In this document: positions 1 through 64,000 of the stretch, one piece after another | How positions within the stretch are numbered: the first letter of the stretch is position 1 | Layout: every line of letters begins with the position of its first letter | NCBI GenBank assembly: GCA_037137395.1 | Contig: JBAXKK010000003.1 | Coordinates: 541 to 64,540 of the forward strand | Source: Elusimicrobiota bacterium | Lineage (GTDB): Bacteria; Elusimicrobiota; Elusimicrobia; Elusimicrobiales; UBA9959 | Direction of reading: 5' to 3' | Length of the DNA stretch: 64,000 bases | The notes under the pieces: model-generated | Database searches by the model: none | The model's input: only the letters and a program-made list of their open reading frames with translations | What the model was told of the DNA's origin: nothing | Made by a program: the position numbers and the translations under genes

Positions 1-501
1 GGTGAATTCTCTTACAACAGACATTCCGTTCTCGACCACAAAACTTTCAACCGCATGGGACACATCGCCCAGTTTCGCTCCGCTCCTGACTTCGGATAGA
101 GCCCTGGAGAGCGAGGCTTCCGTAACAGCCATGAGGCGCAGCATTTCGGGCTTCACAACCCCGACGGCTACGGTAACAGCGGCATCTCCGTAAAAACCGC
201 GGTAGACAGCGCCAAGGTCCATACTGACAAGATCGCCGCTCCGTATGATCCGCTTATCGCTCGGGATTCCGTGGACAACTTCCTCGTTTATTGAAACACA
301 AAGCGCGGCGGGATAGCCCCGGTAGCCGAGAAAGGCGGGGACTGCTTCGCGGCTCCTAATTTCCAGCTCCGCAAAATTGTTCAATTCGGCGGTGGAAACT
401 CCGGCACAAATCTTTTTTTTAAGAAGGCCCAGCACCTGGGCCACTATTTTAGAGGCCTGCCGCATCAGCTCAAGTTCAGCCGCCGTCTTTATTTCGACCA
501 T
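1..501 (-). CDS. map: methionine aminopeptidase type I (N-terminal 167 codons; 3' end beyond window edge)
   Basis: Hand translation of the minus strand from ATG 501 gives MVEIKTAAELELMRQASKIVAQVL...VVHGIPSDKRIIRSGDLVSMDLGAVYRGFYGDAAVTV, which is MetAP-I-like. It follows adk, as in spc operons. It is open at the window edge, so it is absent from the ORF track. Confidence 0.85.
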   Translation of the reverse strand, partial: MVEIKTAAELELMRQASKIVAQVLGLLKKKICAGVSTAELNNFAELEIRSREAVPAFLGYRGYPAALCVSINEEVVHGIPSDKRIIRSGDLVSMDLGAVYRGFYGDAAVTVAVGVVKPEMLRLMAVTEASLSRALSEVRSGAKLGDVSHAVESFVVENGMSVVREFT

Positions 502-524
502 TAAATTGTGCCCGTGCCGCGCTG

Positions 525-1172
525 TCAGACGTTCTTTATTTTCAGAACAGCCGCAATCTCCTGGGTGACAGCCTCCGGATCTTTGTCGCCTTTGACCATG
601 CAAAAATTGCCCATTCCCTTGTAATAAGCCACCAGCGGTTCCGTCTGGTCCTTATAGACTAAAATCCGGCGCCGGATCACTTCAGGCTTATCGTCTTCGC
701 GCAGGATAAGCTTTTCGCTGCAGGCGTCGCAAAGCCCCTCTTTGGCTGGCGGAGAAGTAAGGAGGTTGTATATCTTCTGGCACTTCGGACATGTCCGCCT
801 CGATCCGAGCCTGGCAACCACAGCCTCTTCATCCACATCAAGAAAAATAACGGCGTCTACGCTCTGAGACCGGGAAGTAAAATAATCATCAAGTTCCCGG
901 GCCTGATCCACTGTTCTGGGAAAGCCATCGAATAATAATCCCCTGGTTTCCGTGGCAAGTCTGGTCTTTATAACCTCCAGCACCAGCTTGTCCGGCACCA
1001 GCCTGCCCGCAGAGAGATATCCTGAAACTTCCTGTCCAAGCGTGGTCTTCGCGGAAATAGCCTCTCTGAAGATGTCGCCCGTTGATATATGGAAAAGAGC
1101 GAATTTTTCGCTTAAAACTCTGGCCTGCGTACCCTTACCCGATCCCGGGTAACCCAAAAGAATGAGATTCAT
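525..1172 (-). CDS. adk: adenylate kinase
   Basis: P-loop LLGYPGSGKGTQ; LID domain with Zn knuckle CPKC...CDAC; position between secY and map. Confidence 0.95.
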   Translation of the reverse strand: MNLILLGYPGSGKGTQARVLSEKFALFHISTGDIFREAISAKTTLGQEVSGYLSAGRLVPDKLVLEVIKTRLATETRGLLFDGFPRTVDQARELDDYFTSRSQSVDAVIFLDVDEEAVVARLGSRRTCPKCQKIYNLLTSPPAKEGLCDACSEKLILREDDKPEVIRRRILVYKDQTEPLVAYYKGMGNFCMVKGDKDPEAVTQEIAAVLKIKNV

Positions 1173-1326
1173 TACGCTCTCCCCAAATAACCGATACGTT
1201 AAAGAGTTTTCGCGAGTTGCGAATCAGCGAACTAAGAAATACTGACCCCTGCAACTTTTTCGGACCGAACACGGAATTGCCTTCTAAGCAAACTCAAGAC
1301 CAGCGCAGTCTGCTCAAAACCCGCTC

Positions 1327-2655
1327 TCAACTGCCCACGTTAAACCAACGCCCTTTTATTTTTGAGTTTTTATAGAAACCCTCATAGTTCCGCATTATGA
1401 GATGGGCCTCTGTCTGCGCGATGGTGTCCAGCGCCACGCCGACCACGATCAGCAATGATGTTCCGCCGAAGTAAAACGGCACATTAAGCCTGGCCCGCAT
1501 GTAATCGGGAAGGACCGCCAGCATCGCGACAAAAAGCGCTCCGCCGAGCGTGATCCTGTTCATAACCCATTCTATATACTGGGCCGTGGGGTCTCCGGGC
1601 CTGATACCCGGGATGAACCCGCCCCATTTCTTCATATTATCGGCCAGGTCCTTCGGGTTGATGCTGACCGAATTATAAAAGTAGCAGAAAAACACAATCA
1701 GCGCCACATACATGAGCTGGTAAGTGATATTGCCGTGGTTCATAAATGCCATAACCTTCTGAGCCAGCGGAGAATTAGGATTAAACTGGGTGATGGTGTA
1801 GGGCACGCTCAAAAGGGATACTGCGAATATGACCGCGATAACGCCGGATTGGTCCACTTTAAGAGGCAGGAAGGTGCTAACACCGCCAAACATTTTACGT
1901 CCCACCTGACGCTGAGCGTACTGAATAGGAATCTTGCGCTGCGCGGTCTCTATCCAGATAACAAGGCCGACCACCAGAAACACTATGGCAACTATCATCA
2001 TGCCGGTGAGGAGGCTTATTTCATCTATCTGGACAAGTTTAACCATGCTGCGGATAGCGCTGGGGAGACGATCCACGATACCGGCGAAAATTATCAGTGA
2101 GATACCGTTGCCGATGCCGCGTTCGGTTATTTGTTCGCCCAGCCACATTACGAACACCGTGCCGGTAGTAAGGGTGAGTACCGTAACAAAATAAAAAGCG
2201 AGATCCGTGTTAGGAGCTATGGGCGCCCCGCCGGCGGGCGACATTTTGGTCAGCGCTATGGTAAGGCCCAAGGACTGGAAGGCGGCCAGAAAAAGAGTGA
2301 ACACTCTGGTGAACTGCGTAATTTTTCTGCGACCCAGCTCACCTTCTTTCTGCAGACGGTCAAGTATCGGAAACACGTGTGCCCCCTGCACCAGGCTCAT
2401 AATAATAGAGGCGTTGATATAGGGCATGACGCCCATCGAGAAGATTGAGAATTTACCGAGCGCGCCACCGGAAAAGATGTCCAAAAAGCCCAGAAGGCTA
2501 CCTTGGTTAGCCGCAAAAAGAGCCCTTAGCGCCGCGGTGTCTATGCCTGGAATCGGAATAGTAGCGCCAAGACGATAAACCGCCAGCGCGCCTAAAACAA
2601 AAAGTATCCTTTTTTTGAGTTCCTGAATTTTGAACAAGTCCGTTATCTGTTGCAT
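1327..2655 (-). CDS. secY: preprotein translocase subunit SecY
   Basis: Polytopic SecY-like sequence (GIMPYINASII..., GEQITERGIGNGISLIIFAGIV). Start moved to ATG 2655 (MQQITDLFKIQELKKRILF), since the upstream extension of the track ORF is basic and non-SecY-like. Confidence 0.93.
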   Translation of the reverse strand: MQQITDLFKIQELKKRILFVLGALAVYRLGATIPIPGIDTAALRALFAANQGSLLGFLDIFSGGALGKFSIFSMGVMPYINASIIMSLVQGAHVFPILDRLQKEGELGRRKITQFTRVFTLFLAAFQSLGLTIALTKMSPAGGAPIAPNTDLAFYFVTVLTLTTGTVFVMWLGEQITERGIGNGISLIIFAGIVDRLPSAIRSMVKLVQIDEISLLTGMMIVAIVFLVVGLVIWIETAQRKIPIQYAQRQVGRKMFGGVSTFLPLKVDQSGVIAVIFAVSLLSVPYTITQFNPNSPLAQKVMAFMNHGNITYQLMYVALIVFFCYFYNSVSINPKDLADNMKKWGGFIPGIRPGDPTAQYIEWVMNRITLGGALFVAMLAVLPDYMRARLNVPFYFGGTSLLIVVGVALDTIAQTEAHLIMRNYEGFYKNSKIKGRWFNVGS

Positions 2656-2819
2656 TATTCGCCCCGTTGGAGCTCTCCGCCTGAGATGGACGCGCTCCAC
2701 AAAATTATCCGGCTTAAACTTTTCCCCGGGAAAACCCCGGCATCCTCCATACTAAAACCAACCCCGCGACCGCGGCCCGGGTTAAAACAAATCAACCTGG
2801 CGGACAGTCACGCGGATAG

Positions 2820-3299
2820 CTATTTGGCAGGCTTGGCTTCCGGCTTCGCCTTGATTATAAGTTCGGCCTTGCCGCCGGCCTTCTCTATCTTTTCCTTGGC
2901 CGAGCCGGAAAAAGCGTGAGCCTTAACCGTTAATTTTTTATTAATTATGCCGTCACCGAGAACCTTTATCAAATCGCCTTTCTTTATCAGTCTTTTCCTG
3001 ACAAGAAGCTCAGGGGTAACTTCGGTCCCGTTTTCAAAATGTTTGTCGAGTATGGAAACGTTGGTCCACTCATACACTACTCGGAAACGCCTGTTGCTGA
3101 ATCCACTCTTGGGGATACGCCGCAACAGCGGCATCTGGCCGCCTTCAAAACCGTCGCGCTTGGAGCCGCCCGCGGTAGCATTCTGGCCCTTCTGACCTTT
3201 AGTGGAGGTTTGGCCGTGTCCCGAACCCTGTCCGGTACCGAGCCTTTTTTTTCTGTGAACGGAGCCCGGTTTAGGGCGGAGCTGGTGTATGCCTGGCAT
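2820..3299 (-). CDS. rplO: 50S ribosomal protein L15
   Basis: HRKKRLGTGQGSGHGQTS...GFEGGQMPLLRRIPKSGF is the L15 signature; the gene lies directly after rpsE. Confidence 0.9.
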   Translation of the reverse strand: MPGIHQLRPKPGSVHRKKRLGTGQGSGHGQTSTKGQKGQNATAGGSKRDGFEGGQMPLLRRIPKSGFSNRRFRVVYEWTNVSILDKHFENGTEVTPELLVRKRLIKKGDLIKVLGDGIINKKLTVKAHAFSGSAKEKIEKAGGKAELIIKAKPEAKPAK

Positions 3300-3300
3300 A

Positions 3301-3867
3301 TTATTTATCTCCTCTCATCTTTAAAACTTCTTCCCGGCTGCGAAGCTTCTTCAATGCGTCAAGAGTCGCGTAAACGGTGTTGAATGAATTTCTGCTGCCG
3401 AGGTTCTTGGTAAGAATGTTCTTCACGCCGCCGGCTTCCAGCACGGCGCGCACACCTCCGCCGGCTATAAGACCGGTGCCGCCCACCGCGGGTTTCATCC
3501 AAACGTGGCCCGCGCCGAAATAGCCTTCCGCTTCGTGGGGTATGGTAGAACCTTTAAGCGGGAAAGTGATCATTTCCTTGCGGGCGCCTGCCGTGGCCTT
3601 TTGGATAGCGACCTGAACTTCGTTGGACTTGCCTAAAGCAACTCCGACCGAGCCGGCGCTGTCTCCGACCACCACGAGAGCGTTGAAGGAAAATCTTTTG
3701 CCGCCCTTTACAACCTTGGTGACCCTGTTTATGGCTACGACCACGGTCTTTTCTTCCGCGACCGGGCCTATTTCCAGTTCCAGCATCTCCGCGGCAGCTA
3801 CGACCTTGGACGGGCCGTCGGCGTTGAGTTCTTTCTCGGTCCTTAATTGTTTCTGATTTCTAAGCAT
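3301..3867 (-). CDS. rpsE: 30S ribosomal protein S5
   Basis: [27 protein letters not shown] and [25 protein letters not shown] motifs. Confidence 0.92.
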
Positions 3868-3887
3868 TATTCATTCTCCGTAGTTGC

Positions 3888-3984
3888 AAGGATTAAGCGT
3901 TAAGGATTAAGCGAGCAAGAATTAAGTTTTTAATTCCTTACCTCTTGAGACTTACTCCTTACACCTTACTACTTATTCCTTTAC
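3888..3984. repeat. intercistronic imperfect inverted repeat, AAGGATTAAG-word family
   Basis: Purine-rich arm aaggattaagcgttaaggattaagcgagcaagaattaag, loop ttttt, pyrimidine-rich arm aattccttacctcttgagacttactccttacaccttactacttattcctttac. Lies between rpsE and rplR. Confidence 0.7.
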
Positions 3985-4001
3985 ATCCGATTAACGATAT
4001 T

Positions 4002-4364
4002 CTAAAACTTAAGACCGGCTTCTCTGGCCGCGTCGGCCAGCGCCTTTATCCTGCCGTGGAATATCCGGCCTCCACGATCAAAACAAACTTCCTTAACACC
4101 TTTCTCTATGGCCCTTTTGGCAACGAGCGCGCCCACAACCTTGGCAGTTTCCAGACTCTTGCCGGACTTCACCTTGCCCTTCAGCTCTTTGTCCACGCTG
4201 GAGGCGCAGGCAAGGGTCAAACCCTTAGCGTCGTCAACGACCTGGGCGTAAAGGTGCTTATCGCTCCGGTACACGCTCAGGCGGGGCCTGGTAAAAGCGT
4301 TGGCCTGAAGACTTCTTCTGGTGCGATCCTTTCTGAACTGGTATCTTTCCTGTTTGCTTATCAT
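4002..4364 (-). CDS. rplR: 50S ribosomal protein L18
   Basis: [20 protein letters not shown]...[26 protein letters not shown]. Confidence 0.92.
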
Positions 4365-4450
4365 ATATGGTCTTCTTCCTTACTTGAATTGGCGGCACTT
4401 GCAAAAGTATCATTTCTCAGACGCGGAGGTTAACGCCTCCCGCCCGAAGC

Positions 4451-5032
4451 TTATTTCTTCGCCGCGCCGGCTCCGGCGCCGCCGGAGCTCGCACCCGCCG
4501 CGGTCTTACCGGCCTTGCGGATGATATGCTCGCCCTGATATTTGATCCCGGTGCCCTTATAGGGTTCCGGCGGTTTCACCCTTTTGATCTGTGCTGCCAG
4601 ATTCCCCACCACATCTCTGTCAATGCCGCTTATGGTAAGAATAGTCGCCTTGGGATCAAAAGTCATCTTGATGCCCTGGGGTATATCCATTATGACGGGA
4701 TGCGAGAAACCTAATTGCATTGTGAGCCTGGCCCCCTCCACCACGCCTTTGAAACCCACGCCGTTAATCTCCAGCACTTTATTAAATCCAAGCAGAACGC
4801 CGTTAACCATATTGTTAACCCGCGCCCTGATGGTGCCGTAAAGGGCGGCCTTTCCGATCGCCCCGCCCGCCACGCTTAAATTGACCTTGCCATCTTTAAC
4901 CTCGGCAAGTATACCGTCAGGAAGCGCGTAAGAAAGCTTGCCCAGCGGTCCGTCCACGAACACCTGACCGCCTTCCACTCTGACTTTTACCTTCTCTGGA
5001 ACTACTACAGGTTTTCTTCCGATTCTGCTCAT
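4451..5032 (-). CDS. rplF: 50S ribosomal protein L6
   Basis: MSRIGRKPVVVPEKVKV...PEPYKGTGIKYQGEHI; Gly/Ala-rich C-terminal tail. Confidence 0.92.
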   Translation of the reverse strand: MSRIGRKPVVVPEKVKVRVEGGQVFVDGPLGKLSYALPDGILAEVKDGKVNLSVAGGAIGKAALYGTIRARVNNMVNGVLLGFNKVLEINGVGFKGVVEGARLTMQLGFSHPVIMDIPQGIKMTFDPKATILTISGIDRDVVGNLAAQIKRVKPPEPYKGTGIKYQGEHIIRKAGKTAAGASSGGAGAGAAKK

Positions 5033-5089
5033 AAATGTTACCTCTTAAATTAACTTTCTTTCCTCTACCCTGAACCCTCTACCCTTTCT

Positions 5090-5497
5090 TTACCACACCT
5101 GGCAGAGCACTTCTCCGCCTATTTTCTGCTTCTTGGCTTCGGAGTCAGTCATTAAACCTTTGGAGGTGGAAAGTATGCTCACGCCGAAAGCGGCGCGGAC
5201 CCTGGGGATCGCGTCGTGAGGCCGGTAAATCCTCAAACCCGGACGGGATACTCTTTTTATGCCGGTTATGACCGGGCGCTTGTCCTGTGTATATTTCAGG
5301 GTTATCCTTATGATGCCGCGCCTGTCTATACTCTTATCGGTTTTGGGATCTATTACTTTGTAATTGGAAACAAAACCCTCGTCTTTAAGCAGTTTTACAA
5401 CCGATGTTTTGATGTTTGAAAAAGGCACATCAACTCTTTCTTTGTTCTTCGCCACGGCGTTCCGTATCGAAGTCAGCATGTTGGATATGGGGTCCAT
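5090..5497 (-). CDS. rpsH: 30S ribosomal protein S8
   Basis: MDPISNMLTSIRNA...GGEVLCQVW. Start set at ATG 5497, which sits 7 nt after a GGAG. Confidence 0.92.
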   Translation of the reverse strand: MDPISNMLTSIRNAVAKNKERVDVPFSNIKTSVVKLLKDEGFVSNYKVIDPKTDKSIDRRGIIRITLKYTQDKRPVITGIKRVSRPGLRIYRPHDAIPRVRAAFGVSILSTSKGLMTDSEAKKQKIGGEVLCQVW

Positions 5498-5518
5498 TCG
5501 TTTCTCCTTCAAAAAAAT

Positions 5519-5613
5519 AAGTAAGTTATAAGTTTTAAGTAGTAAGTGGTAAGCGGGTAAAGTTTTTAAAATTAATCCTTAAAACTTAATCCTTAACACT
5601 TACTTCTTGCCAC
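5519..5613. repeat. intercistronic imperfect inverted repeat (GTAAGT/TAAGG word family)
   Basis: aagtaagttataagttttaagtagtaagtggtaagcgggtaaag / tttttaaa / attaatccttaaaacttaatccttaacacttacttcttgccac. Lies between rpsH and rpsN. Confidence 0.65.
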
Positions 5614-5619
5614 TGTTAG

Positions 5620-5805
5620 CTACCAACTGGACTTCTTAAGCCCCGGTATAAGACCTTCGTGGGCCATTTTCCGGAGGCAGATCCTGCAGAGTCCGAAATC
5701 CCTGTAGTAGCCCCTGGGTCTCCCGCATATCTGACACCTGTTCCTGAAGCGCGTGGAAAACTTCTGGGGTTTGCGCATCTTCGCCATCCAAGCGTATGTT
5801 GCCAT
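5620..5805 (-). CDS. rpsN: 30S ribosomal protein S14, zinc-ribbon (type Z) form, 61 aa
   Basis: [61 protein letters not shown], with a CxxC...CxxC motif. ATG 5805 is preceded by GGAAGGAG. Confidence 0.9.
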
Positions 5806-5884
5806 ATCTGCTCCTTCCTTTTGATCCTTACTGCCCTCGCCCCCCATCCGCCTGCGGACGGGGGTAACCGTCGGGGGCGAAACT

Positions 5885-6502
5885 TTAGCGCCGAACGGCG
5901 TGCACTTCCGGCTTCTTAAACGGCATGCCCAGATGCTCGAAAAGGACTTTAGCCTTATCGTTGTCGCCGGCCGTAGTAACAAAAGTGATGTTCATGCCGC
6001 GAGCCTTGGGAGATTTTTCCTGATTTACTTCCGGGAAAATGTGATGCTCTTTAAGGCCGATATTCAGGTTTCCGCGGCCGTCAAAATACCTGGGGTCCAC
6101 ACCCTGAAAGTCGCGTATCCTGGGCACGGAGAGTGAGATGAAACGATCCAAAAACTCGTACATCATTATGCCGCGCAGCGTCACGCGAACAGCGATAGGC
6201 ATACCCTCGCGCAGCTTGAAGTTGGAAATAGACTTCTTAGCCCGCCTGATCTGGGGCGCTTGGCCGGCGATCTGGGCGAGATCTTCCTTGGCGAGATCGA
6301 GGGCCTGGATGTTCTCCTTCGCCTCGCTTACTCCGATATTAATGACGATCTTGGTTATCTTAGGCACCGCCATAGGTGATTTAAGAGACAGATCCTTCAT
6401 CAGGGCCGGGACCACTGTTTTAAGATAAAGCTCTTTCATCCTCGGCGTATAATTCTTAGGCAGAGCCTGCTGATTTTCTTCTTTCTTGTTTTCCTTAGTC
6501 AT
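5885..6502 (-). CDS. rplE: 50S ribosomal protein L5
   Basis: [19 protein letters not shown]...[10 protein letters not shown]...[17 protein letters not shown]; short Lys/Glu-rich N-terminal extension. Confidence 0.9.
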
Positions 6503-6516
6503 TTAAAAAACACCTC

Positions 6517-6828
6517 TTATAGTATAACTTCGCCGCATTTGCGGCAGGCGCGCATCTTGTCTCCGGAGGGCGCCGTGGAGACCTTGGTCTTCACCGGCTT
6601 ATCACACTTGGGGCAGATAATCTGCACGTTCGAAATATGTATGGAGGCTTCGAGCTTGTGGATGCCGCCGGGCTTTTCCTTGGTGGTGCGCTTGTGCTTG
6701 GACACGATATTTACGCCCATAACCACGACTCTGTCGCTATCAGGGCGAATCTCTTTAATCTCGCCCTTCTTGCCCTTATCCTTGCCGGCCATCACCATGA
6801 CGATGTCTTTCTTTTTAAGTCTTAGCAT
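6517..6828 (-). CDS. rplX: 50S ribosomal protein L24
   Basis: KOW motif KKKDIVMVMAGKDKGKKGEI; C-terminal CPKC...CRKC pair. Confidence 0.9.
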   Translation of the reverse strand: MLRLKKKDIVMVMAGKDKGKKGEIKEIRPDSDRVVVMGVNIVSKHKRTTKEKPGGIHKLEASIHISNVQIICPKCDKPVKTKVSTAPSGDKMRACRKCGEVIL

Positions 6829-6844
6829 ATTGTTTCCTTAACGA

Positions 6845-7213
6845 TTAAATTACTTCGGGAGCCAGTGAAACTATCTTGAGGAAGTTCTTGGCTCTGAGCT
6901 CTCTGGCCACGGGGCCGAATACGCGGGTACCCCTGGGCTCACCATTGGCGTCTATAAGACAGACAGCGTTGTCGTCGAAACGGATATACGAACCGTCCTT
7001 GCGCCGGGATTCCTTCCTGCACCTGACAACCACACCCTTCACCACTTCGCCCTTCTTCACGGCGCCGTGAGGAATAGCGTCTTTCACCGAGCAGACCACG
7101 ATATCGCCTAAAAAAGCGTAACGCCGAGTGCTGCCGCCCAGAACCATAAAACACATCAACTTTTTGGCTCCGGAATTATCCGCCACATTCAACATTGTTC
7201 TTAACTGTATCAT
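6845..7213 (-). CDS. rplN: 50S ribosomal protein L14
   Basis: [21 protein letters not shown]...[10 protein letters not shown]...GPVARELR. Confidence 0.95.
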
Positions 7214-7244
7214 AAAGCATTCTCCAGTTTTGCAGCTACCCTTA

Positions 7245-7517
7245 TTAAATCCGGGCCTTTTCTATAATGCGCGAGATCCTCCACCTTTTAAGGGTGGACA
7301 GCGGCCTCGTGCTCATGATCTCAACCGTATCGCCGGCTTTTGACTCGTTCGCCTCGTCATGGGCGTAAAATTTCTCGTTGCTTCTCAGGGTCTTGGAATA
7401 AGCGCTATGGCGGGTCGTGCGTTCCACGCTTATAACGCGGGTCTTGTTCATTTTATCAGACACCACAACCCCGCGGAAAACTTTTCTGGCGTTCCTTTCA
7501 ATTTTATTTTCGGTCAT
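7245..7517 (-). CDS. rpsQ: 30S ribosomal protein S17
   Basis: [45 protein letters not shown]. Confidence 0.9.
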
Positions 7518-7750
7518 TATTTTTTCACCTCTGCCGTTTTGCCGGCGGTTTCGGCGCGCTGCTTCGCTCCGATGTATGTTTTGATCACGGCCATCTTGCG
7601 TCTTATGAGCCTGATCTCCAGCGGATTTTCAAGCGGCGAAGACGACCTTTTGAACTTTATCTGAAAGAGGCGTTTCTCCAGATCCCGCAGTTGGGATTTG
7701 AGTTCCGCTTCAGACATATTCTTCAAATTCTCTTTATCTTTTCTCTTCAT
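7517..7750 (-). CDS. rpmC: 50S ribosomal protein L29
   Basis: MSEAELKSQLRDLEKRLFQIKFK. Start set at ATG 7750, downstream of the rplP stop. Its stop overlaps the rpsQ start (TAATG). Confidence 0.85.
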   Translation of the reverse strand: MKRKDKENLKNMSEAELKSQLRDLEKRLFQIKFKRSSSPLENPLEIRLIRRKMAVIKTYIGAKQRAETAGKTAEVKK

Positions 7751-7805
7751 ATTTCTAACTCCGTAACTACCCAGATTATTTAGACTGAGGACTGTCAACT
7801 ATAAG

Positions 7806-8219
7806 CTAGTCGTTTCTGGCTACAAATCTCGTCCGTATCGGCAGCTTGTGGCTGGCTCTGGTAAAAGCCGTTTTGGCGGTTAACAGGTCCAAACCCTCAA
7901 CTTCAAACAGAATCCTTCCCGGCTTAACGACCGCGACCCAATGATCGGGCGCACCTTTACCTTTACCCATTCGGGTTTCAGCGGGGTGCTTGGTAACGGC
8001 CTTATCGGGGAATATCCTTATCCAGACCTTTCCCTTCTTTCTGACAAAGCGCATTATGGCCACGCGGCAGGCTTCTATCTGGCGAGCCGTGATCCAGCGG
8101 GGCTCAAGAGCCTTCAGCCCGTATTCCCCGAAAACAATAACTGCACCGCCCTTGGTATTGCCCTTTATCCGCGGAGCGGAGTGGGTTTTTCTGTATTTAA
8201 CCCTTTTTGGCATCAACAT
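7806..8219 (-). CDS. rplP: 50S ribosomal protein L16
   Basis: [14 protein letters not shown]...[15 protein letters not shown]...[28 protein letters not shown]. Confidence 0.95.
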
Positions 8220-8263
8220 AAAATTATTCTCCTTAAATAGCGTCCGGGGTGGAACTTCCCCCT

Positions 8264-8995
8264 TTACTTCGTCTCTTCCGCCGATACGGCAGCGTCAATG
8301 TTCACCGGAACTTCCATCGGGGTTTCGGACTGCAGCTTCTTCAGCTGTTCCATAAGTTCCCTGGGGGTCTTGGCGAAGAAGAGCTTTTTAAATATCCACA
8401 CTTTTACTCCGATCTTACCCATAGTCGTATTGGCTTCAGTTAAACCGTAATCGATGTCGGCCGATAGGGTCTGCAGCGGCACGCGGCCCTTGCGGAACCA
8501 CTCGCGGCGGGCGATCTCAGAGCCGCCGAGACGTCCGGAAACCATGACTTTTATGCCTTGGGCGCCGGAACCCATTGTGCGCTCCATGGCGCGCTTGATG
8601 GCCTTTTTATGCCCCATGCGCTTCTCAAGCTGCTGCGCGATAGACTGCCCGACCAGCCTGGGATCCATTTCCGCGATTTTTATCTCCGAAACATTGATAA
8701 ATACTTTTCTGCTTGTGAGCGCTTCAACGTCTTTTTTAAGGCTCTCTATGTCCATGCCGCGGCGGCCGATAACTATACCGGGGCGGGCGGTGTGAATGGT
8801 CAGTTTGAGATAGGAACCGGCTCTTTCAATACCGACCCAGCTGACCGAGGCCTGCTGAAAACGATCGCGCACCATGCGTCTGATTTCAAAATCTTCTCCG
8901 ATTAGCTCCGGCATCTTGTGCACGGAGAACCACTTGGACTGCCAGTCCTGAATGTACCCGAGCCTGATACCGCGGGGATGAATTTTTTGACCCAT
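8264..8995 (-). CDS. rpsC: 30S ribosomal protein S3
   Basis: [23 protein letters not shown]...KH domain...[13 protein letters not shown]. Confidence 0.95.
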
Positions 8996-9000
8996 ATAAA

Positions 9001-9085
9001 GTTAGTGATTAGTGGACAGTGTTTAGTGGTTAACGGTTAAAGAGCATCATCTCCTGTCCGCTTCACTATTCGCTGTTCGCTAGTT
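9001..9085. repeat. intercistronic imperfect inverted repeat (GTTTAGTGG / CACTATTCGC word family)
   Basis: gttagtgattagtggacagtgtttagtggttaacgg ... cctgtccgcttcactattcgctgttcgctagttc. Lies between rpsC and rplV. Confidence 0.65.
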
Positions 9086-9442
9086 CTACTTGCCTCCTTT
9101 AGTGTCGGAAACGGTCACGGTTATGTGACACATTTTCCTTTTGAACGGCATTGCTCTGCCCTGGGGACCGGGCTGAACTCTTCTCAGCATCTTCATCGGG
9201 CCCTGGTCAGCGAAAGCCGATGTTACCCATATGGCCTTGAGATCCAGTTTTTTTCCCAATTTAACCGACAGGTTGGCACCGGCGGACTTGACAGCATCCT
9301 GCACCAGCTCCGTGGCTCTCATGGGAATGCTTGCCAGAATCTGCTCGGCCTGATACAGGTTCTTTCCCCTGATCTGGTCAAGCAGCTGCCCGACTTTCCG
9401 GCGACCATACCGCTGATATTTCAATTTGCAGATAGCTTCCAT
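9086..9442 (-). CDS. rplV: 50S ribosomal protein L22
   Basis: [27 protein letters not shown]...; ATG 9442 lies behind a GGAG, while the track start is a TTG 12 nt upstream. Confidence 0.9.
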
Positions 9443-9469
9443 AGTTGACTCCAATTGATAAGCGTTAAT

Positions 9470-9497
9470 ATTTCGTTTAGTGGCTAGTGATCAGCTG
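9470..9497. repeat. short copy of the GTTTAGTGG word set
   Basis: ttcgtttagtggctagtgatcagctg uses the same words as 9001-9036, so rplV is flanked by them on both sides. Confidence 0.5.
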
Positions 9498-9785
9498 TTA
9501 CGTTAAAGCTGTGGCTTCTTTAGTATGCGACTGACCATGACCCTTGAAGAGCCTGGTAAAAGAAAACTCGCCCAGTTTATGTCCGACCATTCTCTCAGTC
9601 ACATAGACCGGCAGAAACTTCCTACCGTTATGCACCATAAAAGTCTGCCCGACGAAAGCCGGAGTAATCGTGCATGTTCTGGACCAGGTTTTAATCGGCT
9701 TTTTTTCGCCGGCCTGAACCATCTTCTGCACCTTTTCGGCCAGTTTAGCGTCAACGAAAGGACCCTTTTTTGATGACCTGCTCAT
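9498..9785 (-). CDS. rpsS: 30S ribosomal protein S19
   Basis: [15 protein letters not shown]...[24 protein letters not shown]. Confidence 0.95.
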
Positions 9786-9798
9786 TTAAAAACCTCCG

Positions 9799-10638
9799 TT
9801 AAATTGACTTCGCTTTACGCCTGTCTTCTATGATCATCCAGGACCATATTTTTTTCTTTGTCCTGGTTTTGAAGCCCTTGGACGGCTGATTCCACGGAGA
9901 GCGCGGAACGTTATTACCCTTGGAATGTCCTCTGCCTCCGCCGAGCGGATGGTCGCAGGCGTTCATAGCGGCACCGCGGACGGTCGGCCTCACGCCTATG
10001 TGGCGCTTGCGTCCGGCCTTGCCGAGAGTGATAGTGTTATGCTCGATATTTCCAACCTGGCCGATGGTGGCGAGACAGTTCTTAAGGACTTTCCGGATCT
10101 CGCCTGACGGCATTTTCAGAAGAGCGTAGTCCCCTTCCTTGGCCATAAGCTGAGCCTGAGTGCCCGCGGCGCGCACGAATTGGGCGCCCTTGCCGGGAAT
10201 CATCTCTATGGCGTGAACGAAAGAACCTTCAGGGATATTCACCAGCGGAAGGGCGTTCCCGAGCCTGATATCGGCCTTGGGGCCGCTCATCACGGTGGCG
10301 CCGACTCCGAGACCCAACGGGGCAGGTATATAGCGCTTTTCACCGTCCACGTAGAACAGCAGGGCTATGCGGGCGTTGCGATTGGGGTCGTACTCTATAG
10401 CCGCGACCCGGGCGGGCACGCCGAATTTCTCGCGTTTAAAATCGATTGTGCGGTAACTGCGTTTATGTCCGCCGCCGTGGTGTCGCACCATCACCATACC
10501 GGTGTTGTTGCGTCCGCCGTGCTTCCTGAGGCCGCGCGAGAGCTTTTTTTCCGGCACCGTTTTGGTGATATCGGAAAAGTCGCTCATCTGCAGTGTCCTT
10601 CTGGACGGTGTATATGGTCTATATGATTTAACTGGCAT
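9799..10638 (-). CDS. rplB: 50S ribosomal protein L2
   Basis: [26 protein letters not shown]...[21 protein letters not shown]. Confidence 0.95.
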
Positions 10639-10658
10639 ATTTCTGGTCCTCTTTGTAC

Positions 10659-10739
10659 GGGATTCAAGATTTAAGATTCCGGATTTAAGATTGCGGAACC
10701 GTTTTTAATCTTGAATCTTCAATCTTTAATCTTCAATCC
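10659..10739. repeat. intercistronic ~33-bp imperfect hairpin (AAGATT word family)
   Basis: Left arm is gggattcaagatttaagattccggatttaagatt. The reverse complement of the right arm is ggattgaagattaaagattgaagattcaagatt, matching at all but a few positions. Lies between rplB and rplW. Confidence 0.75.
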
Positions 10740-10743
10740 TTAT

Positions 10744-11040
10744 TTATTTGGGCAGATCCGTCAGATCAATCTTCTGTCCGGCTTTTACCGTAACCACGGC
10801 TTTTTTCCAATCCGACCGCCTGCCTTCGTAGCGGCCGACCTTGTGCATCTTGCCCATGAAAATCATGGTCCTGACTTTATCTACTTTCACCTTGAACAGC
10901 GTCTCTACGGCCTTCTTTATATCCACCTTATTGGCCTTGGCGTTCACCTTGAAAGTATAGCGGTTCTGCGCGTCCTTGATAGTGACGCTCTTCTCGCTTA
11001 ATATCGGAGATACAAGCACTTCTGAAACTGGCCTGTTCAT
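10744..11040 (-). CDS. rplW: 50S ribosomal protein L23
   Basis: PILSEKSVTIKDAQNRYTFKVNAKANKVDIKKAVETLFKVKVDKV. Confidence 0.9.
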   Translation of the reverse strand: MNRPVSEVLVSPILSEKSVTIKDAQNRYTFKVNAKANKVDIKKAVETLFKVKVDKVRTMIFMGKMHKVGRYEGRRSDWKKAVVTVKAGQKIDLTDLPK

Positions 11041-11673
11041 TTAGTCCTCCTTCTTGAGGTTGTTCACCAGAGCGGACATACCTGCGACGGTAAATATCAG
11101 GCGGCCGTGATGAAGCACTTCGTAAGCGTTGAGATTGGCGGCAAGACTCCAACCAGCTCCGGGAATGTTCCGGGAGGCCTTAAGGAAATTCTTCTCGGCC
11201 TTATCCATAACGAAAAGTATCCGCTTGCCGTCCAGAGCCAGGGTCTTGTAAAGCTCGCCCAGGGCCTTAGTTTTAATTTCTTTTAGGTCAAAGTTTTCCA
11301 TAACAAGGATGGCGCCGTCCGCCTGCCTGGCAGAAAGGGCGTCAATGAGCGCAGCCTGCCTCTTGGTCACGGACATGTCCTGCCTGTAGGAGTGGGGCCG
11401 GGGTCCGAACACGATGCCGCCCTTTCTCCACACCGGAGAGCGTGTGCTGCCGGAGCGGGCGCGGCCGGTGCCTTTCTGCTTCCAGGGCTTCCTGCCGCCG
11501 CCGGAAACTTCACCGCGGGTCTTGGTGGAGGCCGTGCCGCGGTGCTTGTTAGCGAGGTAGTACTTCACCGCTTCATGCAGAAAGTACGGGTCGGGCTTAA
11601 CGGCGAAAAGGAATTCGGGCAGTTCAAACTTCCCCACTTCCTTGCCGCTTAAATTTAAGAGTTTGGTTTCCAT
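11041..11673 (-). CDS. rplD: 50S ribosomal protein L4
   Basis: GTASTKTRGEVSGGGRKPWKQKGTGRARSGSTRSPVWRKGGIVFGP. Confidence 0.92.
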   Translation of the reverse strand: METKLLNLSGKEVGKFELPEFLFAVKPDPYFLHEAVKYYLANKHRGTASTKTRGEVSGGGRKPWKQKGTGRARSGSTRSPVWRKGGIVFGPRPHSYRQDMSVTKRQAALIDALSARQADGAILVMENFDLKEIKTKALGELYKTLALDGKRILFVMDKAEKNFLKASRNIPGAGWSLAANLNAYEVLHHGRLIFTVAGMSALVNNLKKED

Positions 11674-11686
11674 ATTTCACGCTTCC

Positions 11687-12478
11687 TTATTTTTTTATGG
11701 CCTTTTTGGGAGCCGTTTTCGCCGCCGCGGCTTTAGCTTTCGCCTTCGCGCTGATAACAGCGGGCTTGGGCACAGCTTTAACGGTCCTGACTATGTATAC
11801 AAGACAGCCTTTGGCTCCGGGCACGCTGCCGTTAAGGAGTATAAGGTTCTCTTCGGGGATAATCTTCATAACCTTCAGTTTCATCATGCTCACGGTATCC
11901 ATCCCCATATGGCCGGCCATGCGCTGACCGGGAAGAACGCGGCCCAGAGATCTTCTGGAAGCCAGGGAACCCGGAGCTCTTTCCCTGTCTGAGGCGCCGT
12001 GCGAGGCGGGGCCGCCGCTGAAATTGTGCCGTTTCATGCCGCCGGCGAAACCCTTACCCTTGGAGACGCCCTGAACATCAACGTACTCTCCGGCTACAAA
12101 GCGGGCGGCCACGGTAGCCATCTGGCCGTCTTTCACGCCGTCGATGTTATCAAGGCGGAATTCCTTCATATGGCGGATGGGGGTGATGCCAAGCTTGGTG
12201 AAAATTCCTTTGGCGGCATTATCGGTATGCTTGTCTTTGCGATGTCCGAAACCGAGACACACGGCGGTATAACCGTCTCTCTCTTTGGTGCGGGTGCGGA
12301 CCACGCGGCAGGGGCCGGCTTCAACCACGGAGACGCCGTGAAGCTCACCTTTTTCGTCAAACATCTGCGTCATGCCGATCTTTTTGCCGATTATAATTTT
12401 AAGGGCGGCAGGCATTTCCTCGGGCTGAGCCTGAGGAGCGGACTGGGGCTGTTCTGCGTTTTTGTTTTCTTCTGTCAT
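11687..12478 (-). CDS. rplC: 50S ribosomal protein L3
   Basis: GKKIGMTQMFDEKGE...GVSKGKGFAGGMKRHNFSGGPASHG. Start set at ATG 12478 behind AAGAGG. Has Gln/Pro-rich N-terminal and Ala/Lys-rich C-terminal extensions. Confidence 0.9.
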   Translation of the reverse strand: MTEENKNAEQPQSAPQAQPEEMPAALKIIIGKKIGMTQMFDEKGELHGVSVVEAGPCRVVRTRTKERDGYTAVCLGFGHRKDKHTDNAAKGIFTKLGITPIRHMKEFRLDNIDGVKDGQMATVAARFVAGEYVDVQGVSKGKGFAGGMKRHNFSGGPASHGASDRERAPGSLASRRSLGRVLPGQRMAGHMGMDTVSMMKLKVMKIIPEENLILLNGSVPGAKGCLVYIVRTVKAVPKPAVISAKAKAKAAAAKTAPKKAIKK

Positions 12479-12801
12479 ACGATTACCTCTTAATTTGTGA
12501 CCGCGCGTGGTATTCGCCGCGGCGCGCACTTCTTAAAATAGGCCGTCCGATAGGCACCGTCGCTTGAACGGCACCTAAGCAAATATTGGCAAACAAACAT
12601 TCCGTAGCCCGGGGGCTTACGGGAAAGAGTTCGCACATCAGTTGTTTTCGTTTTTATCTTATTCGTCCGCAGGCAGAGGGAATTAAGGCCGCTCCGCCTA
12701 TAGGACCGACCGTCCGTATTCCGAAGAACGCGACAGCCGATATTATAAAAACTAACCTTTTTCAAAGAAACTTCAATAAAGGTTTTTGGAACTACGGGAT
12801 T

Positions 12802-12830
12802 ATTGTAACAAAATATCTTTTGAGAGTCAA
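12802..12830 (-). promoter_or_regulatory. sigma70-type promoter for the ribosomal protein operon
   Basis: The minus strand reads TTGACT (12830-12825), a 17-nt spacer, then TACAAT (12807-12802). This is about 320 nt upstream of the rplC ATG. Confidence 0.6.
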
Positions 12831-12857
12831 AAGATATTTTACGCGATATTTATCGCG
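12810..12857. promoter_or_regulatory. two adjacent perfect palindromes (14-bp arms, then 7-bp arms)
   Basis: aaaatatcttttga-gag-tcaaaagatatttt (12810-12840) covers the -35 box and spacer. cgcgata-tt-tatcgcg (12842-12857) follows. Possible operator and/or flbD 3' hairpin. Confidence 0.5.
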
Positions 12858-12898
12858 CGGCATTTCGGGCGATGCTTTGGTTTTAAACAGGGGTGGGA

Positions 12899-13102
12899 TT
12901 ACGGGTTCACGGATTTTTTATCGGCACAGATCTTTTTCTTATACTCCACGACCTTATCCACCACTTCCTGCACCGGATCCTTTACAAGAAACCGATTGCC
13001 GGTAGAAAGATTAATAACGGTGTCTGGCGTAGCTTCCACGCTTTCTATAAGTTCGGCGTTAATGATTATTTCAACGCCATTCAATTTGTGAAGTTTTATC
13101 AC
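12899..13102 (-). CDS. flbD: FlbD-family small protein
   Basis: (M)IKLHKLNGVEIIINAELIESVEATPDTVINLSTGNRFLVKDPVQEVVDKVVEYKKKI closely follows the FlbD pattern as I remember it (MIKLTRLNG...IE.TPDT.I.L.NG.K..VKE...EV). GTG start behind GGAGG. Confidence 0.7.
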   Translation of the reverse strand: MIKLHKLNGVEIIINAELIESVEATPDTVINLSTGNRFLVKDPVQEVVDKVVEYKKKICADKKSVNP

Positions 13103-13195
13103 CTTTCCGCCTCCCGGCGCTTTTTGCCCCTGTGGGACAGCATGCGCTATATTATAGTTAATTATACCTTATGTTCTTGACGAAGGCTGCCTGCT

Positions 13196-15493
13196 TCACC
13201 CTTTTTTACCTTTAAGAGCCCATTTCATTCGCTCGGAAAACGAGCTTTCCATAAGCCGATATTTCCCAAGCTCGGCTGAAACAGCGTCGATACGGGTCTG
13301 ATAGGCTTGCGCGGCCCCGGAAGCCTCTTCTCTTAAGGCAATTGCTCCCTGCTTCTCCGCCTCTATCTGGCGAGCCGAGTCCTGAAGCCGGAGTTCAAGC
13401 TCCTGTATCTGCTGCTTGATCATCATAAGTTCGGACTCCAGCCGCGCGCGGTTCCCGCTTTCGGTCTTAAAATCCCGCACGACCCCGGCAAGCTCCGCTT
13501 CGCGTGAAAACTTAGCGGCCAGCGTCGCATCTAATTGGGCCTTAACAGAGGAATGCTCGGCGCTGAGGCGTGTAAACTCTGCGCCGAAACGCGCACGATC
13601 GGCCTCCATAGCGGCAAAACGCCTTTCATAGTCAGCCCTCACGGTCAGCAGTGAATTTAATTGCGCTTCCAGGCGTTTATAATTCTCAGCCATGGACACG
13701 CTGGAGTCCGCGTATTCTTTCCGGACGCGAGCCAGCTTTTCTTCGAAGCCGCGAGCCTCTTCGGTCAGCCGCCCGACCTCCACCTCCAGCGTCATCTTGT
13801 TATCCTCCGCCTGAGTCCTGGCAGCCTTGAGCCGCACCAGCTCATAAGCGTACTCCTGCTCCAGCTCTCGCTTAACCCCGGCGCGAATGTCGTTAACGCC
13901 GGCTTCATATTTGGCGCGCATGTCCAGATTGATGTTTTCCAGATCAGCCGCGGACGAGGCCTTAACCCTGGCCAATTCGTCCTGATTTTTTTTGTTGCTC
14001 GCCAGCATCTCTTCCTGATGCTTTTTACTGCTCGCCAGCATCTCCTCCTGCTGCTTTTTGCCGGCAGCAAGCAGCTCCTCCTGATTTTTTTTACCGATAG
14101 CCAGCAGCTCTTCCTGATGACTGCGCTGCAGATCCGACAGCCGCTGAGCGTGTCCGGCCGCGAATTCGGCGGCGTAATCGTCTTTAAATTTCTGGATCTC
14201 CGCCTGATATTTTTTCATCAGGCCCTCTATTTCCGCCTGATTCGACGCGCTCATCGCCCCCATCTCGGATTTCAATTTCTTGACATCCTCAATGCCAGAC
14301 GCCATGGCCTGAGCCATCTGCATCTTCTCCATGCGCAGGGATTGCCGCTCCTTCTCCAGCACCGCGTTGATCGCCTGCACCCGGGATACAAAACCTTTGA
14401 TCCTGACCAGCTCCGACATGGCCCGTACCTTCTCTCCAGTGACATCGGCCACCGCCTTCTCTTTTTCCTGCAGGGCAAATTCGTAGCGTATCTGGAGTTT
14501 GCGAAGTTCCTCATCCTTTTCAGTGTTTTTGCGGTCCGAGATCGCGCCGATTTCGGACTGCAGGCCGCCGACCTCTTTGCGCATCTTGTCCATTTCAAAA
14601 CGGAACTTCTCATCAGCCAGCTTGCACTCGCTGCGCGCGCTTTCCTCGCGGGCGCGCAGACCGGCGTTTTCGGCCCTCATGTCCGAAAATTCCCTCTCGC
14701 GCTCAGGAATATTTTTGATATAAGACTCAATGGAAGCTTTCTCGCGGTCAATCTTGGCCACATCATCCCTGAGCTTGGAAATTTCCTTGGCCTGCATTTC
14801 TTTTTCCATGGCCGCGCGGCGGAATTCATCTTCGACCGCCCTCAACTTCTCGGTGCTGGATTTGAGAGATCTTACTTCATCCTCTTTCTGGGAAATAGTC
14901 TTCTGCCATTGGGCTTTTTCCTCAAGCCAGCGGCGCTCCATCTCCTGAAGCCGGTAAAGAAAATGGCCCTCAACGTCTTTGGACTGGGTCTCGCGCTCCT
15001 GGATCTGCCCCTTGAGCGTCTGCATCCAGGTCTCGCGCTCGGAGACCAGCCGTGTTTCCAGGTCCTTCACCTTAGATTTAAGCGTAAGGCGCTCTTCCTG
15101 CACTTCCTGCTCGCGCCGGTCGCGGCGCAGTTTATCCTGTATGTCTTTCAGCGAAGATTCAACTTTGGAGGAGAGCGCCTCATCCTGCTGGTTTTTTAAA
15201 GTGGCCAGCAGAGCTTTCTCTTTTTCTTGGGAAACGATCTTCTCCATCTCGGTTATTTTTTTCTCAAGCCTGTCCTTGTCCTCTTTCATTCTGGCAGACT
15301 CATCGGCCTGCGTGTTCCTCTGAAAATTCTGGGGCTGATTGGGCGCGGAAAAGTTCTGGGGCTGAGAAGAAGGGAAAGCGGACACTCCTCCCCCCTGCAG
15401 CTGAGGGAGCAGCGGAGAATAGTGATTAACGCCATCCGGAGGCGTCGGAGGAGAACTCATTTTTTCCTTCTGCTTATTATCTTTGTCTTCCAT
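13196..15493 (-). CDS. long coiled-coil protein (Pro/Gln-rich N-terminus, about 700 aa of heptad-rich E/K/R/L/Q sequence)
   Basis: Composition and heptad-like periodicity throughout; no TM segment or signal peptide. Start set at ATG 15493 (MEDKDNK) behind AAGGA; the track start is a GTG 42 nt upstream. Confidence 0.7.
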   Translation of the reverse strand: MEDKDNKQKEKMSSPPTPPDGVNHYSPLLPQLQGGGVSAFPSSQPQNFSAPNQPQNFQRNTQADESARMKEDKDRLEKKITEMEKIVSQEKEKALLATLKNQQDEALSSKVESSLKDIQDKLRRDRREQEVQEERLTLKSKVKDLETRLVSERETWMQTLKGQIQERETQSKDVEGHFLYRLQEMERRWLEEKAQWQKTISQKEDEVRSLKSSTEKLRAVEDEFRRAAMEKEMQAKEISKLRDDVAKIDREKASIESYIKNIPEREREFSDMRAENAGLRAREESARSECKLADEKFRFEMDKMRKEVGGLQSEIGAISDRKNTEKDEELRKLQIRYEFALQEKEKAVADVTGEKVRAMSELVRIKGFVSRVQAINAVLEKERQSLRMEKMQMAQAMASGIEDVKKLKSEMGAMSASNQAEIEGLMKKYQAEIQKFKDDYAAEFAAGHAQRLSDLQRSHQEELLAIGKKNQEELLAAGKKQQEEMLASSKKHQEEMLASNKKNQDELARVKASSAADLENINLDMRAKYEAGVNDIRAGVKRELEQEYAYELVRLKAARTQAEDNKMTLEVEVGRLTEEARGFEEKLARVRKEYADSSVSMAENYKRLEAQLNSLLTVRADYERRFAAMEADRARFGAEFTRLSAEHSSVKAQLDATLAAKFSREAELAGVVRDFKTESGNRARLESELMMIKQQIQELELRLQDSARQIEAEKQGAIALREEASGAAQAYQTRIDAVSAELGKYRLMESSFSERMKWALKGKKG
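13986..14120. repeat. four tandem 33-bp (11-codon) repeats inside the coiled-coil CDS
   Basis: Encodes KKNQEELLAAG / KKQQEEMLASS / KKHQEEMLASN / KKNQDELARV. The DNA units all end in ...cagcatctc(c/t)tcctg(a/c)tgc. Confidence 0.8.
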
Positions 15494-15615
15494 ATACTGT
15501 TCCTTAATATGCCCGGTCCGCGTTTTAATCTTCACAATATTTTAGAAGTTACTGATTTCCTTTTGATTAAGGAATTGTTAACAGGCTGTTTAACAGGGGC
15601 TGCTATAAGCTATAG

Positions 15616-15671
<56 letters not shown>

Positions 15672-15694
15672 ATGGGGACCATAGCCGAATTGTT

Positions 15695-15720
15695 ATAAAT
15701 AAAAAAGCCGCTTCGGCTTT
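15695..15720 (-). terminator. intrinsic terminator
   Basis: Minus-strand RNA reads AAAGCCG-AAG-CGGCUUU followed by UUUAUUU. Confidence 0.75.
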
Positions 15721-15893
15721 CTTCAGGGTTCACACCCGGAAGGCAACTGAAACGGCCAACCTGAATTGTCCCGTTAGGGGCGCACCGGACACTCCTAGCG
15801 CACCGCAACCGCCCCACACTACGCCTACGCGTTTCCGACTGACTCTGCCGCGCTCCTAACGGGACACCCACTGCACTACCCGCCGCACTTCTC
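15697..15893 (-). ncRNA. candidate stand-alone small RNA (~195 nt), class unknown
   Basis: Bracketed by a consensus promoter (15900-15927) and an intrinsic terminator. It contains a 16-bp stem (GUCCCGUUAGGAGCGC...GCGCCCCUAACGGGAC) enclosing ~65 nt, plus a second hairpin CUUCCGGGU-GUGA-ACCCUGAAG. It has no credible ORF. Confidence 0.6.
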
Positions 15894-15899
15894 CGTTAT

Positions 15900-15927
15900 A
15901 TTATAGCAGATTTACAAAAATTGTCAA
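15900..15927 (-). promoter_or_regulatory. consensus sigma70 promoter
   Basis: The minus strand reads TTGACA (15927-15922), a 16-nt spacer, then TATAAT (15905-15900). The -35 hexamer contains the TGA stop of the upstream CDS. Confidence 0.7.
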
Positions 15928-17096
15928 GGGTTGCCCCTTGCCTTGTCAAGCAGCGGTCCGGCGCCGACGAGAAAGCTCCGGGCTTTTGCGTATACGGTGT
16001 CGGTCATGAGCGCGGTTTCGCTGGCTGAAATCCACGCTTTCCTTAGCTCCTCCGCCTGGGCGCCCGTAAGCTCTACTTTAAAATTCGGCTCTACGCCCTT
16101 CCCCTCCAGGGCTGCGCCTGAAGGAGGAAACATTCTTGCCACGGTAATCCTGAGCCCCTTGCCGCCGGCCCCAAGTCTGAATGTTTTTTGCAGGGAGACT
16201 CCGCCCCGGGTAGTCTCGCCTATAACTTGCGCGCCGCGCAGTTCCCGCAGAGCCTGCGCGAAAACTTCAGCCGCCATCGCGGTCCCTGAATTAACAAGCA
16301 CAACCGACTGCAGGGCCGCGAAAGGCCCTGCACCATGAGCCTCAAAAAGACGGCGGTAGCCTTTATGCCTGGACTTTATCTCAAGCACCGGCCCCGCCTT
16401 GGCCGCCAAAGCCTCAAGCAGACCGGCAGCCTCATCCGGTACGCCGCCGGCCGAATCCCTGAGATCAAATATCACTTTTTTCGCCCCCAAACCGGACAAA
16501 GCCTCCAGCCCGGCGACAATCGTGGCTCCTGAGCCTGCGGAAAACATCCTTATCCTGATAAAAGCGGTAGCCGTGGCTGGCTCGTAAAAGCCGAAGATCG
16601 GCGGAGAATAAAAAATTTTCTTTTTAATATCCGCAACTATCACGCCGGACCCTTTAGGCGTGCGCCGCTCCACTTTCAGCCTGAACCCTTCGGCCGCGCG
16701 CGCCAAACCCAAAACCGCGTCCGCAGTGGCCGCAACACCGTTCACTTCAAGCACCCTGTCTCCGTCCCGCAAACCGGCTGCCATACCGGGAGATCCGCGA
16801 AACACCCTGATCAGGTAAAAAGCGCCGCCCCACTCACTTAGCAGCAGACCGGAGGATAAGCCCGCCGCTCCGGGCAATTCTTTTATTTTTTTCCTGGCCG
16901 CCACAACCTCGGCGTGACGGTCCAGAAGCTTAAGGCCATCCACGCCCCTGGAGCGCAACAAGTCCCGTATCCTCTGCGGGGAGTATTCCTCATAGCTGTG
17001 CGCCTCAAACACATTAATAATGCCCGGGCTCAGATCTTTATCGGCGCAAGCCGCGGCAAAAAGGAAAATCACAGGCAGAAAAATTTTCTTCATCAT
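15924..17096 (-). CDS. S41 (C-terminal processing) peptidase homolog with PDZ domain, predicted catalytically inactive
   Basis: Signal peptide; PDZ-like GSPGMAAGLRDGDRVLEVNG; S41 core DLRDSAGG...VLVNSGTAMAAEVFAQAL...GETTRGGVSLQ. Alignment to the bona fide Ctp at 49061-50356 shows Ser->Met and Lys->Gly at the catalytic dyad positions. Confidence 0.75.
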   Translation of the reverse strand: MMKKIFLPVIFLFAAACADKDLSPGIINVFEAHSYEEYSPQRIRDLLRSRGVDGLKLLDRHAEVVAARKKIKELPGAAGLSSGLLLSEWGGAFYLIRVFRGSPGMAAGLRDGDRVLEVNGVAATADAVLGLARAAEGFRLKVERRTPKGSGVIVADIKKKIFYSPPIFGFYEPATATAFIRIRMFSAGSGATIVAGLEALSGLGAKKVIFDLRDSAGGVPDEAAGLLEALAAKAGPVLEIKSRHKGYRRLFEAHGAGPFAALQSVVLVNSGTAMAAEVFAQALRELRGAQVIGETTRGGVSLQKTFRLGAGGKGLRITVARMFPPSGAALEGKGVEPNFKVELTGAQAEELRKAWISASETALMTDTVYAKARSFLVGAGPLLDKARGNP

Positions 17097-17132
17097 ACGC
17101 TCCAGAAATCAAATCCTGTCAGGAAATATTGT

Positions 17133-18443
17133 CTACGCCGGCAATGTGCCCGTGGTATTGGCGGGGAAATCCCCGACCGGCGCGCCGTCGTAAAGCCCGG
17201 CGCCGCAGGGATCATCCGGCAGGAACGGCCCGTACATGGGGCATGGCTGACCATTTGCAGAATCGGGAGGCAGACAGCAGCAGGCTGACTCGATCTTACA
17301 GCCGCATTCCGCCCCGTAACCTTCGGTATCGATATATTCCTCCTTCCCGATATCCTGCAAGGTCTGAGCGTCATCAGGGTTGGAAAAACTTTCAACATCG
17401 TCATTTCCCGGGCCAGCGGAAGGCTGCCCCGCATCGGCGGCAGGATTATCGCCCGTATTCCCGGATCCCGTGAACGGGCCCAGCGGGGTGAACAGCGCCT
17501 TAGCCAGGTCTCTGCTCCCTTTTTTCTCCTGATAGTCTTTATCTTCTTTCAGCGCTTCTTTGGTGCCTTCCTTATCGAGCTCCGGCTTGCCCACGCTGGA
17601 CACTCCGAGCGACTTGGCATCGGTGGCGTCCATATTCTGATCTCTGAGGAAGTTGGGAATGGAACCGGGATTCACGCGGTCCAGCTTGGCCTTCACCTTC
17701 TCATCGTACTCCAGAGAAAGCTGCGCATCGTGGTTGGCGTCAAAGGCCTTGGCTATCCAGCTTTTAGCCGAGTCCTGGGAGGCCAGCCGCGCCCCGTAAA
17801 GATTCGCTTTGAAAGCGCTTTTCAGCGCCTCCATCACGGACATCTTCGGCCCTTTTGCGAGACCGCCGCCTGGCGCGCCGTTTTTAGACTGCGCGGTCGC
17901 GGCCGAAACGCCGCCGCTCATTTCTTCCGGCCTAAGCGCCATCGCTTTTGAGGCCTGGCCGCCATTCATCTGGCCGAGATGTATCGCCCCGGCGTTAAGC
18001 CTGTAGGCGAGCCCGGAGCCCTGAGCCGGGGAACGCGACGCGGAACCGCCGCCGGAAGCAGAATTAAAGTTTCCGCCCCCGGCGCCGCCGGCTTTACCTG
18101 AGACAGGGAGGGCCGCGGCGGCGGAATTATCCATAAATTCTTTTTGAAGCGCAGGGTCAGCCTTAGCCAATTCCTCTTCCGAAGCAAAAAATCCTTCTTC
18201 CTTTTCAGTTTTGGCCGCGGAGCCTTCCCCGTAAGGCGCGCTATTGGCGCTAAGAGAATTATAGTTGCCGCCGCCCGCAAGCTTATTGGCGGCGTTTTTC
18301 ATGGTAAACCAGGCGACAAACCCGCCCGCAATAAGAAATGCCAGCACCAGCAAGGTGCTCAACCATTTATAATTCCTTATATTTTTTAAGCCGGGAAAAG
18401 AAGCCCAAAAACCGCCTCGTTCCTCATCCTCTTCGGAAGCCAT
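17133..18443 (-). CDS. membrane-anchored low-complexity protein with Cys-rich C-terminus
   Basis: Acidic N-terminus, one TM segment (LSTLLVLAFLIAGGFVAWF), a Gly/Ala/Ser-rich region, and C-terminal GAECGCKIESACCCLPPDSANGQPCPMYGPFLPDDPCG. I recognise no family. Confidence 0.55.
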   Translation of the reverse strand: MASEEDEERGGFWASFPGLKNIRNYKWLSTLLVLAFLIAGGFVAWFTMKNAANKLAGGGNYNSLSANSAPYGEGSAAKTEKEEGFFASEEELAKADPALQKEFMDNSAAAALPVSGKAGGAGGGNFNSASGGGSASRSPAQGSGLAYRLNAGAIHLGQMNGGQASKAMALRPEEMSGGVSAATAQSKNGAPGGGLAKGPKMSVMEALKSAFKANLYGARLASQDSAKSWIAKAFDANHDAQLSLEYDEKVKAKLDRVNPGSIPNFLRDQNMDATDAKSLGVSSVGKPELDKEGTKEALKEDKDYQEKKGSRDLAKALFTPLGPFTGSGNTGDNPAADAGQPSAGPGNDDVESFSNPDDAQTLQDIGKEEYIDTEGYGAECGCKIESACCCLPPDSANGQPCPMYGPFLPDDPCGAGLYDGAPVGDFPANTTGTLPA

Positions 18444-18545
18444 ATCCCCTCCGCCTTATCCCGGATTAAAAAAAATAATCTGAGTCTGGAGACTAATATG
18501 CATAGATATTATCCCCACGGCCCATTTTTTGGTTATCTCACTTAT

Positions 18546-18574
18546 GTTATAGCAGAGGAAACAACTAATTTCAA
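18546..18574 (-). promoter_or_regulatory. sigma70-type promoter
   Basis: The minus strand reads TTGAAA (18574-18569), a 17-nt spacer, then TATAAC (18551-18546). About 100 nt upstream of ATG 18443. Confidence 0.5.
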
Positions 18575-18640
18575 GGTCTAACCCACAAAAGGATGTGCGC
18601 GATCATTACAAGATATCATTTGGTTTACAGAGAAACCACG

Positions 18641-19243
18641 CTATTTGCTAAGGCCGGGCAGAACAAATTGTATCGGCCGGTCGCGGTTAGGAACATACTT
18701 GATCACTTGCAGCTGTTTTCCGCCGGTGCAGAGGTAATCGTAACCATTATTGCAGGCTTCGCCGTACGGGGCGGCGCATACCACCTGCCTGGGATACTTA
18801 CACAACATCCTAATCCCGGCCGGGTCGGTCTCAATAGTCAGGGTCACCACGTTCCAGACCTGGGTCCGCACGACTTCGAGCGTAAATGTGCGCAGATTAA
18901 GAAATTTTTTAACCGATGGCGTGTCAAACCCGACATAGCCTCTGACCTTGTCTTCGATATCCCTTCTAAGCCATGGATCGTCCCAATTGGCGGCGAACTC
19001 GGCGCTAAGATGGGATTCCAACTGCCAGCGGCGGGCGGCGTAATATGAACCAATCTCCATCTTCTGCACCAGAACCAGCAGTGCGAACATCTTGGCCGTC
19101 ATGAATACAACCAGCATGAAGATTGGGAACAGCAGGACGACTTCGGTCATGGCTTGTCCTTTCCGGCTCCGCCGGAAAGGACGCCATAGGCCATAGGCCG
19201 TATGCTTTAAGCTTGTTATTATTTTGGATAATTTCATCTGCAT
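18641..19243 (-). CDS. TadE-like pseudopilin
   Basis: N-terminal RKGQAMTEVVLLFPIFMLVVF (TadE/TadG-type hydrophobic N-terminus); ATG preceded by AAGGTG. The leader MQMKLSKIITSLKHTAYGLW is shared with the flp gene at 20846. Confidence 0.7.
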   Translation of the reverse strand: MQMKLSKIITSLKHTAYGLWRPFRRSRKGQAMTEVVLLFPIFMLVVFMTAKMFALLVLVQKMEIGSYYAARRWQLESHLSAEFAANWDDPWLRRDIEDKVRGYVGFDTPSVKKFLNLRTFTLEVVRTQVWNVVTLTIETDPAGIRMLCKYPRQVVCAAPYGEACNNGYDYLCTGGKQLQVIKYVPNRDRPIQFVLPGLSK

Positions 19244-19289
19244 TTCAGCACCTTATCTGCATATGGCTTATGGCCTAAAGCATATGGCA
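19183..19289. repeat. imperfect inverted repeat (GCCATAGGC / GCATATGGC word family) bracketing a start codon
   Basis: Left arm is gccataggccataggccgtatgctttaagc; right arm is gcatatggcttatggcctaaagcatatggc. A stem of ~12 bp is possible (gtatgctttaag with cctaaagcatat). The SD and ATG 19243 lie between the arms. Confidence 0.6.
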
Positions 19290-19293
19290 TTGT

Positions 19294-20553
19294 TCACGGA
19301 TACAGCCTGGTTTGATACTTAGGCGTGGGATTGGGCCATACGCAGTTATTGCCGGAACTCAACTGCGAACACTGAGTGGCCACAAGGGCGTGCACGCAGG
19401 GACGCCCGGTCTCCTGACAGGCCACCATGCTGTTGAAATTAACGCCGAAATAATTAGAGGACACATCCCAGCCCTGGTAAACATGATAGCCGGGACGCCC
19501 CACGGTCTTCAGAGCGTCGTCGCTGAAAGTGGCAATCTGGAACAATCCTTTGCCCGGCATCCGTATCGGAGGATCTACCCACCCCAGAAAATACGGCGGC
19601 AAGCCGGACTTAGGCACTTTGGCGTAGAACATTATTTCTTTCAGGTACCAGATGAACATGTTCGAACCGCGCACAAACCTGTTGTTCCTGAACCCGCCCG
19701 GACTCCTGACGCCGTCTTCGCCGCAGGTATTGGGATTATCCACGCATTCCTGGGTGTTGGCGTTCAGATAATAAGACTTCCTGAAAAAATTAAAATTCTC
19801 GGTCAGGCGTTCAAACACCGTCATCTGGGATTCCTCCACCGCGCCCAGCATGGTATAGACCCGGGAGTAAAATTGATAAATAGATGCGGCCGGGTCCCAG
19901 AATATATATGTATAAATGCCCTGATCACGGGTTATCAGTTTGAGCAAATTATCCATCGCCGGAGGATTTTTATTTATGCCGCCCCTGGGCGGATCCTTAT
20001 ACGCGATCTCCCATTTGGACTCGGCGTCCAGGGGCGTGGCTTCCGCACCCGAAACATCGTTTTTATATTTAGGTATAGCCCCCGCGTCGTAAAGCATATC
20101 GTAAACACAGACCGAGCCGCTCTCATCTGTCTTTTTCAGACAGTTGCCTCCGCTGCCGCCGCAGCCACCCACGCACTCATACGCTTCCTTGAAGATCCTG
20201 TACGGGAACGCGCCGTTGACATAAGCCGTACGGTTGAGGATATTGGTGTAGTCTCCCATCTGAATGAAGGCGGCGGAATCCACCGCGAACTGCTGGCGTA
20301 TTTTTTCTCTGGACAACTTCGTGGTCTCAAATATAAGGTAGATAAAAAGCATGAGAGACGGGATTATCAGGACAGAAGGAATCAGTATCTGTCCTTTCCG
20401 AACGCGCGGAGTCAGGTCAGGGATGTTAAGGCGGAGGGCAGATATAATACCCAATAGAAAATGAAGGAATGCAAAAAAAGAGTTGCATATCCTATTCTCG
20501 TTAATATTTTCAACCCCGCCTCTGAATGCCATATTTATCTTCTCTTTTTTCAC
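19294..20553 (-). CDS. TadG-like large pseudopilin / pilus-associated protein (Cys-rich)
   Basis: N-terminal VRKGQILIPSVLIIPSLMLFIYLIF resembles the TadE/TadG class; about 340 aa extracytoplasmic with many Cys pairs. The start is uncertain (GTG 20553 or ATG 20532). Confidence 0.55.
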   Translation of the reverse strand: MKKEKINMAFRGGVENINENRICNSFFAFLHFLLGIISALRLNIPDLTPRVRKGQILIPSVLIIPSLMLFIYLIFETTKLSREKIRQQFAVDSAAFIQMGDYTNILNRTAYVNGAFPYRIFKEAYECVGGCGGSGGNCLKKTDESGSVCVYDMLYDAGAIPKYKNDVSGAEATPLDAESKWEIAYKDPPRGGINKNPPAMDNLLKLITRDQGIYTYIFWDPAASIYQFYSRVYTMLGAVEESQMTVFERLTENFNFFRKSYYLNANTQECVDNPNTCGEDGVRSPGGFRNNRFVRGSNMFIWYLKEIMFYAKVPKSGLPPYFLGWVDPPIRMPGKGLFQIATFSDDALKTVGRPGYHVYQGWDVSSNYFGVNFNSMVACQETGRPCVHALVATQCSQLSSGNNCVWPNPTPKYQTRLYP

Positions 20554-20573
20554 CCTGTACCCTACAACTGCGG

Positions 20574-20846
20574 TTAAGTGGGCTTGCCGGCGCCCATTAC
20601 CATGCCAATCAAACTAAACATCCCGCCCAGAATTTTTTTATGAAACAGTATCCCGATTATCAGCGTCATTCCGACAACCACGGCCAGCATAAGGAGATAC
20701 TCCACCGTGGTCTGCCCCTTCCGGAATATACGGGGAGGGCGCGCGAAACCACACGCAGCAATACAAGTTAAGCCATAGGCCATAGGCCATAGGCCATAGA
20801 CATAATGCTTTAAGCTTTTTACTGTTTCGGATAATTTAATCTGCAT
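20574..20846 (-). CDS. flp: Flp-family prepilin (third copy)
   Basis: G/XXXXEY processing motif RKGQTTVEYLLMLAVVVG. The long leader starts at ATG 20846 (SD AAGG); an alternative in-frame ATG lies inside the heptamer repeat. Confidence 0.75.
   Translation of the reverse strand: MQIKLSETVKSLKHYVYGLWPMAYGLTCIAACGFARPPRIFRKGQTTVEYLLMLAVVVGMTLIIGILFHKKILGGMFSLIGMVMGAGKPT
20772..20799. repeat. heptanucleotide repeat (GCCATAG)x4 inside the flp leader coding region
   Basis: The coding strand reads CTATGGC x4 and encodes YGLWPMAYG. Each unit carries an ATG, so ATGs occur in all three frames. Confidence 0.9.
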
Positions 20847-20908
20847 TTTTAAACCTTGTCCGCCTATGGCGCACAGCCTACAACTTATGGCGGTTTTTTC
20901 CCTACTAT

Positions 20909-20937
20909 CTTATACCACCAAAACAGGCCGTTTTCAA
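20909..20937 (-). promoter_or_regulatory. sigma70-type promoter for the flp/tadG/tadE satellite cluster
   Basis: The minus strand reads TTGAAA (20937-20932), a 17-nt spacer, then TATAAG (20914-20909). Confidence 0.5.
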
Positions 20938-20983
20938 GGGCCCTGCTGCGCCATATAGCATACCTCAGCTATGTTACATTATC

Positions 20984-21020
20984 ATTAAAAAAGGGGCTGC
21001 CGGAAAAGTCAGCAGCCCCC
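20984..21020 (-). terminator. intrinsic terminator after the NarL-type regulator gene
   Basis: Minus-strand RNA reads GGGGCUGC-UGACUUUUCCG-GCAGCCCC followed by UUUUUUAAU. Confidence 0.8.
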
Positions 21021-21043
21021 TTATAATTATGAAAGCGGCCCGA

Positions 21044-21715
21044 TTATTGACCTTCGTGCGATATGAGGCCTTTTTCTATTGCCTTCACCACAGCTTCGGT
21101 CCTGTTGTTAGCCGAGAGCTTCTGAAAGATGCTGTTGAGGTGGTTTTTAACGGTCTTGACGCTGCAGTCGAGCGTGGCGGCAATTTCCTTGTTAGAGTTA
21201 CCCTTGCCGAGGAGTGACATAACTTTTATCTCTGTGGCGGTAAGGGAGTCGGGAGCGTTCTCGTAGCCGGGCTGCCCCATCTGCCTTAAACCCTGTATAA
21301 GTTTCCCCATTATAGGCTGGGGTATCATCACGCCGTCGGTGGTGAAAGTTTTAAGCGCGTGAACCAGTTCGGAAGCGGGCAGCATTTTCGAAAGGTAGCC
21401 GTTGGCGCCGGCCTGGATAGCTTCGGTCACATGCGCCTCATCTTCGTAGCTGGAGAGGATCAGCACATTCGTGTTGGGACACTCCTTCCTTATGATGCGC
21501 GTAGCCGAAACGCCGTCCATCTGAGGAAGTTTTATATCCATCAGGATTACATCAGGCTTTAGTTTCTTTGCCATGGCGACTACTTCCGGGCCGTTGGAGG
21601 CTTCACCCACGACGGTTATTCCTTTTTCGTCTTCCAGCAGATCCTTGATTCCTTCCCTGAAAAGTGTCTGGTCGTCTGCGATTAAAACTGTAACTGTTTT
21701 TTTAGGGGTAGCCAT
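21044..21715 (-). CDS. NarL/LuxR-family response regulator
   Basis: REC domain (VLIADDQ...DVILMDIKLP...SSYED...GYLSK) plus a C-terminal LuxR HTH (LTATEIKVMSLLGKGNSNKEIAATLDCSVKTVKNHL). Confidence 0.9.
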   Translation of the reverse strand: MATPKKTVTVLIADDQTLFREGIKDLLEDEKGITVVGEASNGPEVVAMAKKLKPDVILMDIKLPQMDGVSATRIIRKECPNTNVLILSSYEDEAHVTEAIQAGANGYLSKMLPASELVHALKTFTTDGVMIPQPIMGKLIQGLRQMGQPGYENAPDSLTATEIKVMSLLGKGNSNKEIAATLDCSVKTVKNHLNSIFQKLSANNRTEAVVKAIEKGLISHEGQ

Positions 21716-21841
21716 GCTAAACTCCTTGTTTTATAACTCGGTTATACCTGTATACCTGCAACCCGACTGCCTGCAGCCTATTCAATAAGATTATACCTGA
21801 TTATGCCGCTCTTTTTAAAATCCGTTTAAAATTTTTAACTG

Positions 21842-22990
21842 TCAGGCCGCCTTGTCGGCTACCGGCGGCGGCTCCTTGGCGAACGGAATAGTGAATTTAA
21901 ACGAGGAGCCCTTTCCCACGCCTTCGGATTCCACCCAGATCTTGCCCTCATGATTTTGAATTATCTCTTTCGCGATGGAAAGACCGAGGCCGAGCCGCCC
22001 GTGCGGGGACTTACCGCCGGCCGGCTGGTAGAAGCTATGGAAAAGTTTGGTCAGCTCAGCCGGGTCTATGCCCTCGCCCGTGTCCTTCACGGAAACGCAG
22101 ACCGAGTCTTCCAGACGCTCAACAAAAACCATTATGCTCCCTCCGCGCGAAGTGTGCCGGATCGCGTTTTCCAGGAGATTCATAAGCACCTGGCTTATCC
22201 GGCGCTTGTCTGCGCAGACCATCTTAAGGTTCTCTTTATTGATGCTGGTGGCGATCGATATGCTTTTCTGCTGAGCCCTGGCTTTAGGTCCCACGACAAT
22301 CTCGTCCACCATCTTGTCCATTTCGAAATAATTCTTTTCCATGCGCAACTTGCCCTGCTCGATGGATGCCCAGTCCACCAGATCGCCAATAAGGCGCGAG
22401 ATCTGGGAGATGCTGGTGTTGATAAAACTCATCTTCTTGCCCTGGTCCTCATTCGGGGTAATAGTGGCGGCAAGCATCTCAAAGCTTATCTGCAGGGTCA
22501 TCAGGGAGTTGGAGAGGTCATGCGAGGCCATGGACATGAATTTAGACTTCATCCCGTTCAGGCGGTCCAGCTCCTCGTTATTATGCTTGAGCATGTCAAT
22601 AAGGCGCTTATTCTCCTGCTCGAGAAAAAGCTTTTCTTCAGCCTTCTTTATGGCGCGCCGCAGGTAATTAAAATCAACGGGCTTTATCAGGAAATCGTAA
22701 ACGGATTCCTGGATGGCCTTGACTGCGGTATCCAGGGAGGCGTGGGCGGTCATCATCAGGATCTGGCTGTCGGTGTTAAGTTTTCGGATATCCTTTATGA
22801 CCTCGATGCCGGTCTTATCGGTGAGGTTGAAATCCATGAGGATAATGTGGTAAAAATCGGAAACGACCCGTTTCATGGCCTCGGCGCCGGAACTGGCCTC
22901 AAAAACCTTGTAGCCTTCCATTTCCAATAAGTCGCGCAGGGTTTCCCGCAGGTGGGCGTCATCATCAACGATTAGTATCTTGCTTTCCAT
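21842..22990 (-). CDS. hybrid response-regulator/histidine kinase (N-terminal REC, HisKA, HATPase_c)
   Basis: MESKILIVDDDAHL...ILMDFNL...KPV; H-box FMSMASHDLSNSL; N box LMNLLENAIRHT; G boxes DTGEGI and GLGLSIAK. Start set at ATG 22990. Confidence 0.85.
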   Translation of the reverse strand: MESKILIVDDDAHLRETLRDLLEMEGYKVFEASSGAEAMKRVVSDFYHIILMDFNLTDKTGIEVIKDIRKLNTDSQILMMTAHASLDTAVKAIQESVYDFLIKPVDFNYLRRAIKKAEEKLFLEQENKRLIDMLKHNNEELDRLNGMKSKFMSMASHDLSNSLMTLQISFEMLAATITPNEDQGKKMSFINTSISQISRLIGDLVDWASIEQGKLRMEKNYFEMDKMVDEIVVGPKARAQQKSISIATSINKENLKMVCADKRRISQVLMNLLENAIRHTSRGGSIMVFVERLEDSVCVSVKDTGEGIDPAELTKLFHSFYQPAGGKSPHGRLGLGLSIAKEIIQNHEGKIWVESEGVGKGSSFKFTIPFAKEPPPVADKAA

Positions 22991-23032
22991 AGTATAGCGT
23001 GACAGCGCTGGATTAAAACAGACTAACCACAA

Positions 23033-23102
23033 GCGGCAAAGATGCAAGGAGGCAAAGCCCCTGTCGGGCTAAACCGCTTTACATCCAAACGGCTTTGCAT
23101 CG
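23033..23102. repeat. imperfect inverted repeat (GCAAAG / GATGCAAG word family)
   Basis: gcggcaaagatgcaaggaggcaaagcccc ... ccgctttacatccaaacggctttgcatcg. The same words recur at 38760-38830. Confidence 0.6.
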
Positions 23103-23120
23103 TTGTTTATATCGCCGCGC

Positions 23121-25019
23121 TTACTTATATTGTTGCTTATTTTGATTATTGGTTACAAGCGGGATAAACAGTTTAAAGCAGGTGCCCTTGCCCACAATAC
23201 TGGTAACTTCGACGCGGCCTCTATGCCGGTCTACAATTTTCTTAACTACTGCCAGACCGAGGCCGGTGCCGCGGGCTTTGGTGGTGAAGAAGGGCGCGAA
23301 AATCTTTTCCAGGGTCTCTTTAGGAATGCCGGGGCCGGCGTCCTCCACATCTATACGAACCATATCCCCCGACACCTCGGTGCGAACGAAAATCCTGCCG
23401 GCATCGGGCATGACTTCAATGCCGTTCTTTATCAGGTTACGGACCGCCTGAGTCATCTCATCGGTGTCGATATTAACAGTGGGATTTTCCGGAGCAAGTT
23501 TTTTTATAAGTTCTATATGAGGAGGGAAGGGGTAAGACATCATGAGGTCTTCCATGTAGGCGTTCAGATGAGTTAGCTTTGGGTTCAGTTCTCTGGTGCG
23601 GGCGAAACCCAGAATCTCGTCAATAATGCCGTTGGCCTGACGGATCTCCGATTCTATTATTGAGATATGCTTGGTAACCTTCGGGTCCAGCGGATTTGCC
23701 GCGGCGGAGGCGTTGAATTTAGTCTTGATAAAGTAAATTGAATTATTTATGACGGCGAGAGGGTTACGGATCTCGTGCCCGACCACGGAAGCCATCTGGC
23801 CTATGGCGGCCAGACGCTCCTTCTTAATAAGTTCATCCTGCGCTGACTTAAGCTCGCGCGTGCGGGCTTCAACGCGGTTCTCAAGGCTGCGGTTAAGCCT
23901 TTCCAATTCTTCTTTGGCTGACATGATTTCTGCGGTCTTTACCTTCAGAGATTCGCTCATCTGCATAAAAGTATGGGCCAGCTCGCCTATCTCATCGTTT
24001 GGCATGCTGATGTCCGGCAGATAATCAAAATCGCCCTCTCCCAACTTTATAGCGGCTTCGCGCAACGCGTGTATAGGCTGCGTGATGAACAGCGACACGG
24101 CGTAACCGAGAATCAGCACGAAAACTGTGACAAGCAACATCATCCACCGGGTGCGCTTAAGCATCTCATTGGAGGCCGAATAGGCCACGGAGACAGAGCG
24201 CTGGATGTAAACAACCCAGCCGAGTTCGGAAACCTCCGCGAAAGCGCCGAGGACCTTCTCTCCGGTGTCGAGTATTATCTCCCCCCCTCCGGTCTTCGCG
24301 TCGTTTTGCAGGAGAATTTTAAGAATATCGTCCGGTAGCTTGGCATCAGGCTTATATATTTCTTTAAGGTTTGAGTGCGCTATCAGGAATCCGTTGGTAT
24401 CTATCACCGCGGCCTGCGTGTGTGTGATCTCAGGAAAACCAGTCTTCAGGATGCTGGAAAGGCCGGTGAGGCTCATCTTGGCGATAAGAACTCCCGTACC
24501 CTGATTGGTGGTGGAACTGACGATCTGCACACCCATGGTTATGGCCGGATAAGACCCCATGTATTTTTCCAGCCCGCCCACGAACTCGCCGGTTTTCATG
24601 ACCTTGGCGAACAGCGCGTCATTTGAAAAATCGCGCAGCTTATTATCGCGCACGAAACGGCCGACGCGCACGGTCTCCTGTCCTCCGGAGTCGATGACGG
24701 AAAGTTCAAGGAACGGGGCGTGCAGCTGCATGACATGATTGATCAGGGCCTGTTGCTTGCTCGCGTTCATGGAGGAAAAATCTTCAAGGTGGGCCGCGTC
24801 AAAAAGCACGTTCCGGAAATTAGTGACATAGCTGGAGACGGTGTCGGAGAAGCCTACGGCCAGGGCCTCCTGATCACGGGAGATGGCCCTGTTAAGCGTC
24901 ACCTGGCTCAGGTTCACCAGATAATAGCCGACTATACCCAGCGGCACCAGCGAGACAATAAGGAACACAAAAAGGAATTTATAAAAAAGCCGTCCGCGTT
25001 TTTTGGGAGCTTCGGTCAT
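23121..25019 (-). CDS. sensor histidine kinase (TM, Cache-like periplasmic domain, TM, HAMP, HisKA, HATPase_c)
   Basis: Two TM segments flank ~270 aa. HAMP ITQPIHALREAAIKLGEGDF; H-box VVGHEIRNPL; N box NLIKNGIEV; G boxes DAGPGI and GLGLAVVK. Confidence 0.9.
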   Translation of the reverse strand: MTEAPKKRGRLFYKFLFVFLIVSLVPLGIVGYYLVNLSQVTLNRAISRDQEALAVGFSDTVSSYVTNFRNVLFDAAHLEDFSSMNASKQQALINHVMQLHAPFLELSVIDSGGQETVRVGRFVRDNKLRDFSNDALFAKVMKTGEFVGGLEKYMGSYPAITMGVQIVSSTTNQGTGVLIAKMSLTGLSSILKTGFPEITHTQAAVIDTNGFLIAHSNLKEIYKPDAKLPDDILKILLQNDAKTGGGEIILDTGEKVLGAFAEVSELGWVVYIQRSVSVAYSASNEMLKRTRWMMLLVTVFVLILGYAVSLFITQPIHALREAAIKLGEGDFDYLPDISMPNDEIGELAHTFMQMSESLKVKTAEIMSAKEELERLNRSLENRVEARTRELKSAQDELIKKERLAAIGQMASVVGHEIRNPLAVINNSIYFIKTKFNASAAANPLDPKVTKHISIIESEIRQANGIIDEILGFARTRELNPKLTHLNAYMEDLMMSYPFPPHIELIKKLAPENPTVNIDTDEMTQAVRNLIKNGIEVMPDAGRIFVRTEVSGDMVRIDVEDAGPGIPKETLEKIFAPFFTTKARGTGLGLAVVKKIVDRHRGRVEVTSIVGKGTCFKLFIPLVTNNQNKQQYK

Positions 25020-25020
25020 A

Positions 25021-25080
25021 AGTCAGTAACCAGTACCCGGCAACCAGTAATCTCAACCGATTACAAATTACCCGGCTCAA
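25021..25080. repeat. word-based imperfect inverted repeat (CAGTAACC / GATTAC words)
   Basis: gtcagtaaccagtacccggcaaccagtaatc tcaacc gattacaaattacccggctc, immediately upstream of the HK start codon. Confidence 0.5.
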
Positions 25081-25151
25081 CTACATCTAAATCTGCAGTG
25101 ATATTATCGCAAAAGCATGTTGCGAAAATATTGCGCCAGACAGTCGAGGCG

Positions 25152-26672
25152 TTATTTCGCGCAGCCGGCGCCGGTCGATCCCTGCGCCGTAACTTTTTCA
25201 AAACCCGGAATCTTGGCAAGCTCTCCCACTCCCACCGCGAACAGCCTTCCTTCCCACAGGAAAGAGGGCGAGGTGGTCATACCGAGATTGGCGGTGTATT
25301 TAAAATCTTCCGCCAGCAGGGCTTTCCCCGCCTCAAAACCGTCGGCCAGCGCGGCAGGGTTCAGCCCGGATTTTTTGGCCGCTTCTTCCCATTGCGTAGA
25401 CGTGATGTCTTTATTCCTCTCCAAAAGATAGGCGTTAAGCTTGGATGGAAATTTCGCAGCAATCACCAACTGGCGGACGTTCTCCTCCCACTCCGGGGTG
25501 CCATGAAGACTCTTAAAAGTGTATTGTCCGTCGGCGCCTTTCTCGGAGTCGCCGATATAATGTATTCGTATCTTCGTACCCTCCGGCAGGAGTTTTTTAT
25601 TCAGCGCGTCTATAATTCCGTTTTCGGCCGTCACGCCGTAAGGACACTGGGACATGACAAACACCTTTAACACACCCGGCTCATGTTTGGCGCCGGCATA
25701 AAGCCCTTTGCGCTGCTTGTCAAAATAGACCAGATATCCGTTATGTTCCGCGAACACCCCGGCTTTTATCTCCTGGGCGAGGACGGTGCGGGCGTTCTTG
25801 GTGTCCTCGATGACATAGGCGGGCAGAAAGTCAAGATCCGGAAAGCTGTTCACCCGCTCCGGGGAATCGTAATCCAGGATCACGGGCTTTATACCGGAGA
25901 AATATTTGCTGAACACATCCACCAACGTGTCGCTTTTTTCCACGCCGGAGCTTATAACTATCCAGAACTTGGGAGCAGGCGCGCTGGCAGCCAGCGGGGC
26001 CGCGGCCGTTTTCGGCATGGCAACGCGCTTTTCTCCGGGCAACTGGCTGTTGACCATCTCAAAGAGAGTTAAAAGCCTGGGCCCGCCCTCGTATTTCTTG
26101 CCGTTCACCAGGACCGCTGTGCCAGTAACTCCGGCCTTTTTTACGCGGTCGTACACTTTCCCCATCAGCTCATCTCCGCTCTTAGCGACCTTCGCCTCCA
26201 GCTCCTCGGGAGGTATGCCACAGAAAATAGCGGCGTCGCGCCAGCCGTCGGCCCAGGGGCTCAGAGATCTTGCGTTAAGGTAGCCCGAAAGCTTGGCGCC
26301 GTAAAATTTTGCAACCGCAGCTATCCGCATGGACTCGGCTATCTCGGCAGCCCCGCGCTTCGATTCCCATTCGCCTTTATCGTTCCTGGCGAGCAGAGGA
26401 TACACGCTCATCTCCACGGAAGGCAGCCGCCTTCGCACGGCATCGCCCAGAAAGAACCACTGCCAGCCGGCGCCGTCCATGCTCTCGAAAAAGATCTCCA
26501 GTTTCACCCCGCTCTTCTGCCCGCTATTTGTCGGCTCAGTTGCAACCGGCAAATTAGCTTTCTTCGCGCTCTGAGCGACAGGGGCGGGGGTAACACCTTC
26601 TACCGCCGTGCTGGAAACGGTCGCCATACACAGAAGCGTCAGGACCAGAGGAGCGGCTTTTAATAGTTTCAC
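25152..26672 (-). CDS. secreted multi-domain thioredoxin-fold / DsbA-like protein
   Basis: A GTG start at 26672 (SD GGAAGGGA) overlaps the CheY stop as GTGA. Signal peptide VKLLKAAPLVLTLLCMATVSS. The C-terminal domain has VFVMSQCPYGV and a DsbA-like tail (MTTSPSFLWEGRLF). The upstream domains lack the Cys motif. Confidence 0.5.
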   Translation of the reverse strand: MKLLKAAPLVLTLLCMATVSSTAVEGVTPAPVAQSAKKANLPVATEPTNSGQKSGVKLEIFFESMDGAGWQWFFLGDAVRRRLPSVEMSVYPLLARNDKGEWESKRGAAEIAESMRIAAVAKFYGAKLSGYLNARSLSPWADGWRDAAIFCGIPPEELEAKVAKSGDELMGKVYDRVKKAGVTGTAVLVNGKKYEGGPRLLTLFEMVNSQLPGEKRVAMPKTAAAPLAASAPAPKFWIVISSGVEKSDTLVDVFSKYFSGIKPVILDYDSPERVNSFPDLDFLPAYVIEDTKNARTVLAQEIKAGVFAEHNGYLVYFDKQRKGLYAGAKHEPGVLKVFVMSQCPYGVTAENGIIDALNKKLLPEGTKIRIHYIGDSEKGADGQYTFKSLHGTPEWEENVRQLVIAAKFPSKLNAYLLERNKDITSTQWEEAAKKSGLNPAALADGFEAGKALLAEDFKYTANLGMTTSPSFLWEGRLFAVGVGELAKIPGFEKVTAQGSTGAGCAK

Positions 26673-27046
26673 TTTCCCTTCCTTGAGAGAAGCTGTCGGA
26701 TGCGCAGGCACAGCTCCTGAATATCGAACGGCTTTGTAAGGTATTCGTCCGCGCCGAGCGAGAAACCCTGTGTTTTTTCCTCCGCGGAGAGGAACCGGCC
26801 CGTCATCATTATAAGAATGAAATCCTTGGAGTAGCGTCTCAGTTCCTGACATATCTGAAAGCCGCTGGAATCAGGAAGCTGAATATCCATGATCACAACG
26901 TCGGGGGTGTGCTTCTTGGCCGATTCAATGCCGGACTTGGCGTTTCCGGCCTGAAGGCAGTCAAAACCCTCAAGGTCCAGGACCTCGGCCAGGCTTTCCC
27001 TCAGATGGGCGTCGTCATCAATAACCAGAATTTTTTTACCGGACAT
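26669..27046 (-). CDS. single-domain CheY-like response regulator
   Basis: KKILVIDDDAHL...DVVIMDIQLPDSSG...IMMTG...GADEYLTKPF; all canonical receiver residues are present. Confidence 0.9.
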   Translation of the reverse strand: MSGKKILVIDDDAHLRESLAEVLDLEGFDCLQAGNAKSGIESAKKHTPDVVIMDIQLPDSSGFQICQELRRYSKDFILIMMTGRFLSAEEKTQGFSLGADEYLTKPFDIQELCLRIRQLLSRKGK

Positions 27047-27070
27047 AATTAAAACCCTCCGTAAAACACA

Positions 27071-27132
27071 GAATTAAGGATTCAGCGGCAAGCGATTCTC
27101 ATTCCTTACTGCCTACTCCCTGCTACTTACTG
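27071..27132. repeat. intercistronic imperfect inverted repeat, AAGGATT word family
   Basis: gaattaaggattcagcggcaagcg / attctcattccttactgcctactccctgctacttactg. Confidence 0.6.
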
Positions 27133-27141
27133 TTTTTTATT

Positions 27142-27918
27142 TCACTTCGCAGGCACAAGTTTATAGCCCACACAGGGCACAGTGTGCACATACTTAGCAG
27201 CCTTCCCCATCTTGGACCTCAGGCGGCGGACGTGGACATCCACGGTACGGGGCGAACCAAAATAGTTATATCCCCAGACGCGCTCAATAAGATAGGGGCG
27301 CGAGAGCACGCGATTGGGCGAGCTCAGAAACACATACAGCAGGTCGAATTCCTTGGCAGTGACCGTGATCTCCTTGTTGGCTATTTTTACGGTGTAACTG
27401 GACATATTGATTTCGACTTCGTTCAGCTTAAGAACCTCATCCGGCTGGGTGCTTACAGTGCGACGAACCACCGCTCGGATGCGGGCGATGCTTTCGTGCA
27501 GGTCCTGATTATAACTAAGGCACTCATCCGCTCCCAGTTGAAAAAAAGCCAGTTTATAGCTGATCTTGGGCGCCTGATGGGCATTATGGCCGCCGTGAGC
27601 GCCATGCCCGTGCTGAACCAAGCTCTCAAGGGTCAGGCCGGACGGCATGTGTTCAAGATAGGTATCCGGCGATTCTAGCATAGCAATGACCGGAATATTT
27701 TTATTTTTCGCGCGGAGATTTTTGAGGAAAGTGAGCCCTTCCTCGTCCGAAAGGTTCTGCCCGATGATGACCAAATCGAAAGATTTTTCAGCCAGCATGC
27801 CCATTACTTCCCGTGCTCTGTGGGCGGTCATGACCGAATAACCCTGCCGGTTAAGCATCTCGAGTATAAGCGAGGCCCGGGAAAAGTCTTTTGCGGCAAA
27901 AATAACATTAATTTTCAC
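27142..27918 (-). CDS. OmpR/PhoB-type winged-helix regulator with a degenerate (pseudo) receiver domain and a His-rich insertion
   Basis: C-terminal Trans_reg_C region (LSRPYLIERVWGYNYFGSPRTVDVHVRRLRSKMG...VGYKL). In the receiver, the DD pair is replaced by AAKD, the phospho-acceptor context DLVIIGQNL has Gly where Asp is expected, and KPF is absent. Insertion HGHGAHGGHNAH. Confidence 0.75.
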   Translation of the reverse strand: MKINVIFAAKDFSRASLILEMLNRQGYSVMTAHRAREVMGMLAEKSFDLVIIGQNLSDEEGLTFLKNLRAKNKNIPVIAMLESPDTYLEHMPSGLTLESLVQHGHGAHGGHNAHQAPKISYKLAFFQLGADECLSYNQDLHESIARIRAVVRRTVSTQPDEVLKLNEVEINMSSYTVKIANKEITVTAKEFDLLYVFLSSPNRVLSRPYLIERVWGYNYFGSPRTVDVHVRRLRSKMGKAAKYVHTVPCVGYKLVPAK

Positions 27919-28081
27919 ATTATCTCCATGCGGCTATTCCAGCTACGCCATAAGCCCTATCTTTAGGCCATACGCAGAAACCTTATGTTAGGCCTTAAGA
28001 ACCTCCTTAAAAGCCTATGGCTTATAGCGGGCGCGGCGCCTTTATGGCTTACGGCTATATTTTTTTGCGACAGCAAAAAAA

Positions 28082-28381
28082 TTACTCGTGTTCGTGTATC
28101 TCTTCGATGTCGAAAGAAACGCCTTTCATTCCAAGAACGCCGGTCAGGATATTGTACAGGAAAGATACAAACACCATAAGCGCGGAAACGATCACGACAT
28201 ATAAAAGCGCGAAAAGCCCTATAGACATCATTTTAGCGCCGATGTTCATCGGCTCTATTTGCGGGTTGGGAACTACCATAAACGTCACTATCCCCCCCAG
28301 AACAGCCAGCGCAAACACTACAAGGGGCACCGATGAGGTTATAAGAGAAGCGACGCTAATGTTTCTGATTTCAAGTTTCAT
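28082..28381 (-). CDS. small two-TM membrane protein (99 aa)
   Basis: MKLEIRNISVASLITSSVPLVVFALAVLGGIV...IGLFALLYVVIVSALMVFVSFLY; ATG 28381 is preceded by GGAGG. Confidence 0.5.
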   Translation of the reverse strand: MKLEIRNISVASLITSSVPLVVFALAVLGGIVTFMVVPNPQIEPMNIGAKMMSIGLFALLYVVIVSALMVFVSFLYNILTGVLGMKGVSFDIEEIHEHE

Positions 28382-28675
28382 GCAAGCCTCCATAATAAAA
28401 ACGCCGGATAGACGCCCGCCCCGCTCTTTTGTCCGCACAATTAAATCCATGCAGCCCGGGCTCAAGATTAACGCCCGACACACAGGACAAAAAGGCGGGC
28501 CTGCGGGGCGCCTGCTTAGTAGATATTATTTTAGCAATTATTTTCTGGAAATAAACGAGAATATCATGAACAAAAGTTGGGAAAGTTACGGGGGCTGCTG
28601 GTTCCTGTTTTCAAACTCTTAATACCGCCGCACCCTGGAGAATTCGCAAACGCTGAAACCCTCAACCGGCTTAAG

Positions 28676-29791
28676 CTACATAGTTATACCCGGTTTCGGA
28701 TAGAACATTATAAGCGTGCGATTCATCTCTGAAGTCTCGCCCACGTGCAGAACCTTGACATTAAGGCTCTGGCCGCGAAACACTGTCTCACCCTCAACAG
28801 GCTGGTTGGGTGTTTCAAAAGCCTGGCCCACGAGGCGCAGGAGGTTCTGCTGTTGGCTGTCAACCACGTCCAATAGGTGAATGTTTTTGGCGTCCCCGCC
28901 CCCGGCGAGCTCAAAATTAGCGTATAGGATATTATTATTCTCGTCGACCACTATCACATATTCGCTTCCCGGCACTATAATGCTTAAAAGGGACCGCCAC
29001 CAGTTTTGTTCGGCGTCCTTGTATTTACGGTCCCTGTTCACAATACCGTCTATCTCCACCTTCATCTTGCTCAGCAGCCGGGCGATGGCGTCGGCCAGAT
29101 CCCCAATCTCGTCTTTTTTTGACGGAAAACGCAGATCAAAGTTTTTAAGCGAGATGGTCTCCACGCTATCTCGGAGAGTCTCCATAGGAGAGATGATGAA
29201 ATGATGGAGGAAGAAGTAGAGGGGCAGGCCCAGCAGGAACAGAACGCCGATGGCGCCGAAAACATATTTGCGCATAGCAACGCCGATCAGGATGTCGGCG
29301 CCGGCCTTGGACACCAATACGTCTATTATGCCGATAATCTCCCCCCGCACGGAAAAGGGGATGGCAATTTCATAAAAAGGCTCTTTTGGCACCTGCCGGA
29401 CCTTGGGCAGTTTTGAAAGATACGCCTGGCCGATAGCATCGGTGGGCGGAGGATAGTCCTTCTGAAAATCGGCCCAAGCCATGCCGATAAAACGAGATTG
29501 CTTATGCCAGCGCACCGTGCCCGCGCGGCTCAGATAAATAACGGAGGCGATGCGCTCGTCTTTAACGAGCGACTGCATTATGTCGTATTCTCCGAATGAT
29601 ATAATCCTGGGGTTCTTGAGAAGTCCGTTGCGCATCGTGGGGGCGTAGACCCTCACAGTCTCAGTGATATCCTTTTTCAGCTTCTCGTCAAAAGTCCATT
29701 TAAAAAGGTTGTAATAGAAAACCCCTCCCAGACAAAGGACATAAATGCCGATCCCGGTAAACCATAAAAGCCATTTAATAGTAAGCCGCAT
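28676..29791 (-). CDS. membrane sensor with periplasmic domain, HAMP and PAS-like C-terminus, no recognisable output domain
   Basis: TM1 WLLWFTGIGIYVLCLGGVFYY, TM2 GAIGVLFLLGLPLYFFL, HAMP ISPMETLRDSVETISLKNFDLRFPSKKDEIGDLADAIARLLSKM. Start set at ATG 29791 behind GGAAGG. Confidence 0.65.
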   Translation of the reverse strand: MRLTIKWLLWFTGIGIYVLCLGGVFYYNLFKWTFDEKLKKDITETVRVYAPTMRNGLLKNPRIISFGEYDIMQSLVKDERIASVIYLSRAGTVRWHKQSRFIGMAWADFQKDYPPPTDAIGQAYLSKLPKVRQVPKEPFYEIAIPFSVRGEIIGIIDVLVSKAGADILIGVAMRKYVFGAIGVLFLLGLPLYFFLHHFIISPMETLRDSVETISLKNFDLRFPSKKDEIGDLADAIARLLSKMKVEIDGIVNRDRKYKDAEQNWWRSLLSIIVPGSEYVIVVDENNNILYANFELAGGGDAKNIHLLDVVDSQQQNLLRLVGQAFETPNQPVEGETVFRGQSLNVKVLHVGETSEMNRTLIMFYPKPGITM

Positions 29792-29897
29792 AATAAAACC
29801 TTCCAGGCGATCCACCGCCCACAGTCAGTCAGGAACTATCTAATTCTACAAAACACGCATTTCAAAATTATTACGAAACAATGAATAAACAACCTCC

Positions 29898-29930
29898 CCA
29901 AAAAACAGAGCCGCCTATCAGGCGGCCCCC
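29898..29930 (-). terminator. intrinsic terminator closing the Tad operon
   Basis: Minus-strand RNA reads GCCGCC-UGAUA-GGCGGC followed by UCUGUUUUUUGG, 115 nt after the TPR gene stop. Confidence 0.75.
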
Positions 29931-30044
29931 CCACAGAAAGCGGTCACGGATAATAATCAGCCTCAAAGCTGCAGCTGCAATTTCGCGGCAAACCTACAAC
30001 CGAATCCCCCGCCCTAACTCGGTCACTAACCACTATCCACTGTC

Positions 30045-31385
30045 TTATTGCCCGCCGGCCTGATATTGCTCTATACGCTTCATACCGGCCTCGGCGTCAG
30101 AATTACCGGGATCCAATTGCTTGGCGATAGTCCACTCATCAAGGGCTTTTTCGTAGTTGGAATTTTGAAAATATTTCAAGCCTTCAAGGTAATGCTGCTG
30201 CGATGACAGCCGGTTCTCCTCAGTCGGGCCCTGGGCTTTGACGGGGCCATCCACGGAAGTTCCCTTTCGCTTGGCGTCCTCTTCCGCTTTTTTGCGCTCA
30301 GCCTCTTCATTCTTCCGCCGCTCTTCCTCATCTTTCGCGCGTTTCGCGGCCTCTTCAGAGCGGCGGCGTTTTTCTTCAGCTTCAAGGCGCATCTGTTCTC
30401 TGGCGCGGGAGATCAGCTTGTCGAGATAGGTGAGGTTTGCGGTGTAAGGCTTGGCTGTGCTCCACTCCCCTATAGCGTCGGTATATCTCCTCTCGCCGTA
30501 AAATTTTTTACCGCGCCCGATATAGCCCTGCTCTATTTCACTCTTAACCTCAGTCAGCAGCTTATTGGCTTTGGAATCGCCAGGCTGGATTTCCAGCACG
30601 CTCTTTAAACCTTCGTAAGCGTCCCGGAGCTTGCCCTGGGCGTAATATTCCAGCGCGCCCTTCAGCTTCTCGTTGGCTGACTCCTGACGAAGCTCGTCCT
30701 CAACCCTGGTAATATATTCCACGACCCTGGAATCTCTGGGCTTAATCAGCAGTGCGTTATAAAAATTATCCAGGGCCATTTTCAGGTCGCGCCTGGCGTA
30801 GAGATGAGAGCCTTTCTGAAAATAATAGTCGCGCAGGTCATCCTTCATCTTGGCCAGCCAGTATTTTGCCTTGATGTTGTTCGGGGAAAGCTTTACTACC
30901 TCTTCCATCTTCTTATGAGCGTCCAGGATCCTGCCCTCGTTGTACAGTGAGAGGGCGCTCTTAAAGCGGTCCTCCAGCATAAGTTTCTCGGATATGCCCG
31001 GGCGCAAAGAGCCGCGAAGCTGATTGGACGCCTCCAGCAGCATGCCGGCGTCCTCAAAATTGGGATCTATGGAAAGGATCTTATTCGCCAGATCGCGCGC
31101 GTCCTCGTAGTTTCCGGCGCGATAATAGTTGAAGGCGTTCTCATAAACATTCATGAGCATCTTGGATTGGATCTTAGCCTTTTCCAGCCTTATGGTCTCA
31201 ATAAAACGTTTTTTCTCCGAAAGCTCGCTCAGTGAACCCAAGCCGGTTTTCTGCAGATCAAGAAAAAGGGACTCCTCACTCTTCACCCGGGCTTTCTCCT
31301 GAGCGAAGGCGGCGGATTGGTGCAGGCACAAAAGCACGAAGGCGCAAAAACACGAGGTGACGGCATTCCTGACAAGATTTTTCAT
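30045..31385 (-). CDS. secreted TPR-repeat protein (TadD-like position) with a charged E/R/K helix
   Basis: Signal peptide; multiple TPR-like repeats (YYRAGNYEDARDLANKILSIDPN, LYNEGRILDAHKKMEEVVKLSPNN, YFQNSNYEKALDEWTIAKQLDPGN); an EAEEKRRRSEEAAKRAKDEEERRKNEEAERKKAEED segment. Confidence 0.75.
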   Translation of the reverse strand: MKNLVRNAVTSCFCAFVLLCLHQSAAFAQEKARVKSEESLFLDLQKTGLGSLSELSEKKRFIETIRLEKAKIQSKMLMNVYENAFNYYRAGNYEDARDLANKILSIDPNFEDAGMLLEASNQLRGSLRPGISEKLMLEDRFKSALSLYNEGRILDAHKKMEEVVKLSPNNIKAKYWLAKMKDDLRDYYFQKGSHLYARRDLKMALDNFYNALLIKPRDSRVVEYITRVEDELRQESANEKLKGALEYYAQGKLRDAYEGLKSVLEIQPGDSKANKLLTEVKSEIEQGYIGRGKKFYGERRYTDAIGEWSTAKPYTANLTYLDKLISRAREQMRLEAEEKRRRSEEAAKRAKDEEERRKNEEAERKKAEEDAKRKGTSVDGPVKAQGPTEENRLSSQQHYLEGLKYFQNSNYEKALDEWTIAKQLDPGNSDAEAGMKRIEQYQAGGQ

Positions 31386-31410
31386 AAAAATTTCCGCCTC
31401 TCCACTGCCG

Positions 31411-32304
31411 CTAGAACGGCATTCCGCCGGTCATCAGGTCCGCTATCATAGGCGACAGCATCAGGATGAACACGGTCGGGAAGATAAAGATAAATAAAGG
31501 GATAAGCATTTTGGTAGAGGCCTGGGCCGCGAGCTTTTCAGCTTTATTCAGACGGCGAAAGCGCATATCCGCAGAGTAGTTGCGCAGAAGCTCCACCAGG
31601 CTGGTGCCCAGCTCGTCCGACTGGATAACCAGGCCCACGAAAGAGCGCACTTCCTGCAGACCCGTCCGCATGGAAAAACGCCTGAGCGCGTCCCGCCTTG
31701 AATAACCCAGCTGAACCTCGTTAATGGTTCGCTCCACCTCAATTTCCAGGCAGGTCTTGATTGGCACGATCTTGACGATCCGGTCAAAAGCGCTCATATA
31801 ATCGAGCCCGGATTCTATCATCAGCGCGGCAAGATCAACGAAGGTCGGGAAATTATGAACGATGTCCTGCTGGCGGGCCCGTATCTTAGGGGAATAATAA
31901 AACACGTCCGGCAGCAGGAAACCAAGCGGAGCGAAGATGATTACGAAATAAGAATCTGTCAAAACATAAAAGATCACGGGCAGGGCCGCGGCCAGCATCA
32001 TCTTGATATGAAGCATCTTAAGCGGGTCGGTATGCACCGGCCGGCCCAGGAGCATATACCGCTCTTCCAGCTTTTTCTCCAGCCCCAGGCCCCTCGCGAA
32101 GAACAGGTCCAGCTTGTCCCAGAAATTTTTGCTCTCCTCCAGCTTTGAAAAAACCGAAACTTCCTTGCCCTCCATATCGCTGACGTCACCTATGGCCGAA
32201 CGCTCCTCCTCTCTGGGAGCAAAGAAGCGCTGCACGGCCGCGGCAACAGCGAAAGATCCGAAGATAGCGAGAAACACCAGAAAATATTTTGTAAAAGCAT
32301 CCAT
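31411..32304 (-). CDS. tadC: Tad pilus inner-membrane platform protein, T2SS-F family (TadC-like)
   Basis: T2SSF-like core FPTFVDLAALMIESGLDYMSAFDRIV...LLRNYSADMRFRR...; 3-4 TM segments. Confidence 0.8.
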   Translation of the reverse strand: MDAFTKYFLVFLAIFGSFAVAAAVQRFFAPREEERSAIGDVSDMEGKEVSVFSKLEESKNFWDKLDLFFARGLGLEKKLEERYMLLGRPVHTDPLKMLHIKMMLAAALPVIFYVLTDSYFVIIFAPLGFLLPDVFYYSPKIRARQQDIVHNFPTFVDLAALMIESGLDYMSAFDRIVKIVPIKTCLEIEVERTINEVQLGYSRRDALRRFSMRTGLQEVRSFVGLVIQSDELGTSLVELLRNYSADMRFRRLNKAEKLAAQASTKMLIPLFIFIFPTVFILMLSPMIADLMTGGMPF

Positions 32305-32474
32305 ATAAATCTTTCCTTAACACACCACGCGGCAATTATTTGCCATATGCCGTAAGCCATTGGCTATACGCAAAAAACAAAAGAACTTCCGGACATATCC
32401 TGGGCTTATACGCCCGACAGCGAACCAATAGCTGTGTCTAAACTTATGAGATCATAGCGCGGAGCTCTATGATC

Positions 32475-34082
32475 TTACACCTTTATCTTGCCCAGGCTTG
32501 ATACCACTTTCATACCGATGGCTATCCAGATAGCGCAGCCGACGAAAACGCCCATGCCCAGCGGGGTACTGTAAAATTTCATCATCGTGTCGGGCTGGAA
32601 AACAAACATGACGCCGACCATAACCCAGGGCATAATACCTACCACTATGGACTGGATGCGCTGCTGCGCCGTCATCGCTTTTGTCTTTTCCTCAAGTTTT
32701 GATTCCTCGCGTATATCTATAACTATGCGCTCAAAAACCTTGGTCAGGTTACCGCCCATCTGCCGCTGCAGCACTATCGCGCGGATCATATAGGAAAGCA
32801 TCTTGCTGGAAACACGATCCTCCATACCGCCAAGAGCGCGCTCAAAGGGTGTGCCCAGTTGGTAATTCTTAATAACGAGAGCAAACTCGTCTGAAATGGG
32901 TGGCAGAAGGTCCTTTGAAACCATATCGAAACCCTGCACTATATCCAGACCAGAACGCAGAGCGTTGGCTAAAAGGATCAGCGCGTCCATCAGCTGAGTG
33001 TCAATCTTGAGACCGCGCCGCAGCTTCATGGAGTTCAAAACATAGGTGGGAGTCTTAAGCCCGACAACCATCCCCAGTGCGGTCAGGACAATGAACACCG
33101 GCAGGTTGAAGCTCAACAGGCCGGCCAGCGCGAAAAGTCCGGCCGGGATAAAAACAAGATAGTGCACTTTTATATCAATAAACTGCCTGGAAAAAGCATC
33201 GCTCCACTTGTCGACTTTTGTGGAGTAGTCGGCAACCATTTTATCCGTCTTCTCCTCGTTCATCATGAAATAAAGCCTGACCGACAAGAAGACTAGCAGA
33301 ATACCCAGAACCGTGGCCGCGGTAAGGATTGCCTGTTGGGATTTGGAGGGAGTCAGAGGTGGCGAATAGGCGCGCGGCGCCCTGAAAAGCAGGCTGAAGG
33401 AGTCCTGGCTCAGGACGGAGATGGCGGCGACCGCCTCGGCGTATCGCTGCTGGTCCGCGCTTGAAATCGCATCAGATATGCTCTCCATCTCTTTTAATAT
33501 AAGATTGAAGACGGCGAGCATTGTCCGTCCGCGGCCATTCATGGAATCGTAACGCTTGGCCCGGTAAAGCCGGTCCAGAGACATCTGAAAGCGTATCCGG
33601 ATATCCGCGTATTCCTTTACAAGCAGACCCGGAGAAATCTCAACTCCCTTTTCTTCGCGCGGAAAAGTCTTTTTTGTCAGTTCCAGGAACTCATAAAGAA
33701 TGGAGACCGGCGTCTGCCAGAGTGACGCTTCAGAAATTTCACCTTCCTCAGGGTCGCGCCATACCTTATTATTAAGCATGACGGGAACGGCCGTCTCCAC
33801 CCATTTAGGCATCTTAATATTGATAGTCGCGCCTTTGCACTTGATGGGGTAATCGCTGAGCCTGGGGTCGTGTTCAGGGGCCAGATAATAATAGAAAAGC
33901 TGCATTTTGGTGGCCGCGCAGGTGACCTCAGCCATCTGATTTTTGGCCAGAACTCCCGCGTCAAGCGAGGGGACAGGGGTCAGGGTACAGGGCAGAGGGC
34001 AGAGAGCGGCAAAAACAAAAAGAACGCCAATGAAACGCTTTTTACATGGCGCGATTAGGTTTGATAATCTGAAAATATTCAT
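32475..34082 (-). CDS. tadB: TadB-like T2SS-F platform protein with ~240-aa extra N-terminal exported domain
   Basis: The C-terminal ~290 aa is T2SSF-like (LMDALILLANALRSGLDIVQGFDMV...VLQRQMGGNLTKVFERI). The N-terminal part has a signal-like segment and matches no family I recognise. Confidence 0.75.
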   Translation of the reverse strand: MNIFRLSNLIAPCKKRFIGVLFVFAALCPLPCTLTPVPSLDAGVLAKNQMAEVTCAATKMQLFYYYLAPEHDPRLSDYPIKCKGATINIKMPKWVETAVPVMLNNKVWRDPEEGEISEASLWQTPVSILYEFLELTKKTFPREEKGVEISPGLLVKEYADIRIRFQMSLDRLYRAKRYDSMNGRGRTMLAVFNLILKEMESISDAISSADQQRYAEAVAAISVLSQDSFSLLFRAPRAYSPPLTPSKSQQAILTAATVLGILLVFLSVRLYFMMNEEKTDKMVADYSTKVDKWSDAFSRQFIDIKVHYLVFIPAGLFALAGLLSFNLPVFIVLTALGMVVGLKTPTYVLNSMKLRRGLKIDTQLMDALILLANALRSGLDIVQGFDMVSKDLLPPISDEFALVIKNYQLGTPFERALGGMEDRVSSKMLSYMIRAIVLQRQMGGNLTKVFERIVIDIREESKLEEKTKAMTAQQRIQSIVVGIMPWVMVGVMFVFQPDTMMKFYSTPLGMGVFVGCAIWIAIGMKVVSSLGKIKV

Positions 34083-34112
34083 ACCAAAAGAATCCTTACA
34101 CCACCCTATATC

Positions 34113-36329
34113 CTACTTTTTGACACCGCGGGCGCGTTTTTGCTCTTCGGTCCAGAAAAGTTCCACAGGCATGTTGATGCCGTGGGTTTCGAAATCCTTG
34201 AAGAATTTGGGCGGGTCCCCGGTGGCCGAGAAATGGCCGATTACCCGGCCGGTATCTTTATCTATTCCGGTCTGGTGATATCTGTATATATCGTGCGTCG
34301 TTATCTGGTTCTCCTCACGGCCGGTAATCTCGGTGACTGCGGTGATCTTTCTGGTACCGTCGGAGAACCTGGTTAACTGCACCACCATATGTACGGCGGA
34401 AGCGATCATTTCCCGCAAAGCCCAGATAGGAAGATCGGCGCCGGCCATAAGACACATGGCTTCCATGCGGGTAAGGGCGTCGCGCGGAGTATTGGCGTGG
34501 ATGGTGGCGAGCGATCCTTCGTGACCAGTGTTCATGGCCTGCAACATATCCAAAGCCTCGGAACCGCGGACCTCTCCGACCACAATGCGGTCGGGACGCA
34601 TACGAAGGCAGTTCTTCACCAGGTCGCGTATGGTAATCTCGTTCTTGCCTTCGATGTTAGGCGGACGGCTTTCAAGGCGCACCCAGTGTTCCTGCTGCAG
34701 GCGCAACTCGGCCACGTCTTCCACGGTCACGATGCGCTCTTCTTCGGGTATATAGCTGGACAACATGTTGAGAAAAGTGGTTTTACCGGTACCGGTACCG
34801 CCCGAGATTATAATATCCTTGCGCAGCCTGACGCAGGCCTTCAGGAAATCAACGCAATCCTGCGAGATGCTGTTTTTTTTGACAAGCTCGGTATCGGTGA
34901 AAGGCTTGTTCGAAAATCTTCTTATGGTGAGCGTGGGCCCGGAAACGGCCAGCGGCGGGATAATGGCGTTGACGCGGGAACCGTCCTTAAGGCGGGCGTC
35001 CACCAGCGGCACGGATTCGTCTATGCGCCGGCCCAGGGGAGCCACGATCCTTTTCATAACCTGGACTATCTGCTCTTCGTTCCTGAACTTATATTTGGTC
35101 AGCGTCAGCTTACCGCCCCTTTCGATGAACACCCGGTCCGGGGCGTTTACCATTATTTCAGTGACGGCCGGATCCCTCATGAGCTCTTCCAGGGGACCCA
35201 GACCGAGGATCTCGTCCAGAAGCTCGTTTATAAATTTGGCGCGCTGTTCCCTGGTCAGCGGCATGGTGGCCTCTTTCTGCAGTAGGCCATTAATGATCAG
35301 ATCCACTTTTTTCCTGATCGCCTCGTTGGCGGCGGCGTTATCGTCAGTTATTTTAATGCGCTCCGTTTCAAGCGCCGAAACAACATCACGATGCATTTTC
35401 ATTTTAAGCTCATCCCAAAAATCAGGCACATCCACTCTGGCCACGGGTTGGGCGGGCTGCGGGCCGCCGGAAGCTGGCTCCGCCTCACGATCCAATTTCC
35501 GCCACAGCATATCCGAGCCATGAACAAATTCGGGGGAAGCGACGCTGGAAACCCACTGTTTCTCCACGGGATTTAGTTCCGAAAGACGGCCCATGAGCAC
35601 GCGCAGGATCTTCACCCACTGAGTGTTGGGCTGTTCCACTATAAGTATCTTGTTCTGATTCGTGTAGCCGGGCAGGGCGTCTTCCCAGGGCATGAAAGCC
35701 AAAATATCTTTATTCATCTGTTTGTAGAACTTCTCGACTTCATTGGGGCTTATGGCGCCCGGCATGTCGTAAAGATTACAAACAACCTCAAATTTGCTCA
35801 TGGGAAAATGAAGTTCGTTTATCTCCCGAAAAGTGGCTGCCGTGGCGTTGAGTGAGGAAACGTTGGAATTTGTGACCCAAAACACGATGTCCGAGATATC
35901 GAACGCGAAAACCTGCATGGGGAAATAGGGGTCGACGTCTATAAAAATATCAAAGGACTGCGAAAGCTTGGATAGTATGGGCAGAATGAGGTCCGGGGAC
36001 ATCTTGGAAACATCGGAGCGCTTCTTGGCCAGGGGCAGCACGCCCACGCCGTAAGACGAGATCGGTATCTTCCCCCTCAGCAGCGCGCCCAGGGCGCTGA
36101 CCGATTCGCGGCCCAGCGTTTTAATAATGTCGGCCATGGCCGGCGGGTTGAGGCCGAGGAGCATGGCCTGCTCCTGCCTGCACATGGGATCCAGAGGAAT
36201 AATAATAACATTCCGTTTTTGATAATTCGCCCAGGCCAGGGCCAGATTGACGCAAATGGAAGTTTTTCCCACGCCCTCTTTAGGGCCCGAAAATGTGATG
36301 ACTCGCGGCGCGGGATTAATATTTTCCAT
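34113..36329 (-). CDS. fused TadZ/CpaE-like ParA-type domain + TadA/CpaF secretion ATPase
   Basis: Residues 1-~290: MinD/ParA-like with a deviant P-loop, [21 protein letters not shown]. Residues ~300-738: CpaF-like, with Walker [15 protein letters not shown], Walker [13 protein letters not shown], and [14 protein letters not shown]. Confidence 0.88.
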
Positions 36330-36338
36330 AAAATTTAA

Positions 36339-36442
36339 GGTTACAGGTCGCAGATGACCGGTGGCAGGCGGATAACCGAAAAATGAAACTTAAAACACTT
36401 TTCACTTCGCTGCCTGTTACTTGCAACCTGCCACCTGCTACC
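36339..36442. repeat. intercistronic imperfect inverted repeat (GGTGGCAGG / CCTGCCACC words)
   Basis: ggttacaggtcgcagatgaccggtggcaggcgg ... cttcgctgcctgttacttgcaacctgccacctgctacc. Lies between the secretin and the ATPase genes. Confidence 0.65.
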
Positions 36443-37164
36443 TATTTAATTATATCGAACGTGACGAACAGGAACAGAGAGCTTTGTTCTTCCACCACGT
36501 CAGTGGAACTGAACAAAGCGCCCAGCAGCGGTATGCTGCCCAAAACCGGCACACGGCTCTTGGAAACGTTCCTATTGCTTCGCTTAAGCCCGCCGATAAC
36601 AAGCGTCTCGCCGCTTTTCAGCTCCACCTCGGTCTGGATCTGGCGGGTGATCATAGACGGGATGGTGGTGCCGCCCACGTTGACGGGCTTTGAATAATCC
36701 GGGTTGGAAACTTCAAGCTGCAGCTGCACGTCAACGGTATCCTTCTTTTCCGCGATAATCACCGGCAGGACGTTCAGGATGACACCGAATTTTTTAAATT
36801 CCGCGCCGACACCCTGCGCGTTGGAGTAGGGGACCGGGATCTCGCCACCCACGGTAAAATTGGCTTGGGTGCCGCTCTTTGTGATGACTTTGGGGTTTGA
36901 CAAGAGCTGGGCCTTACCTTCGGTCTCAAGAAGCCTGAGCTTGGTCGCCAGTGCTGTTCTTCTCTCAAAGTTGCCTATCGTCATAATTCCAGGGATATTT
37001 TTCTCTCCAAAATCAAACTCCTGGCTCCAGGAAAAACCGACGGCCTTCTGTATGGAGCCGCTTATCTCCACGATGTCAGCGCTGACGGCAACCATTTCGC
37101 TCTTCTGCGCCCAGACAGAGGGCGCAAGCGCCAATGTTATCACAAGAAAGTAAAAATTTCGCAT
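36442..37164 (-). CDS. minimal secretin (RcpA/CpaC-like), 240 aa
   Basis: Signal peptide MRNFYFLVITLALAPSVWA. Secretin core LLSNPKVITKSGTQANFTVGGEIPVP...GVILNVLPVI...TLVIGGLKRSNRNVSKSRVPVLGSIPLLGALF. Confidence 0.8.
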   Translation of the reverse strand: MRNFYFLVITLALAPSVWAQKSEMVAVSADIVEISGSIQKAVGFSWSQEFDFGEKNIPGIMTIGNFERRTALATKLRLLETEGKAQLLSNPKVITKSGTQANFTVGGEIPVPYSNAQGVGAEFKKFGVILNVLPVIIAEKKDTVDVQLQLEVSNPDYSKPVNVGGTTIPSMITRQIQTEVELKSGETLVIGGLKRSNRNVSKSRVPVLGSIPLLGALFSSTDVVEEQSSLFLFVTFDIIK

Positions 37165-37177
37165 AGTAATAATCTCC

Positions 37178-37250
37178 AGATTAAGGATTAAGTAGTAAGT
37201 GGTAAGGAATAAACTGCTATGCAGTTAAACCTTAATTCACTTAATCCTTA
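37178..37250. repeat. intercistronic hairpin, AAGGATTAAG family
   Basis: agattaaggattaagtagtaagtggtaaggaataaactgc-tat-gcagttaaaccttaattcacttaatcctta. Confidence 0.7.
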
Positions 37251-38003
37251 TTTTATAAGCCTTTTAAAGCTCGCTATCTCCATGGGGTGCAGCTCCACGT
37301 CTCCGAGACCCCTTACAATAATGGAAACATCTCCGACCTTCATCGAAAGTGAAAGATACTGCGCCTCGTTCGGATTAAGCGACAGGCTTATGACGCCCTT
37401 GTCGGAAAAAGCCTGATCAGCGGCCACCTGGGCTTCTTTCGCTTTAGCCTGGATAGAAGAAACGCCCTGGCCAAGGTTCGTTCCCACTCCCAACACCAGC
37501 ACATTCTGTAGAATGGTTGCGGTCACTTTTTCCTTCCGATTGTCCCCCATAGAGGCTTCAAAGGTCACAAGCACGTCTATCCTGTCGCCCGGTTTTATCA
37601 GGCGCAGCAGTTCGTTCTCCATAGGGAGGACGCAGCCCCGGTAGCCGGGCGGCACTTTAACGCTCAGGCCGGCCTCCGGACTTAAAGAGACGAGCGAAGA
37701 CAAAGTGATCTGGTTGCCCTTGGGAATCCTGACGGCAGTCACAAGATTGGATACCATCTTAATATCGGAAGCGCTTCGGATCTCCTGAGCGTCCTGCTGT
37801 ATGTACTGCCTGGGCATCTGCACAATTTCCACGAGATCTTCTTTAAGAATGGTGCGCGCCGGCAAGTCATACTTTGCGACCAGCACCTGGGCGGGCTCCT
37901 GCGCGTTGGCGATGGCCCGCTCTTTGGATGTCAGAACCCACCAGTAAATACTGGCGGCAAAAATGGCGAGAATTACCGGAACCAGGACACCTTTCTTTTC
38001 CAT
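37248..38003 (-). CDS. cpaB: Flp pilus assembly protein CpaB/RcpC
   Basis: N-terminal TM segment, SAF-like VLVAKYDLPARTILKEDLVEIVQMP, and an RcpC-like C-terminal domain. Confidence 0.8.
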   Translation of the reverse strand: MEKKGVLVPVILAIFAASIYWWVLTSKERAIANAQEPAQVLVAKYDLPARTILKEDLVEIVQMPRQYIQQDAQEIRSASDIKMVSNLVTAVRIPKGNQITLSSLVSLSPEAGLSVKVPPGYRGCVLPMENELLRLIKPGDRIDVLVTFEASMGDNRKEKVTATILQNVLVLGVGTNLGQGVSSIQAKAKEAQVAADQAFSDKGVISLSLNPNEAQYLSLSMKVGDVSIIVRGLGDVELHPMEIASFKRLIK

Positions 38004-38068
38004 GACACATTCTCCTTAGCAAATTATAGAATCCACAGATTACAGCTTTATTAAATAATTAATAAATA

Positions 38069-38139
38069 AGGATTAAGTGGTAAGAATTAAGTTCCAAATC
38101 CCTCTTCATTCTTATTCCATACCGCTTGACCCTTACTGC
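38069..38139. repeat. intercistronic imperfect inverted repeat, AAGGATTAAG family
   Basis: aaggattaagtggtaagaattaag ... ccctcttcattcttattccataccgcttgacccttactgc. Confidence 0.6.
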
Positions 38140-38163
38140 ACATCACCTGCTCATTGCCGCGTC

Positions 38164-38739
38164 CTACTGAAAGACCGGCTTCTCTATGGGCATCCTTACC
38201 CGCACCGTTATGTTTTTGATCCGCCGTCCCTTTGGCGGATCGGAGAAAAAATAGCTGGAGCCAGGGAAAACAAGTTTGGCCGGAAAAATCAGCGTCACCA
38301 GCAGATCCTCATTTGTGTGCGTGCTCGGATTCGCCGAAGCCTTTGGCTGCGGGTCCACGCCTGTAATCTCGCTGGTTACCACTAGTTGTATCTGGCCCGG
38401 ATCTTTAAACATCTTGGAAATCACCGATCGCATCTTGGATTCGGCCTTTCCCACATTTGAGGTGTCATCCGAACTGCCACCAGGAGGCCCGGCCACCAGC
38501 GAACCGATACGCGCCAGCTCATAGGCGCAATGATGCGCGAGGATGGTCTGGTAAGCGAGGTTCCCCAGCTCCATGATAAAAAATATCATCAGCATGAAAA
38601 CCGGCAGAACCAGAAGAAGCTCCACGGTAACCTGCCCGGCTCTTTTAATTTTCAGAGAACAAGCCACGAAACTCCGCCGGACATTAAAAACCCGGCAGAA
38701 AAACCGAAACAGTCCACACACGGACTCTTTGAAAGCCAC
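38164..38739 (-). CDS. TadE-like pseudopilin
   Basis: KRAGQVTVELLLVLPVFMLMIFFIMELGNLAY. The start is uncertain; GTG 38739 behind GGAG is preferred, and the track start is a TTG at 38763. Confidence 0.65.
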   Translation of the reverse strand: MAFKESVCGLFRFFCRVFNVRRSFVACSLKIKRAGQVTVELLLVLPVFMLMIFFIMELGNLAYQTILAHHCAYELARIGSLVAGPPGGSSDDTSNVGKAESKMRSVISKMFKDPGQIQLVVTSEITGVDPQPKASANPSTHTNEDLLVTLIFPAKLVFPGSSYFFSDPPKGRRIKNITVRVRMPIEKPVFQ

Positions 38740-38759
38740 AGGGTCTCCAATACTTAGAT

Positions 38760-38819
38760 GCAAAGCGATCCGGCAATTTAGAAGCTCATCTGAATTTCTT
38801 TACATCTAAATTGCTTTGC
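38760..38819 (-). promoter_or_regulatory. stem-loop immediately downstream of the flp gene (possible attenuator or mRNA stabiliser)
   Basis: The minus strand reads GCAAAGCAATTTAGA...TCTAAATTGCCGGATCGCTTTGC; no U-tract follows. Confidence 0.45.
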
Positions 38820-38839
38820 CTCTCGACTTGCATCTACTC

Positions 38840-39079
38840 TTACTGGTTGCCGCCGCCGGAACCAAGAGATCCGGCCGCTCCGTTAATCATGCCCTGGATC
38901 TTGGTGAATAGCGCCGGCATATAATTCTTGAGAGCCATACCTGCTATAAGCACCACGCCAACGACTACAGCCAACATCAACAGGTATTCCACGGTGTTCT
39001 GCCCTTTCCTGTTTTTTGCCGCCAGCCGGCCATAGGCCTGTGATACGATGCCAACGCACATGGTGAACAGTCTGTTCAT
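38840..39079 (-). CDS. flp: Flp-family prepilin
   Basis: NRKGQNTVEYLLMLAVVVGVVLIAG (G/XXXXEY motif); 79 aa; Gly-rich C-terminus. Confidence 0.8.
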   Translation of the reverse strand: MNRLFTMCVGIVSQAYGRLAAKNRKGQNTVEYLLMLAVVVGVVLIAGMALKNYMPALFTKIQGMINGAAGSLGSGGGNQ

Positions 39080-39128
39080 TTTGCTAGTCCTCCAGTATTA
39101 TTTATAACAATTATATCTAAATTCACAC

Positions 39129-39209
39129 GGATAAGGATTCGGCACTAAAAACTAATTTCCTCAAATCCCTATCACTTACAACTTAATCCTTAACACTTAA
39201 TCCTTATTC
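39129..39209. repeat. intercistronic imperfect inverted repeat, AAGGATT family
   Basis: ggataaggattcggcac ... cctatcacttacaacttaatccttaacacttaatccttattc. Lies between the two flp genes. Confidence 0.6.
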
Positions 39210-39431
39210 TTACCAGGGATCTTCCTGGTACATCCTGAGTATTACAACTCCGCCGCTGGTGAATTGGCTGGCCAGGTACCACTGCAATACCCTATACACC
39301 GATGCAAAGGCGACTGTAAGAGCGACCGTCACCAGAAGGTACTCTATGGCAGTCTGGCCTCTGCGAAGGGTAGAGGATTTAGTGGAAGGAGTATAGGAGA
39401 AAAAGCGCTTACAATTGAATTTACGCTTCAT
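39210..39431 (-). CDS. flp: Flp-family prepilin (divergent second copy)
   Basis: LRRGQTAIEYLLVTVALTVAFASVY; 73 aa. Confidence 0.75.
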   Translation of the reverse strand: MKRKFNCKRFFSYTPSTKSSTLRRGQTAIEYLLVTVALTVAFASVYRVLQWYLASQFTSGGVVILRMYQEDPW

Positions 39432-39471
39432 AAGTTTCCCTAACTTTATCCAATGAACCCCATACCTTCAG

Positions 39472-40479
39472 TTAGAACTGCATCTTAAGCATGATCTGGT
39501 TGGACTTTCCGAGCGCGCCATAAGGTACCATGGCGTAATCAAACGACATTCCGAAGCCCATTGCCTGCGCGCTGTATATCCCTATTCCAAAAGTCCAGCC
39601 GCTGGTCTCGCTCAGTCCCAGCGTGTCAAGCGTTTTGTCGTCGTAATTTTTACCGTAGCTGTCCGCGCGAGTATAGCCGACGCGCATGCTCACGCGGCCG
39701 ACTTGCAGCAGCTCCTCCGGAAGATTAAATTCCATCCCGACGCCGGATAGATTTTTACGATCAGAATAGGCTTTTGATTCCACCAGCGCCGTGAGAAACG
39801 AATTCAAAGAGAAAGCGATGCCGGTGCGCTGAATCTTCACAACCTGATCTGTTTTGCCTGAAAAATTAGCGCCCGACCAGCCGAACGAGAGTTTACGCCC
39901 CAGTTTCAAAACCAGGCCGGCGTCAAAAACGAGATTATTATACTTTGTGGTATAGTTGTCTTCCATCACGCTCTTGGCGCTGACGCCAAGGAGCAGCTTT
40001 TCCAGAAAAAAACTTTTAGCCAGGGTGATCGTGGCATATCCATTGCGCACTTTAACATCCTCGCCGTACTGCGGAATTCCCTCCTGGTCCCTTACATCAA
40101 ACCCTTCCATACCGTAATAGGCGACATTTACACCCACGACCGACTGCCCGATGGGGTGCACGTACGCGATGGACTGGCCGGAATAATCCTGAAACCAGCT
40201 CAGGTGTGAAAAACTCGCCTCGCGCAGCTGCGACGAAGCGACTCCCGCCGGATTTATACTCATGGCTTCCGTCCCCTCCATTATAGAGACGCCACAGTTG
40301 CCAAGCGCCTGCGCCCTGGGACTGCCGGTAGGAATCTTCATAAACACGGCGCCGGACGTTCCCGCTTTCGCGTCCGCGGCGTGAAGCAGTGCGGAAGGGT
40401 CGGAGATCAGGGCAGGGGCAAAAACAAACGCCGCCACCCAAAACATTCTTTTTAAAACCGCGCTTTTCATGGCTTTCAT
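39472..40479 (-). CDS. PorV/PorQ-family-like outer-membrane beta-barrel
   Basis: Signal peptide. N-terminal GTSGAVFMKIPTGSPRAQALGNCGVSIMEGTEAMSINPAGVA follows the PorV/PorQ-type pattern (GtsgaqFLki..gaRa.amGga......a...NPAG). Alternating beta-strand pattern ending in ...MLKMQF. Start set at ATG 40479 behind GAGAGGA. Confidence 0.65.
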   Translation of the reverse strand: MKAMKSAVLKRMFWVAAFVFAPALISDPSALLHAADAKAGTSGAVFMKIPTGSPRAQALGNCGVSIMEGTEAMSINPAGVASSQLREASFSHLSWFQDYSGQSIAYVHPIGQSVVGVNVAYYGMEGFDVRDQEGIPQYGEDVKVRNGYATITLAKSFFLEKLLLGVSAKSVMEDNYTTKYNNLVFDAGLVLKLGRKLSFGWSGANFSGKTDQVVKIQRTGIAFSLNSFLTALVESKAYSDRKNLSGVGMEFNLPEELLQVGRVSMRVGYTRADSYGKNYDDKTLDTLGLSETSGWTFGIGIYSAQAMGFGMSFDYAMVPYGALGKSNQIMLKMQF

Positions 40480-40499
40480 AAAATCCTCTCGATCTGATT

Positions 40500-40593
40500 C
40501 GTAAAGCGTGAAGCGCAAATCAGAAAGAGTCTAAAACAAATTTTTACAAAATCAAACTTATAACCCTTTACGACTTACGCTTTCCGCTTTACG
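40500..40593. repeat. intercistronic imperfect inverted repeat (CGTAAAG / CTTTACG words)
   Basis: cgtaaagcgtgaagcg ... ctttacgacttacgctttccgctttacg. Confidence 0.6.
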
Positions 40594-40597
40594 CACA

Positions 40598-43500
40598 TTA
40601 CGGTACAAGTATCTTCTTGACTGTCTGGAACGCGCCTTTCGCGCCGTCCCGGCCTTCCAGCCTGATTACCGCGAAGTACACTCCGGGAGCGACAGCATTT
40701 CCGGAGCTGTTTTTCTTATCCCATGGAATGGTTTTAACCACCGAGCCGGCCAACAGACCGGAGCTGTAACTATATACCAGGTCTCCGACCAGATTATAAA
40801 TTTTTATGGTGAGTTCGGAATTAACATATATCGGGATATGGAACCAGCCACTATTCCCCGTGTACGGATTGGGGGCGAACCAGATATCCTGCGCGAGCTG
40901 CGCGTCATCGCCGCTCGGGCCGTTTACCACCGGGATATTGTCTATTATGGAGTCTGAGGCTAATCCCGCGTTACCCGACACCGTTCCGTTAAGCATACTT
41001 ACACTCTCCGTACTGGTGGAGCCGTACACTTTAAAAACATAGTTGCCGTCCGGCACCCTTGAAAGCGTCAGGTCCGTACCGTCCCAGTACTCGGAAATCT
41101 GGGTTCTGGCCGGGCGCACCCCCACGAACATTTTTACGAGCTTGTCAGGAGGACAATTCACCGAGGGTTTCACGCATGAAGCCAGAGAAGTGCCCGGTTT
41201 ATAAATCTTAGTGACAACCGTCATCGGCTCGGAAACCTGATACGATACAATGCCGGGCGACTCAAGGGTCTGCGGCGTTATAGCCATGTCAAAGATCCTG
41301 AGCGGATCGACGTCTATTGTCTGCTGCACCGTGGCCACTGAGAGCAGTTTGTAGCCGATATCGCGGGCGACCACCCTTACGACATAACTGTTCCAGGTCA
41401 CAAAGTCGGTGTTGGGGCATGCCGGGGTATTGGTGCATCGCCCGTCCCAATAATCTCTCTGATCCATATCCCCGTCCCTGATCTCGCCGTTTATAACATC
41501 CGCGAAGACCTGCAGGTTGCCTCCGGCGGGCGGTATTCCCAGTATCTGGATCGTGACTGAAGACTGGCGGGTGAGCAGATACTCTATCTCGTAAGGCGGC
41601 AGCTTGATGGTGTCAGAAGAGTTGTACATCACGGGAATGTTGGGAATCACCTCAAAAAGCGTGAACGCAATCTGCCCCCTGGACACGTCCAGGTATCCGT
41701 AAACCCTATCCGTGGCGTACATCGCCTGAGCGGTGCCGGTGGAGCCGGCCACCAGGGTGAACGGATATCGGCCATCGGCCACCAGTTCGCCGTTATTATC
41801 GCGGCCGTCCCAGTATTCGGTTATCTTGAAGCGGCCCGGCCGCATGCCGGCCGCGCTGTAGACCGGATTGGCGGACAGACCAGACACCGGGTCGCGCACA
41901 TCCGGCGGCCAGCTGGTGTAAGGATCTATCACAATATCCGGCTCGTAAACACTAAGCGTTATAAACATCGTCTGCGACATCTCAAAACTGATATTCGCGG
42001 TATCGGAAGTTCCGCCCAAAAGCGGCGTCGTCTTGACATCTATTATGCGGAACATGTTAACGGGGGTCCTGACGGTCGTTCTGGTGAATCTGGTTGTGAT
42101 GCAGGAGGCCGGGTCCTCGGCGATTAACTCAGCCTGATAAACTCCGGCGGGGACATACTCCCCGAAGTCGTCCTTGCCATCCCAAAGTTCGCGGTTGGAA
42201 AAATTAGCGGCCCTTGTCTCGCGGTTTATAAGGTGACGGACCGGAGTCACGCTGTTGTCCGGGAAGATATTCAGCGTGAACAGAGCGTCCCGGGCCGGCG
42301 TATAGCGGAAATAAAACGGATCCAGGCCGGCCACTGACGGCGAAGACCCCATTACCGTGGAAGAAGGGGATATCAGGCTGACCACCAAGCCCCTTGCCAC
42401 AGGCAGCGCTCCGACCCAGAGGCGCTTGTTCCTTATAACACTCGCGCCCGAAGGCAGCTCAGCCCAGATGGCGTATACATATTGGCCGTCGCAGACCGGA
42501 TTGCCGTTGGCGTCGCGGCCGTCCCATATGGTCGAGACAACCTGACGCCCCGGCTGCTGCTCGGTTATCAGCCTGAGACGCGTCCCGTTGAAAGCCGGAT
42601 CGTGAGTGACGTTATTGAGATCGCTAAAAAACGTATCCGGCGTATAGATGCCGACATAAACCGTGGCGGACTCGGTGAGCATATAAGATATGACCGCCTG
42701 GTCGGTGGAGCTGGCCCCCAATGGTTTGATAGCTATATCGGTTATTTGCAGCGGATCGTGGGAAATTGTGGTGTAGTAAGTATAGGCATAGTCTATGCCT
42801 GTCCAATTATCCTGCGACTCGGCATTAATCTCGGCCCTGTAGACGCCCGGAGGGGCCATCTTGCCGGTATTGTCGCGGCCATCCCAAAAATCGCCGTTAG
42901 TCAGCGTGCCGTCAGGCGTGCCTTCTCCGACCCTTGGAATATAGTTCAACAGCTGACGCGCAAACGGCAATACGCCGCCGACATTTTCGGCCGAATATAT
43001 AGTAATAGTGGTGGTCGCGTCCTTGCTGAGCCGGTAAAGTATGTTATACGGCTGGGCCGCCACGCCCGTGATCTTTCCCACCACCGTGGGGCTCGAACGC
43101 ACCGTGTGGATATTTATGACGTCCACCTGTATAGGTATCTGGTTCTGGCCGGGGAAAGCCGCCGTCTGCTCTATAGAAATGTTTCCCACAGTCTCGCTGA
43201 CCTCGTTAGTCTTAACCTTGGCCCGGAAGCCGAATTGGCCGTTGGTCTTGCCGAAGATACCGTTTAAATTATAGGAACCGTCCCAGGCGGTACAAAAATA
43301 ATTATTAGTTCCGCCGATAGTCTGCTCCGCGGGTGCTCCTGAAGTCTGACTGCAGGTGCCGATGTCAAACATACTGACCGTTTTTATGGGCGGAGTGGAG
43401 GCCGGGTCAAGCGGATTTCCGCCGCTAGTGAATTTAAAAATTTCAAAACTCAGTTCATTAATACCGAATGTGGTGGGAGTGCTGGCGACCACGCATTTTA

Positions 43501-43759
43501 TCTTGGCGCACAGGGCCAGACAACCGCCGGGGTAACTACTCTGCGGCTTTTCATACTCTATGCGGGAAGAATTTCTCCACACGTCATTGCCGGAGGTCAC
43601 AAAAGACACCTTATTGCCGATGCCTGCGTCCTTACAATAGCCGAAGCCTCCGTCCCCCACATTTATATCGGCCACAAAAAGCTGCTGAGCGCTGGCCGCC
43701 GGAACGAAAAAAATTCCGAACAGAACGGCTGTAAGAATCAGAAATATTTTATTATTCAT
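40598..43759 (-). CDS. 1053-aa secreted protein of ~8 FlgD-Ig-like modules ending in a T9SS-type C-terminal sorting-domain-like module
   Basis: Signal peptide. A module-end motif recurs: FWDGRDNTGKMAPPGVY, IWDGRDANGNPVCDGQY, LWDGKDDFGEYVPAGVY, YWDGRDNNGELVADGRY, YWDGRCTN, YWDGTDLTLSRVPDGNY. The last ~90 aa read FAPNPYTG...LTIKIYNLVGDLVY...IPWDKKNSSGNAVAPGVYFAVIRL...KKILVP. Confidence 0.75.
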   Translation of the reverse strand: MNNKIFLILTAVLFGIFFVPAASAQQLFVADINVGDGGFGYCKDAGIGNKVSFVTSGNDVWRNSSRIEYEKPQSSYPGGCLALCAKIKCVVASTPTTFGINELSFEIFKFTSGGNPLDPASTPPIKTVSMFDIGTCSQTSGAPAEQTIGGTNNYFCTAWDGSYNLNGIFGKTNGQFGFRAKVKTNEVSETVGNISIEQTAAFPGQNQIPIQVDVINIHTVRSSPTVVGKITGVAAQPYNILYRLSKDATTTITIYSAENVGGVLPFARQLLNYIPRVGEGTPDGTLTNGDFWDGRDNTGKMAPPGVYRAEINAESQDNWTGIDYAYTYYTTISHDPLQITDIAIKPLGASSTDQAVISYMLTESATVYVGIYTPDTFFSDLNNVTHDPAFNGTRLRLITEQQPGRQVVSTIWDGRDANGNPVCDGQYVYAIWAELPSGASVIRNKRLWVGALPVARGLVVSLISPSSTVMGSSPSVAGLDPFYFRYTPARDALFTLNIFPDNSVTPVRHLINRETRAANFSNRELWDGKDDFGEYVPAGVYQAELIAEDPASCITTRFTRTTVRTPVNMFRIIDVKTTPLLGGTSDTANISFEMSQTMFITLSVYEPDIVIDPYTSWPPDVRDPVSGLSANPVYSAAGMRPGRFKITEYWDGRDNNGELVADGRYPFTLVAGSTGTAQAMYATDRVYGYLDVSRGQIAFTLFEVIPNIPVMYNSSDTIKLPPYEIEYLLTRQSSVTIQILGIPPAGGNLQVFADVINGEIRDGDMDQRDYWDGRCTNTPACPNTDFVTWNSYVVRVVARDIGYKLLSVATVQQTIDVDPLRIFDMAITPQTLESPGIVSYQVSEPMTVVTKIYKPGTSLASCVKPSVNCPPDKLVKMFVGVRPARTQISEYWDGTDLTLSRVPDGNYVFKVYGSTSTESVSMLNGTVSGNAGLASDSIIDNIPVVNGPSGDDAQLAQDIWFAPNPYTGNSGWFHIPIYVNSELTIKIYNLVGDLVYSYSSGLLAGSVVKTIPWDKKNSSGNAVAPGVYFAVIRLEGRDGAKGAFQTVKKILVP

Positions 43760-43948
43760 AAAAACCCTTGGGAGTCAAGATTCAAAAGATTCGGCACTTC
43801 GGCGCTGAAACCAAGCATTAATTTCTCAAACTTTAAGCGCGTTCCTATACCGCTTAATCCTTTCTCCATGTTAATTCTGCCATTTTGCCGATACAAAATC
43901 AATGTCATTTAAAAACCGTTAAAACCCCTGATCCGATCCGAAATAACG

Positions 43949-44710
43949 TCAATCGGTTTTCTGCTTGTTTTCCAGAGGCAAGCTTTTCCGGTCACAAAGT
44001 TCTCTCTCCCCCTTGCGCGCGGCGTCAAGGTTGAATTTAGCGACAGAAAGCCGGAACTCCAGATCAGCGGATTTTTCTTCGGCTTCCTTTATCCTTTTCC
44101 CTGAGTCAGCCCTGGCGCGCCTTTCCGCCATTAGTTCGGAAAGAGTTTTTTCCGAAGCTTCTCTGGCGGCTAAAAATTTACGTTCCATAACAACAATCGC
44201 GTCTTTCAGATTGGCTTGTTCCACAACCGATCTCGTGAATTTCTCCCGCCACTCCTCGCTCCTGACCTTAAAAACTTCCAGCCGCGCGGAGAGGTTGGCT
44301 ATCTCTATTCTGGTCCGTTCCAGAACCTCAGTCAGAAGCGCAACCTCGCGGGCATGCCTTCTCTTCTGGGCCTCCAGCATCTTTCCGGACTCTCCCAGGC
44401 TTAAAGCCGCGGACAATTCTTCACTGATGGCTTTTTCCCGCGCCTCCTGACACGACTGTTTAAGCTCGCCGAGTTGCGCGCGGGTATCGCACAGTTGGGC
44501 CGACAGGTCGCGGATGCCGGACTCTTTGACTTCCAATAAATATTTCCAATCGCTTTCGGCCTTAGAAAAATTGTTTTTGAGAAACTGAATAGTTTCAACC
44601 TGAGATTCTGAAAAACGTAAAGACGAAGCAGAAAATTCGGGGATGTAATCCTTCCCCGACGCTTTCTTCCAGAGTTCACCTAATTGTCTGTCTATTTCGC
44701 TGCTTTCCAT
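43949..44710 (-). CDS. cytoplasmic coiled-coil protein (first gene of the Tad operon)
   Basis: E/K/R/L/A-rich heptad-like sequence throughout; no TM segment or signal peptide. Confidence 0.55.
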   Translation of the reverse strand: MESSEIDRQLGELWKKASGKDYIPEFSASSLRFSESQVETIQFLKNNFSKAESDWKYLLEVKESGIRDLSAQLCDTRAQLGELKQSCQEAREKAISEELSAALSLGESGKMLEAQKRRHAREVALLTEVLERTRIEIANLSARLEVFKVRSEEWREKFTRSVVEQANLKDAIVVMERKFLAAREASEKTLSELMAERRARADSGKRIKEAEEKSADLEFRLSVAKFNLDAARKGERELCDRKSLPLENKQKTD

Positions 44711-44714
44711 AATG

Positions 44715-44813
44715 TTAAGGGGTAAGGATTAAGCGATAAGAATTAAGTTCTAAAGCCCTTCTCGCTTACCACTTAATCCTTACTGCTTATCGCTTACACC
44801 TTATAACTAGTCT
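44715..44813. repeat. 5'-UTR imperfect inverted repeat, AAGGATTAAG family
   Basis: ttaaggggtaaggattaagcgataagaattaag ttctaaag cccttctcgcttaccacttaatccttactgcttatcgcttacacctta. Confidence 0.7.
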
Positions 44814-44921
44814 ACCAGCGCGGCGTTGCCCTGTCATGAAATAAATGTTAAAAAAAGGTTACAGGAAGGGGCAGGGGAGGGATTAAAAACTCCGGAGTCC
44901 GCGATCTTCAAATCTTCACAC

Positions 44922-46439
44922 TCACTCTTTAACCGTGTTTTTTTTCTCTTCCGCTTTCAGCTTCTCAACTTCTCCGGCCAGAGCTATCCCTCCGCGGCCG
45001 TGAGATTTCACCCAATAGAGGGCGTCATCGGCTTTTTCAAGCAGGGTTTCCATGGATGCGGCGTCAGCGGGAAACGTAGATATGCCCAGACTCACCGAAA
45101 CGCTGAGTTCACGGGTCTTTGAAAAGGCCACCGGGATTTTTATTTCACGAATCTCAGCGGCGAGACGCCTGGCCAATTTTCCGGCCTCTTCACCGGTGGC
45201 CTGGGGCAGCAGAATTAGAATCTCGTCCCCCCCGTAGCGGCAGGGAAAGTCTATCTTGCGCAAATTGGAAAGTATGACTCTGCCAATTTCCTTCAGCACC
45301 CGGTCGCCTATCTGGTGACCGTAAGTGTCGTTAACTTCCTTAAAATAGTCCACATCAACCCAGATCATGGCGAGCGGCTGCTTAAAGCGCTCAGCGCGGT
45401 AGAATTCTTCCTGAAAGCGCTGGTTGAAATACCGCCGCAGCGGCAGCTTAGTCAGTTCGTCAAAAAGTGAAAGTTCCTCAACCTTATCAAAGAGCCTCAC
45501 ATTGTCCAGCGCCAGGCCGATCTGCCCCGCGAAAGATTTCAGCATGGCAAGCTCTCCCTGCTCGATCTTCTGCTGGCTTAACAGGTTATCCACTATCAGC
45601 AGACCGATAGTGACACCCTGCACGACCAGCGGCATGTAAAGAACGCATTCCTTGTAGCGCTCCATAAACACGCCCGAACTGTGGCCCAACACGATGTCCG
45701 CGAAGCGGTGCGCCCCGGCCTCCAGTGGTATTTCCTCGTATGCGATGCTCTTTATCTGACCGCGGATATCGGAGCTGAGCTCGCCCTTTAACTTCTCGGC
45801 TTTCTCGTCAATCAGGTAGAGTCTTACGCGGTCGAAGCCGAAATAGGTTTGGATACCCGTCAGTATATGTTTAAAACTCTCCCGAACCCGGAGTGAATTG
45901 GCGAAGATCTCGGTCAGTTCGGTAATCGCGCCCAGATTCTTGGCGTATTTTTTATTAAGCCCCACAAATTCCGCTTTGTAATAACTGCGCATAAAGTCGC
46001 CGAGGTGCTCGTGCGCGGCCCCGGCCTCAGCCGGAGAAAAGCGCCTTTTACCAGGAAAACGTTCCAGCTTTATGAGACCCTGCAGCGGGGCTTCGCGGAG
46101 AGCGGACGAGGAATATATTTCGATCAGGAACGGCACCAGCAGGAAATGACCGGCCTTGTTCCTGAAAACCACGGGCTTAAGCGAGCCGAGAGCGGACGCC
46201 GCCGGCGAATCAGGCGACGGCCGGACGCTTTCCTCGGCTTCAAAAGATACGCCGCCCGCGCGGCGCATCATCAGGCGTAGAAGCGAATTTTTTTCATCAT
46301 GATAGTAAAAAGATACGCGGTCAGCGGCGAAAAGCTTTGCCGCGGATTCCAGCAACCCCTTCAGGAAAGCTTCCCGGCTTTCGTAGAAAACGGGGTTTTT
46401 TCCGCCAATGCCGCTCAGGATTTTTTTCATCTTAATCAT
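44922..46439 (-). CDS. GAF-domain diguanylate cyclase (GGDEF)
   Basis: C-terminal DELTKLPLRRYF...DVDYFKEVNDTYGHQIGDRVLK...RYGGDEILILLP, with an RxxD-like site upstream; the N-terminal ~330 aa is GAF-like. Confidence 0.88.
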   Translation of the reverse strand: MIKMKKILSGIGGKNPVFYESREAFLKGLLESAAKLFAADRVSFYYHDEKNSLLRLMMRRAGGVSFEAEESVRPSPDSPAASALGSLKPVVFRNKAGHFLLVPFLIEIYSSSALREAPLQGLIKLERFPGKRRFSPAEAGAAHEHLGDFMRSYYKAEFVGLNKKYAKNLGAITELTEIFANSLRVRESFKHILTGIQTYFGFDRVRLYLIDEKAEKLKGELSSDIRGQIKSIAYEEIPLEAGAHRFADIVLGHSSGVFMERYKECVLYMPLVVQGVTIGLLIVDNLLSQQKIEQGELAMLKSFAGQIGLALDNVRLFDKVEELSLFDELTKLPLRRYFNQRFQEEFYRAERFKQPLAMIWVDVDYFKEVNDTYGHQIGDRVLKEIGRVILSNLRKIDFPCRYGGDEILILLPQATGEEAGKLARRLAAEIREIKIPVAFSKTRELSVSVSLGISTFPADAASMETLLEKADDALYWVKSHGRGGIALAGEVEKLKAEEKKNTVKE

Positions 46440-46553
46440 GGGGAATCAGTATAAGTTTGCCATTTGCTTTATGCCATTAGCAATTCGCAGAAAAATCAGT
46501 TAACTCCTTAAAGCATATGGCCAACGGCAGCCTTTATCCCGCGTATGGCGCTG

Positions 46554-47735
46554 TTAGTACAGCGACAGCAGATAATCTATCTCGCCCTGCGCTATTATCA
46601 GCTCCCGCATAAAATCCTCGCTCACATACGCCTGTCTTGAAATGCGCAGAGACGCGCGCCATAGCGCGCGGTCAAGCAGCAACTCCGCCGTTGGATAGAC
46701 TGTCGTGTTTGGCGTAAGCGCCGGCGCTGAAAATATTTCCCGCCAGGCGCTTCCTTCCCGGGCACCCTCAAGCGTTTCTTCAAAGGCCTGCTTCAGACAC
46801 GGGAAAACGCCAAACGCAGCCGCGAATGAGCGGCTGTTATCCGCGGAAAGAGCCCATTTCATGAATAGCCCCGCCTCTTTCAGGTGCGCAGATCCGGACG
46901 AAGCCGCGAGGTTATAACTGAAAACCGGATTTTTTTTTCTGGGGCCCGGCAGCCGGACTGGTTTAAAAACACTTTTCCGGCCCAATGACGACGGTGCTCT
47001 GCTCCCTAACACCATGGCGGTCGAGTCCTCGTAAAAAGGTCCGCCTTCGAAAGAAGCCTCACCAAACAGAGGCATATAACCCTTGAGCGCCGGTCCCAGA
47101 TAATCCTCCAGGCCCTTCACCGCTTCGCCTTTGCTTAGCGTGCAGCGATTCATGTCTTCGGAAAACAGGTCTCCGCCCCGGTTCCAGACGCAGGGGAGGG
47201 CGTTAAAAGAGTGCAGCCGGCCTACTCCGTCGCCCTGCAGAACGGGGTAAAAACCCCGCTTCTTGTTACCGGCCGCTATCCGTTCGCAGACCGCCATAAA
47301 ACTTTCCCAGTCGGGCAGGCCGGCCTCAGGGCGCAGAGAATGCCTCTTAAACTCTTCGGGCCTGTAAAAAAGGGCCGGCGCCTCCATCCACCACGGCGCA
47401 GAAAAAACGATATCGCTTTCTTCTGGGACACAGCCTTTTTTCAGGAAGTCGGGGACCCTGGTCTGGCTGAATGTCTCCATGACCGCCCCCGTTTCCGCAA
47501 GGAGACCAAGCTTGGCGAATACCGCGGTCCAGGAATGCGGCAACTCGATGACATCGGCCGATTCGCTGTTTTTGGAATCTCTGAGGTGGGCAAAAAGGTT
47601 ATGCCACATGGACCGGCGGGTGAGCACCCGGAAATCCACTTTAATGTCCGGGTAATGCGCGCAAAAAGAATGCAGCAGATTTTTAAAAGCCGCGAACTTA
47701 CCCGTATTAGAATCGGCCAGAAGCCATATAAGCAT
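46554..47735 (-). CDS. family-1 solute-binding-protein-like protein without an evident signal peptide
   Basis: N-terminus IWLLADSNTGKFAAFKNLLHSFCAHYPDIKVDFRVLTR resembles a mature SBP_bac_1 start; there is no hydrophobic leader or lipobox. Confidence 0.5.
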   Translation of the reverse strand: MLIWLLADSNTGKFAAFKNLLHSFCAHYPDIKVDFRVLTRRSMWHNLFAHLRDSKNSESADVIELPHSWTAVFAKLGLLAETGAVMETFSQTRVPDFLKKGCVPEESDIVFSAPWWMEAPALFYRPEEFKRHSLRPEAGLPDWESFMAVCERIAAGNKKRGFYPVLQGDGVGRLHSFNALPCVWNRGGDLFSEDMNRCTLSKGEAVKGLEDYLGPALKGYMPLFGEASFEGGPFYEDSTAMVLGSRAPSSLGRKSVFKPVRLPGPRKKNPVFSYNLAASSGSAHLKEAGLFMKWALSADNSRSFAAAFGVFPCLKQAFEETLEGAREGSAWREIFSAPALTPNTTVYPTAELLLDRALWRASLRISRQAYVSEDFMRELIIAQGEIDYLLSLY

Positions 47736-47764
47736 AATTATGAATGAAAATGTTAAAAGTGCTT

Positions 47765-47850
47765 AGAAGGATTAAGCGATAAGGATTAAGTTTAAAAAAC
47801 CTGCTTCTTACCCCATTGCCACTTATTCCTTACCACTTAATCCTTACTAC
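47765..47850. repeat. imperfect inverted repeat, AAGGATTAAG family
   Basis: agaaggattaagcgataaggattaag tttaaaaaac ctgcttcttaccccattgccacttattccttaccacttaatccttactac. The right end abuts the tsaD stop. Confidence 0.7.
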
Positions 47851-48923
47851 TTACCCGGCCAGGAAACTACGGCCAGGTCGGGGGCTATGTCCAGCGACCC
47901 GCCGGTAGCCCGCGCAGCAAGCCGCCTGGCGCCGCAAAGAGCCACCATGGCGGCGTTATCTGTGCAGTAGCGTTTTTCAGCAAATTTAATTTCGTATCCG
48001 GATTTAGCGGAGAGTTCCATGAACTTCCGCCTTAAACGCAGATTGGCGGCGACGCCCCCCCCGACTATCACGCTTTTTATTCCTGTATCAGCGCAAGCCC
48101 TGGCAGTTTTATGGACCAGCGTGTCAGCGACCGCCTCTTCAAAAGCAAGACATATCCTCCCCCGGTCCGCAGGGGACGGGCGCAGTCTTTTTTCATAAAA
48201 ATCGTTGCCCAGCATATCTCTGAGTTTATAAGCCACGGCCGTCTTCAGACCGCTGAAAGAAAAATCAAAACTGTCTTCCATATATGGTCTGGGGAAGTCA
48301 AAGCCGGACGGCCCGGACTTTAAAGCTTCCTTCTCCACCGAAGGCCCGCCGGGATACTCAAGCCCCAGCAGTTTAGCCACCTTGTCAAAAGCTTCTCCGG
48401 CGGCATCGTCCCTTGTGCGCCCCATTACCTTATACCTGCCGTATCCTTCGGCTGTCCAGAGTTCGGTGTGCCCGCCTGAGACGATCAGGCCTATGCATGG
48501 GAATTTGATGCGCCTGGACGCGGTCATGCCCTCATATTCATAGGCCAGAAAATGCCCTTCCAAATGGTTCACTCCCAGAAGTTTGGCGCCTAGAAGCCTG
48601 GCCGCGGCCTCTGCCGCCACTCTGGACACCAGAAGCGCGCCCGGCAGTCCGGGGCCTCTGGAGAACGCCACAGCGTCTATCTTAGGTCCTCTAAGTCGGC
48701 CCCCGACAAAGAAAGGTCTGCGGTAACCGGCCTTCGAAAGAGCGGCGCCTAGCACCCAGGAAATCTTCTCAAGGTGCGCACGGCTGGCCAGCTCCGGAAC
48801 AACGCCGCTGTATTTTCTGTGAAGATCTATCTGGGAGAAAATAATATTTGAGAGCAGGCGGCCGTCATCCAGCAGACAGACCGAGGTCTCATCGCACGTG
48901 GTCTCAAACGCCAGTATTCTCAT
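47847..48923 (-). CDS. tsaD: tRNA N6-adenosine threonylcarbamoyltransferase
   Basis: MRILAFETTCDETSVCLL...SGVVPELASRAH...GVNHLEGH...VSGGHTEL...GGVAAN. Confidence 0.93.
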   Translation of the reverse strand: MRILAFETTCDETSVCLLDDGRLLSNIIFSQIDLHRKYSGVVPELASRAHLEKISWVLGAALSKAGYRRPFFVGGRLRGPKIDAVAFSRGPGLPGALLVSRVAAEAAARLLGAKLLGVNHLEGHFLAYEYEGMTASRRIKFPCIGLIVSGGHTELWTAEGYGRYKVMGRTRDDAAGEAFDKVAKLLGLEYPGGPSVEKEALKSGPSGFDFPRPYMEDSFDFSFSGLKTAVAYKLRDMLGNDFYEKRLRPSPADRGRICLAFEEAVADTLVHKTARACADTGIKSVIVGGGVAANLRLRRKFMELSAKSGYEIKFAEKRYCTDNAAMVALCGARRLAARATGGSLDIAPDLAVVSWPGK

Positions 48924-49072
48924 AAAAAAGTGCCATAAGCCATAAGGGCGGCGCGCCCGCCATAAGCTTTAGGCAACTCCTAAAAAGCATATGTCAGCCT
49001 TTCTGCATATGGCCTACGGCGGACTCCCGGCATATGGCGCGGCTAAATAGCCGCTAGCGGCTATTTAGCCGC
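48924..49072. repeat. GCCATAAGC / GCATATGGC word block ending in a perfect 34-nt palindrome
   Basis: gccataagccataaggg...gccataagctttaggc...gcatatggcctacggc...ggcatatggc, then gcggctaaatagccgc-ta-gcggctatttagccgc (49039-49072), which overlaps the ctp stop codon. Confidence 0.8.
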
Positions 49073-50356
49073 TTTGAGATTACCGAGGACTTCTCTGGCT
49101 TTAAGAAGTTCGACTCCGCGGTCCAGCACTTCGTCGCGCACAAGACCTTCTTTTTTCTTTCCATTAATCTCTTTATTTCCCTTGTCTTCTTTACCCGGAT
49201 AAAAGAGCTCTTCGGCCTGCTGGATGAGCTTTTTCTCAGCCTCCAGCGTGACCTTTACCTCGATGTCAGGTGTTATGCCGCCGGTATCTTTTTTTTCATC
49301 CCGGTGAATGGACCGGCCGGAGGGTGTGTAATACCTGGCAATCGTGAGCCTTAACGCGGACTTATCGGAAAGCGGAATCATGGATTGAACGCTGGCCTTG
49401 CCGTAAGTGCGCTCGCCTATAATGACCGCCCGCTTGTTGTCCTGCATGGCGCCCGACACGATCTCGCTGGCGGAAGCGGAATAGCGATTCACCAGAATAA
49501 CCATGGGCAGATCCGCGTAAGTCGCGCTGGCGGCGGCCCTGAATTCCTGGTAGTTCTCGGGCTTGCGACCCTTGGTGTAAACGATCATTTTATTGTTATC
49601 CAGGAAAAGCCTGGAAACGTCCACCGAAGCCGACAGCAGACCGCCCGGATCGTACCGAAGATCCAGGATCAGGCCTTCCATGCCCTGCTTTTTCAGATCC
49701 GCAAGAGCTTTGGTAAAATCCGCCACGACATGCCCGGTAAACTCGATCATCTTTATATACCCGATCTTCCCGTCAAGCAACCGTGACCTGATATTCTCGG
49801 TCTTTATAAGTTCGCGGATAAGCGTAATATCTTTATTCACCCATTCGGCATCCTTAACTTCGGGCTCACGGGCGATGGTAATCTTAACGGAAGTACCGGG
49901 AACGCCGCGCAGTTTTTTTATCGCGTCATCTATAATCATGTCCTTGGTACTTTCGCCTTCTATCTTAATTATCTTGTCTCCGGGATACATCTGGGCGCGG
50001 TAAGCCGGGGTGTTGGGGAGCGGAGTGACCACTGTCAGCCAACCCTCACGCAGGTCCACGCGGATACCGATCCCGCCGAATTCCCCCTCGGTATCACTTT
50101 TGACTCTGGAGTAAACATCAGGCTCCATAAACTGGGAAAAATCATCAAGCTCGCGGACCATTCCGGCGGCGGCTCCGTATATAAGCTTTTGGGAATCTAT
50201 TTCGTCTACATAATTTTCCTTAATAAGCTCCATAACATCAACAATCACCTTAAGCTGCTGGTAAGTCTGGTCGATGGCAAAATTAACATAAGGGAAAGCC
50301 AGACCGATAAAGGCAGAAACAAGGGTGATGGACGCTATTTTTTTGATGTTTTTCAT
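49061..50356 (-). CDS. ctp: C-terminal processing peptidase (S41A)
   Basis: PDZ (AYRAQMYPGDKIIKIEG); LILDLRYDPGGLL; catalytic context VNRYSASASEIVSGAM...GERTYGKASVQ. Start set at ATG 50356 behind GGAG. Confidence 0.9.
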   Translation of the reverse strand: MKNIKKIASITLVSAFIGLAFPYVNFAIDQTYQQLKVIVDVMELIKENYVDEIDSQKLIYGAAAGMVRELDDFSQFMEPDVYSRVKSDTEGEFGGIGIRVDLREGWLTVVTPLPNTPAYRAQMYPGDKIIKIEGESTKDMIIDDAIKKLRGVPGTSVKITIAREPEVKDAEWVNKDITLIRELIKTENIRSRLLDGKIGYIKMIEFTGHVVADFTKALADLKKQGMEGLILDLRYDPGGLLSASVDVSRLFLDNNKMIVYTKGRKPENYQEFRAAASATYADLPMVILVNRYSASASEIVSGAMQDNKRAVIIGERTYGKASVQSMIPLSDKSALRLTIARYYTPSGRSIHRDEKKDTGGITPDIEVKVTLEAEKKLIQQAEELFYPGKEDKGNKEINGKKKEGLVRDEVLDRGVELLKAREVLGNLKAAK

Positions 50357-50536
50357 TAATTTCTCCAGTTTTGAGCAAAACAACCCGTAATTATATAGTC
50401 TACAGGCCCGCAACCACCAGTTAGAAACTCAATTATACATCTTTCGCAAGGCTTAAAGCCGTAAGGCTGTGGCCCGAGACCCTTCCCCCGGAGGCGGATC
50501 CGCCGAGCCGTCACATGTTGAACTGAAAGATTCGGG

Positions 50537-51700
50537 CTAATTCGTAAGCCAGGCCAACGGGTCTATTGCGTCGGATCCTATCCGTATTTCGAAATATACC
50601 GCGCTATAGTCCTTGCCTGCCTCTCCGGAAACCGCCTGAGTGTCCTCTCCGGCGCGCCCCAGCGGCGAGCTTGTCGTAACAGCCTCGTTCTTTGAGACTG
50701 AAATATTTTCCAGCAGTCCGTAAATTGTAAAAAATCCCCGCTCGTGGTCCACTATCACCACGTTTCCATAAGTCCTGAAAGGTCCGGAATAGATCACTTT
50801 ACCGCTCATCACGGGAAAAACAGCGGCGGTTTGGGCGGCGCGTATCCTGATTCCCTCCCGCACTATCCAGGTCTTCAGCAACGGAACCGCTTCCCTGCCG
50901 TAGCGGCTTATAACCTTGCCCTGCACCGGCCAGGGCAGCGAATGCCGCGGAATCGGCAAATCCCTGGATCTGGCTGCCGTAGGTCTGTAAGGCGACTGTT
51001 TTTCAAGTTTCCTCACCAGCTTAGTCAGACCTAGGGCCGCGTTCTGCAGATTTTCAACTTCCATAGAAAGCCGGGCCTGCTTTTCCCTTGTCCTCTCCAA
51101 TTCCGTCCTCTTACCCTCTACAATATGCTTGTGGGCCGAGCGCTGCTTATCCACCAATTCCTTTTTAGCCTTGAGCTCAAGGTTCTGCCTGGTGAGGTCC
51201 TGGATGGCGCCTTTGACCTTAACAGTCTCACCCTTAATCCTGTTTATGAGGCTGTGTTTTTCAAGTATCGCAGACTTCAGCAATATTCCCCGCGAAATGT
51301 CTTCCAGTCCGTAGTAGGGATAATCGAACTGTTTATCCAGGGAATAGATTACGGTTTCGCCGTAAAGATCGGCCTGCAGATATCCATACGCTTTGGAAAG
51401 CGAATCGTATTTTTCTCTGGAATCTGAACTTTTAACCCTTGAGCGGCCGAGTTGGGACTTAAGCTCGTTCTGGCGCTCAATATTTAAGTTGTCCTCTTTT
51501 TTGAGGCCGTCTATCTCTAAATTTATGCGATCTTCTTCTTTTATATATTTTTCAAGCTCTTTCTTTTTTTCATCAAGCTGGACGCGTATCTCCTCAAGGC
51601 TCTTTTTTTTTGCCGCGACCTTGTCCTGCGCGATGAGCGGGCCCAAGCCCGAAAAAAAGGCAAGGAATAAAACGAGTGTCAGTTGTGCGTGTTTTTCCAT
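50537..51700 (-). CDS. coiled-coil M23 (LytM-domain) protein, EnvC-like
   Basis: Signal peptide, a long coiled coil, and a C-terminal LytM-like GIRIRAAQTAAVFPVMSGKVIYSGPFRTYGNVVIVDHERGFFTIYGLL. Start set at ATG 51700; this overlaps the ftsX end by 22 nt. Confidence 0.8.
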   Translation of the reverse strand: MEKHAQLTLVLFLAFFSGLGPLIAQDKVAAKKKSLEEIRVQLDEKKKELEKYIKEEDRINLEIDGLKKEDNLNIERQNELKSQLGRSRVKSSDSREKYDSLSKAYGYLQADLYGETVIYSLDKQFDYPYYGLEDISRGILLKSAILEKHSLINRIKGETVKVKGAIQDLTRQNLELKAKKELVDKQRSAHKHIVEGKRTELERTREKQARLSMEVENLQNAALGLTKLVRKLEKQSPYRPTAARSRDLPIPRHSLPWPVQGKVISRYGREAVPLLKTWIVREGIRIRAAQTAAVFPVMSGKVIYSGPFRTYGNVVIVDHERGFFTIYGLLENISVSKNEAVTTSSPLGRAGEDTQAVSGEAGKDYSAVYFEIRIGSDAIDPLAWLTN

Positions 51701-52497
51701 TGGAAGATTACCCAGGCGCAAACACCTCCGGCGGCTATAATGACCGCCTGTGTCAGCGCCCCCGGCCAAAGCCATAGCGGGCTGAGGTATTTAACGGGAT
51801 AAACAAGCGCGTATGAAACAGCTACGGCGCTAGAGCTGGCCAGGATGCCGGCAAAAAACCAGTTCCGATCGCGCCGCAGGCTTTCCAGCAGACTGGCGAC
51901 AGTGTTGCGATAAAACACCGCCATAAGGGTCATAATCACAAGAGACACGAAGGCGAGGGCCAGTGTGACCAAAATATAGTGCCCGTAAAAAAGAGCGTGA
52001 AGGATGGCTGTCGCCTCAAGCGGTTTATACTTAATGTCGTCCACTCCGTTTATCTTCCAGGCTGCCTCTACCCAGGAACTCAGATTGCCAAGAGCGGATT
52101 CTTGCAGAGATATTTCAAAAGTATCGGGCAGCGGGTTGGCGCCCATATTCATCACCGCGCTCACCAGATCAGGATCTTCCTCGCGCAGCTTGCGCAGACT
52201 CTCGGCCTTGCTTATGAAGGAAACCTCGGCGGTACCTGCCAGGGCTTTGAAGGCACTATCCATATCCCCCGGCTCCGGCTTCACCCTATCGCTCTTGACC
52301 GCCACTATTCGAAAATCTTCTTTTAGTATGAGTGCTATTTCGCGAACCTGAATTCTTACAAAAAGGAGCGCTTCAACCATTAGCGCGCCGGCAAAAACAA
52401 TCAGGAAGACTATTCGATAGCCTTTCCTGTCTTTTTTTTGTTCTTCAATGTTATGAGGATGCTGCGGCTTATGATGTTGCGGATGATGTTCTTCCAT
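51679..52497 (-). CDS. ftsX: cell-division permease-like protein FtsX
   Basis: Topology of TM1, a ~100-aa periplasmic loop, then three C-terminal TM segments; position directly upstream of envC-like and ctp. Start set at ATG 52497 behind GGAGAAAGG. His-rich N-terminus. Confidence 0.75.
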   Translation of the reverse strand: MEEHHPQHHKPQHPHNIEEQKKDRKGYRIVFLIVFAGALMVEALLFVRIQVREIALILKEDFRIVAVKSDRVKPEPGDMDSAFKALAGTAEVSFISKAESLRKLREEDPDLVSAVMNMGANPLPDTFEISLQESALGNLSSWVEAAWKINGVDDIKYKPLEATAILHALFYGHYILVTLALAFVSLVIMTLMAVFYRNTVASLLESLRRDRNWFFAGILASSSAVAVSYALVYPVKYLSPLWLWPGALTQAVIIAAGGVCAWVIFQWKNTHN

Positions 52498-52582
52498 ATA
52501 AAAACCTTTCTCCGGCTGACCAGGGCTCAGGGACTCCATGGAGATTATATAATTTATTGGAGACACCGGAGCGGGAGGTTCG

Positions 52583-52645
52583 GAGAATTAAGGATTTAAG
52601 GATTAAGGGTTATGCCGCTTACCGCATCTTATATCGCTTACACTC
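52583..52645. repeat. imperfect inverted repeat, AAGGATTAAG family
   Basis: gagaattaaggatttaaggattaaggg ttatg ccgcttaccgcatcttatatcgcttacactc. Confidence 0.6.
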
Positions 52646-53547
52646 TACAGCGACTTATCTTTGAATTCCACGGCCGCCACAAAAGGAGAGCGGGAAAGCT
52701 CCCCCACCATATCCACCGGCAGACTGCCAGTGACATCAAAAGCGGTGAACTTAGCGTTTCCGGCATTTTGAGGCAGCCGGAATATGTTTTCGGAAGCGAA
52801 CCCGGTGCCGGCGCTAAGCTGGCGTATGAACTCGGAAACGAATACTCCGGAAAGGGTGCCGCCCGGCGCCCGAAGAGTGAAACGTATGCGTGTCCGGAGC
52901 GGTATGCCGGCGGATTTTTTCTCTATCGCCACCCTGCGCACATGGGGATGCTTATAAATGCTTTCAAGTTTAGAATAGGGCGCCCAGCCGAGCAGAAATG
53001 TTTTTTTTCCGCCGCCCGTAAAGTAAGTTTTCTCCCCGGCAAACCTAAAACCTGTCGCGGAAAGCGCCTTTATCACGGCGGGATATTCGTTCGTCTTGGG
53101 AAGCACAGTTATAAACACATAATCCCCTGCGTTAAAACCAGAGAGGGCGTTGGGGTCCAGCGGATTGACATACGCGGAAAGCGGCCCCCCTTCGTTGGCA
53201 AAAGTGACTTTATAATACTGTCCCGGCGCGGTCTTGACGGCGGGCGCGGGAGCGGGCGCGGGAGCGGGCGCGGGAGCGGGAGCGGAGGCCTTGATTATTA
53301 CTGGCAGCTGATCATTCTTTAAAGTCACTGACAGCAGAGAAGTGGGCGCGTCACGGAAATCGTTCACGTATTTCGGGGTGTTATTGGGATTGCGGTAACC
53401 GTAAGCAGTTTCAACGTAATCCTGGAAAGCAGGGTCAAGATATGGATTTGTATCGGGGGAAGGCGCCAGAAAACCATCATGAGCCGCCGCCCGTCCAAAA
53501 AACAGGCATACGAGAGGGAATAAAACAGCGTACTTTTTAATTTTCAT
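52645..53547 (-). CDS. secreted protein with a (Pro-Ala)n linker, unknown function
   Basis: Signal peptide MKIKKYAVLFPLVCLFFGRAAA and the linker SAPAPAPAPAPAPAPAPA. I recognise no family. Confidence 0.5.
   Translation of the reverse strand: MKIKKYAVLFPLVCLFFGRAAAHDGFLAPSPDTNPYLDPAFQDYVETAYGYRNPNNTPKYVNDFRDAPTSLLSVTLKNDQLPVIIKASAPAPAPAPAPAPAPAVKTAPGQYYKVTFANEGGPLSAYVNPLDPNALSGFNAGDYVFITVLPKTNEYPAVIKALSATGFRFAGEKTYFTGGGKKTFLLGWAPYSKLESIYKHPHVRRVAIEKKSAGIPLRTRIRFTLRAPGGTLSGVFVSEFIRQLSAGTGFASENIFRLPQNAGNAKFTAFDVTGSLPVDMVGELSRSPFVAAVEFKDKSL
53241..53286. repeat. tandem 12-nt repeats encoding the (PA)n linker
   Basis: gggcgcgggagc repeated about 3.5 times. Confidence 0.8.
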
Positions 53548-53850
53548 TCTTGCATCCAAATAATCTGCGCAGACGCCACATCAGAAACAATGACAACCAA
53601 TCGGCCGCAAAAAAAACAAAGAAGCGGGAATATTTTTAAATCCCGTTTCCCCTGGTACCCCGGATTCACAGGCCCGGAGGTGGATGCTCCCTCGCCTCTT
53701 CGAAGGATTACAAGTGGTATATACATATTACCTTCAATGACACATACCCACAAGGCACTTTAGACCCATAAAACCGCCACAAAGAGACCTACTCTAAAAT
53801 AGGCCTAAAGACCTATATGCGCCCGCAGCTGGATTCCATTTAGAAGCGTA

Positions 53851-53947
53851 ACCATTGTCGCTGTCGCATTGTCGTACTGTCTCGCTGCCGCCCTGCCGTA
53901 CTGTCTCGTTGCCGCGTTGTCTCGCTGCCGCCCTGCCGCGCTGTCAG
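53851..53947. repeat. A-poor direct-repeat block (40-nt period) upstream of the efflux operon promoter
   Basis: ctgtctcgctgccgccctgccg (53877-53898) and ttgtctcgctgccgccctgccg (53917-53938) match at 21 of 22 positions, with a degenerate copy between them. Built from the words TGTCGC and TGTCTCG. Confidence 0.75.
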
Positions 53948-53949
53948 TC

Positions 53950-53979
53950 TTGACATCAAAGCTCCGGACCTGTTATAAT
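53950..53979 (+). promoter_or_regulatory. consensus-hexamer sigma70 promoter
   Basis: TTGACA (53950-53955), an 18-nt spacer, then TATAAT (53974-53979); 21 nt before ATG 54001. Confidence 0.6.
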
Positions 53980-53997
53980 TTATCTACCGGTAGGTAA
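53980..53997 (+). promoter_or_regulatory. candidate TetR operator (18-bp palindrome)
   Basis: TTATCTACCGGTAGGTAA differs from its own reverse complement at one symmetric position. It sits between the -10 box and the start codon. Confidence 0.5.
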
Positions 53998-54000
53998 GTT

Positions 54001-55899
54001 ATGAAAAAACAACAAAAAGAAAAAATGACCAAGGGCGATAAGACCCGCCATAAAATACTTGAGACCGCGGTCAGGATGATGTCCGAAAAAGGCCCGGACG
54101 CGGTCTCCATGAGAGAGATATCATCCCACTTGAGGATAACGAAGCCCGTGCTCTATTACTATTTCAAGGACAAAGAAACGCTCATCCGCGCGGCCTTCCA
54201 TGAAGGCACCAGACATTTCCGCGAGCTGGATACGCTGGTACTGGATGAATCCATACCGCTTGAGAAAAAGATAGCCATGATTTTAAGCAATCACCTTAAC
54301 TTTATACGAAAACACCCAAATATGCCCAAATGCGCCCTCAAGATAATAGCCTCACCCTCAGACGGGGTCCTCAGCGGCATGGCCCTTGAAATGAAAAACG
54401 AACACCGGAAAATGCTCAAACAGGTAATTTATGACGCGGCACGAAAAGGCGAGGTTGCAAAAGAGGCCGCCAACGATATATCACACCTCTTAAGCGCCGC
54501 CATGACCCATTTCATCATTGAGGCGAAAGAGAACGGCCTGGCCGCGCTTGATACAGGTATGCCGGCGCGCTTCGCCAGAATAATCTGCGCCGGGGCCAGG
54601 GGCGTCAAAGCCTCGATAGCGGCTTTTTTGATTTCAGCCATGATGATTTCCGGGGCGCGGGCAGCATCCCTTGAACTCAGCCTGCGCGACGCGGTCGGCA
54701 CCGCACTGAGGAATAACGCAACGGTGGTGACCGCGGAAGAGACGCGCCTCATATATAAGGAAAGAGTAAAAGAATATTGGGGCACGGTCTACCCGCAACT
54801 TAGCGCCAGCGGCCAGTATACCCGCAATATCGAGTCTCCCTCGTTCTTCATCGGCGGCAACAAAATAAAGTCAGGGTTAGCCAATGCATACGCCGCCGGG
54901 CTGAACTTGGACCAGGTTCTCTGGGCGGGCGGCAGGGTCTATACGGGAATAAAGATAGCCAACATCTACTCGAGCGCCAGCGACGAACAGCTCAAGACCG
55001 CTCAGAATGGCGTATCCAAGGCGGTAAAACAGATTTATTATTCGGTTCTGCTGGCTAAATCGATGACCGGCATACAGAAGGAATCTCTGGATTTGGCCCG
55101 CCAGCATTTGGATACCATCGAGGCCCAGTACAAGCAAGGCATAGCCAGCGATCTTGCCGTGCTTCGCCAGAAGGTAGAGGTGTCCAACACCGTCCCCGCG
55201 CTGACCCAGGCCCAGAATCTTTATGAAGAAGGGCTGGTAGAACTGAAAAACCTGCTGGGACTGGACCCTGAAACGGATATTTCTCTGTCGGATGGGTTCA
55301 CCTGTGGCGTTCAGGGTCCCGGGGAAATATCCGCGCTCTACAAAACCGCCCTCATGAATCGTCCCGAATACAGCAATATGAGATATCAGCGCGATCTCTA
55401 CAGAGAAATGGTAACAATAGAACGGGCCGGCCACTTCCCACACCTGAGCGCCTTCGCTTCCAGGCAGTTCCAGGGCCAGAGCGACTCCGGTTTCCCGGAT
55501 TCAGGCCATCAGGCCTGGAGCACAATGGCCGGACTCAAATTATCATTGCCTCTGTTCTCCGGCGGCTCTGTAAATTCCCGCACCAGACAGGCCAGACTGC
55601 AAGCCGGTATAGCGGATACAAACCTTAAGGAACTTGAAAGAAAAATAAAGATAGAGGTTAAAAAAGCCTGGCTCAGCATGAACGAGGCTTCCGAAAGGCG
55701 CGAATCGCAAACCACGGCGGTGGAACAGGCCCGCAAGGCGCTGTCCGCTACTGAAGTCAGGTTCAGAAACGGCCTGGCAAGCCAGCTGGAACTCAATGAC
55801 ACTTCTCTGGCTTTAAACAGGTCTCAAACCCTCTATATACAAGCCCTGCACGACACCTGCTCGGCTGACGCGGAATTGAAGTGGACGCTCGGAGAATAA
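54001..55899 (+). CDS. single ORF joining a TetR-family HTH regulator (aa 1-~190) in frame to a TolC-family outer-membrane factor (aa ~187-632)
   Basis: TetR N-terminus TRHKILETAVRMMSEKGPDAVSMREISSHLRITKPVLYYYFKDKETL. From aa 187 there is a signal-peptide-like MPARFARIICAGARGVKASIAAFLISAMMISGARA, then TolC-like repeats (LSLRDAVGTALRNN...; LPLFSGG...). Confidence 0.7.
   Translation: MKKQQKEKMTKGDKTRHKILETAVRMMSEKGPDAVSMREISSHLRITKPVLYYYFKDKETLIRAAFHEGTRHFRELDTLVLDESIPLEKKIAMILSNHLNFIRKHPNMPKCALKIIASPSDGVLSGMALEMKNEHRKMLKQVIYDAARKGEVAKEAANDISHLLSAAMTHFIIEAKENGLAALDTGMPARFARIICAGARGVKASIAAFLISAMMISGARAASLELSLRDAVGTALRNNATVVTAEETRLIYKERVKEYWGTVYPQLSASGQYTRNIESPSFFIGGNKIKSGLANAYAAGLNLDQVLWAGGRVYTGIKIANIYSSASDEQLKTAQNGVSKAVKQIYYSVLLAKSMTGIQKESLDLARQHLDTIEAQYKQGIASDLAVLRQKVEVSNTVPALTQAQNLYEEGLVELKNLLGLDPETDISLSDGFTCGVQGPGEISALYKTALMNRPEYSNMRYQRDLYREMVTIERAGHFPHLSAFASRQFQGQSDSGFPDSGHQAWSTMAGLKLSLPLFSGGSVNSRTRQARLQAGIADTNLKELERKIKIEVKKAWLSMNEASERRESQTTAVEQARKALSATEVRFRNGLASQLELNDTSLALNRSQTLYIQALHDTCSADAELKWTLGE
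54559..55899 (+). CDS. nested candidate: TolC-family outer-membrane efflux protein translated from the internal ATG
   Basis: ATG 54559 gives a 446-aa product with a plausible Sec signal peptide ending ARA-AS, the normal size for an OMF. The SD is weak (AGG only 2 nt upstream). Confidence 0.5.
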   Translation: MPARFARIICAGARGVKASIAAFLISAMMISGARAASLELSLRDAVGTALRNNATVVTAEETRLIYKERVKEYWGTVYPQLSASGQYTRNIESPSFFIGGNKIKSGLANAYAAGLNLDQVLWAGGRVYTGIKIANIYSSASDEQLKTAQNGVSKAVKQIYYSVLLAKSMTGIQKESLDLARQHLDTIEAQYKQGIASDLAVLRQKVEVSNTVPALTQAQNLYEEGLVELKNLLGLDPETDISLSDGFTCGVQGPGEISALYKTALMNRPEYSNMRYQRDLYREMVTIERAGHFPHLSAFASRQFQGQSDSGFPDSGHQAWSTMAGLKLSLPLFSGGSVNSRTRQARLQAGIADTNLKELERKIKIEVKKAWLSMNEASERRESQTTAVEQARKALSATEVRFRNGLASQLELNDTSLALNRSQTLYIQALHDTCSADAELKWTLGE

Positions 55900-55965
55900 G
55901 AAGTGATAAAGAAATAAGTTTAAAACTTTATATTTAATTGTTAAAGCTTTCACCATGGAGAATTT

Positions 55966-56874
55966 ATGAAAAATATTAAAACTATAAAACCATTAACTGC
56001 CGGATATTCGCTTATTTTAACGGCTGTCCTTATGACAACAGGCGGATGCAAAAACAAGGACCTGGAAGCTTTCAACAACCTTGAAAAAGACCGCTTCCTT
56101 GTGAAAACCGAAAAAGCCGTGATAAAAAATATAGAGGACTACCTTATACTAGTGGGGTCGATAAAAGCCATGGACGAAGCCGTGCTTTACCCCCGGGTTT
56201 CAGGCAAGCTTTTAAAAAATCTCCTTACCGACGGCGACGCGGTAAAAAAAGACCAGACGGTAGCATTGATCGAACGCGACGAGCCCGGCGTGGTTTACGA
56301 AGCGGCTCCGGTCCCCTCAACCCTTAACGGGGTCATCGGCCGCGTATATCAGGACACAGGGGCCAGCGTCACCCCCCAAACGCCCATAGCACTGGTGGTG
56401 AACCAGGACCAGGTGCGGGTGGTGGTAGATGTGCCAGAGCGCTACGTCGCCAAAGTTTTCATCAACCAGATCGCTTATATTAAAGTTGACGCTTTTCCCG
56501 AAACGCTTTTCCGCGGCAGGGTCTACAGGGTCAGCCCCGTGGTGGACACAAAATCAAGGAGCTCAGTCATAGAGATCCTGGCCGACAACTCCAAAAATCT
56601 GCTTAAATCCGGCATGTTCGCCGAGATACGGCTGGTTGTTGGATTCAAGTCCGAAGCCTTGGCCGCACCTTCGGCCGCCGTACTCCGGGATGAAAAAGGC
56701 CGCCCCTACATCTTTGTGCCCATGAACAATGTGGCTGTCAAACGCAATGTTACGACCGGCATCAGCAACGGAGATTATGTGCAGATCTCCGGCGGATTGA
56801 AAGCCGGGGATATGCTTATAACCTTCGGCCTTTACGGCCTAAAGGACGGAAGCAAGATCAAAATACAGGATTGA
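55966..56874 (+). CDS. RND efflux periplasmic adaptor (MFP), lipoprotein
   Basis: Lipobox LMTTGGC; a HlyD-like barrel-sandwich and beta-barrel (VKKDQTVALIE...VDVPERYV...FRGRVYRVSPVVD...). Confidence 0.88.
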   Translation: MKNIKTIKPLTAGYSLILTAVLMTTGGCKNKDLEAFNNLEKDRFLVKTEKAVIKNIEDYLILVGSIKAMDEAVLYPRVSGKLLKNLLTDGDAVKKDQTVALIERDEPGVVYEAAPVPSTLNGVIGRVYQDTGASVTPQTPIALVVNQDQVRVVVDVPERYVAKVFINQIAYIKVDAFPETLFRGRVYRVSPVVDTKSRSSVIEILADNSKNLLKSGMFAEIRLVVGFKSEALAAPSAAVLRDEKGRPYIFVPMNNVAVKRNVTTGISNGDYVQISGGLKAGDMLITFGLYGLKDGSKIKIQD

Positions 56875-56876
56875 GC

Positions 56877-56934
56877 GGTAAATTGTAAAAAGTAAAAACT
56901 TAACCCTTATCATTTAATTCTTGCTACTTACCTA
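56877..56934. repeat. word-based spacer (GTAAAAA / CTTAAC, CTTAC words) in the plus-strand operon
   Basis: gtaaattgtaaaaagtaaaaac ttaacccttatcatttaattcttgctacttacc. Confidence 0.45.
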
Positions 56935-56936
56935 TT

Positions 56937-59900
56937 ATGAAAATAACTGAAATTGCAGTCAAAAAACCGATCTTCACCACCATGATGATCCTGGCCCTGG
57001 TAGTCCTGGGCACTTTCTCCTACTTCCGCCTGGGCGTGGACCTTTTTCCGAACGTGGAATTTCCGTTCGTGGTTGTGCAGACCACCCTGCGCGGCGCGGG
57101 CCCGGAAGAGATAGAATCCTCCGTGACCAAACCTATAGAGGAAGCGGTAAACACCATCTCCGGCATTGAAGAAATAAATTCCACCAGCTATGAAGGCCTC
57201 TCCATGGTCATGATCAAGTTCGTGCTGGAGAAGAACGGGGACATAGCCGCTCAGGACGTGCGCGACAAGGTCGGCTCCGTCCAGCGCCAGCTGCCGCAGG
57301 GCACCGACCCACCCGTTATCGGCAAGTTCGACATCGGAGCCATAGCAGTGGTGAATGTGGTAGTTTCAGGAGATAAGGACCTGATAGAGCTTACCCGCTT
57401 CGCTAAGAAAAAGATCAAGGAAAATATAGAGACCGTAAGCGGCGTGGGATCGGTTGATGTGGTGGGCGGACGCGAGCGCGAGATACACATCGTAGTGAAC
57501 CCGCTGAAAATGGCCTCGCTTAATATCTCCACCAAACAGCTGAAAGACGCAATAACGCAGCAGAATATAGAGATTCCAGGCGGCAAAGTTGAGCAACCGG
57601 ACAAGGAATTTGTGCTCCGCACCCTGGGCCGCATTAAAGATGTGAAGGATTTTAACGCCATAGTCGTCACCAGCGTCGGCGGAACACCTATACGCATCTC
57701 CGACATCGCCATAGTGGAAGATACCGGCGAATATATGCGCACCGCCTCCTATCTGGACGGTAAACCGTCGGTCACTCTGGTGGTAAAAAAACAATCCGGA
57801 ACAAACACCGTTGAGGTGGTAAAAAAAATACGCGAGCGCGTTAACAGCATTCAAGCCATCATCCCCCCCGGCATCCAGACCAGGATAGTAGGCGACCAGT
57901 CGGAGTTCATCCAGAATTCCGTCAACACGGTCAAAGAGCATCTGGTCCTTGGCGCCATTCTTGCCGGCCTGATGGTGCTGCTCTTCCTGGGCGACTTCCG
58001 GTCCACAATAATCTCAGCCATGGCCATCCCGGCCTCGCTCATCGCCACCTTCCTGTTTATGGACTACGCTGGCTTCACTCTGAACAATATGACGCTTCTG
58101 GGCCTGACCATAGCAGTTGGCCTGGTCATAGATGACGCTATAGTCATGCTCGAAAACATATACCGGCATATGGAGGAGCATAAGATCTCCCCTGTAAAAG
58201 CGGCGCTGAGCGGCGCTGAGGAAATAGGCTTCGCGGTCATCGCCATGTCCTTGTCGCTTATCGTTATATTTCTGCCGCTGGCCTATATGGGCGGGATTAT
58301 CGGCAGGTTTGTGAAGAGCTACGGGCTCACCATCGCCTTCGCCATAGCGATAAGCACCCTGGTGGCGCTGACATTCACTCCGATGCTCGCCTCGCTTTTC
58401 CTTAAAGTAAAAAGCACCGAAAAAACAAAACTTCAGAAATTCACCGACCATATCAACGAATCTCTGGCGAACCGCTATATAAAGATGCTCGAATGGGCCT
58501 TATCTCACAGGAAATTCATGGTCCTGTCGTCCATCGGCATAATGCTGTCCATGATACCGATGTTCATGTTTATAGGCAAGGACTTCCTGCCTGCCGACGA
58601 CACCGGCCAGTATCAGATAAACATCAAGGCTCCGGAGGGAACCAGCCTGGGGGTCATGAAAGAGCTCTTCTCTCAGATAGAGGCGGAGACCAAAACCATC
58701 CCCTATGTCACAACCACGCTGTCCTCCATCGGCACCGGCATTGGCAGCCACGCGGGCGCGCCTTCCGTAAACGAAGGATATGTCATGGCGGAACTGGTAG
58801 ACGTTTCTAAACGCCCGTCCCTGAAAAAGATAATGGCAAGCTCGCGCGCCATGATGTCGAAATATACCACCCTCAGGATCTCAGTCGCGCCCGTGGGCGG
58901 CTTCGGCGGGGGAGGAGAAAAAGAATTCCAGTATGTGGTGGCCGGCCCCGAACTGGCAAAGTTGCAGATTTACGCTAAAACAATCGCCGATCATCTCCGC
59001 TCCCTTAATGGAGTGGTTGACGTAGATCTTAGCTTTTCCTATGCAAAGCCGGAATATCGCGTGGAGATAGACCGCGACCGGGCGCACGATCTGGGAGTCA
59101 AGATTGAAGACATCGCCACATCGCTGCGCACACTGGTGGGCGGAGAAGAAGACATCACAAAGTTTAAGGACGCGGATGATCTATACCAGGTCCGCGTAAG
59201 AGCCGACAAGAACTTCCGGGACAGGAAGGATGTTATAGAGGCCATGGTGGTCCCTGCCAACAATGGCAAGACCGTGCGGCTGGACAACGTGGCGAAAGTG
59301 GTGGAGGGGCTGGGTCCGACGCAGATAGAGAGATATAATCGCCAGCGCAAGATCACGGTGGAAGCCAACACCACCGGAATGCCACTGGGAAAAATGATAG
59401 ATGAGGCGGATAAGGCGTTCAAAGCGCTGAAAGCTCCGCCCGAATACACCGCGGGCGCGACCGGAAGATCAAAGGAACTGGGGAATATGCTGAAAGGCTT
59501 TCTGATCGCCTTCCTCATGTCCTTCATCTTTATCTATATCGTGCTGGCGAGTCAGTTCGAAAGTTTCGTCTATCCGATATCCATCATTATAGCCCTGCCG
59601 CTAACCCTGCCGTTCGCGGTTCTCTCTCTGTTCATAACCGGCCAAAATATGACGCTGTTCAGCATCATGGGTATCTTCATGCTGTTCGGCATAGTCAAAA
59701 AGAACGCCATCCTGCAGGTGGATTACACCAACACCCTGCGGGCCGGAGGGATGGACAGACATACCGCGTCCATAGAAGCCAACCGCACAAGGCTGCGCCC
59801 TATACTTATGACCACGCTGACTCTGGTAGCCAGCATGATACCGACCGCGCTGGGAACAGGCGCTGGATCTGGCTCGCGCCGCGCTATGGCGTGGGTCATC

Positions 59901-60014
59901 ATAGGCGGACAGTCACTGTCGCTGCTAATAACCTTGTTGATGACGCCGGTCACCTACACGCTATTTGACGATCTGCAAGAATGGTTTAAGAAGAAGTACA
60001 TGAAGACCGAATAA
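56937..60014 (+). CDS. RND-family efflux transporter (AcrB/HAE1-like)
   Basis: 1025 aa with a 12-TM AcrB architecture: MKITEIAVKKPIFTTMMILALVVLG..., VIDDAIVMLENIYRH, second-half repeat. Confidence 0.93.
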   Translation: MKITEIAVKKPIFTTMMILALVVLGTFSYFRLGVDLFPNVEFPFVVVQTTLRGAGPEEIESSVTKPIEEAVNTISGIEEINSTSYEGLSMVMIKFVLEKNGDIAAQDVRDKVGSVQRQLPQGTDPPVIGKFDIGAIAVVNVVVSGDKDLIELTRFAKKKIKENIETVSGVGSVDVVGGREREIHIVVNPLKMASLNISTKQLKDAITQQNIEIPGGKVEQPDKEFVLRTLGRIKDVKDFNAIVVTSVGGTPIRISDIAIVEDTGEYMRTASYLDGKPSVTLVVKKQSGTNTVEVVKKIRERVNSIQAIIPPGIQTRIVGDQSEFIQNSVNTVKEHLVLGAILAGLMVLLFLGDFRSTIISAMAIPASLIATFLFMDYAGFTLNNMTLLGLTIAVGLVIDDAIVMLENIYRHMEEHKISPVKAALSGAEEIGFAVIAMSLSLIVIFLPLAYMGGIIGRFVKSYGLTIAFAIAISTLVALTFTPMLASLFLKVKSTEKTKLQKFTDHINESLANRYIKMLEWALSHRKFMVLSSIGIMLSMIPMFMFIGKDFLPADDTGQYQINIKAPEGTSLGVMKELFSQIEAETKTIPYVTTTLSSIGTGIGSHAGAPSVNEGYVMAELVDVSKRPSLKKIMASSRAMMSKYTTLRISVAPVGGFGGGGEKEFQYVVAGPELAKLQIYAKTIADHLRSLNGVVDVDLSFSYAKPEYRVEIDRDRAHDLGVKIEDIATSLRTLVGGEEDITKFKDADDLYQVRVRADKNFRDRKDVIEAMVVPANNGKTVRLDNVAKVVEGLGPTQIERYNRQRKITVEANTTGMPLGKMIDEADKAFKALKAPPEYTAGATGRSKELGNMLKGFLIAFLMSFIFIYIVLASQFESFVYPISIIIALPLTLPFAVLSLFITGQNMTLFSIMGIFMLFGIVKKNAILQVDYTNTLRAGGMDRHTASIEANRTRLRPILMTTLTLVASMIPTALGTGAGSGSRRAMAWVIIGGQSLSLLITLLMTPVTYTLFDDLQEWFKKKYMKTE

Positions 60015-60052
60015 CTACGGGCCCCGCCGCTATTCATGATAAGCGGCGTCAA

Positions 60053-60937
60053 CTACTGGCTTTTAATCGCATCAAGATAAAGCGCGGCGGCGCCAAGTAT
60101 GGCGATATTTTCAGTGTCTGAAGCTTCAACCCTCACTCGCTCCAGCGCGCGGACAAAGGCGTAGCCGCGCATGGTCTCGCGCATCGTGCTTTCAAAAAAG
60201 CGGAACGCCTTGCTGACAGAGCCTCCCAGCACTATAATCTCAGGATCCACCGCGTACATTATTATTTTGAGCGCGGCGCCCACATGCCCGCCGAACTCTG
60301 AAAACATAGCTAGTGCTTTTGCGTCGCCCTTTTCGGCCAGTGCGAAAGCCCCGGCGCCGGTAATGCCGTATATCCTCTTAAAAAACTGTCCGCAGCAGTA
60401 ATCTTCCAATACGCCGTCGCGGTAAGGTACCATGCCGAATTCTCCGGCGCCGCAATTCGCGCCGGAGTAAAGCTTTCCGTTTGTTATGATTCCCGCGCCC
60501 AGGCCCGTGCCCATGATCAGCCCCACGGCGGAATCGCATGAGCGGGCCTTACCGAAATATTTTTCGCCGGCGGCAAAACAGTTGGCGTCGTTATTTACGC
60601 GGACGGGAACGCTATAGCGCTTTTCCAGTAGTTCCTTTAGGCGGATCTCCTTCCAGGATGGTATATTCTGAACATTATACACCACGCCAGTGGTCTGGTC
60701 TGCCACGCTGGGCACGCCCACACCCATGCCGGCCACTTCCCGCGACATTTCGCGGTCCGCCAGCTCGCACAATTGAGCAAAAACCTCCTGCTCCGTCCCG
60801 GCGGCGTTTATGAAAGCGGAGGAGGAATGTACGAGTTTACCGTCACGCACCAGCCCCACGCGGAAATTAGTGCCGCCTAAATCTGCTCCTAACACGTCCA
60901 TAGTCAGCCCTCCGCGATCTGTTATTCTATATTCCAA
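60053..60937 (-). CDS. ROK-family sugar kinase (glucokinase-like)
   Basis: VLGADLGGTNFRVGLV; NDANCFAAGE; GTGLGAGII...GAGEFGMVP. Confidence 0.82.
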   Translation of the reverse strand: MEYRITDRGGLTMDVLGADLGGTNFRVGLVRDGKLVHSSSAFINAAGTEQEVFAQLCELADREMSREVAGMGVGVPSVADQTTGVVYNVQNIPSWKEIRLKELLEKRYSVPVRVNNDANCFAAGEKYFGKARSCDSAVGLIMGTGLGAGIITNGKLYSGANCGAGEFGMVPYRDGVLEDYCCGQFFKRIYGITGAGAFALAEKGDAKALAMFSEFGGHVGAALKIIMYAVDPEIIVLGGSVSKAFRFFESTMRETMRGYAFVRALERVRVEASDTENIAILGAAALYLDAIKSQ

Positions 60938-63579
60938 CCGCGTATTTTAAGCGCCGGATCAGAACCGCCGGCGTCCCGCTTTAGATAATAGGCGCGCAGC
61001 ACGCGCTTCTCCCCGGGGAGGAGCGAAATAAAATTATCGTCCCAGAAAACCGGCGCGACAAATTCCTCTGTGCCCGACTTGTGCAGAACAAGCTCGACCG
61101 AGAAGGCCAATTGTTTTGCCGGGTTTACAAGTTCTACTTCAATATACCGTCGGCCCGTAGAGGACTCCGTGCCGTAATGATGCTTCTCCGATAACTTCAC
61201 CCGGGGAAGTCCGGCGAGCGCCGTCAGATCGCCATAGGATTTCACGGGGGTTACAGACCAGTCAAACTTAGCGTGATCCAGCACGTCCGGCACTGAGGAA
61301 AGGGCGTAGAAGTTCGCGTCCAGCAGTTTGCCACCGGCGCCGTAAACCCGCAGATCTATAAAATAGGTTTTTTCCGGCGGGTTGATGCCTGCCAGCCCGG
61401 CCAGGCGCACCGACCGGTTGGGGCCGAGGTCAGAGCTTGCGGCCTGCTCCTGCGTCACCACGGAGGCGGCATCCAGCGTCTTTAGCTCCACCCTTATGTT
61501 TCTATACTCCGTCAAGCCGCTGTTCACAAGGTAGACGCCTCCGTCCGAGGGATTGTAGACGGCGTGCAGCGGCGCGTTCGCCCTGCGGGCTCCGTAGAAC
61601 GCACCAGTCGGCGCGAGGTAATAATCAAAAAGCTGCCACCATAGCTTCGGCCACGCGGAGTTAAACATCCACTGGATTACGCCAGTCGAGTTAAATTTGG
61701 CGGCGTTGAAAGCCTCAAACATCGCCCGCACGCCATCGTAGTTCATGAGCTGAGCTTTGCGCTCGTAATCATTCAGATTTTCCGGCTTGCCGAACCTCGC
61801 GCTCATGGCCTCATTGTAGCGGCTGAGACCGTAAAATTTATTCCTGGCCGTGTGATACAGCCAGGTTTCGTCTATCGGCCAGAGGTGTTCCTTTGACAAC
61901 ATCCGCTCAAGACTTTCCCTAACCGGGATCTGCGGCCCCGGACCGGTTTCGGTATTGAAGCCGAACGCGCCTCCGCGGGTCTTATCCTCAAACCAATAAA
62001 CAGGCGGCACATAATCGTAAGGGCCGTTCATTTTAACGCCTGTGGGGCCGGTTATGTCACTGGTCTTCCACGAGGCCGCGGCAAGGAACGGCCTTGACGG
62101 ATCGTCGGCTTTCAGAATGGCCTGATACTCCTTCTCCAGCTCCGGGCTGGGCGGCAAATCGCTGCCGTAAAGCCAGACAAACAGCGCGGGATGGTTGCGC
62201 AGCCATCGCACATGGTCCTGCCACGAGCGGGCTATGAACTGCATATCGTCTTTGCTTCGGATGCCGCCGTAAGTCCCATCAGTTTCCTTGCCGAGAAATT
62301 CGGGCCATTCCCACTGGCAGCTCCAGCCGGCCATCAAAAGGATTCCGGCCTCGTCGCAGGCGTCGTATAATTCTTCATCAGAGCCCCAAAAGGATTCCAG
62401 CCTTATGGTGTTAAGCCCCATGTGCCTGGCATACGCCAGTTGCGAGCGCACCTTTTCGCGGGACTGGCGCATAAAAATATCGTCCGTCCAGCCGCCGCCG
62501 CGGATAAGGATCGGCCTGCCGTTTATCCTGAAGCCGCGGTGCCCCTCCGGGGTCATGTAATCCGAAACCTGGCGCACCCCGAACCGCAGCGCGCTGGAAT
62601 CCGACACCGCCCTCCCGGTTTTAAATTCCAATTTTAGGGAGTAGAGCTCCGGCTTGCCAAAATCATGCGGCCACCATAAGCGCGGGTTCTTCAGCGACAG
62701 CTCCGGATAATCCTGCGGGGCAAACCCGATAATCGCGCTTTGTCCGGCGGCAAGTTCAACCTTCTTTGAAAAATGAATATGCCCTATTTCGCCCGACACT
62801 TCGCCCGATATGGCGGCGGAAGTATCGTTGCGCGCTTCCACGGTAATGGCCAGGTTGGCGGTTTTAAGCGTGTCGGTATCAACATCAGTCATTATATACG
62901 GGTTATGCAGCGAGACCGGCCCGGTCCGCAGCACGCGTACGCCGCGCCAGAGGCCCATGGCGGCATCGGGGGGCGGCGGATTCCAGTCAACGAAACCTAT
63001 GGTCGGATCTCCGGGCTTGGGCGGGAAAACTTCCACGGCAAGAGTGTTTACCCCTTCAGCCAAAACAATATCAGTAACATCGAAATCAAAGCGCCGGAAA
63101 GCGCCTTTGACGTCGCGCGCGTCCGCCACCTTGCGACCATTAAGCCAGATATTGGCGCGATAGTTTATACCATCGAACGCAAGCCTGGTCCTGGAAAGCC
63201 CAGACTGGCGCGAAAGCTTGAATTCGGTCCTGTACCACCACGCCCCGGCAAACGACGCGGTAGAAACCGAGGCCAGATTTTTTACCGCCAGAACGTCACC
63301 GTAAACTCCGTTGTCAACCAGCGTCCCCAGTACGGTAGCCGGAACAGAAGCCTTATTCCATCCGACCGGAACGAATGCCGCCCCGGAGATGACTCTTCCG
63401 TCCGCGCCCGCTTTATCGGCGGACTGGATAAGCCAGTTGTCGCGCAATTTAGTTTCGTAAGGCGTAGCGGCGCTGCCGCGCGCAGCGCACGGAGCGGGGC
63501 GCAAAGCGCCGGCCAAAACCAGGAACAGGATTATTATACGAGCCGAGGCGCGCCGGTAATTTTTCATATCTGGCTCCAT
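60922..63579 (-). CDS. secreted glycoside hydrolase family 2 (exo-beta-glucosaminidase / beta-mannosidase-like)
   Basis: Signal peptide. GH2 sugar-binding N-domain (FDGINYRANIWLNGRKV) and TIM-barrel region (INGRPILIRGGGWTDD...GLNTIRLESFWG...WSCQWEWPE). The stop region overlaps the ROK start by 16 nt. Confidence 0.8.
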   Translation of the reverse strand: MEPDMKNYRRASARIIILFLVLAGALRPAPCAARGSAATPYETKLRDNWLIQSADKAGADGRVISGAAFVPVGWNKASVPATVLGTLVDNGVYGDVLAVKNLASVSTASFAGAWWYRTEFKLSRQSGLSRTRLAFDGINYRANIWLNGRKVADARDVKGAFRRFDFDVTDIVLAEGVNTLAVEVFPPKPGDPTIGFVDWNPPPPDAAMGLWRGVRVLRTGPVSLHNPYIMTDVDTDTLKTANLAITVEARNDTSAAISGEVSGEIGHIHFSKKVELAAGQSAIIGFAPQDYPELSLKNPRLWWPHDFGKPELYSLKLEFKTGRAVSDSSALRFGVRQVSDYMTPEGHRGFRINGRPILIRGGGWTDDIFMRQSREKVRSQLAYARHMGLNTIRLESFWGSDEELYDACDEAGILLMAGWSCQWEWPEFLGKETDGTYGGIRSKDDMQFIARSWQDHVRWLRNHPALFVWLYGSDLPPSPELEKEYQAILKADDPSRPFLAAASWKTSDITGPTGVKMNGPYDYVPPVYWFEDKTRGGAFGFNTETGPGPQIPVRESLERMLSKEHLWPIDETWLYHTARNKFYGLSRYNEAMSARFGKPENLNDYERKAQLMNYDGVRAMFEAFNAAKFNSTGVIQWMFNSAWPKLWWQLFDYYLAPTGAFYGARRANAPLHAVYNPSDGGVYLVNSGLTEYRNIRVELKTLDAASVVTQEQAASSDLGPNRSVRLAGLAGINPPEKTYFIDLRVYGAGGKLLDANFYALSSVPDVLDHAKFDWSVTPVKSYGDLTALAGLPRVKLSEKHHYGTESSTGRRYIEVELVNPAKQLAFSVELVLHKSGTEEFVAPVFWDDNFISLLPGEKRVLRAYYLKRDAGGSDPALKIRGWNIE

Positions 63580-63590
63580 AAATGCGGAAA

Positions 63591-63620
63591 TTTACATCTA
63601 ATAAAACAAAATGTTACCAT
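63591..63620 (+). promoter_or_regulatory. possible promoter of the permease gene
   Basis: TTTACA, an 18-nt spacer, then TACCAT; SD AAGAGGA precedes ATG 63642. Confidence 0.3.
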
Positions 63621-63641
63621 ATTGCTAAGAGGACATAAACT

Positions 63642-64000
63642 ATGCCGACACAGGAAAAGACAGCCGGTTTGCCAGGGCTTAGACGCACGCTTACGCTTTG
63701 GGATCTTATACTTTACGGCGTTATAGTCATCCAGCCCACCGCGCCCATGTCGGTTTTCGGCGTGCTGAGCGAAAAGGGACATGGACATGTAGTTACCACT
63801 ATTTTGCTGGCTATGATCGGCATGCTTTTCACGGCCATAAGCTACGGGCGCATGGCTCGCGCGTATCCGAGCGCCGGTTCAGCTTTTACCTATGTAGGAC
63901 AGGAAATAAACCCCGCTTTGGGCTATGTTACCGGCTGGAGCATGGTGATGGACTACATGCTCAACCCCATGATCTGCATCATATGGATAAGCCAGCAGGC
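63642..64000 (+). CDS. APC-superfamily amino acid/polyamine permease (N-terminal part; runs off the right edge)
   Basis: Hand translation gives MPTQEKTAGLPGLRRTLTLWDLILYGVIVIQPTAPMSVFGVLSEKGHGHVVTTILLAMIGMLFTAISYGRMARAYPSAGSAFTYVGQE..., a typical APC TM1-TM3. Confidence 0.8.
   Translation, partial: MPTQEKTAGLPGLRRTLTLWDLILYGVIVIQPTAPMSVFGVLSEKGHGHVVTTILLAMIGMLFTAISYGRMARAYPSAGSAFTYVGQEINPALGYVTGWSMVMDYMLNPMICIIWISQQ

Follow-up and report, generated by a model that had tools for sequence, protein, structure and literature searches.

The locus and its neighbouring genes

The window, the whole 64,000-nucleotide stretch of DNA that was analyzed, belongs to an Elusimicrobiales genome and carries a candidate small RNA (sRNA) gene between a peptidase gene and the gene for a large coiled-coil protein, and all elements of the sRNA locus lie on the minus strand (Table 1). 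The S41/PDZ C-terminal processing peptidase is encoded by the last gene of a block that specifies a 419-aa protein, a TadE-like 200-aa protein, a 436-aa protein and the peptidase, and this upstream block was kept in nearly all of the 26 Elusimicrobiales loci. No Pfam match was found for the three non-peptidase proteins of the block (window 17133-20553, minus strand); the 436-aa protein is a Cys-rich membrane protein. The block may be a pilus- or secretion-related operon.

On the other side of the RNA, the coiled-coil gene lies directly upstream of an S10-type ribosomal-protein operon. In Pfam its product weakly resembled intermediate-filament proteins (E = 3e-4), and the gene contains an internal 33-nt (11-aa) tandem repeat at 13997-14119. 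The intervening spacer holds a tandem heptamer, the copy number of which differs between the window and the related loci L003 and L038, and other heptamers were seen in relatives (AAGATTC in L024, CCACTGN in L041). Further perfect 7- or 14-nt tandem repeats, such as (GCCATAG)x4, were located in intergenic DNA of the window at 20772-20799, 10707-10738, 5566-5602 and 47819-47853. Tandem heptamers may be a genome-wide feature of the lineage.

Table 1. Coordinates of the sRNA locus and its flanking features in the window.
Feature	Position	Strand	Remarks
S41/PDZ C-terminal processing peptidase gene, 390 aa	15924..17096	-	anchors the RNA locus across Elusimicrobiales
Upstream region: second TTGACA (15949-15944) and hairpin CAAGGGGCAACCCUUG (15940-15925)	15925..15949	-	
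-35 hexamer TTGACA	15927-15922	-	conserved as CTTGACAA in 31 distinct units
Extended -10 TGCTATAAT	15900..15908	-	inside conserved block TCTGCTATAATAT; TG at 15908-15907
-10 hexamer TATAAT	15905-15900	-	promoter scan
5' single-stranded tail, purine- and G/U-rich	15866..15894	-	has GUGCGG, GUAGUG, GCAGUG
P1 helix, 5' strand GUCCCGUUAGGAGCGCG	15849..15865	-	fold and covariation over nine stem types
Variable G/U-rich domain, 64 nt, closed by P1	15785..15848	-	
P1 helix, 3' strand UGCGCCCCUAACGGGAC	15768..15784	-	fold and covariation
Long intrinsic-terminator hairpin GGCCGUUUCAGUUGCCUUCC...GAAGAAAGCCGAAGCGGCU, 52 nt	15706..15757	-	homologous to the post-aptamer terminator of relatives
U-tract UUUUUAUUU / UUUUUUAUUU	15697..15705	-	predicted 3' end of the transcript
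Tandem heptamer (GCCGTAA)x8, between terminator and next gene	15616..15671	.	spacer poorly conserved
Coiled-coil protein gene, 779 aa	13196..15535	-	likely true start ATG at 15493

Promoter, transcript ends and coding potential

A previous sequence-only reading of this DNA had proposed a TTGACA-16-TATAAT promoter, with the TGA stop codon of the preceding gene inside its -35 box, followed about 195 nt later by an intrinsic terminator. Both elements were confirmed. The promoter scan found a sigma-70 type site with a 16-nt spacer that matched the consensus at 12 of 12 positions (15927-15900), and the -35 box encloses the stop codon (15926-15924) of the 390-aa peptidase ORF. The region contained 3 promoter-like sites, compared with 0.5 +/- 0.7 in shuffled sequences. 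The block CTTGACAA-N10-TCTGCTATAATAT was matched exactly at 15928-15898, the sole such site in the window, with 0 expected by chance, and neither a second promoter of this type nor a second terminator module was found elsewhere in the 64 kb. With the start predicted near 15894 from the position of the -10 box and the end in the U-tract at 15705-15697, the transcript would be ~190-198 nt long.

The hairpin CAAGGGGCAACCCUUG overlaps the peptidase stop codon as well as the -35 box. A perfect palindrome, TTGACAnGTCAA, usually precedes the promoter in relatives, at a distance of about 10 nt from the -35 box (for example, L020 5085-5100), and the window has a degenerate copy of it. The palindrome or hairpin may serve as an operator or may form the 3' hairpin of the mRNA for the peptidase.

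The same reading saw no plausible ORF in the transcript, and none was found. The lone ORF across the region in the ORF listing (93 aa, 15590..15871, minus strand) is mechanical; it extends across both the terminator and the heptamers, and indels shift its frame in relatives, so the sRNA region was considered non-coding. Coding potential was rejected on the further ground that a 10-aa GUG ORF, like the 93-aa ORF, is not kept in frame among the relatives.

Predicted fold of the RNA

The full-length sRNA folded with an energy of -84.4 kcal/mol (z = -2.8 relative to dinucleotide shuffles) into an unpaired 5' tail, a long helix, P1, at the base of a domain of 64 nt, and another long hairpin that immediately precedes the U-tract. 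P1 has 16 pairs and one A.C mismatch over 17 positions, in good agreement with the 16-bp stem and ~65-nt domain that had been described from the letters alone. Within the enclosed domain are a 10-nt bulge, GCAGAGUCAG, a helix designated P1b, in which UCGGA (15838-15834) pairs with UCCGG (15789-15785), and an inner hairpin.

The remainder of the molecule was redrawn. The unpaired flanks of 22 and 25 nt that had been assigned to it were replaced, once the long hairpin was taken into account, by a 5' tail of ~29 nt and a linker of ~10 nt before the terminator hairpin. The supposedly separate hairpin with a GUGA loop (CGGGU-GUGA-ACCCUG, 15738-15724) proved to be the tip of the single terminator hairpin that extends from 15757 to 15706. 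The terminator itself is real, but the GCCG-AAG-CGGC hairpin that had been taken for the whole of it is only the base of this conserved, covarying structure. A terminator pattern search of the window located GGCCGTTTYNGYTGYCTTCGG at 15757-15737 with one mismatch.

Comparison with known RNA families

Nowhere in the 64 kb of the window did an Rfam 15 family match at its gathering score. When positions 15500-16100 were scanned permissively (E <= 10), there was likewise no 6S, 6S-Flavo, SRP, tmRNA or RNase P RNA, and the matches were all at the level of chance. The chance-level matches from the permissive scans of the locus and of one motif-rich relative were IMES-2 (19 bits, where the cut-off is 55), WT1-AS_3 and P4. 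On these scans 6S, SRP, tmRNA, RNase P and the known riboswitches were ruled out for the window RNA.

It had been suggested that the size and layout of the transcript are compatible with 6S RNA and that a segment of it recalls helix 8 of SRP RNA. Neither resemblance held. The 5' tail was unpaired in the minimum-energy (MFE), centroid and consensus folds, and P1 and the terminator formed two independent hairpin domains, so that the closing stem and the two-sided central bubble of the 6S rod are both missing. The segment likened to SRP helix 8, GUCAGUCGGAAAC, consists of the bulge and the 5-bp P1b, not of a helix 8 with its GNAR tetraloop and conserved symmetric and asymmetric loops, and is kept only in the lineage of the window, and SRP covariance models found no match in the window or in the permissive scan of the locus.

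Relatives and the composite riboswitch RNA

Homologues of the peptidase came nearly all from metagenome-assembled genomes of Elusimicrobia/Elusimicrobiales. A scan of one genome per species provided 26 Elusimicrobia loci (L001-L026), and searching metagenomes for the conserved P1 3' strand added 11 more (L031-L041), among which L034 is the same as L003 and L036 the same as L001. A blastn search with the window RNA gave 93% identity with L003 and 77% with L001, as well as shorter matches at the same position in many other loci. No match to the RNA was found in viral contigs and plasmid collections, and an origin from a mobile element was discarded on that account.

The promoter block was common to 31 distinct units from 41 related loci. 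In 26 of the 31 it is followed by an element that we designate module 1, which comprises a G/U-rich tail, the long-range helix P1 of 15-17 bp and the G/U-rich variable domain that P1 encloses. The order in most relatives was promoter, module 1, c-di-GMP-I aptamer, variable hairpin, long terminator hairpin and U-tract, which makes the composite RNA of these fused forms 400-470 nt long. Rfam identified the aptamer with 15 matches of 52-60 bits (gathering score 35) in 13 of the 15 loci scanned, and in 11 of the 15 it lay directly 3' of module 1. The terminator consensus in relatives is GGCCGUUUYnGCUGUCUUCGG...CGAAGAGAGCnGAARCGGYC, followed by the U-tract. The window, in contrast, has no c-di-GMP-I aptamer in its 64 kb, either by Rfam or by a search for the aptamer-start pattern of the relatives (0 matches). 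Its RNA is nevertheless tied to the c-di-GMP-I platform by the terminator, which aligns and covaries with the post-aptamer terminators of the relatives.

Several variations on this layout were observed, among them L008 (5458-5700 and 8798-9000), L016 (8046-8170) and L032. Some genomes have a pair of units that are alike in promoter and aptamer, in some units a short G/U-rich leader replaces the full module 1, and in L032 module 1 and the aptamer are separated by an additional ~170 nt.

Downstream of the RNA unit the relatives encode a HEAT-repeat protein and a protein of >780 aa without a Pfam match; both genes are absent from the 64-kb window. Each has an AT-rich region of its own that resembles a promoter. 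Between the RNA terminator and the HEAT-repeat gene, L020 (5640-5740), L023 (5610-5700), L039 and L017/L035 share a promoter-like AT-rich block, TTTGCGAAACAATTAATTTATATTATAATGG, and after it, before the HEAT-repeat gene, comes the hairpin UGCUUUGCCGGG...CCCGGCAAGGC, which is also conserved and may represent a further cis-regulatory RNA.

The aptamers of the relatives (L001-L040; for example, L026 5366-5444) have A rather than G just 5' of the conserved GCAAA in 21 of 22 distinct sequences. This residue is at position 11 of the Rfam model, which we take to be the equivalent of G20 in the Vc2 riboswitch. An A at G20 marks GEMM-Ib riboswitches that sense cGAMP or are bispecific (PMC6140456). From the identity of this one base, the aptamers of the relatives may sense 3'3'-cGAMP.

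No clear anti-terminator was found in the fused relatives, where the terminator formed in every minimum-energy fold; the sole possible candidate was a 7-nt complementarity, CCGAAGA/UCUUCGG, seen by eye.

Covariation and repeat composition

A helix equivalent to P1 was found in 26 of 26 module-1 units. Its nine sequence variants fall into four main types, GUCCCGUUAGGAGCGCG, which is that of the window, G(U/C)CCCGUUAGAGGCGCG, GCCUCGCCCAUCUGG and G(U/C)CCCGCCCUUUUGG. Since a MAFFT alignment of the isolated P1 stems opened gaps, pairing was instead counted without gaps, position by position, from the common G(U/C)C(C/U)CG start. The P1 positions were paired in 94% of cases, compared with 44-50% in shifted registers, a percentage that is partly built in because each sequence had been searched for its best stem, and compensatory double changes were present at 10 of the 17 positions. 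The case for P1 rests on its constant position relative to the promoter and aptamer and on the improbability of each stem of 15-17 bp. The terminator hairpin also covaried, with compensatory changes in 5 of the 18 consensus pairs in an alignment of 20 sequences.

The window RNA has the promoter and the helix of the family. Its promoter block is the exact one, and its helix, designated type A1 and identical in L003, L038, L001, L037 and L041, begins with G(U/C)C(C/U)CG and lies within the family range of 15-17 bp.

Outside P1 the module-1 RNAs consist of 46% G, 22% U, 14% A and 17% C. The motif GC(G/A)GU was present in 202 copies in 3,415 nt, compared with 16 +/- 4 in shuffled sequences, and the copies were spaced mostly at 5 or 6 nt, with more peaks at 10-11, 16 and 21 nt. 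The length was 59-116 nt for the enclosed domain and 19-102 nt for the tail. The RNA of the window, with 48% G and 18% U, is at the short, motif-poor end of the family; it has 3 strict GC(G/A)GU copies, compared with 7-18 in most relatives, and contains the motif less often than any other. Clusters of GC(G/A)GU or its complement, which might represent other copies or possible targets, were not found in the 64-kb window.

A description of the module-1 element was not found in the literature. Module 1 is a new RNA family that is not in Rfam and has so far been seen only in the Elusimicrobiales.

The stand-alone form and its conservation

In six sequences (the window, L003, L038, L041, L001 and L037) the terminator comes immediately after module 1, so that the sRNA proposed from the window alone is found as an independent unit in each. 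The consensus of this stand-alone clade adds the 5-bp P1b (UCGGA/UCCGG), which follows a one-sided bulge of 10-15 nt, AGAGUCAG, and an inner hairpin with covarying pairs, and the A.C mismatch in P1 is invariant across the clade. L001 and L037 have one unit consisting of promoter, module 1 and terminator and then a second unit consisting of promoter, aptamer and terminator. Since the two halves are carried as separate units in these loci, module 1 and the aptamer need not share one transcript. The fused form is probably ancestral because it is found in all of the other lineages. As judged from these arrangements, the composite RNA is split in the clade of the window, and the stand-alone form is derived but maintained.

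Comparison of the window with L003 indicated that the RNA is constrained. The RNA was 92.6% identical and the promoter 89%, while the spacer just past the terminator was 61% identical and the four-fold degenerate sites of the flanking genes were 79% and 72% identical. The difference between ~93% for the RNA and 72-79% for the four-fold sites indicates purifying selection on the sRNA. Moreover, substitutions in the terminator tip are compensated within the stand-alone clade, as in the change from U-A to C-G in L003.

Discussion

The window RNA is an unusual, aptamer-less, split-off variant of a riboswitch-associated ncRNA. As to its function, we regard it as reasonably probable, though not strongly so, that the locus encodes an autonomous, unconditionally terminated structured ncRNA of ~195 nt that represents a new family and probably serves as a trans-acting binding platform. 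The near-consensus sigma-70 promoter would drive the tail, P1 with the variable domain, the linker and the terminator hairpin, and the sRNA would be made and terminated regardless of ligand. The exposed G/U-rich repeats of the GC(G/A)GU type and the conserved bulge AGAGUCAG would be the binding surfaces, P1 would be a structural clamp that holds the domain, and the terminator hairpin would stabilise the 3' end. We infer that the sRNA is transcribed and that it acts in trans, as a decoy or scaffold to which a protein or a C/A-rich RNA binds. The repeat-platform idea fits the copy in the window least because that copy has only 3 strict GC(G/A)GU motifs.

The succession of promoter, structured RNA, terminator and gene is also typical of attenuators, so the RNA could instead be a cis-acting leader whose terminator, derived from one that is linked to a riboswitch, controls read-through into the coiled-coil gene and the S10 ribosomal-protein operon. 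The coiled-coil gene indeed follows the RNA in the window, L003, L038 and L041. Several observations make this explanation unlikely, 1) the window RNA has neither an aptamer nor a visible anti-terminator, 2) the spacer to the gene is variable in length (165-470 nt) and only 61-75% identical, 3) the coiled-coil gene has its own conserved upstream block, AAACAGCCTGTTAACAATTCCTTAA..., 4) in L001 and L037 a second promoter, and not the coiled-coil gene, comes after the RNA and 5) the hairpin of ~20 bp with its U-tract looks like a strong, unconditional terminator.

RNase III stems flank pre-rRNAs, and P1 together with P1b (~22 bp) might similarly be a processing stalk, an RNase III substrate from which an active G/U-rich loop RNA of ~60 nt would be released; in the fused relatives, cleavage would also separate the loop RNA from the riboswitch part. 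An almost perfect helix of 15-17 bp that always encloses a variable domain of 59-116 nt, and whose sequence changes freely while the pairing is kept, is what such a stalk would look like. However, the invariant A.C mismatch of the stand-alone clade and the bulge are left unexplained, and processing would be a variant of the binding-platform explanation rather than a true alternative to it. We consider that it is improbable.

It is more doubtful still that the RNA is a decaying, functionless remnant of a rearrangement in which the aptamer and the downstream operon were deleted. The absence of the aptamer, the HEAT-repeat gene and the large-protein gene that follow the unit in relatives, and the scarcity of repeat motifs in the window copy, are what decay would produce. 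On the other hand, the promoter is still a perfect consensus, the RNA is conserved well beyond the four-fold sites, the substitutions in the terminator tip are compensated, and six diverged sequences have retained the split form, with the two halves still present as separate units in two of them.

Finally, a divergent 6S RNA, that is, an RNA polymerase-binding mimic of the open promoter, or another housekeeping RNA is extremely unlikely, for although the length of ~195 nt, the stand-alone gene with its strong promoter and terminator, and the large internal loops resemble 6S RNA (RF00013), no covariance model of such an RNA matched even at E <= 10 in 15500-16100, the ends are unpaired with no two-sided central bubble, and in relatives the module is the 5' part of a riboswitch RNA of variable length and is absent from some units, neither of which is expected of 6S. 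The sRNA locus should consequently not be annotated with a 6S or SRP label.

Other candidates were set aside more briefly. Strings resembling GGCGGUAG occur, but recruitment of the ops/RfaH kind is a poor fit for a transcript with a strong terminator at its end. The enclosed domain varies too much, both in length and in sequence, to be a second ligand-binding aptamer. G-quadruplex, retron, DRT and omega-RNA assignments were rejected since no reverse transcriptase or nuclease gene is adjacent.

The trans-acting platform that we favor has partial parallels among known RNAs. The closest is the c-di-GMP-I (GEMM-I, RF01051) riboswitch, in that relatives have the promoter, module 1 and terminator of the window arranged around this aptamer; module 1, however, is not part of any described riboswitch, and the window RNA, which has no aptamer, cannot sense the ligand. 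To our knowledge, composite ncRNAs that join an aptamer to a second functional module are rare, the known examples being EutX/Rli55 and merRNA.

EutX and Rli55 are riboswitch-controlled sRNAs that sequester a protein, and CsrB/RsmZ and the TRAP-binding trp leader are sponge or wrap-around RNAs with repeated motifs. The relatives resemble EutX/Rli55 in that one ncRNA combines a ligand-sensing aptamer with a second RNA module, but module 1 lies 5' of the aptamer, not 3'. The regular spacing of 5-6 nt is the same as the period of the TRAP triplet repeats and recalls, only as an analogy, RNAs that wrap ring-shaped proteins, such as the TRAP-binding leader. The motif itself is GC(G/A)GU, not the GGA or (G/U)AG of CsrB/RsmZ and TRAP. 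The window copy differs from these systems in having few repeats. A more specific proposal, that module 1 is a wrap-around or sponge RNA whose GC(G/A)GU repeats would bind an oligomeric RNA-binding protein, that the aptamer to which it is fused in most Elusimicrobiales may respond to 3'3'-cGAMP, that the ancestral form was a second-messenger-gated protein-sequestering RNA and that the window RNA is its ligand-independent split-off form, is speculative and would have to be called improbable at present. If true, a second-messenger-gated protein-sequestering RNA would be a class not yet described.

The merRNA of Bdellovibrio bacteriovorus is a massively expressed 445-nt ncRNA that contains a c-di-GMP riboswitch and has no regulated downstream gene (PMC3627812). 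The fused relatives are likewise non-coding, and each unit of 400-470 nt combines a very strong promoter with an aptamer in its interior and a terminator of its own, a comparison that is one of layout and claims no sequence relation. Because the terminator forms in every MFE fold and there is no clear anti-terminator, the fused relatives may behave like merRNA and, as it does, may differ in action from classical gene-proximal riboswitches. The stand-alone RNA of the window has no aptamer inside it, and the ligand-reservoir role proposed for merRNA therefore cannot apply to it.

Module 1 is a conserved, covarying RNA domain outside Rfam in a poorly studied, largely uncultured phylum, and it is physically linked to cyclic-dinucleotide riboswitches. 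The natural occurrence of fused, split and aptamer-less versions offers a ready comparison for the role of the extra module, and the family allows one to ask whether riboswitch RNAs can be stand-alone regulators.

Follow-up and report, generated by a model that had tools for sequence, protein, structure and literature searches.

Many bacteria have an excess of heptanucleotide repeats whose role is unexplained. In Neisseria, the opa genes carry CTCTT repeats in the region coding for the signal peptide, and these tracts are long and polymorphic in length both between and within strains. In neuO of the Escherichia coli K1 prophage CUS-3, an (AAGACTC)n array located in the 5' coding region comprises 2-93 units, varies between isolates and switches expression (PMC3046976). 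The (ATCTTTC)n repeats of Haemophilus influenzae hmw1A/hmw2A are part of a 5'-UTR hairpin that is processed by RNase III (PMC12721329). Intergenic heptamer SSRs and inverted heptamer pairs have been described as well, such as GGGAATC in Xanthomonas and GGGGAYT in Nostoc (PMC4692102), the cyanobacterial STRR, and the TAACTGA heptamer of marine Beggiatoaceae, whose forward orientation has stop codons in all frames (PMC4679880). Our literature search retrieved no account of heptamer repeats in Elusimicrobia, and none of flp genes subject to phase variation.

Here, we analysed a flp gene of an Elusimicrobia MAG (genome G000; 2.70 Mb, 174 contigs) that carries an array of this kind, with a unit not divisible by three, in the 5' coding region of a gene for a surface structure. 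The gene lies in the window, by which we mean the whole stretch of 64,000 nucleotides that was examined. The features around its start are the following:

20772-20799, minus (coding) strand: perfect heptanucleotide array (CTATGGC)x4, forming codons 16-25 of the prepilin leader (YGLWPMAYG) and the 3' arm of a predicted hairpin, this arm reaching 20801

20574-20846, minus strand: Flp-type prepilin ORF of 90 aa, with the leader at 20715-20846 (44 aa, ending in RKG) and the mature pilin (QTTVEYLLMLAVVVG...) at 20577-20714

20854-20857, minus strand: Shine-Dalgarno-like AAGG, 7 nt upstream of ATG 20846, kept in all alleles and located in the predicted hairpin loop

20862-20891, minus strand: 5'-UTR arm made of four degenerate inverted units (GCCATAA GTTGTAG GCTGTGC GCCATAG GC), complementary to the array with many G-U wobbles

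20909-20937, minus strand: promoter-like block TTGAAA-N17-TATAAG with TGG before it, conserved upstream of flp orthologues family-wide

Read on the plus strand, positions 20772-20799 are 4.0 copies of GCCATAG with 100% matches. All four units are identical in DNA, without synonymous scatter. The window contains four occurrences of the two-unit 14-mer, where dinucleotide shuffles would lead one to expect 0.01. A sequence-only reading of this DNA had reported the array and its translation as YGLWPMAYG, which the perfect match on the minus strand confirms. It had also pointed out that every unit contains an ATG, the one second from the 3' end being in frame with the mature pilin, and that the gain or loss of one unit would shift the frame of the long leader; our translations agree on both counts. 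The ATGs of units 1-4 cover all three frames, and that of unit 3 (M22) shares the pilin frame. With three units, the computed ORF from ATG 20846 has 23 aa and is terminated by a TAA immediately behind the tract, and with five units it has 71 aa and is out of frame; in both cases, the ATG of the penultimate unit is still in the pilin frame. Independently of its length, (CTATGGC)n is devoid of stop codons in any frame.

The ORF reads MQIKLSETVKSLKHYVYGLWPMAYGLTCIAACGFARPPRIFRKG (leader), then the cleavage site and QTTVEYLLMLAVVVG... The junction ...RIFRKG|QTTVEYLLMLAVVVG displays the features of a class III signal peptide, with a leader ending in G, a hydrophobic N-terminus, E at +5 and Y at +6, and the G|Q cleavage site is invariant in the alignment of flp homologues. 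Residues 42-66 of the prepilin match PF04021 with 23.6 bits against a cut-off of 23.7 (E 4.8e-5), while a profile search of the ORF with PF04964 gave no match. The homologues have precomputed PF04021 hits, and two of them are named at source class III signal peptide-containing protein (P0029) and Flp pilus assembly pilin Flp (P0020). A prepilin peptidase is encoded in the genome (PF01478, 57.8 bits, contig C62). The genome also harbours the flp gene of the main operon (window ~38873-39046, minus strand; G000:C3:39413-39586), whose leader of 26 aa, MNRLFTMCVGIVSQAYGRLAAKNRKG|Q, contains the word GCCTATGGCC once, and a third flp on contig C16, with a leader of just 10 aa.

Four alleles of the locus could be compared: that of the window, which equals a Logan contig of SRR8517160; L029 from ENA, which equals L030 from JGI; L031; and L033, with matches in the GTDB sister species G001 and in a JGI contig. 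The leader frame from ATG 20846 is open in all of them. At the family level, flp orthologues have long leaders of 30-45 aa, most of them without the CTATGGC repeat. The N-terminal part of these leaders shows conservation at the protein level (for example MRTRLSDIFLDIRLRIAVFGFR... and MKIRLSDLLTAIKLRVVVCGFR..., compared with MQIKLSETVKSLKH..YGLW in the window), and a module of the form M-x-I/R-K/R-L-S-D/E...I/L-K... is conserved in many Elusimicrobia Flp proteins lacking this repeat. Judging from these conserved sequences, the tract is most probably translated, from ATG 20846. One could argue instead that the array is untranslated 5' UTR and that the true start is M22 or a codon downstream, the open frame upstream being accidental. 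In this genome, most arrays seemingly located inside ORFs fall within codons 1-20 of maximal ORFs, a sign that the starts may be over-extended, and accidental read-through is easy for an array that is open in all frames. However, allele L031 has lost M22 (ATG to ATA; PIACGL instead of PMAYGL in the window), and downstream of it neither a conserved alternative start nor any other in-frame ATG could be found. AAGG is conserved 7 nt before ATG 20846. Moreover, the N-terminal module is conserved as protein across genera in leaders without repeats, and a tadE-like gene with a similar leader, described below, offers no second start ahead of its G|Q site. An untranslated array thus seems highly improbable to us.

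A block of the form cTTGAAA-N17-TGGTATAA(C/G) is found upstream of flp throughout the family (L010-L026 sites), with its end about 60 nt before the ATG. A strict consensus sigma-70 scan did not call TTGAAA-N17-TATAAG, because its -10 element ends in C/G (G here), and it is for its conservation that we call the block promoter-like. If it acts as the promoter, both arms of the hairpin would be transcribed. In L023 (G021) and L038, long arrays, (GGTGACT/GGTAACT)x~10 and (CCGGATA/CTGGATA)x~8, are located directly upstream of flp, where relatives carry the promoter-like block.

In its coding geometry, the flp tract resembles neuO: a heptanucleotide array follows closely on the start codon, the frame is maintained at certain unit numbers only, and three units make one heptad (RLKTQDS in neuO, YGLWPMA in flp). 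With opa, it shares a repeat that is not a multiple of three, placed in the disposable N-terminal leader of a surface protein. The sequence-only reading had proposed that copy number toggles between a long-leader form and a short-leader or untranslated-leader form started at the penultimate-unit ATG, in other words that the tract is a slipped-strand contingency switch. Its anatomy and frame arithmetic stand; its function as a switch does not find support in the comparison of copy number among strains and MAGs. The tract measures 28 nt in all four alleles, as read from assembly consensus sequences, despite a divergence of about 5-12% in the surrounding DNA, and this comparison extends over at least five assemblies, two GTDB species and about 20 contigs carrying these proteins. 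In L031, the tract reads CTATGGC CTATGGC CTATAGC CTGTGGT, so that three point substitutions have occurred at constant length. We did not detect any short-leader, off-phase or seven-unit in-frame product among 60 homologue clusters (about 20 contigs for the four alleles), and a metagenome pattern scan that allowed 2-6 units retrieved one contig only, with four units. The protein P0021 (61 aa, MVYGLF...) was considered as a natural short-leader form and rejected as a miscalled start, its DNA having an upstream ATG and a 30-aa leader.

The intergenic arrays of the same genome behave differently. Using the sister genome G001 as a control for array lability, we found that the perfect intergenic (GCCGTAA)x8 array at window 15616-15671 has about two units in G001, where the region as a whole is of similar length. 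A search for exact records of the S41-like protein encoded next to this array gave no match. An (AGTATTT)x9.4 array has four units fewer in G001, a (GCTTTAG)x9.4 array measures about 1.5 units there, a neighbouring array is longer by one unit, and G001 lacks a 150-nt array block. Intergenic arrays thus change by 1-8 units between G000 and G001, with whole-unit turnover for four intergenic copies. The intergenic class is labile and the flp copy is held constant, which is as expected if its frame, and possibly the symmetry of its stem too, is under selection. Among more distant congeners, the flp of G004 carries three units (...FLKPMAYGLWLSGRPFRPGRKG|Q) and that of G002 carries 3+4 degenerate units, both in frame with an upstream ATG; unit number therefore changes on evolutionary time scales, filtered by the reading frame.

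Taken together, several observations could still favour the slippage switch, namely the position of a unit not divisible by three in the 5' coding region of a surface-fibre gene, the whole-unit gains and losses of arrays of the same class over evolutionary time, the congeners with 3 or 3+4 units, and the precedents of neuO (PMC3046976) and hmw1A (PMC12721329). Furthermore, the upstream ORF of a three-unit variant would end at a TAA 9 nt after the in-frame ATG, which makes re-initiation conceivable. They have to be weighed against the constant length in diverged alleles of two species, the lack of off-phase products in the homologue clusters, the loss of the rescue ATG in L031 without any change in length, and the lack of an SD in front of that ATG. 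In addition, four units are few compared with 2-93 in neuO and at least 11 in hmw. Unlike neuO and opa, whose tracts vary, flp showed no length polymorphism in the alleles compared. We therefore regard such a switch as quite unlikely. In the best reading of these data, the tract does not look like a working on/off switch and is not a contingency locus. The intergenic copies, which drift in length when the flp copy does not, serve here as an internal control, and the case cautions that repeat arithmetic alone is insufficient for calling phase variation.

The flp tract is not an isolated repeat. The genome contains 34 perfect arrays of at least three units with period 7, compared with 3, 2 and 3 at periods 5, 6 and 9, respectively. 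At periods 7, 14 and 21, TRF detected 397, 95 and 27 arrays, respectively, built from many different units, and we estimate the size of the heptamer array family in G000 at about 400-500. The roughly 10% of the genome outside crude ORFs contains 62% of the arrays. An inverted partner within 150 nt was present for 134 of the 247 stronger arrays (54%), against 39-54 in reversed or complemented controls; the typical element is therefore a foldback with heptamer-built arms. Arrays of the GCCTATG type are located upstream of unrelated genes (rpiB-like, nth, a cyclase). They are shared by several genera of the family, but a search of 16 genomes from the two sister families found none. The CTATGGC unit is present at five other loci of the genome. 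The flp tract thus belongs to a genome-wide, mostly intergenic and mostly inverted-pair heptamer family. Further examples can be seen at window 10661-10738, 5520-5602, 44715-44804 and 47767-47853. We also noticed arrays deep inside two giant ORFs of 4903 and 2528 aa (G000:C4:42670-42702 and G000:C50:16822-16933, respectively), where they are apparently translated.

This family shares with the intergenic heptamer SSRs of other bacteria a dispersed, mostly intergenic and genome-wide excess of 7-nt arrays, some of them in inverted stem-loop pairs, many of them just upstream of start codons, and changing by 7-nt increments between relatives. It differs from them in its phylum, Elusimicrobia, in having many unit sequences without a dominant one, and in that the flp copy is read as protein. 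Unlike TAACTGA, CTATGGC has no stops in any frame. By these affiliations, the flp tract belongs with the intergenic heptamer arrays and inverted heptamer pairs, a class that is poorly understood. Its coding geometry recalls that of neuO and its hairpin geometry that of hmw1A, and it appears to work like none of the proven switches.

The four array units match the four degenerate units of the 5' UTR, and the flp transcript is therefore predicted to form a 28-bp stem. Folding of the RNA from 20908 to 20755 produced this stem between array and UTR arm with an MFE of -48.1 kcal/mol (z -2.9, no shuffle equal), compared with -37.7 kcal/mol for the antisense strand. The predicted loop, of about 60 nt, contains the SD-like AAGG, AUG 20846 and the first 15 codons. 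The same stem was obtained for the window, L029 and L031, and a similar but register-shifted one for L033. In the stem alignment of the four alleles, 99.1% of the cells are paired. Ten of the 11 variable stem pairs are still paired, by one-sided changes between G-C or A-U and G-U, and one is broken by a transversion; no double compensatory change was seen in the four alleles, the pair changes that were kept being one-sided transitions to or from G-U. Folds computed for other unit numbers indicate that exactly four units fill the UTR arm. Three units give a shorter stem (-39.9 kcal/mol), whereas a fifth brings little gain and begins to pair into the SD region. In congeners, the UTR hairpin is absent from G002 and L038 and partial in G004; in G016, the flp array, made of a different heptamer unit, pairs with the 5' UTR too.

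Like the hmw1A repeat, the flp tract is a run of heptamers near the 5' end of a gene for an adhesin or fibre; it is presumably transcribed as well, and is predicted to form one arm of a long hairpin. The hmw repeat is untranslated, constitutes the left arm, has at least 11 units in variable number and pairs with a G-rich arm that is not repetitive, whereas the flp repeat would be the right arm, lies inside the ORF, is fixed at four units and pairs with degenerate copies of itself. The presence of an inverted partner also distinguishes flp from neuO, as does the fate of the repeat peptide, which stays in the enzyme in neuO and would be cleaved off in flp. By inference, such a hairpin would also exist in the living cell and act on mRNA stability or initiation, and the foldback arm may in this way tune mRNA stability or translation of flp. 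For foldbacks between co-oriented genes genome-wide, we found no bias in folding energy between sense and antisense strands (38 versus 33, p 0.64), and the foldback of the tadE-like gene is more stable on the antisense strand. Selection at the RNA level is therefore not general in this family. If the hairpin does regulate pilin synthesis, the hmw1A principle would hold in coding sequence and in environmental phyla as well; otherwise, flp would be a clean example of selfish foldback repeats that are tolerated and reshape N-terminal leaders.

These data establish the position of the tract, its translation frame, its family membership, the constancy of its length and the pairing conserved in four alleles. 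To explain them, we consider it probable, though by no means assured, that flp contains a fixed four-unit heptamer foldback arm that has been absorbed into a translated and cleaved Flp prepilin leader, with a hairpin round the translation start. In this scenario, the 3' arm of a heptamer foldback repeat would have been taken into the prepilin ORF as part of its long leader. Translation would begin at ATG 20846 and read through the array, and the prepilin peptidase would then cut at G|Q, after which the leader is discarded. The array would be tolerated in the leader because it has no stop in any frame and because the leader is discarded at G|Q. In the transcript, the four array units would pair with the four degenerate inverted units of the UTR into the 28-bp stem. 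Selection on the reading frame, and probably on arm symmetry too, would hold the tract at exactly four units, which therefore makes it a fixed cassette rather than a slipping contingency tract. In flp, a heptamer repeat would thus be read as protein in a disposable pilin leader and also form a predicted mRNA or DNA hairpin around the start codon.

It could also be proposed that selection acts on the peptide, YGLW being a functional leader motif and the DNA periodicity a by-product of codon duplication. The peptide AYGLW is indeed kept despite synonymous differences in P0005 (GCT TAC GGG TTG TGG) and G002 (GCT TAC GGC TTA TGG). It stands immediately before RPFR..RKG|Q in the tadE-like protein and in several Flp proteins, its first three residues, AYG, occur in the leader of the main-operon flp, and YGLW aligns with FGFR/SGFR of other lineages at the same place. 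On the other hand, the four units of the tract are identical at the DNA level, and the same units form noncoding arrays upstream of unrelated genes. Furthermore, the heptamer units of other lineages, and hence their peptides, differ at the same leader position. The flp leader of L039:527-787 contains (CCTTTAT)x3-4, encoding PLSFILYPSSF; that of G016 (L017) a CCCTATC-type array, encoding SLPYPLAPIPYTL; and that of G020 (L015) CCTTCAG/CCTTCAT. Some peptide-level constraint on AYGLW is plausible from these alignments, but as an explanation of the whole array, peptide selection appears unlikely.

The presence of different heptamer units at the same mid-leader position in at least three Elusimicrobia lineages invites a broader interpretation than the absorbed foldback arm favoured above. 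A lag-7 identity of at least 0.64 was observed in 7 of 20 orthologous leaders, compared with 6.7% of 135-nt segments from the same loci, these seven leaders not being phylogenetically independent and representing about three unit types. It is tempting to imagine that heptamer foldback arms in prepilin leader codons are a recurrent device, in which a hairpin over the SD and AUG gates pilin synthesis, while frame and arm symmetry lock the unit number. Gating might then involve cleavage by RNase III, on the model of hmw1A, or melting of the hairpin in response to a signal. We put this forward as a tentative and rather doubtful extension.

A parallel to the flp leader is provided by the tadE-like pseudopilin gene of the window:

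19183-19199, minus strand: 2.4 units of the CTATGGC heptamer, located in the tadE-like pseudopilin leader (ORF 18641-19243) and coding for AYGLW immediately ahead of RPFRRSRKG|Q

19259-19290, minus strand: degenerate heptamers in inverted orientation (GCCATAT/GCCATAA type) that make up the corresponding hairpin arm in the 5' UTR of the tadE-like gene

The two units noted earlier at 19183-19196 are thus part of a slightly longer array. The tadE-like pseudopilin starts with the same module as the Flp prepilin (MQMKLSKIITSLKHTAYGLWRPFRRSRKG|QAMTEV), and a 63-nt DNA match of 86% identity is found, within the genome, only in these two genes, which also share the same layout of array and UTR hairpin. 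An Rfam search returned nothing, save a chance miRNA-hairpin match (E 0.39) on the tadE-like foldback. In L031:5381-5524, the allele of window 19100-19243, another sequence (MKFISGKFLKSVWPMAYSLWRPFR...) stands in place of the N-terminal module of the tadE-like leader. The array there comprises four degenerate units against 2.4 in the window, with the frame kept. Leader modules seem to have been exchanged at the heptamer array.

Follow-up and report, generated by a model that had tools for sequence, protein, structure and literature searches.

The window, a stretch of 64,000 nt from an Elusimicrobiota bacterium (contig JBAXKK010000003.1), contains ten sites at which tandem arrays of a 7-bp unit face each other across a short spacer. 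The layout of these elements is (NNNTAAG)n, a short A/T-rich spacer and (CTTANNN)n, with 3–9 tandem units. That is, a purine-rich (R) arm is followed by a pyrimidine-rich (Y) arm, so that the element can fold back on itself (coordinates of the foldbacks are given without strand). One copy occupies the spacer between rplR (L18) and rpsE (S5) (3884..3985; R arm ~3884–3926, Y arm 3937–3985; RNA fold −31.1 kcal/mol, z −5.3), where the related genome G001 carries an element of another family, GGCTGNN, instead. Another lies upstream of rpsH (S8) (5519..5612; R arm 5519–5562, Y arm 5571–5612; fold z −3.05), and substitutions together with an indel of 8 nt set it apart from the G001 ortholog. A short TAAG-type foldback between two response-regulator genes (27072..27132) is distinguished from its G001 ortholog by a 7-nt indel. 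In the tad pilus operon, a copy between rcpC/cpaB and the secretin gene (37179..37253; fold z −5.2) has a G001 counterpart with 21 nt more, 14 nt of which come from an indel in the Y arm; for the copy between a tadE-like gene and rcpC (38057..38138), the G001 ortholog is without exactly two R-arm units (14 nt, ATTAAGTGGTAAGA). The foldback in the flp/tad region (39115..39209) combines a weak R arm with a strong CTTA arm at 39168–39209.

The remaining sites lie further downstream. The foldback in the leader of the gene at 43949–44710 (44713..44806; fold −36.7 kcal/mol, z −5.9) sits between the start codon and an upstream block that is conserved in all congeners, and the same position in G001, G002 and G006 holds unrelated R-to-Y repeats. 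The element that separates tsaD from a solute-binding-protein gene (47763..47856; fold z −5.7) contributes the last tsaD codons and the TAG stop with its Y arm; at this site the two genes abut in G002, leaving an empty site, a TAGGGTA foldback is found in G008, and the contig of G001 ends. Two elements are degenerate: one beside an ftsX-like gene (52594..52660), with the R arm ATTTAAGGATTAAGGGTTATG and an irregular CTTA arm, and one between a membrane-fusion gene and acrB (56869..56940), whose CTTA arm extends into the start codon of acrB.

An earlier note on this DNA had described a family of recurring AAGGATTAAG/CTTAATCCTT words in the spacers, and these words are real. When at most one mismatch was allowed, AAGGATTAAG gave 26 matches in the window, compared to 4.77 ± 1.9 expected (0 of 100 shuffles reached 26), and an element is present at 10/10 of the sites reported (3888, 5519, 27071, 37178, 38069, 39129, 44715, 47765, 52583 and, weakly, 56877, of which 52583 and 56877 are the degenerate ones). 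The purine-rich arm, short A/T-rich spacer and pyrimidine-rich arm were described correctly at each of them, whereas the 7-nt-periodic tandem arrays inside the arms had been overlooked. The copies do form a dispersed intergenic family that shares vocabulary rather than exact sequence, and they do occupy 5′ UTRs, junctions between cistrons and positions abutting stop codons (e.g. 3888, 5519, 44715 and 47765). Not every match of the 10-mer marks an element: the one at 43853 is a single word conserved in G001, and those at 44087 and 51233 are coding.

Genome-wide, TAAG-to-TAAG distances peak at 7, 14 and 21 nt (423, 311 and 296 occurrences, versus 78, 87 and 93 in shuffled sequence), and chains of TAAG words form 120 arms, compared to 3 in the shuffle, at approximately 85 loci. 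The enrichment of the words in intergenic DNA thus extends beyond the window, 107 of the 120 TAAG arms being intergenic. Both arms of the TAAG loci draw on the same pool of units, and the vocabulary is common to the 85 dispersed loci and to distant genomes. The TAAG loci are only a small part of a larger population, made up of ~360 heptamer loci in at least 23 families. Tandem Repeats Finder (TRF) reported 489 repeats of period 7 (71 in the shuffle), and a strict detector of period-7 arrays found 203 versus 0, or 557 versus 19 at a looser cut-off. The arrays comprise 161 different units, which are degenerate; 80% of the arrays are intergenic in a genome that is itself 13% intergenic, and an inverted partner is present for ~40% of them. 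Several of these other families are represented in the window. A TTAGTGN ... CACTANN foldback (9001..9085) and a GATTYAA/TTRAATC foldback (10661..10738) are located in the ribosomal-protein operon, a perfect single-armed (GCCGTAA)x8 array lies on the forward strand at 15616..15671 (the G001 site has ~2–3 units only), and a CGTAAAG/CTTTACG copy is found at 40497..40594; arms of the latter family enclose a PF05635 gene on another contig of the assembly (C76). Compared with G001, a small R-to-Y foldback directly after a stop codon (55900..55954) stands out as a clean insertion of 52 nt that lacks a target duplication. Searching the whole window against Rfam at the gathering threshold gave no match.

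The elements turn over rapidly between relatives. Orthologous copies change by indels of whole units (7, 14 and 14 nt), and among congeners copies are lost, gained or replaced by members of other families, with empty sites occurring as well. Heptamer arrays are nearly absent from three related genomes. Within the TAAG family, runs of four units are shared between copies slightly more often than expected (6 versus 0.9, a weak excess) and no copies are near-identical, so recent copy-and-paste within the family was rejected. A possible origin of the elements would be as REP/BIME-REPIN repeats that a RAYT (Y1 transposase) mobilises, or as MITEs with an insertion sequence as parent. Like REP, BIME and REPIN sequences, they are small, intergenic, hairpin-forming and present in hundreds of copies, with non-autonomous copies outnumbering gene-bearing ones, and the genome does encode four Y1_Tnp (PF01797) genes. 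However, the repeats that flank each Y1 gene are its own and are not heptamer arrays, the conserved 20–40-nt palindrome with a GTAG head that defines REP sequences is lacking, and a RAYT association and a recognisable transposase are likewise missing. Comparison of filled and empty sites, including the site at 47736, revealed no target-site duplication, no transposase-bearing parent was found, and none of the TAAG copies are near-identical. We therefore regard this origin as highly improbable. The earlier note had also held that the elements are neither REP/BIME nor classical MITEs, which is confirmed, and its report of no target duplication and no adjacent transposase stands; its statement that terminal inverted repeats are absent does not, as the arms are long inverted terminal arrays, unlike the short terminal inverted repeats of MITEs.

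The polarity of the elements is absolute: the TAAG, or purine-rich, arm comes first. This holds at 31/31 loci in this genome, in 108:0 cases over the 23 heptamer families, and in 211:0 TAAG-first pattern matches per strand across 201 genomes of the phylum. In other phyla the ratio is 7:1, and the sole exception there is the self-complementary unit CTTAAGA. At the same time, the two arms of a locus are not mirror copies of each other, but independent arrays from one unit pool. The duplex energy of arms from the same locus (−18.8 kcal/mol) is no better than that of arms combined across loci (−20.5 kcal/mol), and when the order of units was permuted, 0 of 28 loci paired better than their own shuffled order at p<0.05. 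On these two tests, an origin of the arms as mirror copies by palindromic duplication was rejected, as was selection that keeps them paired. Healing of breaks, by telomerase-like 3′ addition to both ends of a double-strand break, would fit the polarity; no direct support for it was found, and it was not retained.

Could the arrays simply be by-products of replication? Polymerase slippage would make heptamers grow and template switching would create the inverted partners, with neither a trans-acting factor nor mobility. Heptamers are the commonest long simple sequence repeats in many bacteria, and we know of no accepted reason for this. A length of 7 nt has been proposed as a favoured unit of slippage (Mrazek et al. 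2007, as cited in PMC4679880). The whole-unit indels between orthologous copies, the contrast between the perfect (GCCGTAA)x8 array and the 2–3 units of G001, and the nearly random order of units within arms are all what slippage would produce. It would, however, leave unexplained the absolute polarity (211:0 and 108:0), the vocabulary common to 85 loci and to distant genomes, the near-lack of arrays in three related genomes, and the enclosure of PF05635 genes with co-clustering of protein and arms that is described below. This makes an explanation by slippage alone unlikely.

A second alternative is that the elements are RNA hairpins selected by the host, i.e. intercistronic stems for processing or stabilisation (REP-like 3′ protection, RNase III sites), terminators or attenuators. 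The predicted folds are indeed stable (z about −3 to −5.9), and the genomic distribution is suggestive: 85% of the elements lie in spacers between co-directional genes (70–75% expected) and only 6.2% in divergent spacers (13–20% expected; p 4e-5 to 1e-12), while at 67 of 123 paired loci the stop codon of the upstream gene is part of the first arm or adjoins it. Moreover, the stems of ribosomal intervening sequences (IVSs) are RNase III substrates (PMC4990558). Nevertheless, neither strand folds better overall (sense 44 loci, antisense 45, p 0.82), which led us to drop a selected mRNA hairpin, and the pairing of the elements carries no G·U signature relative to transcription. As noted above, arms that are permuted or taken from other loci pair just as well. 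Single arms are not biased relative to transcription either (18 versus 23), so that the strand-bias check proposed in the earlier note came out negative. Intrinsic terminators were rejected because a T-run follows the stem at 9/89 sense and 14/89 antisense sites, giving no sign of a U-tract, the stems are A/U-rich, and some copies lie inside ribosomal-protein operons, between essential co-transcribed genes. Taken together with congener junctions that are empty or differently filled, these results leave a host-selected RNA function with a low probability, similar to that of slippage.

The arrays might also be binding sites of a host regulator that has nothing to do with PF05635, such as a ribbon-helix-helix protein or a HutP-type ring RNA-binding protein. 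The omega repressor of pSM19035 is a ribbon-helix-helix protein that reads 7-bp heptads on DNA, and HutP-type ring proteins read UAG at 7-nt spacing in RNA. A conserved TAAG core every 7 nt with three variable positions would suit such a protein, as would the presence of TAA or TAG in 65% of first-arm units versus 23% in the other orientation, and orientation-dependent binding could account for the polarity. On the other hand, HutP is absent, the number of different units (161) is too high for a single sequence-specific regulator, and the fast loss and replacement at orthologous sites argue against conserved regulatory sites. We therefore consider a host regulator very unlikely.

A different kind of evidence comes from the PF05635 (S23p) genes. 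The only strong PF05635 gene of this assembly (G000:C76:11948-12386) is enclosed by CGTAAAG/CTTTACG arms. In relatives, 17–20 of 28 PF05635 genes have complementary flanks, compared to 1.6–3.4% of ordinary G000 genes (p 2e-18 at 17/28), and the purine-rich arm is upstream of the gene in 25 of the 28; an exception is the PF05635 gene of G020 (L177), which has the pyrimidine-rich arm first. Three of the enclosed genes have TAAG arms, in G140, G134 and G022, and the G140 and G134 proteins are sisters in the protein tree (support 99/95). In close cross-genus protein pairs, arm units are more similar than otherwise (0.61 versus 0.47, permutation p 0.0002) when scored by a heptamer-profile test on close pairs; this test replaced a global 6-mer Mantel test of protein against arm similarity, which was not significant (r 0.04, p 0.26). 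PF05635 genes are thus strongly and specifically enclosed by heptamer arms, and protein and arm unit co-cluster. In a small sample of related genomes, the five that have PF05635 show a heptamer load of 10–18 per 100 kb and the three that lack it one of 0–1; in G002, which is rich in heptamers, PF05635 occurs only as a domain fused to a beta-propeller protein. A TAAG-armed PF05635 gene is also carried by an Elusimicrobiota MAG contig.

The copies in the window, in contrast, carry no ORF between their arms. No TAAG-armed PF05635 gene or other cargo gene was found in this assembly, and distant TAAG...CTTA arm pairs are not commoner than in a reversed control (9 versus 10). In other lineages, a PF05635 ORF lies between TAAG arms at 3 of 120 TAAG-array loci, including one in an Alphaproteobacteria MAG, and ~97% of the TAAG arrays in other phyla are without an adjacent PF05635 gene. 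The enclosed gene could be cargo, or a preferred landing site, rather than the agent. To our knowledge, no nuclease or transposase activity is known for PF05635. A reverse transcriptase as the generator of the arrays was rejected: the single such gene adjoins a weak PF05635/Avd match in a DGR-type layout, with no link to arrays. That G000 and G001 recently exchanged their ORF-bearing element by horizontal transfer is not supported either, the element being about as conserved as its flanks.

Elements of this kind have been described elsewhere. The conclusion of the earlier note that this is not a described repeat class fails at the level of kind, by its own rule that a match to known repeats would decide: inverted heptamer arrays have been published for Xanthomonas (GGGAATC, including convergent inverted pairs) along with heptameric repeats of Nostoc (GGGGA(C/T)T) (Rehm et al. 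2015, PMC4692102), and Geobacter has been noted to contain heptameric repeats of the same kind (PMC2700814). What is new is the TAAG family. Like the Xanthomonas and Nostoc repeats, the heptamer elements of this genome consist of tandem 7-nt units with conserved and variable positions, few per array and in hundreds of copies, which are over-represented in non-coding DNA, favoured between aligned ORFs, under-represented between divergent ones and different in unit number between relatives; paired arrays are always convergent, with the purine-rich array first. Unlike those G-rich repeats, the TAAGNNN unit is A/T-rich and without G-tracts, so that no G-quadruplex is possible, and G-richness belongs to the Xanthomonas and Nostoc families, not to the architecture as such. 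A further difference is that at least 23 families coexist here in one genome, that of an uncultured host. Intergenic tandem heptamers containing stop codons, often just upstream of start codons, are also known as the TAACTGA direct repeats of marine Beggiatoaceae, Cyanobacteria and Bacteroidetes (MacGregor 2015, PMC4679880) and as cyanobacterial STRRs; the patchy phylogenetic distribution of such heptamers suggests horizontal spread. The TAACTGA repeats differ in being almost exclusively direct and single-armed, with one fixed unit (169 direct sets, one indirect). STRR units of heterocystous cyanobacteria (CCCCAGT and others) differ from those of the TAAG family, and the likeness is limited to period and intergenic location.

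A structural parallel is provided by the ORF-bearing IVSs of 23S rRNA genes, which encode S23p/PF05635 proteins in Coxiella and Leptospira (Warrier et al. 2016, PMC4990558). Their terminal inverted sequences form a stem around the S23p ORF, as do the arms at G000:C76:11948-12386, and they are sporadically distributed and suspected to be selfish or mobile. Coxiella has a tandem run of purine-rich heptamers (GACAGAT x3), whose number differs from strain to strain, ahead of its S23p ORF (PMC4990558). Unlike IVSs, all copies studied here sit in spacers between protein-coding genes and not in helix 25 or 45 of 23S rRNA, and those in the window are ORF-less. In Xanthomonas, one of the GGGAATC repeats reaches over the start of XCC0516, the gene for the S23p protein of structure 2GSC. 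Repeated sites at both ends in a fixed inward orientation are also found in Tn7, with its multi-site transposon ends, and in Drosophila Foldback elements, with their inverted termini of tandem repeats. Unlike in RAYT and transposon systems, the sole gene associated with the heptamer elements encodes a four-helix-bundle ring protein.

Considering all this, the reading that we prefer, with a probability of roughly 55%, is that the ten sites represent one TAAGNNN family of heptamer foldbacks and are ORF-less miniatures of the element type that bears PF05635. The window copies are most likely ORF-less relatives of IVS-like PF05635 elements. Between arms of this kind, full-length members would carry an S23p/PF05635 gene, whose product forms an Avd-like pentameric ring, an arm-ORF-arm architecture that the ORF-bearing 23S rRNA IVSs appear to share. 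By analogy with multi-site transposon ends, the heptamers may be the recognition units of the ring protein, in fixed orientation to the element centre, which would explain both the polarity and the arms that are not mirror images. ORF-less copies could depend on action in trans for their maintenance or spread, or have arisen by deletion. Once transcribed, the elements may fold into long imperfect stems that RNase III probably cuts, as it does in IVSs. To their host they are most likely selfish elements, or close to neutral.

A bolder extension, which we consider possible but advance only tentatively, is that S23p/PF05635 ring proteins are the trans-acting partner of bacterial heptamer repeats in general, each paralog reading its own 7-nt unit. 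A gene between convergent arrays of its own unit would then be an autonomous IVS-like element, and the Xanthomonas GGGAATC repeats, the cyanobacterial-type heptamers and the TAAG family would be non-autonomous progeny, propagated perhaps by an Avd-like arrangement in which the partner is a polymerase or reverse transcriptase. If true, this would join the 23S rRNA IVSs, the function of S23p and the excess of heptamers in bacteria, and would define a class of mobile or self-propagating elements without a recognisable transposase. The structure of S23p was solved years ago, and we know of no function for it. Absolute polarity, independent arms and the specific enclosure of S23p genes by arms whose unit follows the protein phylogeny turn the excess of heptamers and the role of S23p into one hypothesis that can be addressed at the bench. 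In practical terms, the elements fill operon junctions, supply stop codons and break assemblies, as at the contig end in G001, and they may be misread as regulatory hairpins or as genes for small RNAs. The enclosure of S23p genes by the gene-carrying relatives offers a testable lead to the origin of such repeats.

All ten sites listed in the earlier note (3888, 5519, 27071, 37178, 38069, 39129, 44715, 47765, 52583 and, weakly, 56877) were read directly, and each carries the layout claimed for it, i.e. a purine-rich (R) arm, a short A/T-rich spacer and a pyrimidine-rich (Y) arm, the elements at 52583 and 56877 being degenerate. The recurring word family also proved real: AAGGATTAAG with at most one mismatch has 26 matches in the window where 4.8 are expected, a count reached by none of the shuffles. 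Three 10-mer matches (43853, 44087 and 51233) were rejected as further elements because they are isolated single words. What had been overlooked is that the arms are tandem arrays with a 7-nt period, the left arm being (NNNTAAG)n and the right arm (CTTANNN)n. An Rfam search of the whole window gave no match. According to the crude, ORF-based gene calls made in this analysis, the reported genomic contexts were borne out at 3888 (between rplR and rpsE), 5519 (ahead of rpsH), 37178 and 38069 (within a tad pilus operon), 47765 (between tsaD, whose final codons and stop codon come from the element, and a solute-binding-protein gene) and 56877 (in an RND efflux operon, between the membrane-fusion gene and acrB). 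Within the 372-nt 'spacer' past the 5519 element lies a short minus-strand gene (5620-5805), conserved but unannotated and missed by the gene caller, that is probably rpsN/rpsZ (S14). Upstream of the gene at 43949-44710, a block (GTCTACCAGCGC...GTTGCCCTGTCATGAAATAAATGTTAAAAAAAGGTTACAGG; 44808-44870) is kept in all congeners and is probably its promoter or leader; the adjoining foldback is rewritten in each genome.

In the genome holding the window (G000; 2.70 Mb in 174 contigs searched), TAAG-to-TAAG spacings peak at 7, 14 and 21 nt (423, 311 and 296 versus 78, 87 and 93 in a Markov shuffle), and Tandem Repeats Finder gave 489, 181 and 56 hits for these periods (71, 10 and 2 in the shuffle). 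A strict lag-7 detector found 203 arrays and a looser threshold 557, versus 0 and 19 in the shuffle. Periods near 7 yielded almost no arrays, except for period 8 (31 versus 0); tandem arrays of periods 8 and 16 are over-represented, with examples in the window at 23071-23101, 38787-38817 and 53861-53943. The 557 arrays have 161 canonical units, most frequently CGTAAAG (60 arrays) and the GCCATAN group, with AAGGATT as the unit of nine; 80% of the arrays are intergenic, as compared with 13% of the genome. TAAG/CTTA chains with three or more units were counted 120 times, versus 3 in the shuffle; they fall at 85 loci, and with 107 of them intergenic the genome-wide check upheld the intergenic enrichment of these words. 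The repeat had not been recognised as a described class. The family stands; the class is already published, as similar tandem heptanucleotide families in Geobacter (PMC2700814) and as the GGGAATC repeats of Xanthomonas, which show the same non-coding bias, depletion between divergent ORFs and pairs that are always convergent (PMC4692102). Heptamers are the commonest long SSRs in many bacteria (Mrazek 2007, as cited in PMC4679880). Within this known kind of repeat, TAAG is a new family.

The family is patchy among relatives, with 103 pattern matches in G000, 19 in its congener G001, 0-1 in each of five more congeners, 85 in G010, which belongs to another genus, and 48 in G031. Slippage and turnover are both observed in orthologous spacers, which change in three modes: whole-unit indels at 27071 (7 nt), 38069 (14 nt) and 37178 (14 nt inside a 21-nt difference); wholesale swaps for another heptamer family at 3888, 44715, 46440 and 32305; and presence/absence, the spacer at 47736-47846 being empty in G002 and holding a TAGGGTA foldback in G008, and a 52-nt element at 55900 being missing in G001, with no target duplication. 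Unit order between TAAG copies is approximately random, with shared runs in small excess, and near-identical copies never occur, unlike the GCCAT/CGTAAAG composite modules, which form a 63-member cluster. That the elements are REP/RAYT repeats or MITEs is highly improbable.

Several observations concern other repeats or the assemblies. In G008 (L014) and G003 (L015), the spacers orthologous to 46440 and 44711, respectively, contain another kind of repeat, a MITE-like element roughly 200 nt long whose terminal inverted repeats are GGAGCCTGTCCGACATAAGC...GCTTATGTCGGACAGGCTCC. G000 has four RAYT-like Y1 transposase genes (C47:4631-4954, C4:35198-35527, C17:9668-9997 and C46:6146-6475), each flanked by its own short repeats, e.g. 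ATATACTGTCCCCGGAACT and AAAAGGTAGACGCTACCTTTTT; an upstream hairpin, CCCCGACA(N5-7)TGTCGGGG, is conserved at three of them. A perfect single-armed (GCCGTAA)x8 array at 15616-15671, adjoining a small-RNA locus, looks like a recent expansion, since the site in G001, the nearest relative, has no more than about 2-3 degenerate units. Contig edges hold 34 of the 359 heptamer loci of G000, so short-read assemblies are fragmented by these repeats; the G001 assembly is broken exactly at the TAAG foldback orthologous to 47765 (C43 end, C102 start).

In two-armed TAAG loci of G000, the TAAG arm precedes the CTTA arm in 31 of 31 cases. Because an inverted repeat reads alike from both strands, this order is an intrinsic polarity. 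It is absolute in each of the 23 families with at least three paired loci (108:0), the purine-rich arm coming first in 91 of the 108 loci. A scan of 201 genomes of the phylum gave 211 matches per strand to the R-to-Y pattern, in 10 genomes and at least eight families, and zero to the Y-to-R pattern; paired TAAG x5 arrays from other phyla favor R-to-Y by 7:1, the lone exception having the self-complementary unit CTTAAGA. Moreover, the two arms are not mirror copies. That is, R arms pair no better with their own Y arm (-18.8 kcal/mol) than with those of other loci (-20.5 kcal/mol), and true unit orders pair no better than permuted ones (mean z -0.1; P < 0.05 in 0 of 28 loci). The variable triplets of both arms form one common pool (GAT > TGG > TGA, TAG > TTG), and the elements fold well (z -3 to -5.9) by way of the shared TAAG/CTTA cores. 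A pure by-product of slippage, a process visible in the whole-unit indels, is an unlikely explanation alongside a polarity without exception in the families counted.

Relative to genes, 85% of elements lie between co-directional genes (70-75% expected) and 6.2% in divergent-gene spacers (13-20% expected), at a median position of 0.47 within the spacer. The upstream stop codon falls inside the first arm in 29 of 123 paired loci and within 10 nt of it in 38; stop-codon-bearing units repeated every 7 nt provide stops in all three frames. A terminator role is argued against by the copies sitting between essential, co-transcribed ribosomal genes. The strand bias relative to transcription raised in the earlier note was not found (single arms with TAAG on the sense strand, 18; antisense, 23). 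Likewise, the better-folding strand is sense at 44 loci and antisense at 45 (P = 0.82), and a T-run past the stem shows no sense-strand excess (9/89 versus 14/89 antisense). An RNA hairpin selected by the host, which the low folding z-scores might suggest, is improbable, as the sense/antisense folding, T-run and pairing tests gave no evidence of such selection.

G000 encodes one strong PF05635 (S23p) gene (C76:12003-12335, E 2.4e-36), situated exactly between a CGTAAAG array, of the most abundant heptamer family of this genome, and a CTTTACG array; the CGTAAAG array supplies the stop codon of the upstream gene. Its product matches 2GSC, the structure of a pentameric Xanthomonas S23p (XCC0516; E 2.4e-30). 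Of the family's 24 genomes, 15 have PF05635 genes, compared with both genomes of the sister family and 0 of 14 of family f2. For 28 fetched genes, flank-to-flank inverted complementarity was above the 95th percentile of cross-locus controls in 17, the more purine-rich flank was the upstream one in 25, and about 20 were enclosed as judged by eye, each by its own unit; one locus (L177, in G020) breaks the polarity, with the pyrimidine-rich arm first. Among G000 genes the enclosure criterion picks out 1.6% overall and 3.4% where a spacer lies on each side of the gene (P = 2e-18), the few ordinary ones being Y...gene...R cases between two separate foldbacks. Arms with an 8-nt period enclose some PF05635 genes of relatives.

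The two PF05635 genes of G001 have arms of the leading two G000 families, CGTAAAG and GCCATAA. PF05635 genes lie inside TAAG/CTTA arms in G140 and in G134, and in G022 one comes after a TAAG arm; the G000 assembly holds no TAAG-armed ORF-bearing copy. Furthermore, 3 of 120 loci from many phyla, picked solely for a TAAG x5 array, have a PF05635 ORF lying 0-27 nt away and oriented as expected relative to the array, including a named Elusimicrobiota MAG and an Alphaproteobacteria MAG. In the protein tree the G140 and G134 proteins, both encoded between TAAG arms, are sisters (99/95), and further arm-matched pairs cluster (AATGAGT, GGCTGAA-type and GAGTCTN). Arm-unit sharing is 0.61 in close cross-genus protein pairs versus 0.47 in other pairs (permutation P = 0.0002); a cruder 6-mer Mantel test of protein versus arm similarity was not significant. 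In a small sample of related genomes, heptamer load is 0.0, 0.5 and 1.0 arrays per 100 kb where PF05635 is absent (G021, G017 and G014), 10-18 with 1-8 stand-alone genes (G000, G001, G010 and G033), and 15 in G002, where PF05635 exists only as a domain fused to a beta-propeller ORF. In that ORF (L167, G002:C11:219030-222332) an N-terminal PF05635 domain is followed in frame by a beta-propeller protein of PQQ/BamB-like type, giving an open frame of about 1170-1200 aa; ORFs of this kind are also present in G006, G008, G031 and G033, as either a conserved fusion or read-through. Outside the window, at G000:C52:11795-14012, a weak PF05635/Avd-like gene (142 aa) is immediately followed by a reverse transcriptase gene (PF00078, 532 aa), the layout of a diversity-generating retroelement (DGR).

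Published data agree with the arm-PF05635 link. The Coxiella 23S rRNA intervening sequence has (GACAGAT)x3 ahead of its S23p ORF, with a copy number that differs by strain and a first repeat cut by RNase III (PMC4990558), and Xanthomonas GGGAATC repeat #15 spans the start of XCC0516 (Rehm's table, PMC4692102). Avd, the accessory protein of DGRs, is a homologue of PF05635 (PMC10053308). The window elements most likely belong, as ORF-less members, to a heptamer-foldback type that in its full-length form carries the S23p gene. Each heptamer would be a recognition unit facing the element center, as in multi-site transposon ends; with units so oriented, fixed polarity and non-mirror arms would be expected. 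We also infer which protein reads the units and how the elements spread. A binding array with no relation to PF05635 is very unlikely. The PF05635 gene could be cargo, or a preferred landing site, rather than the agent; we know of no catalytic activity of PF05635. With the heptamer foldbacks read as ORF-less relatives of S23p-carrying elements, the S23p link makes two old questions testable.
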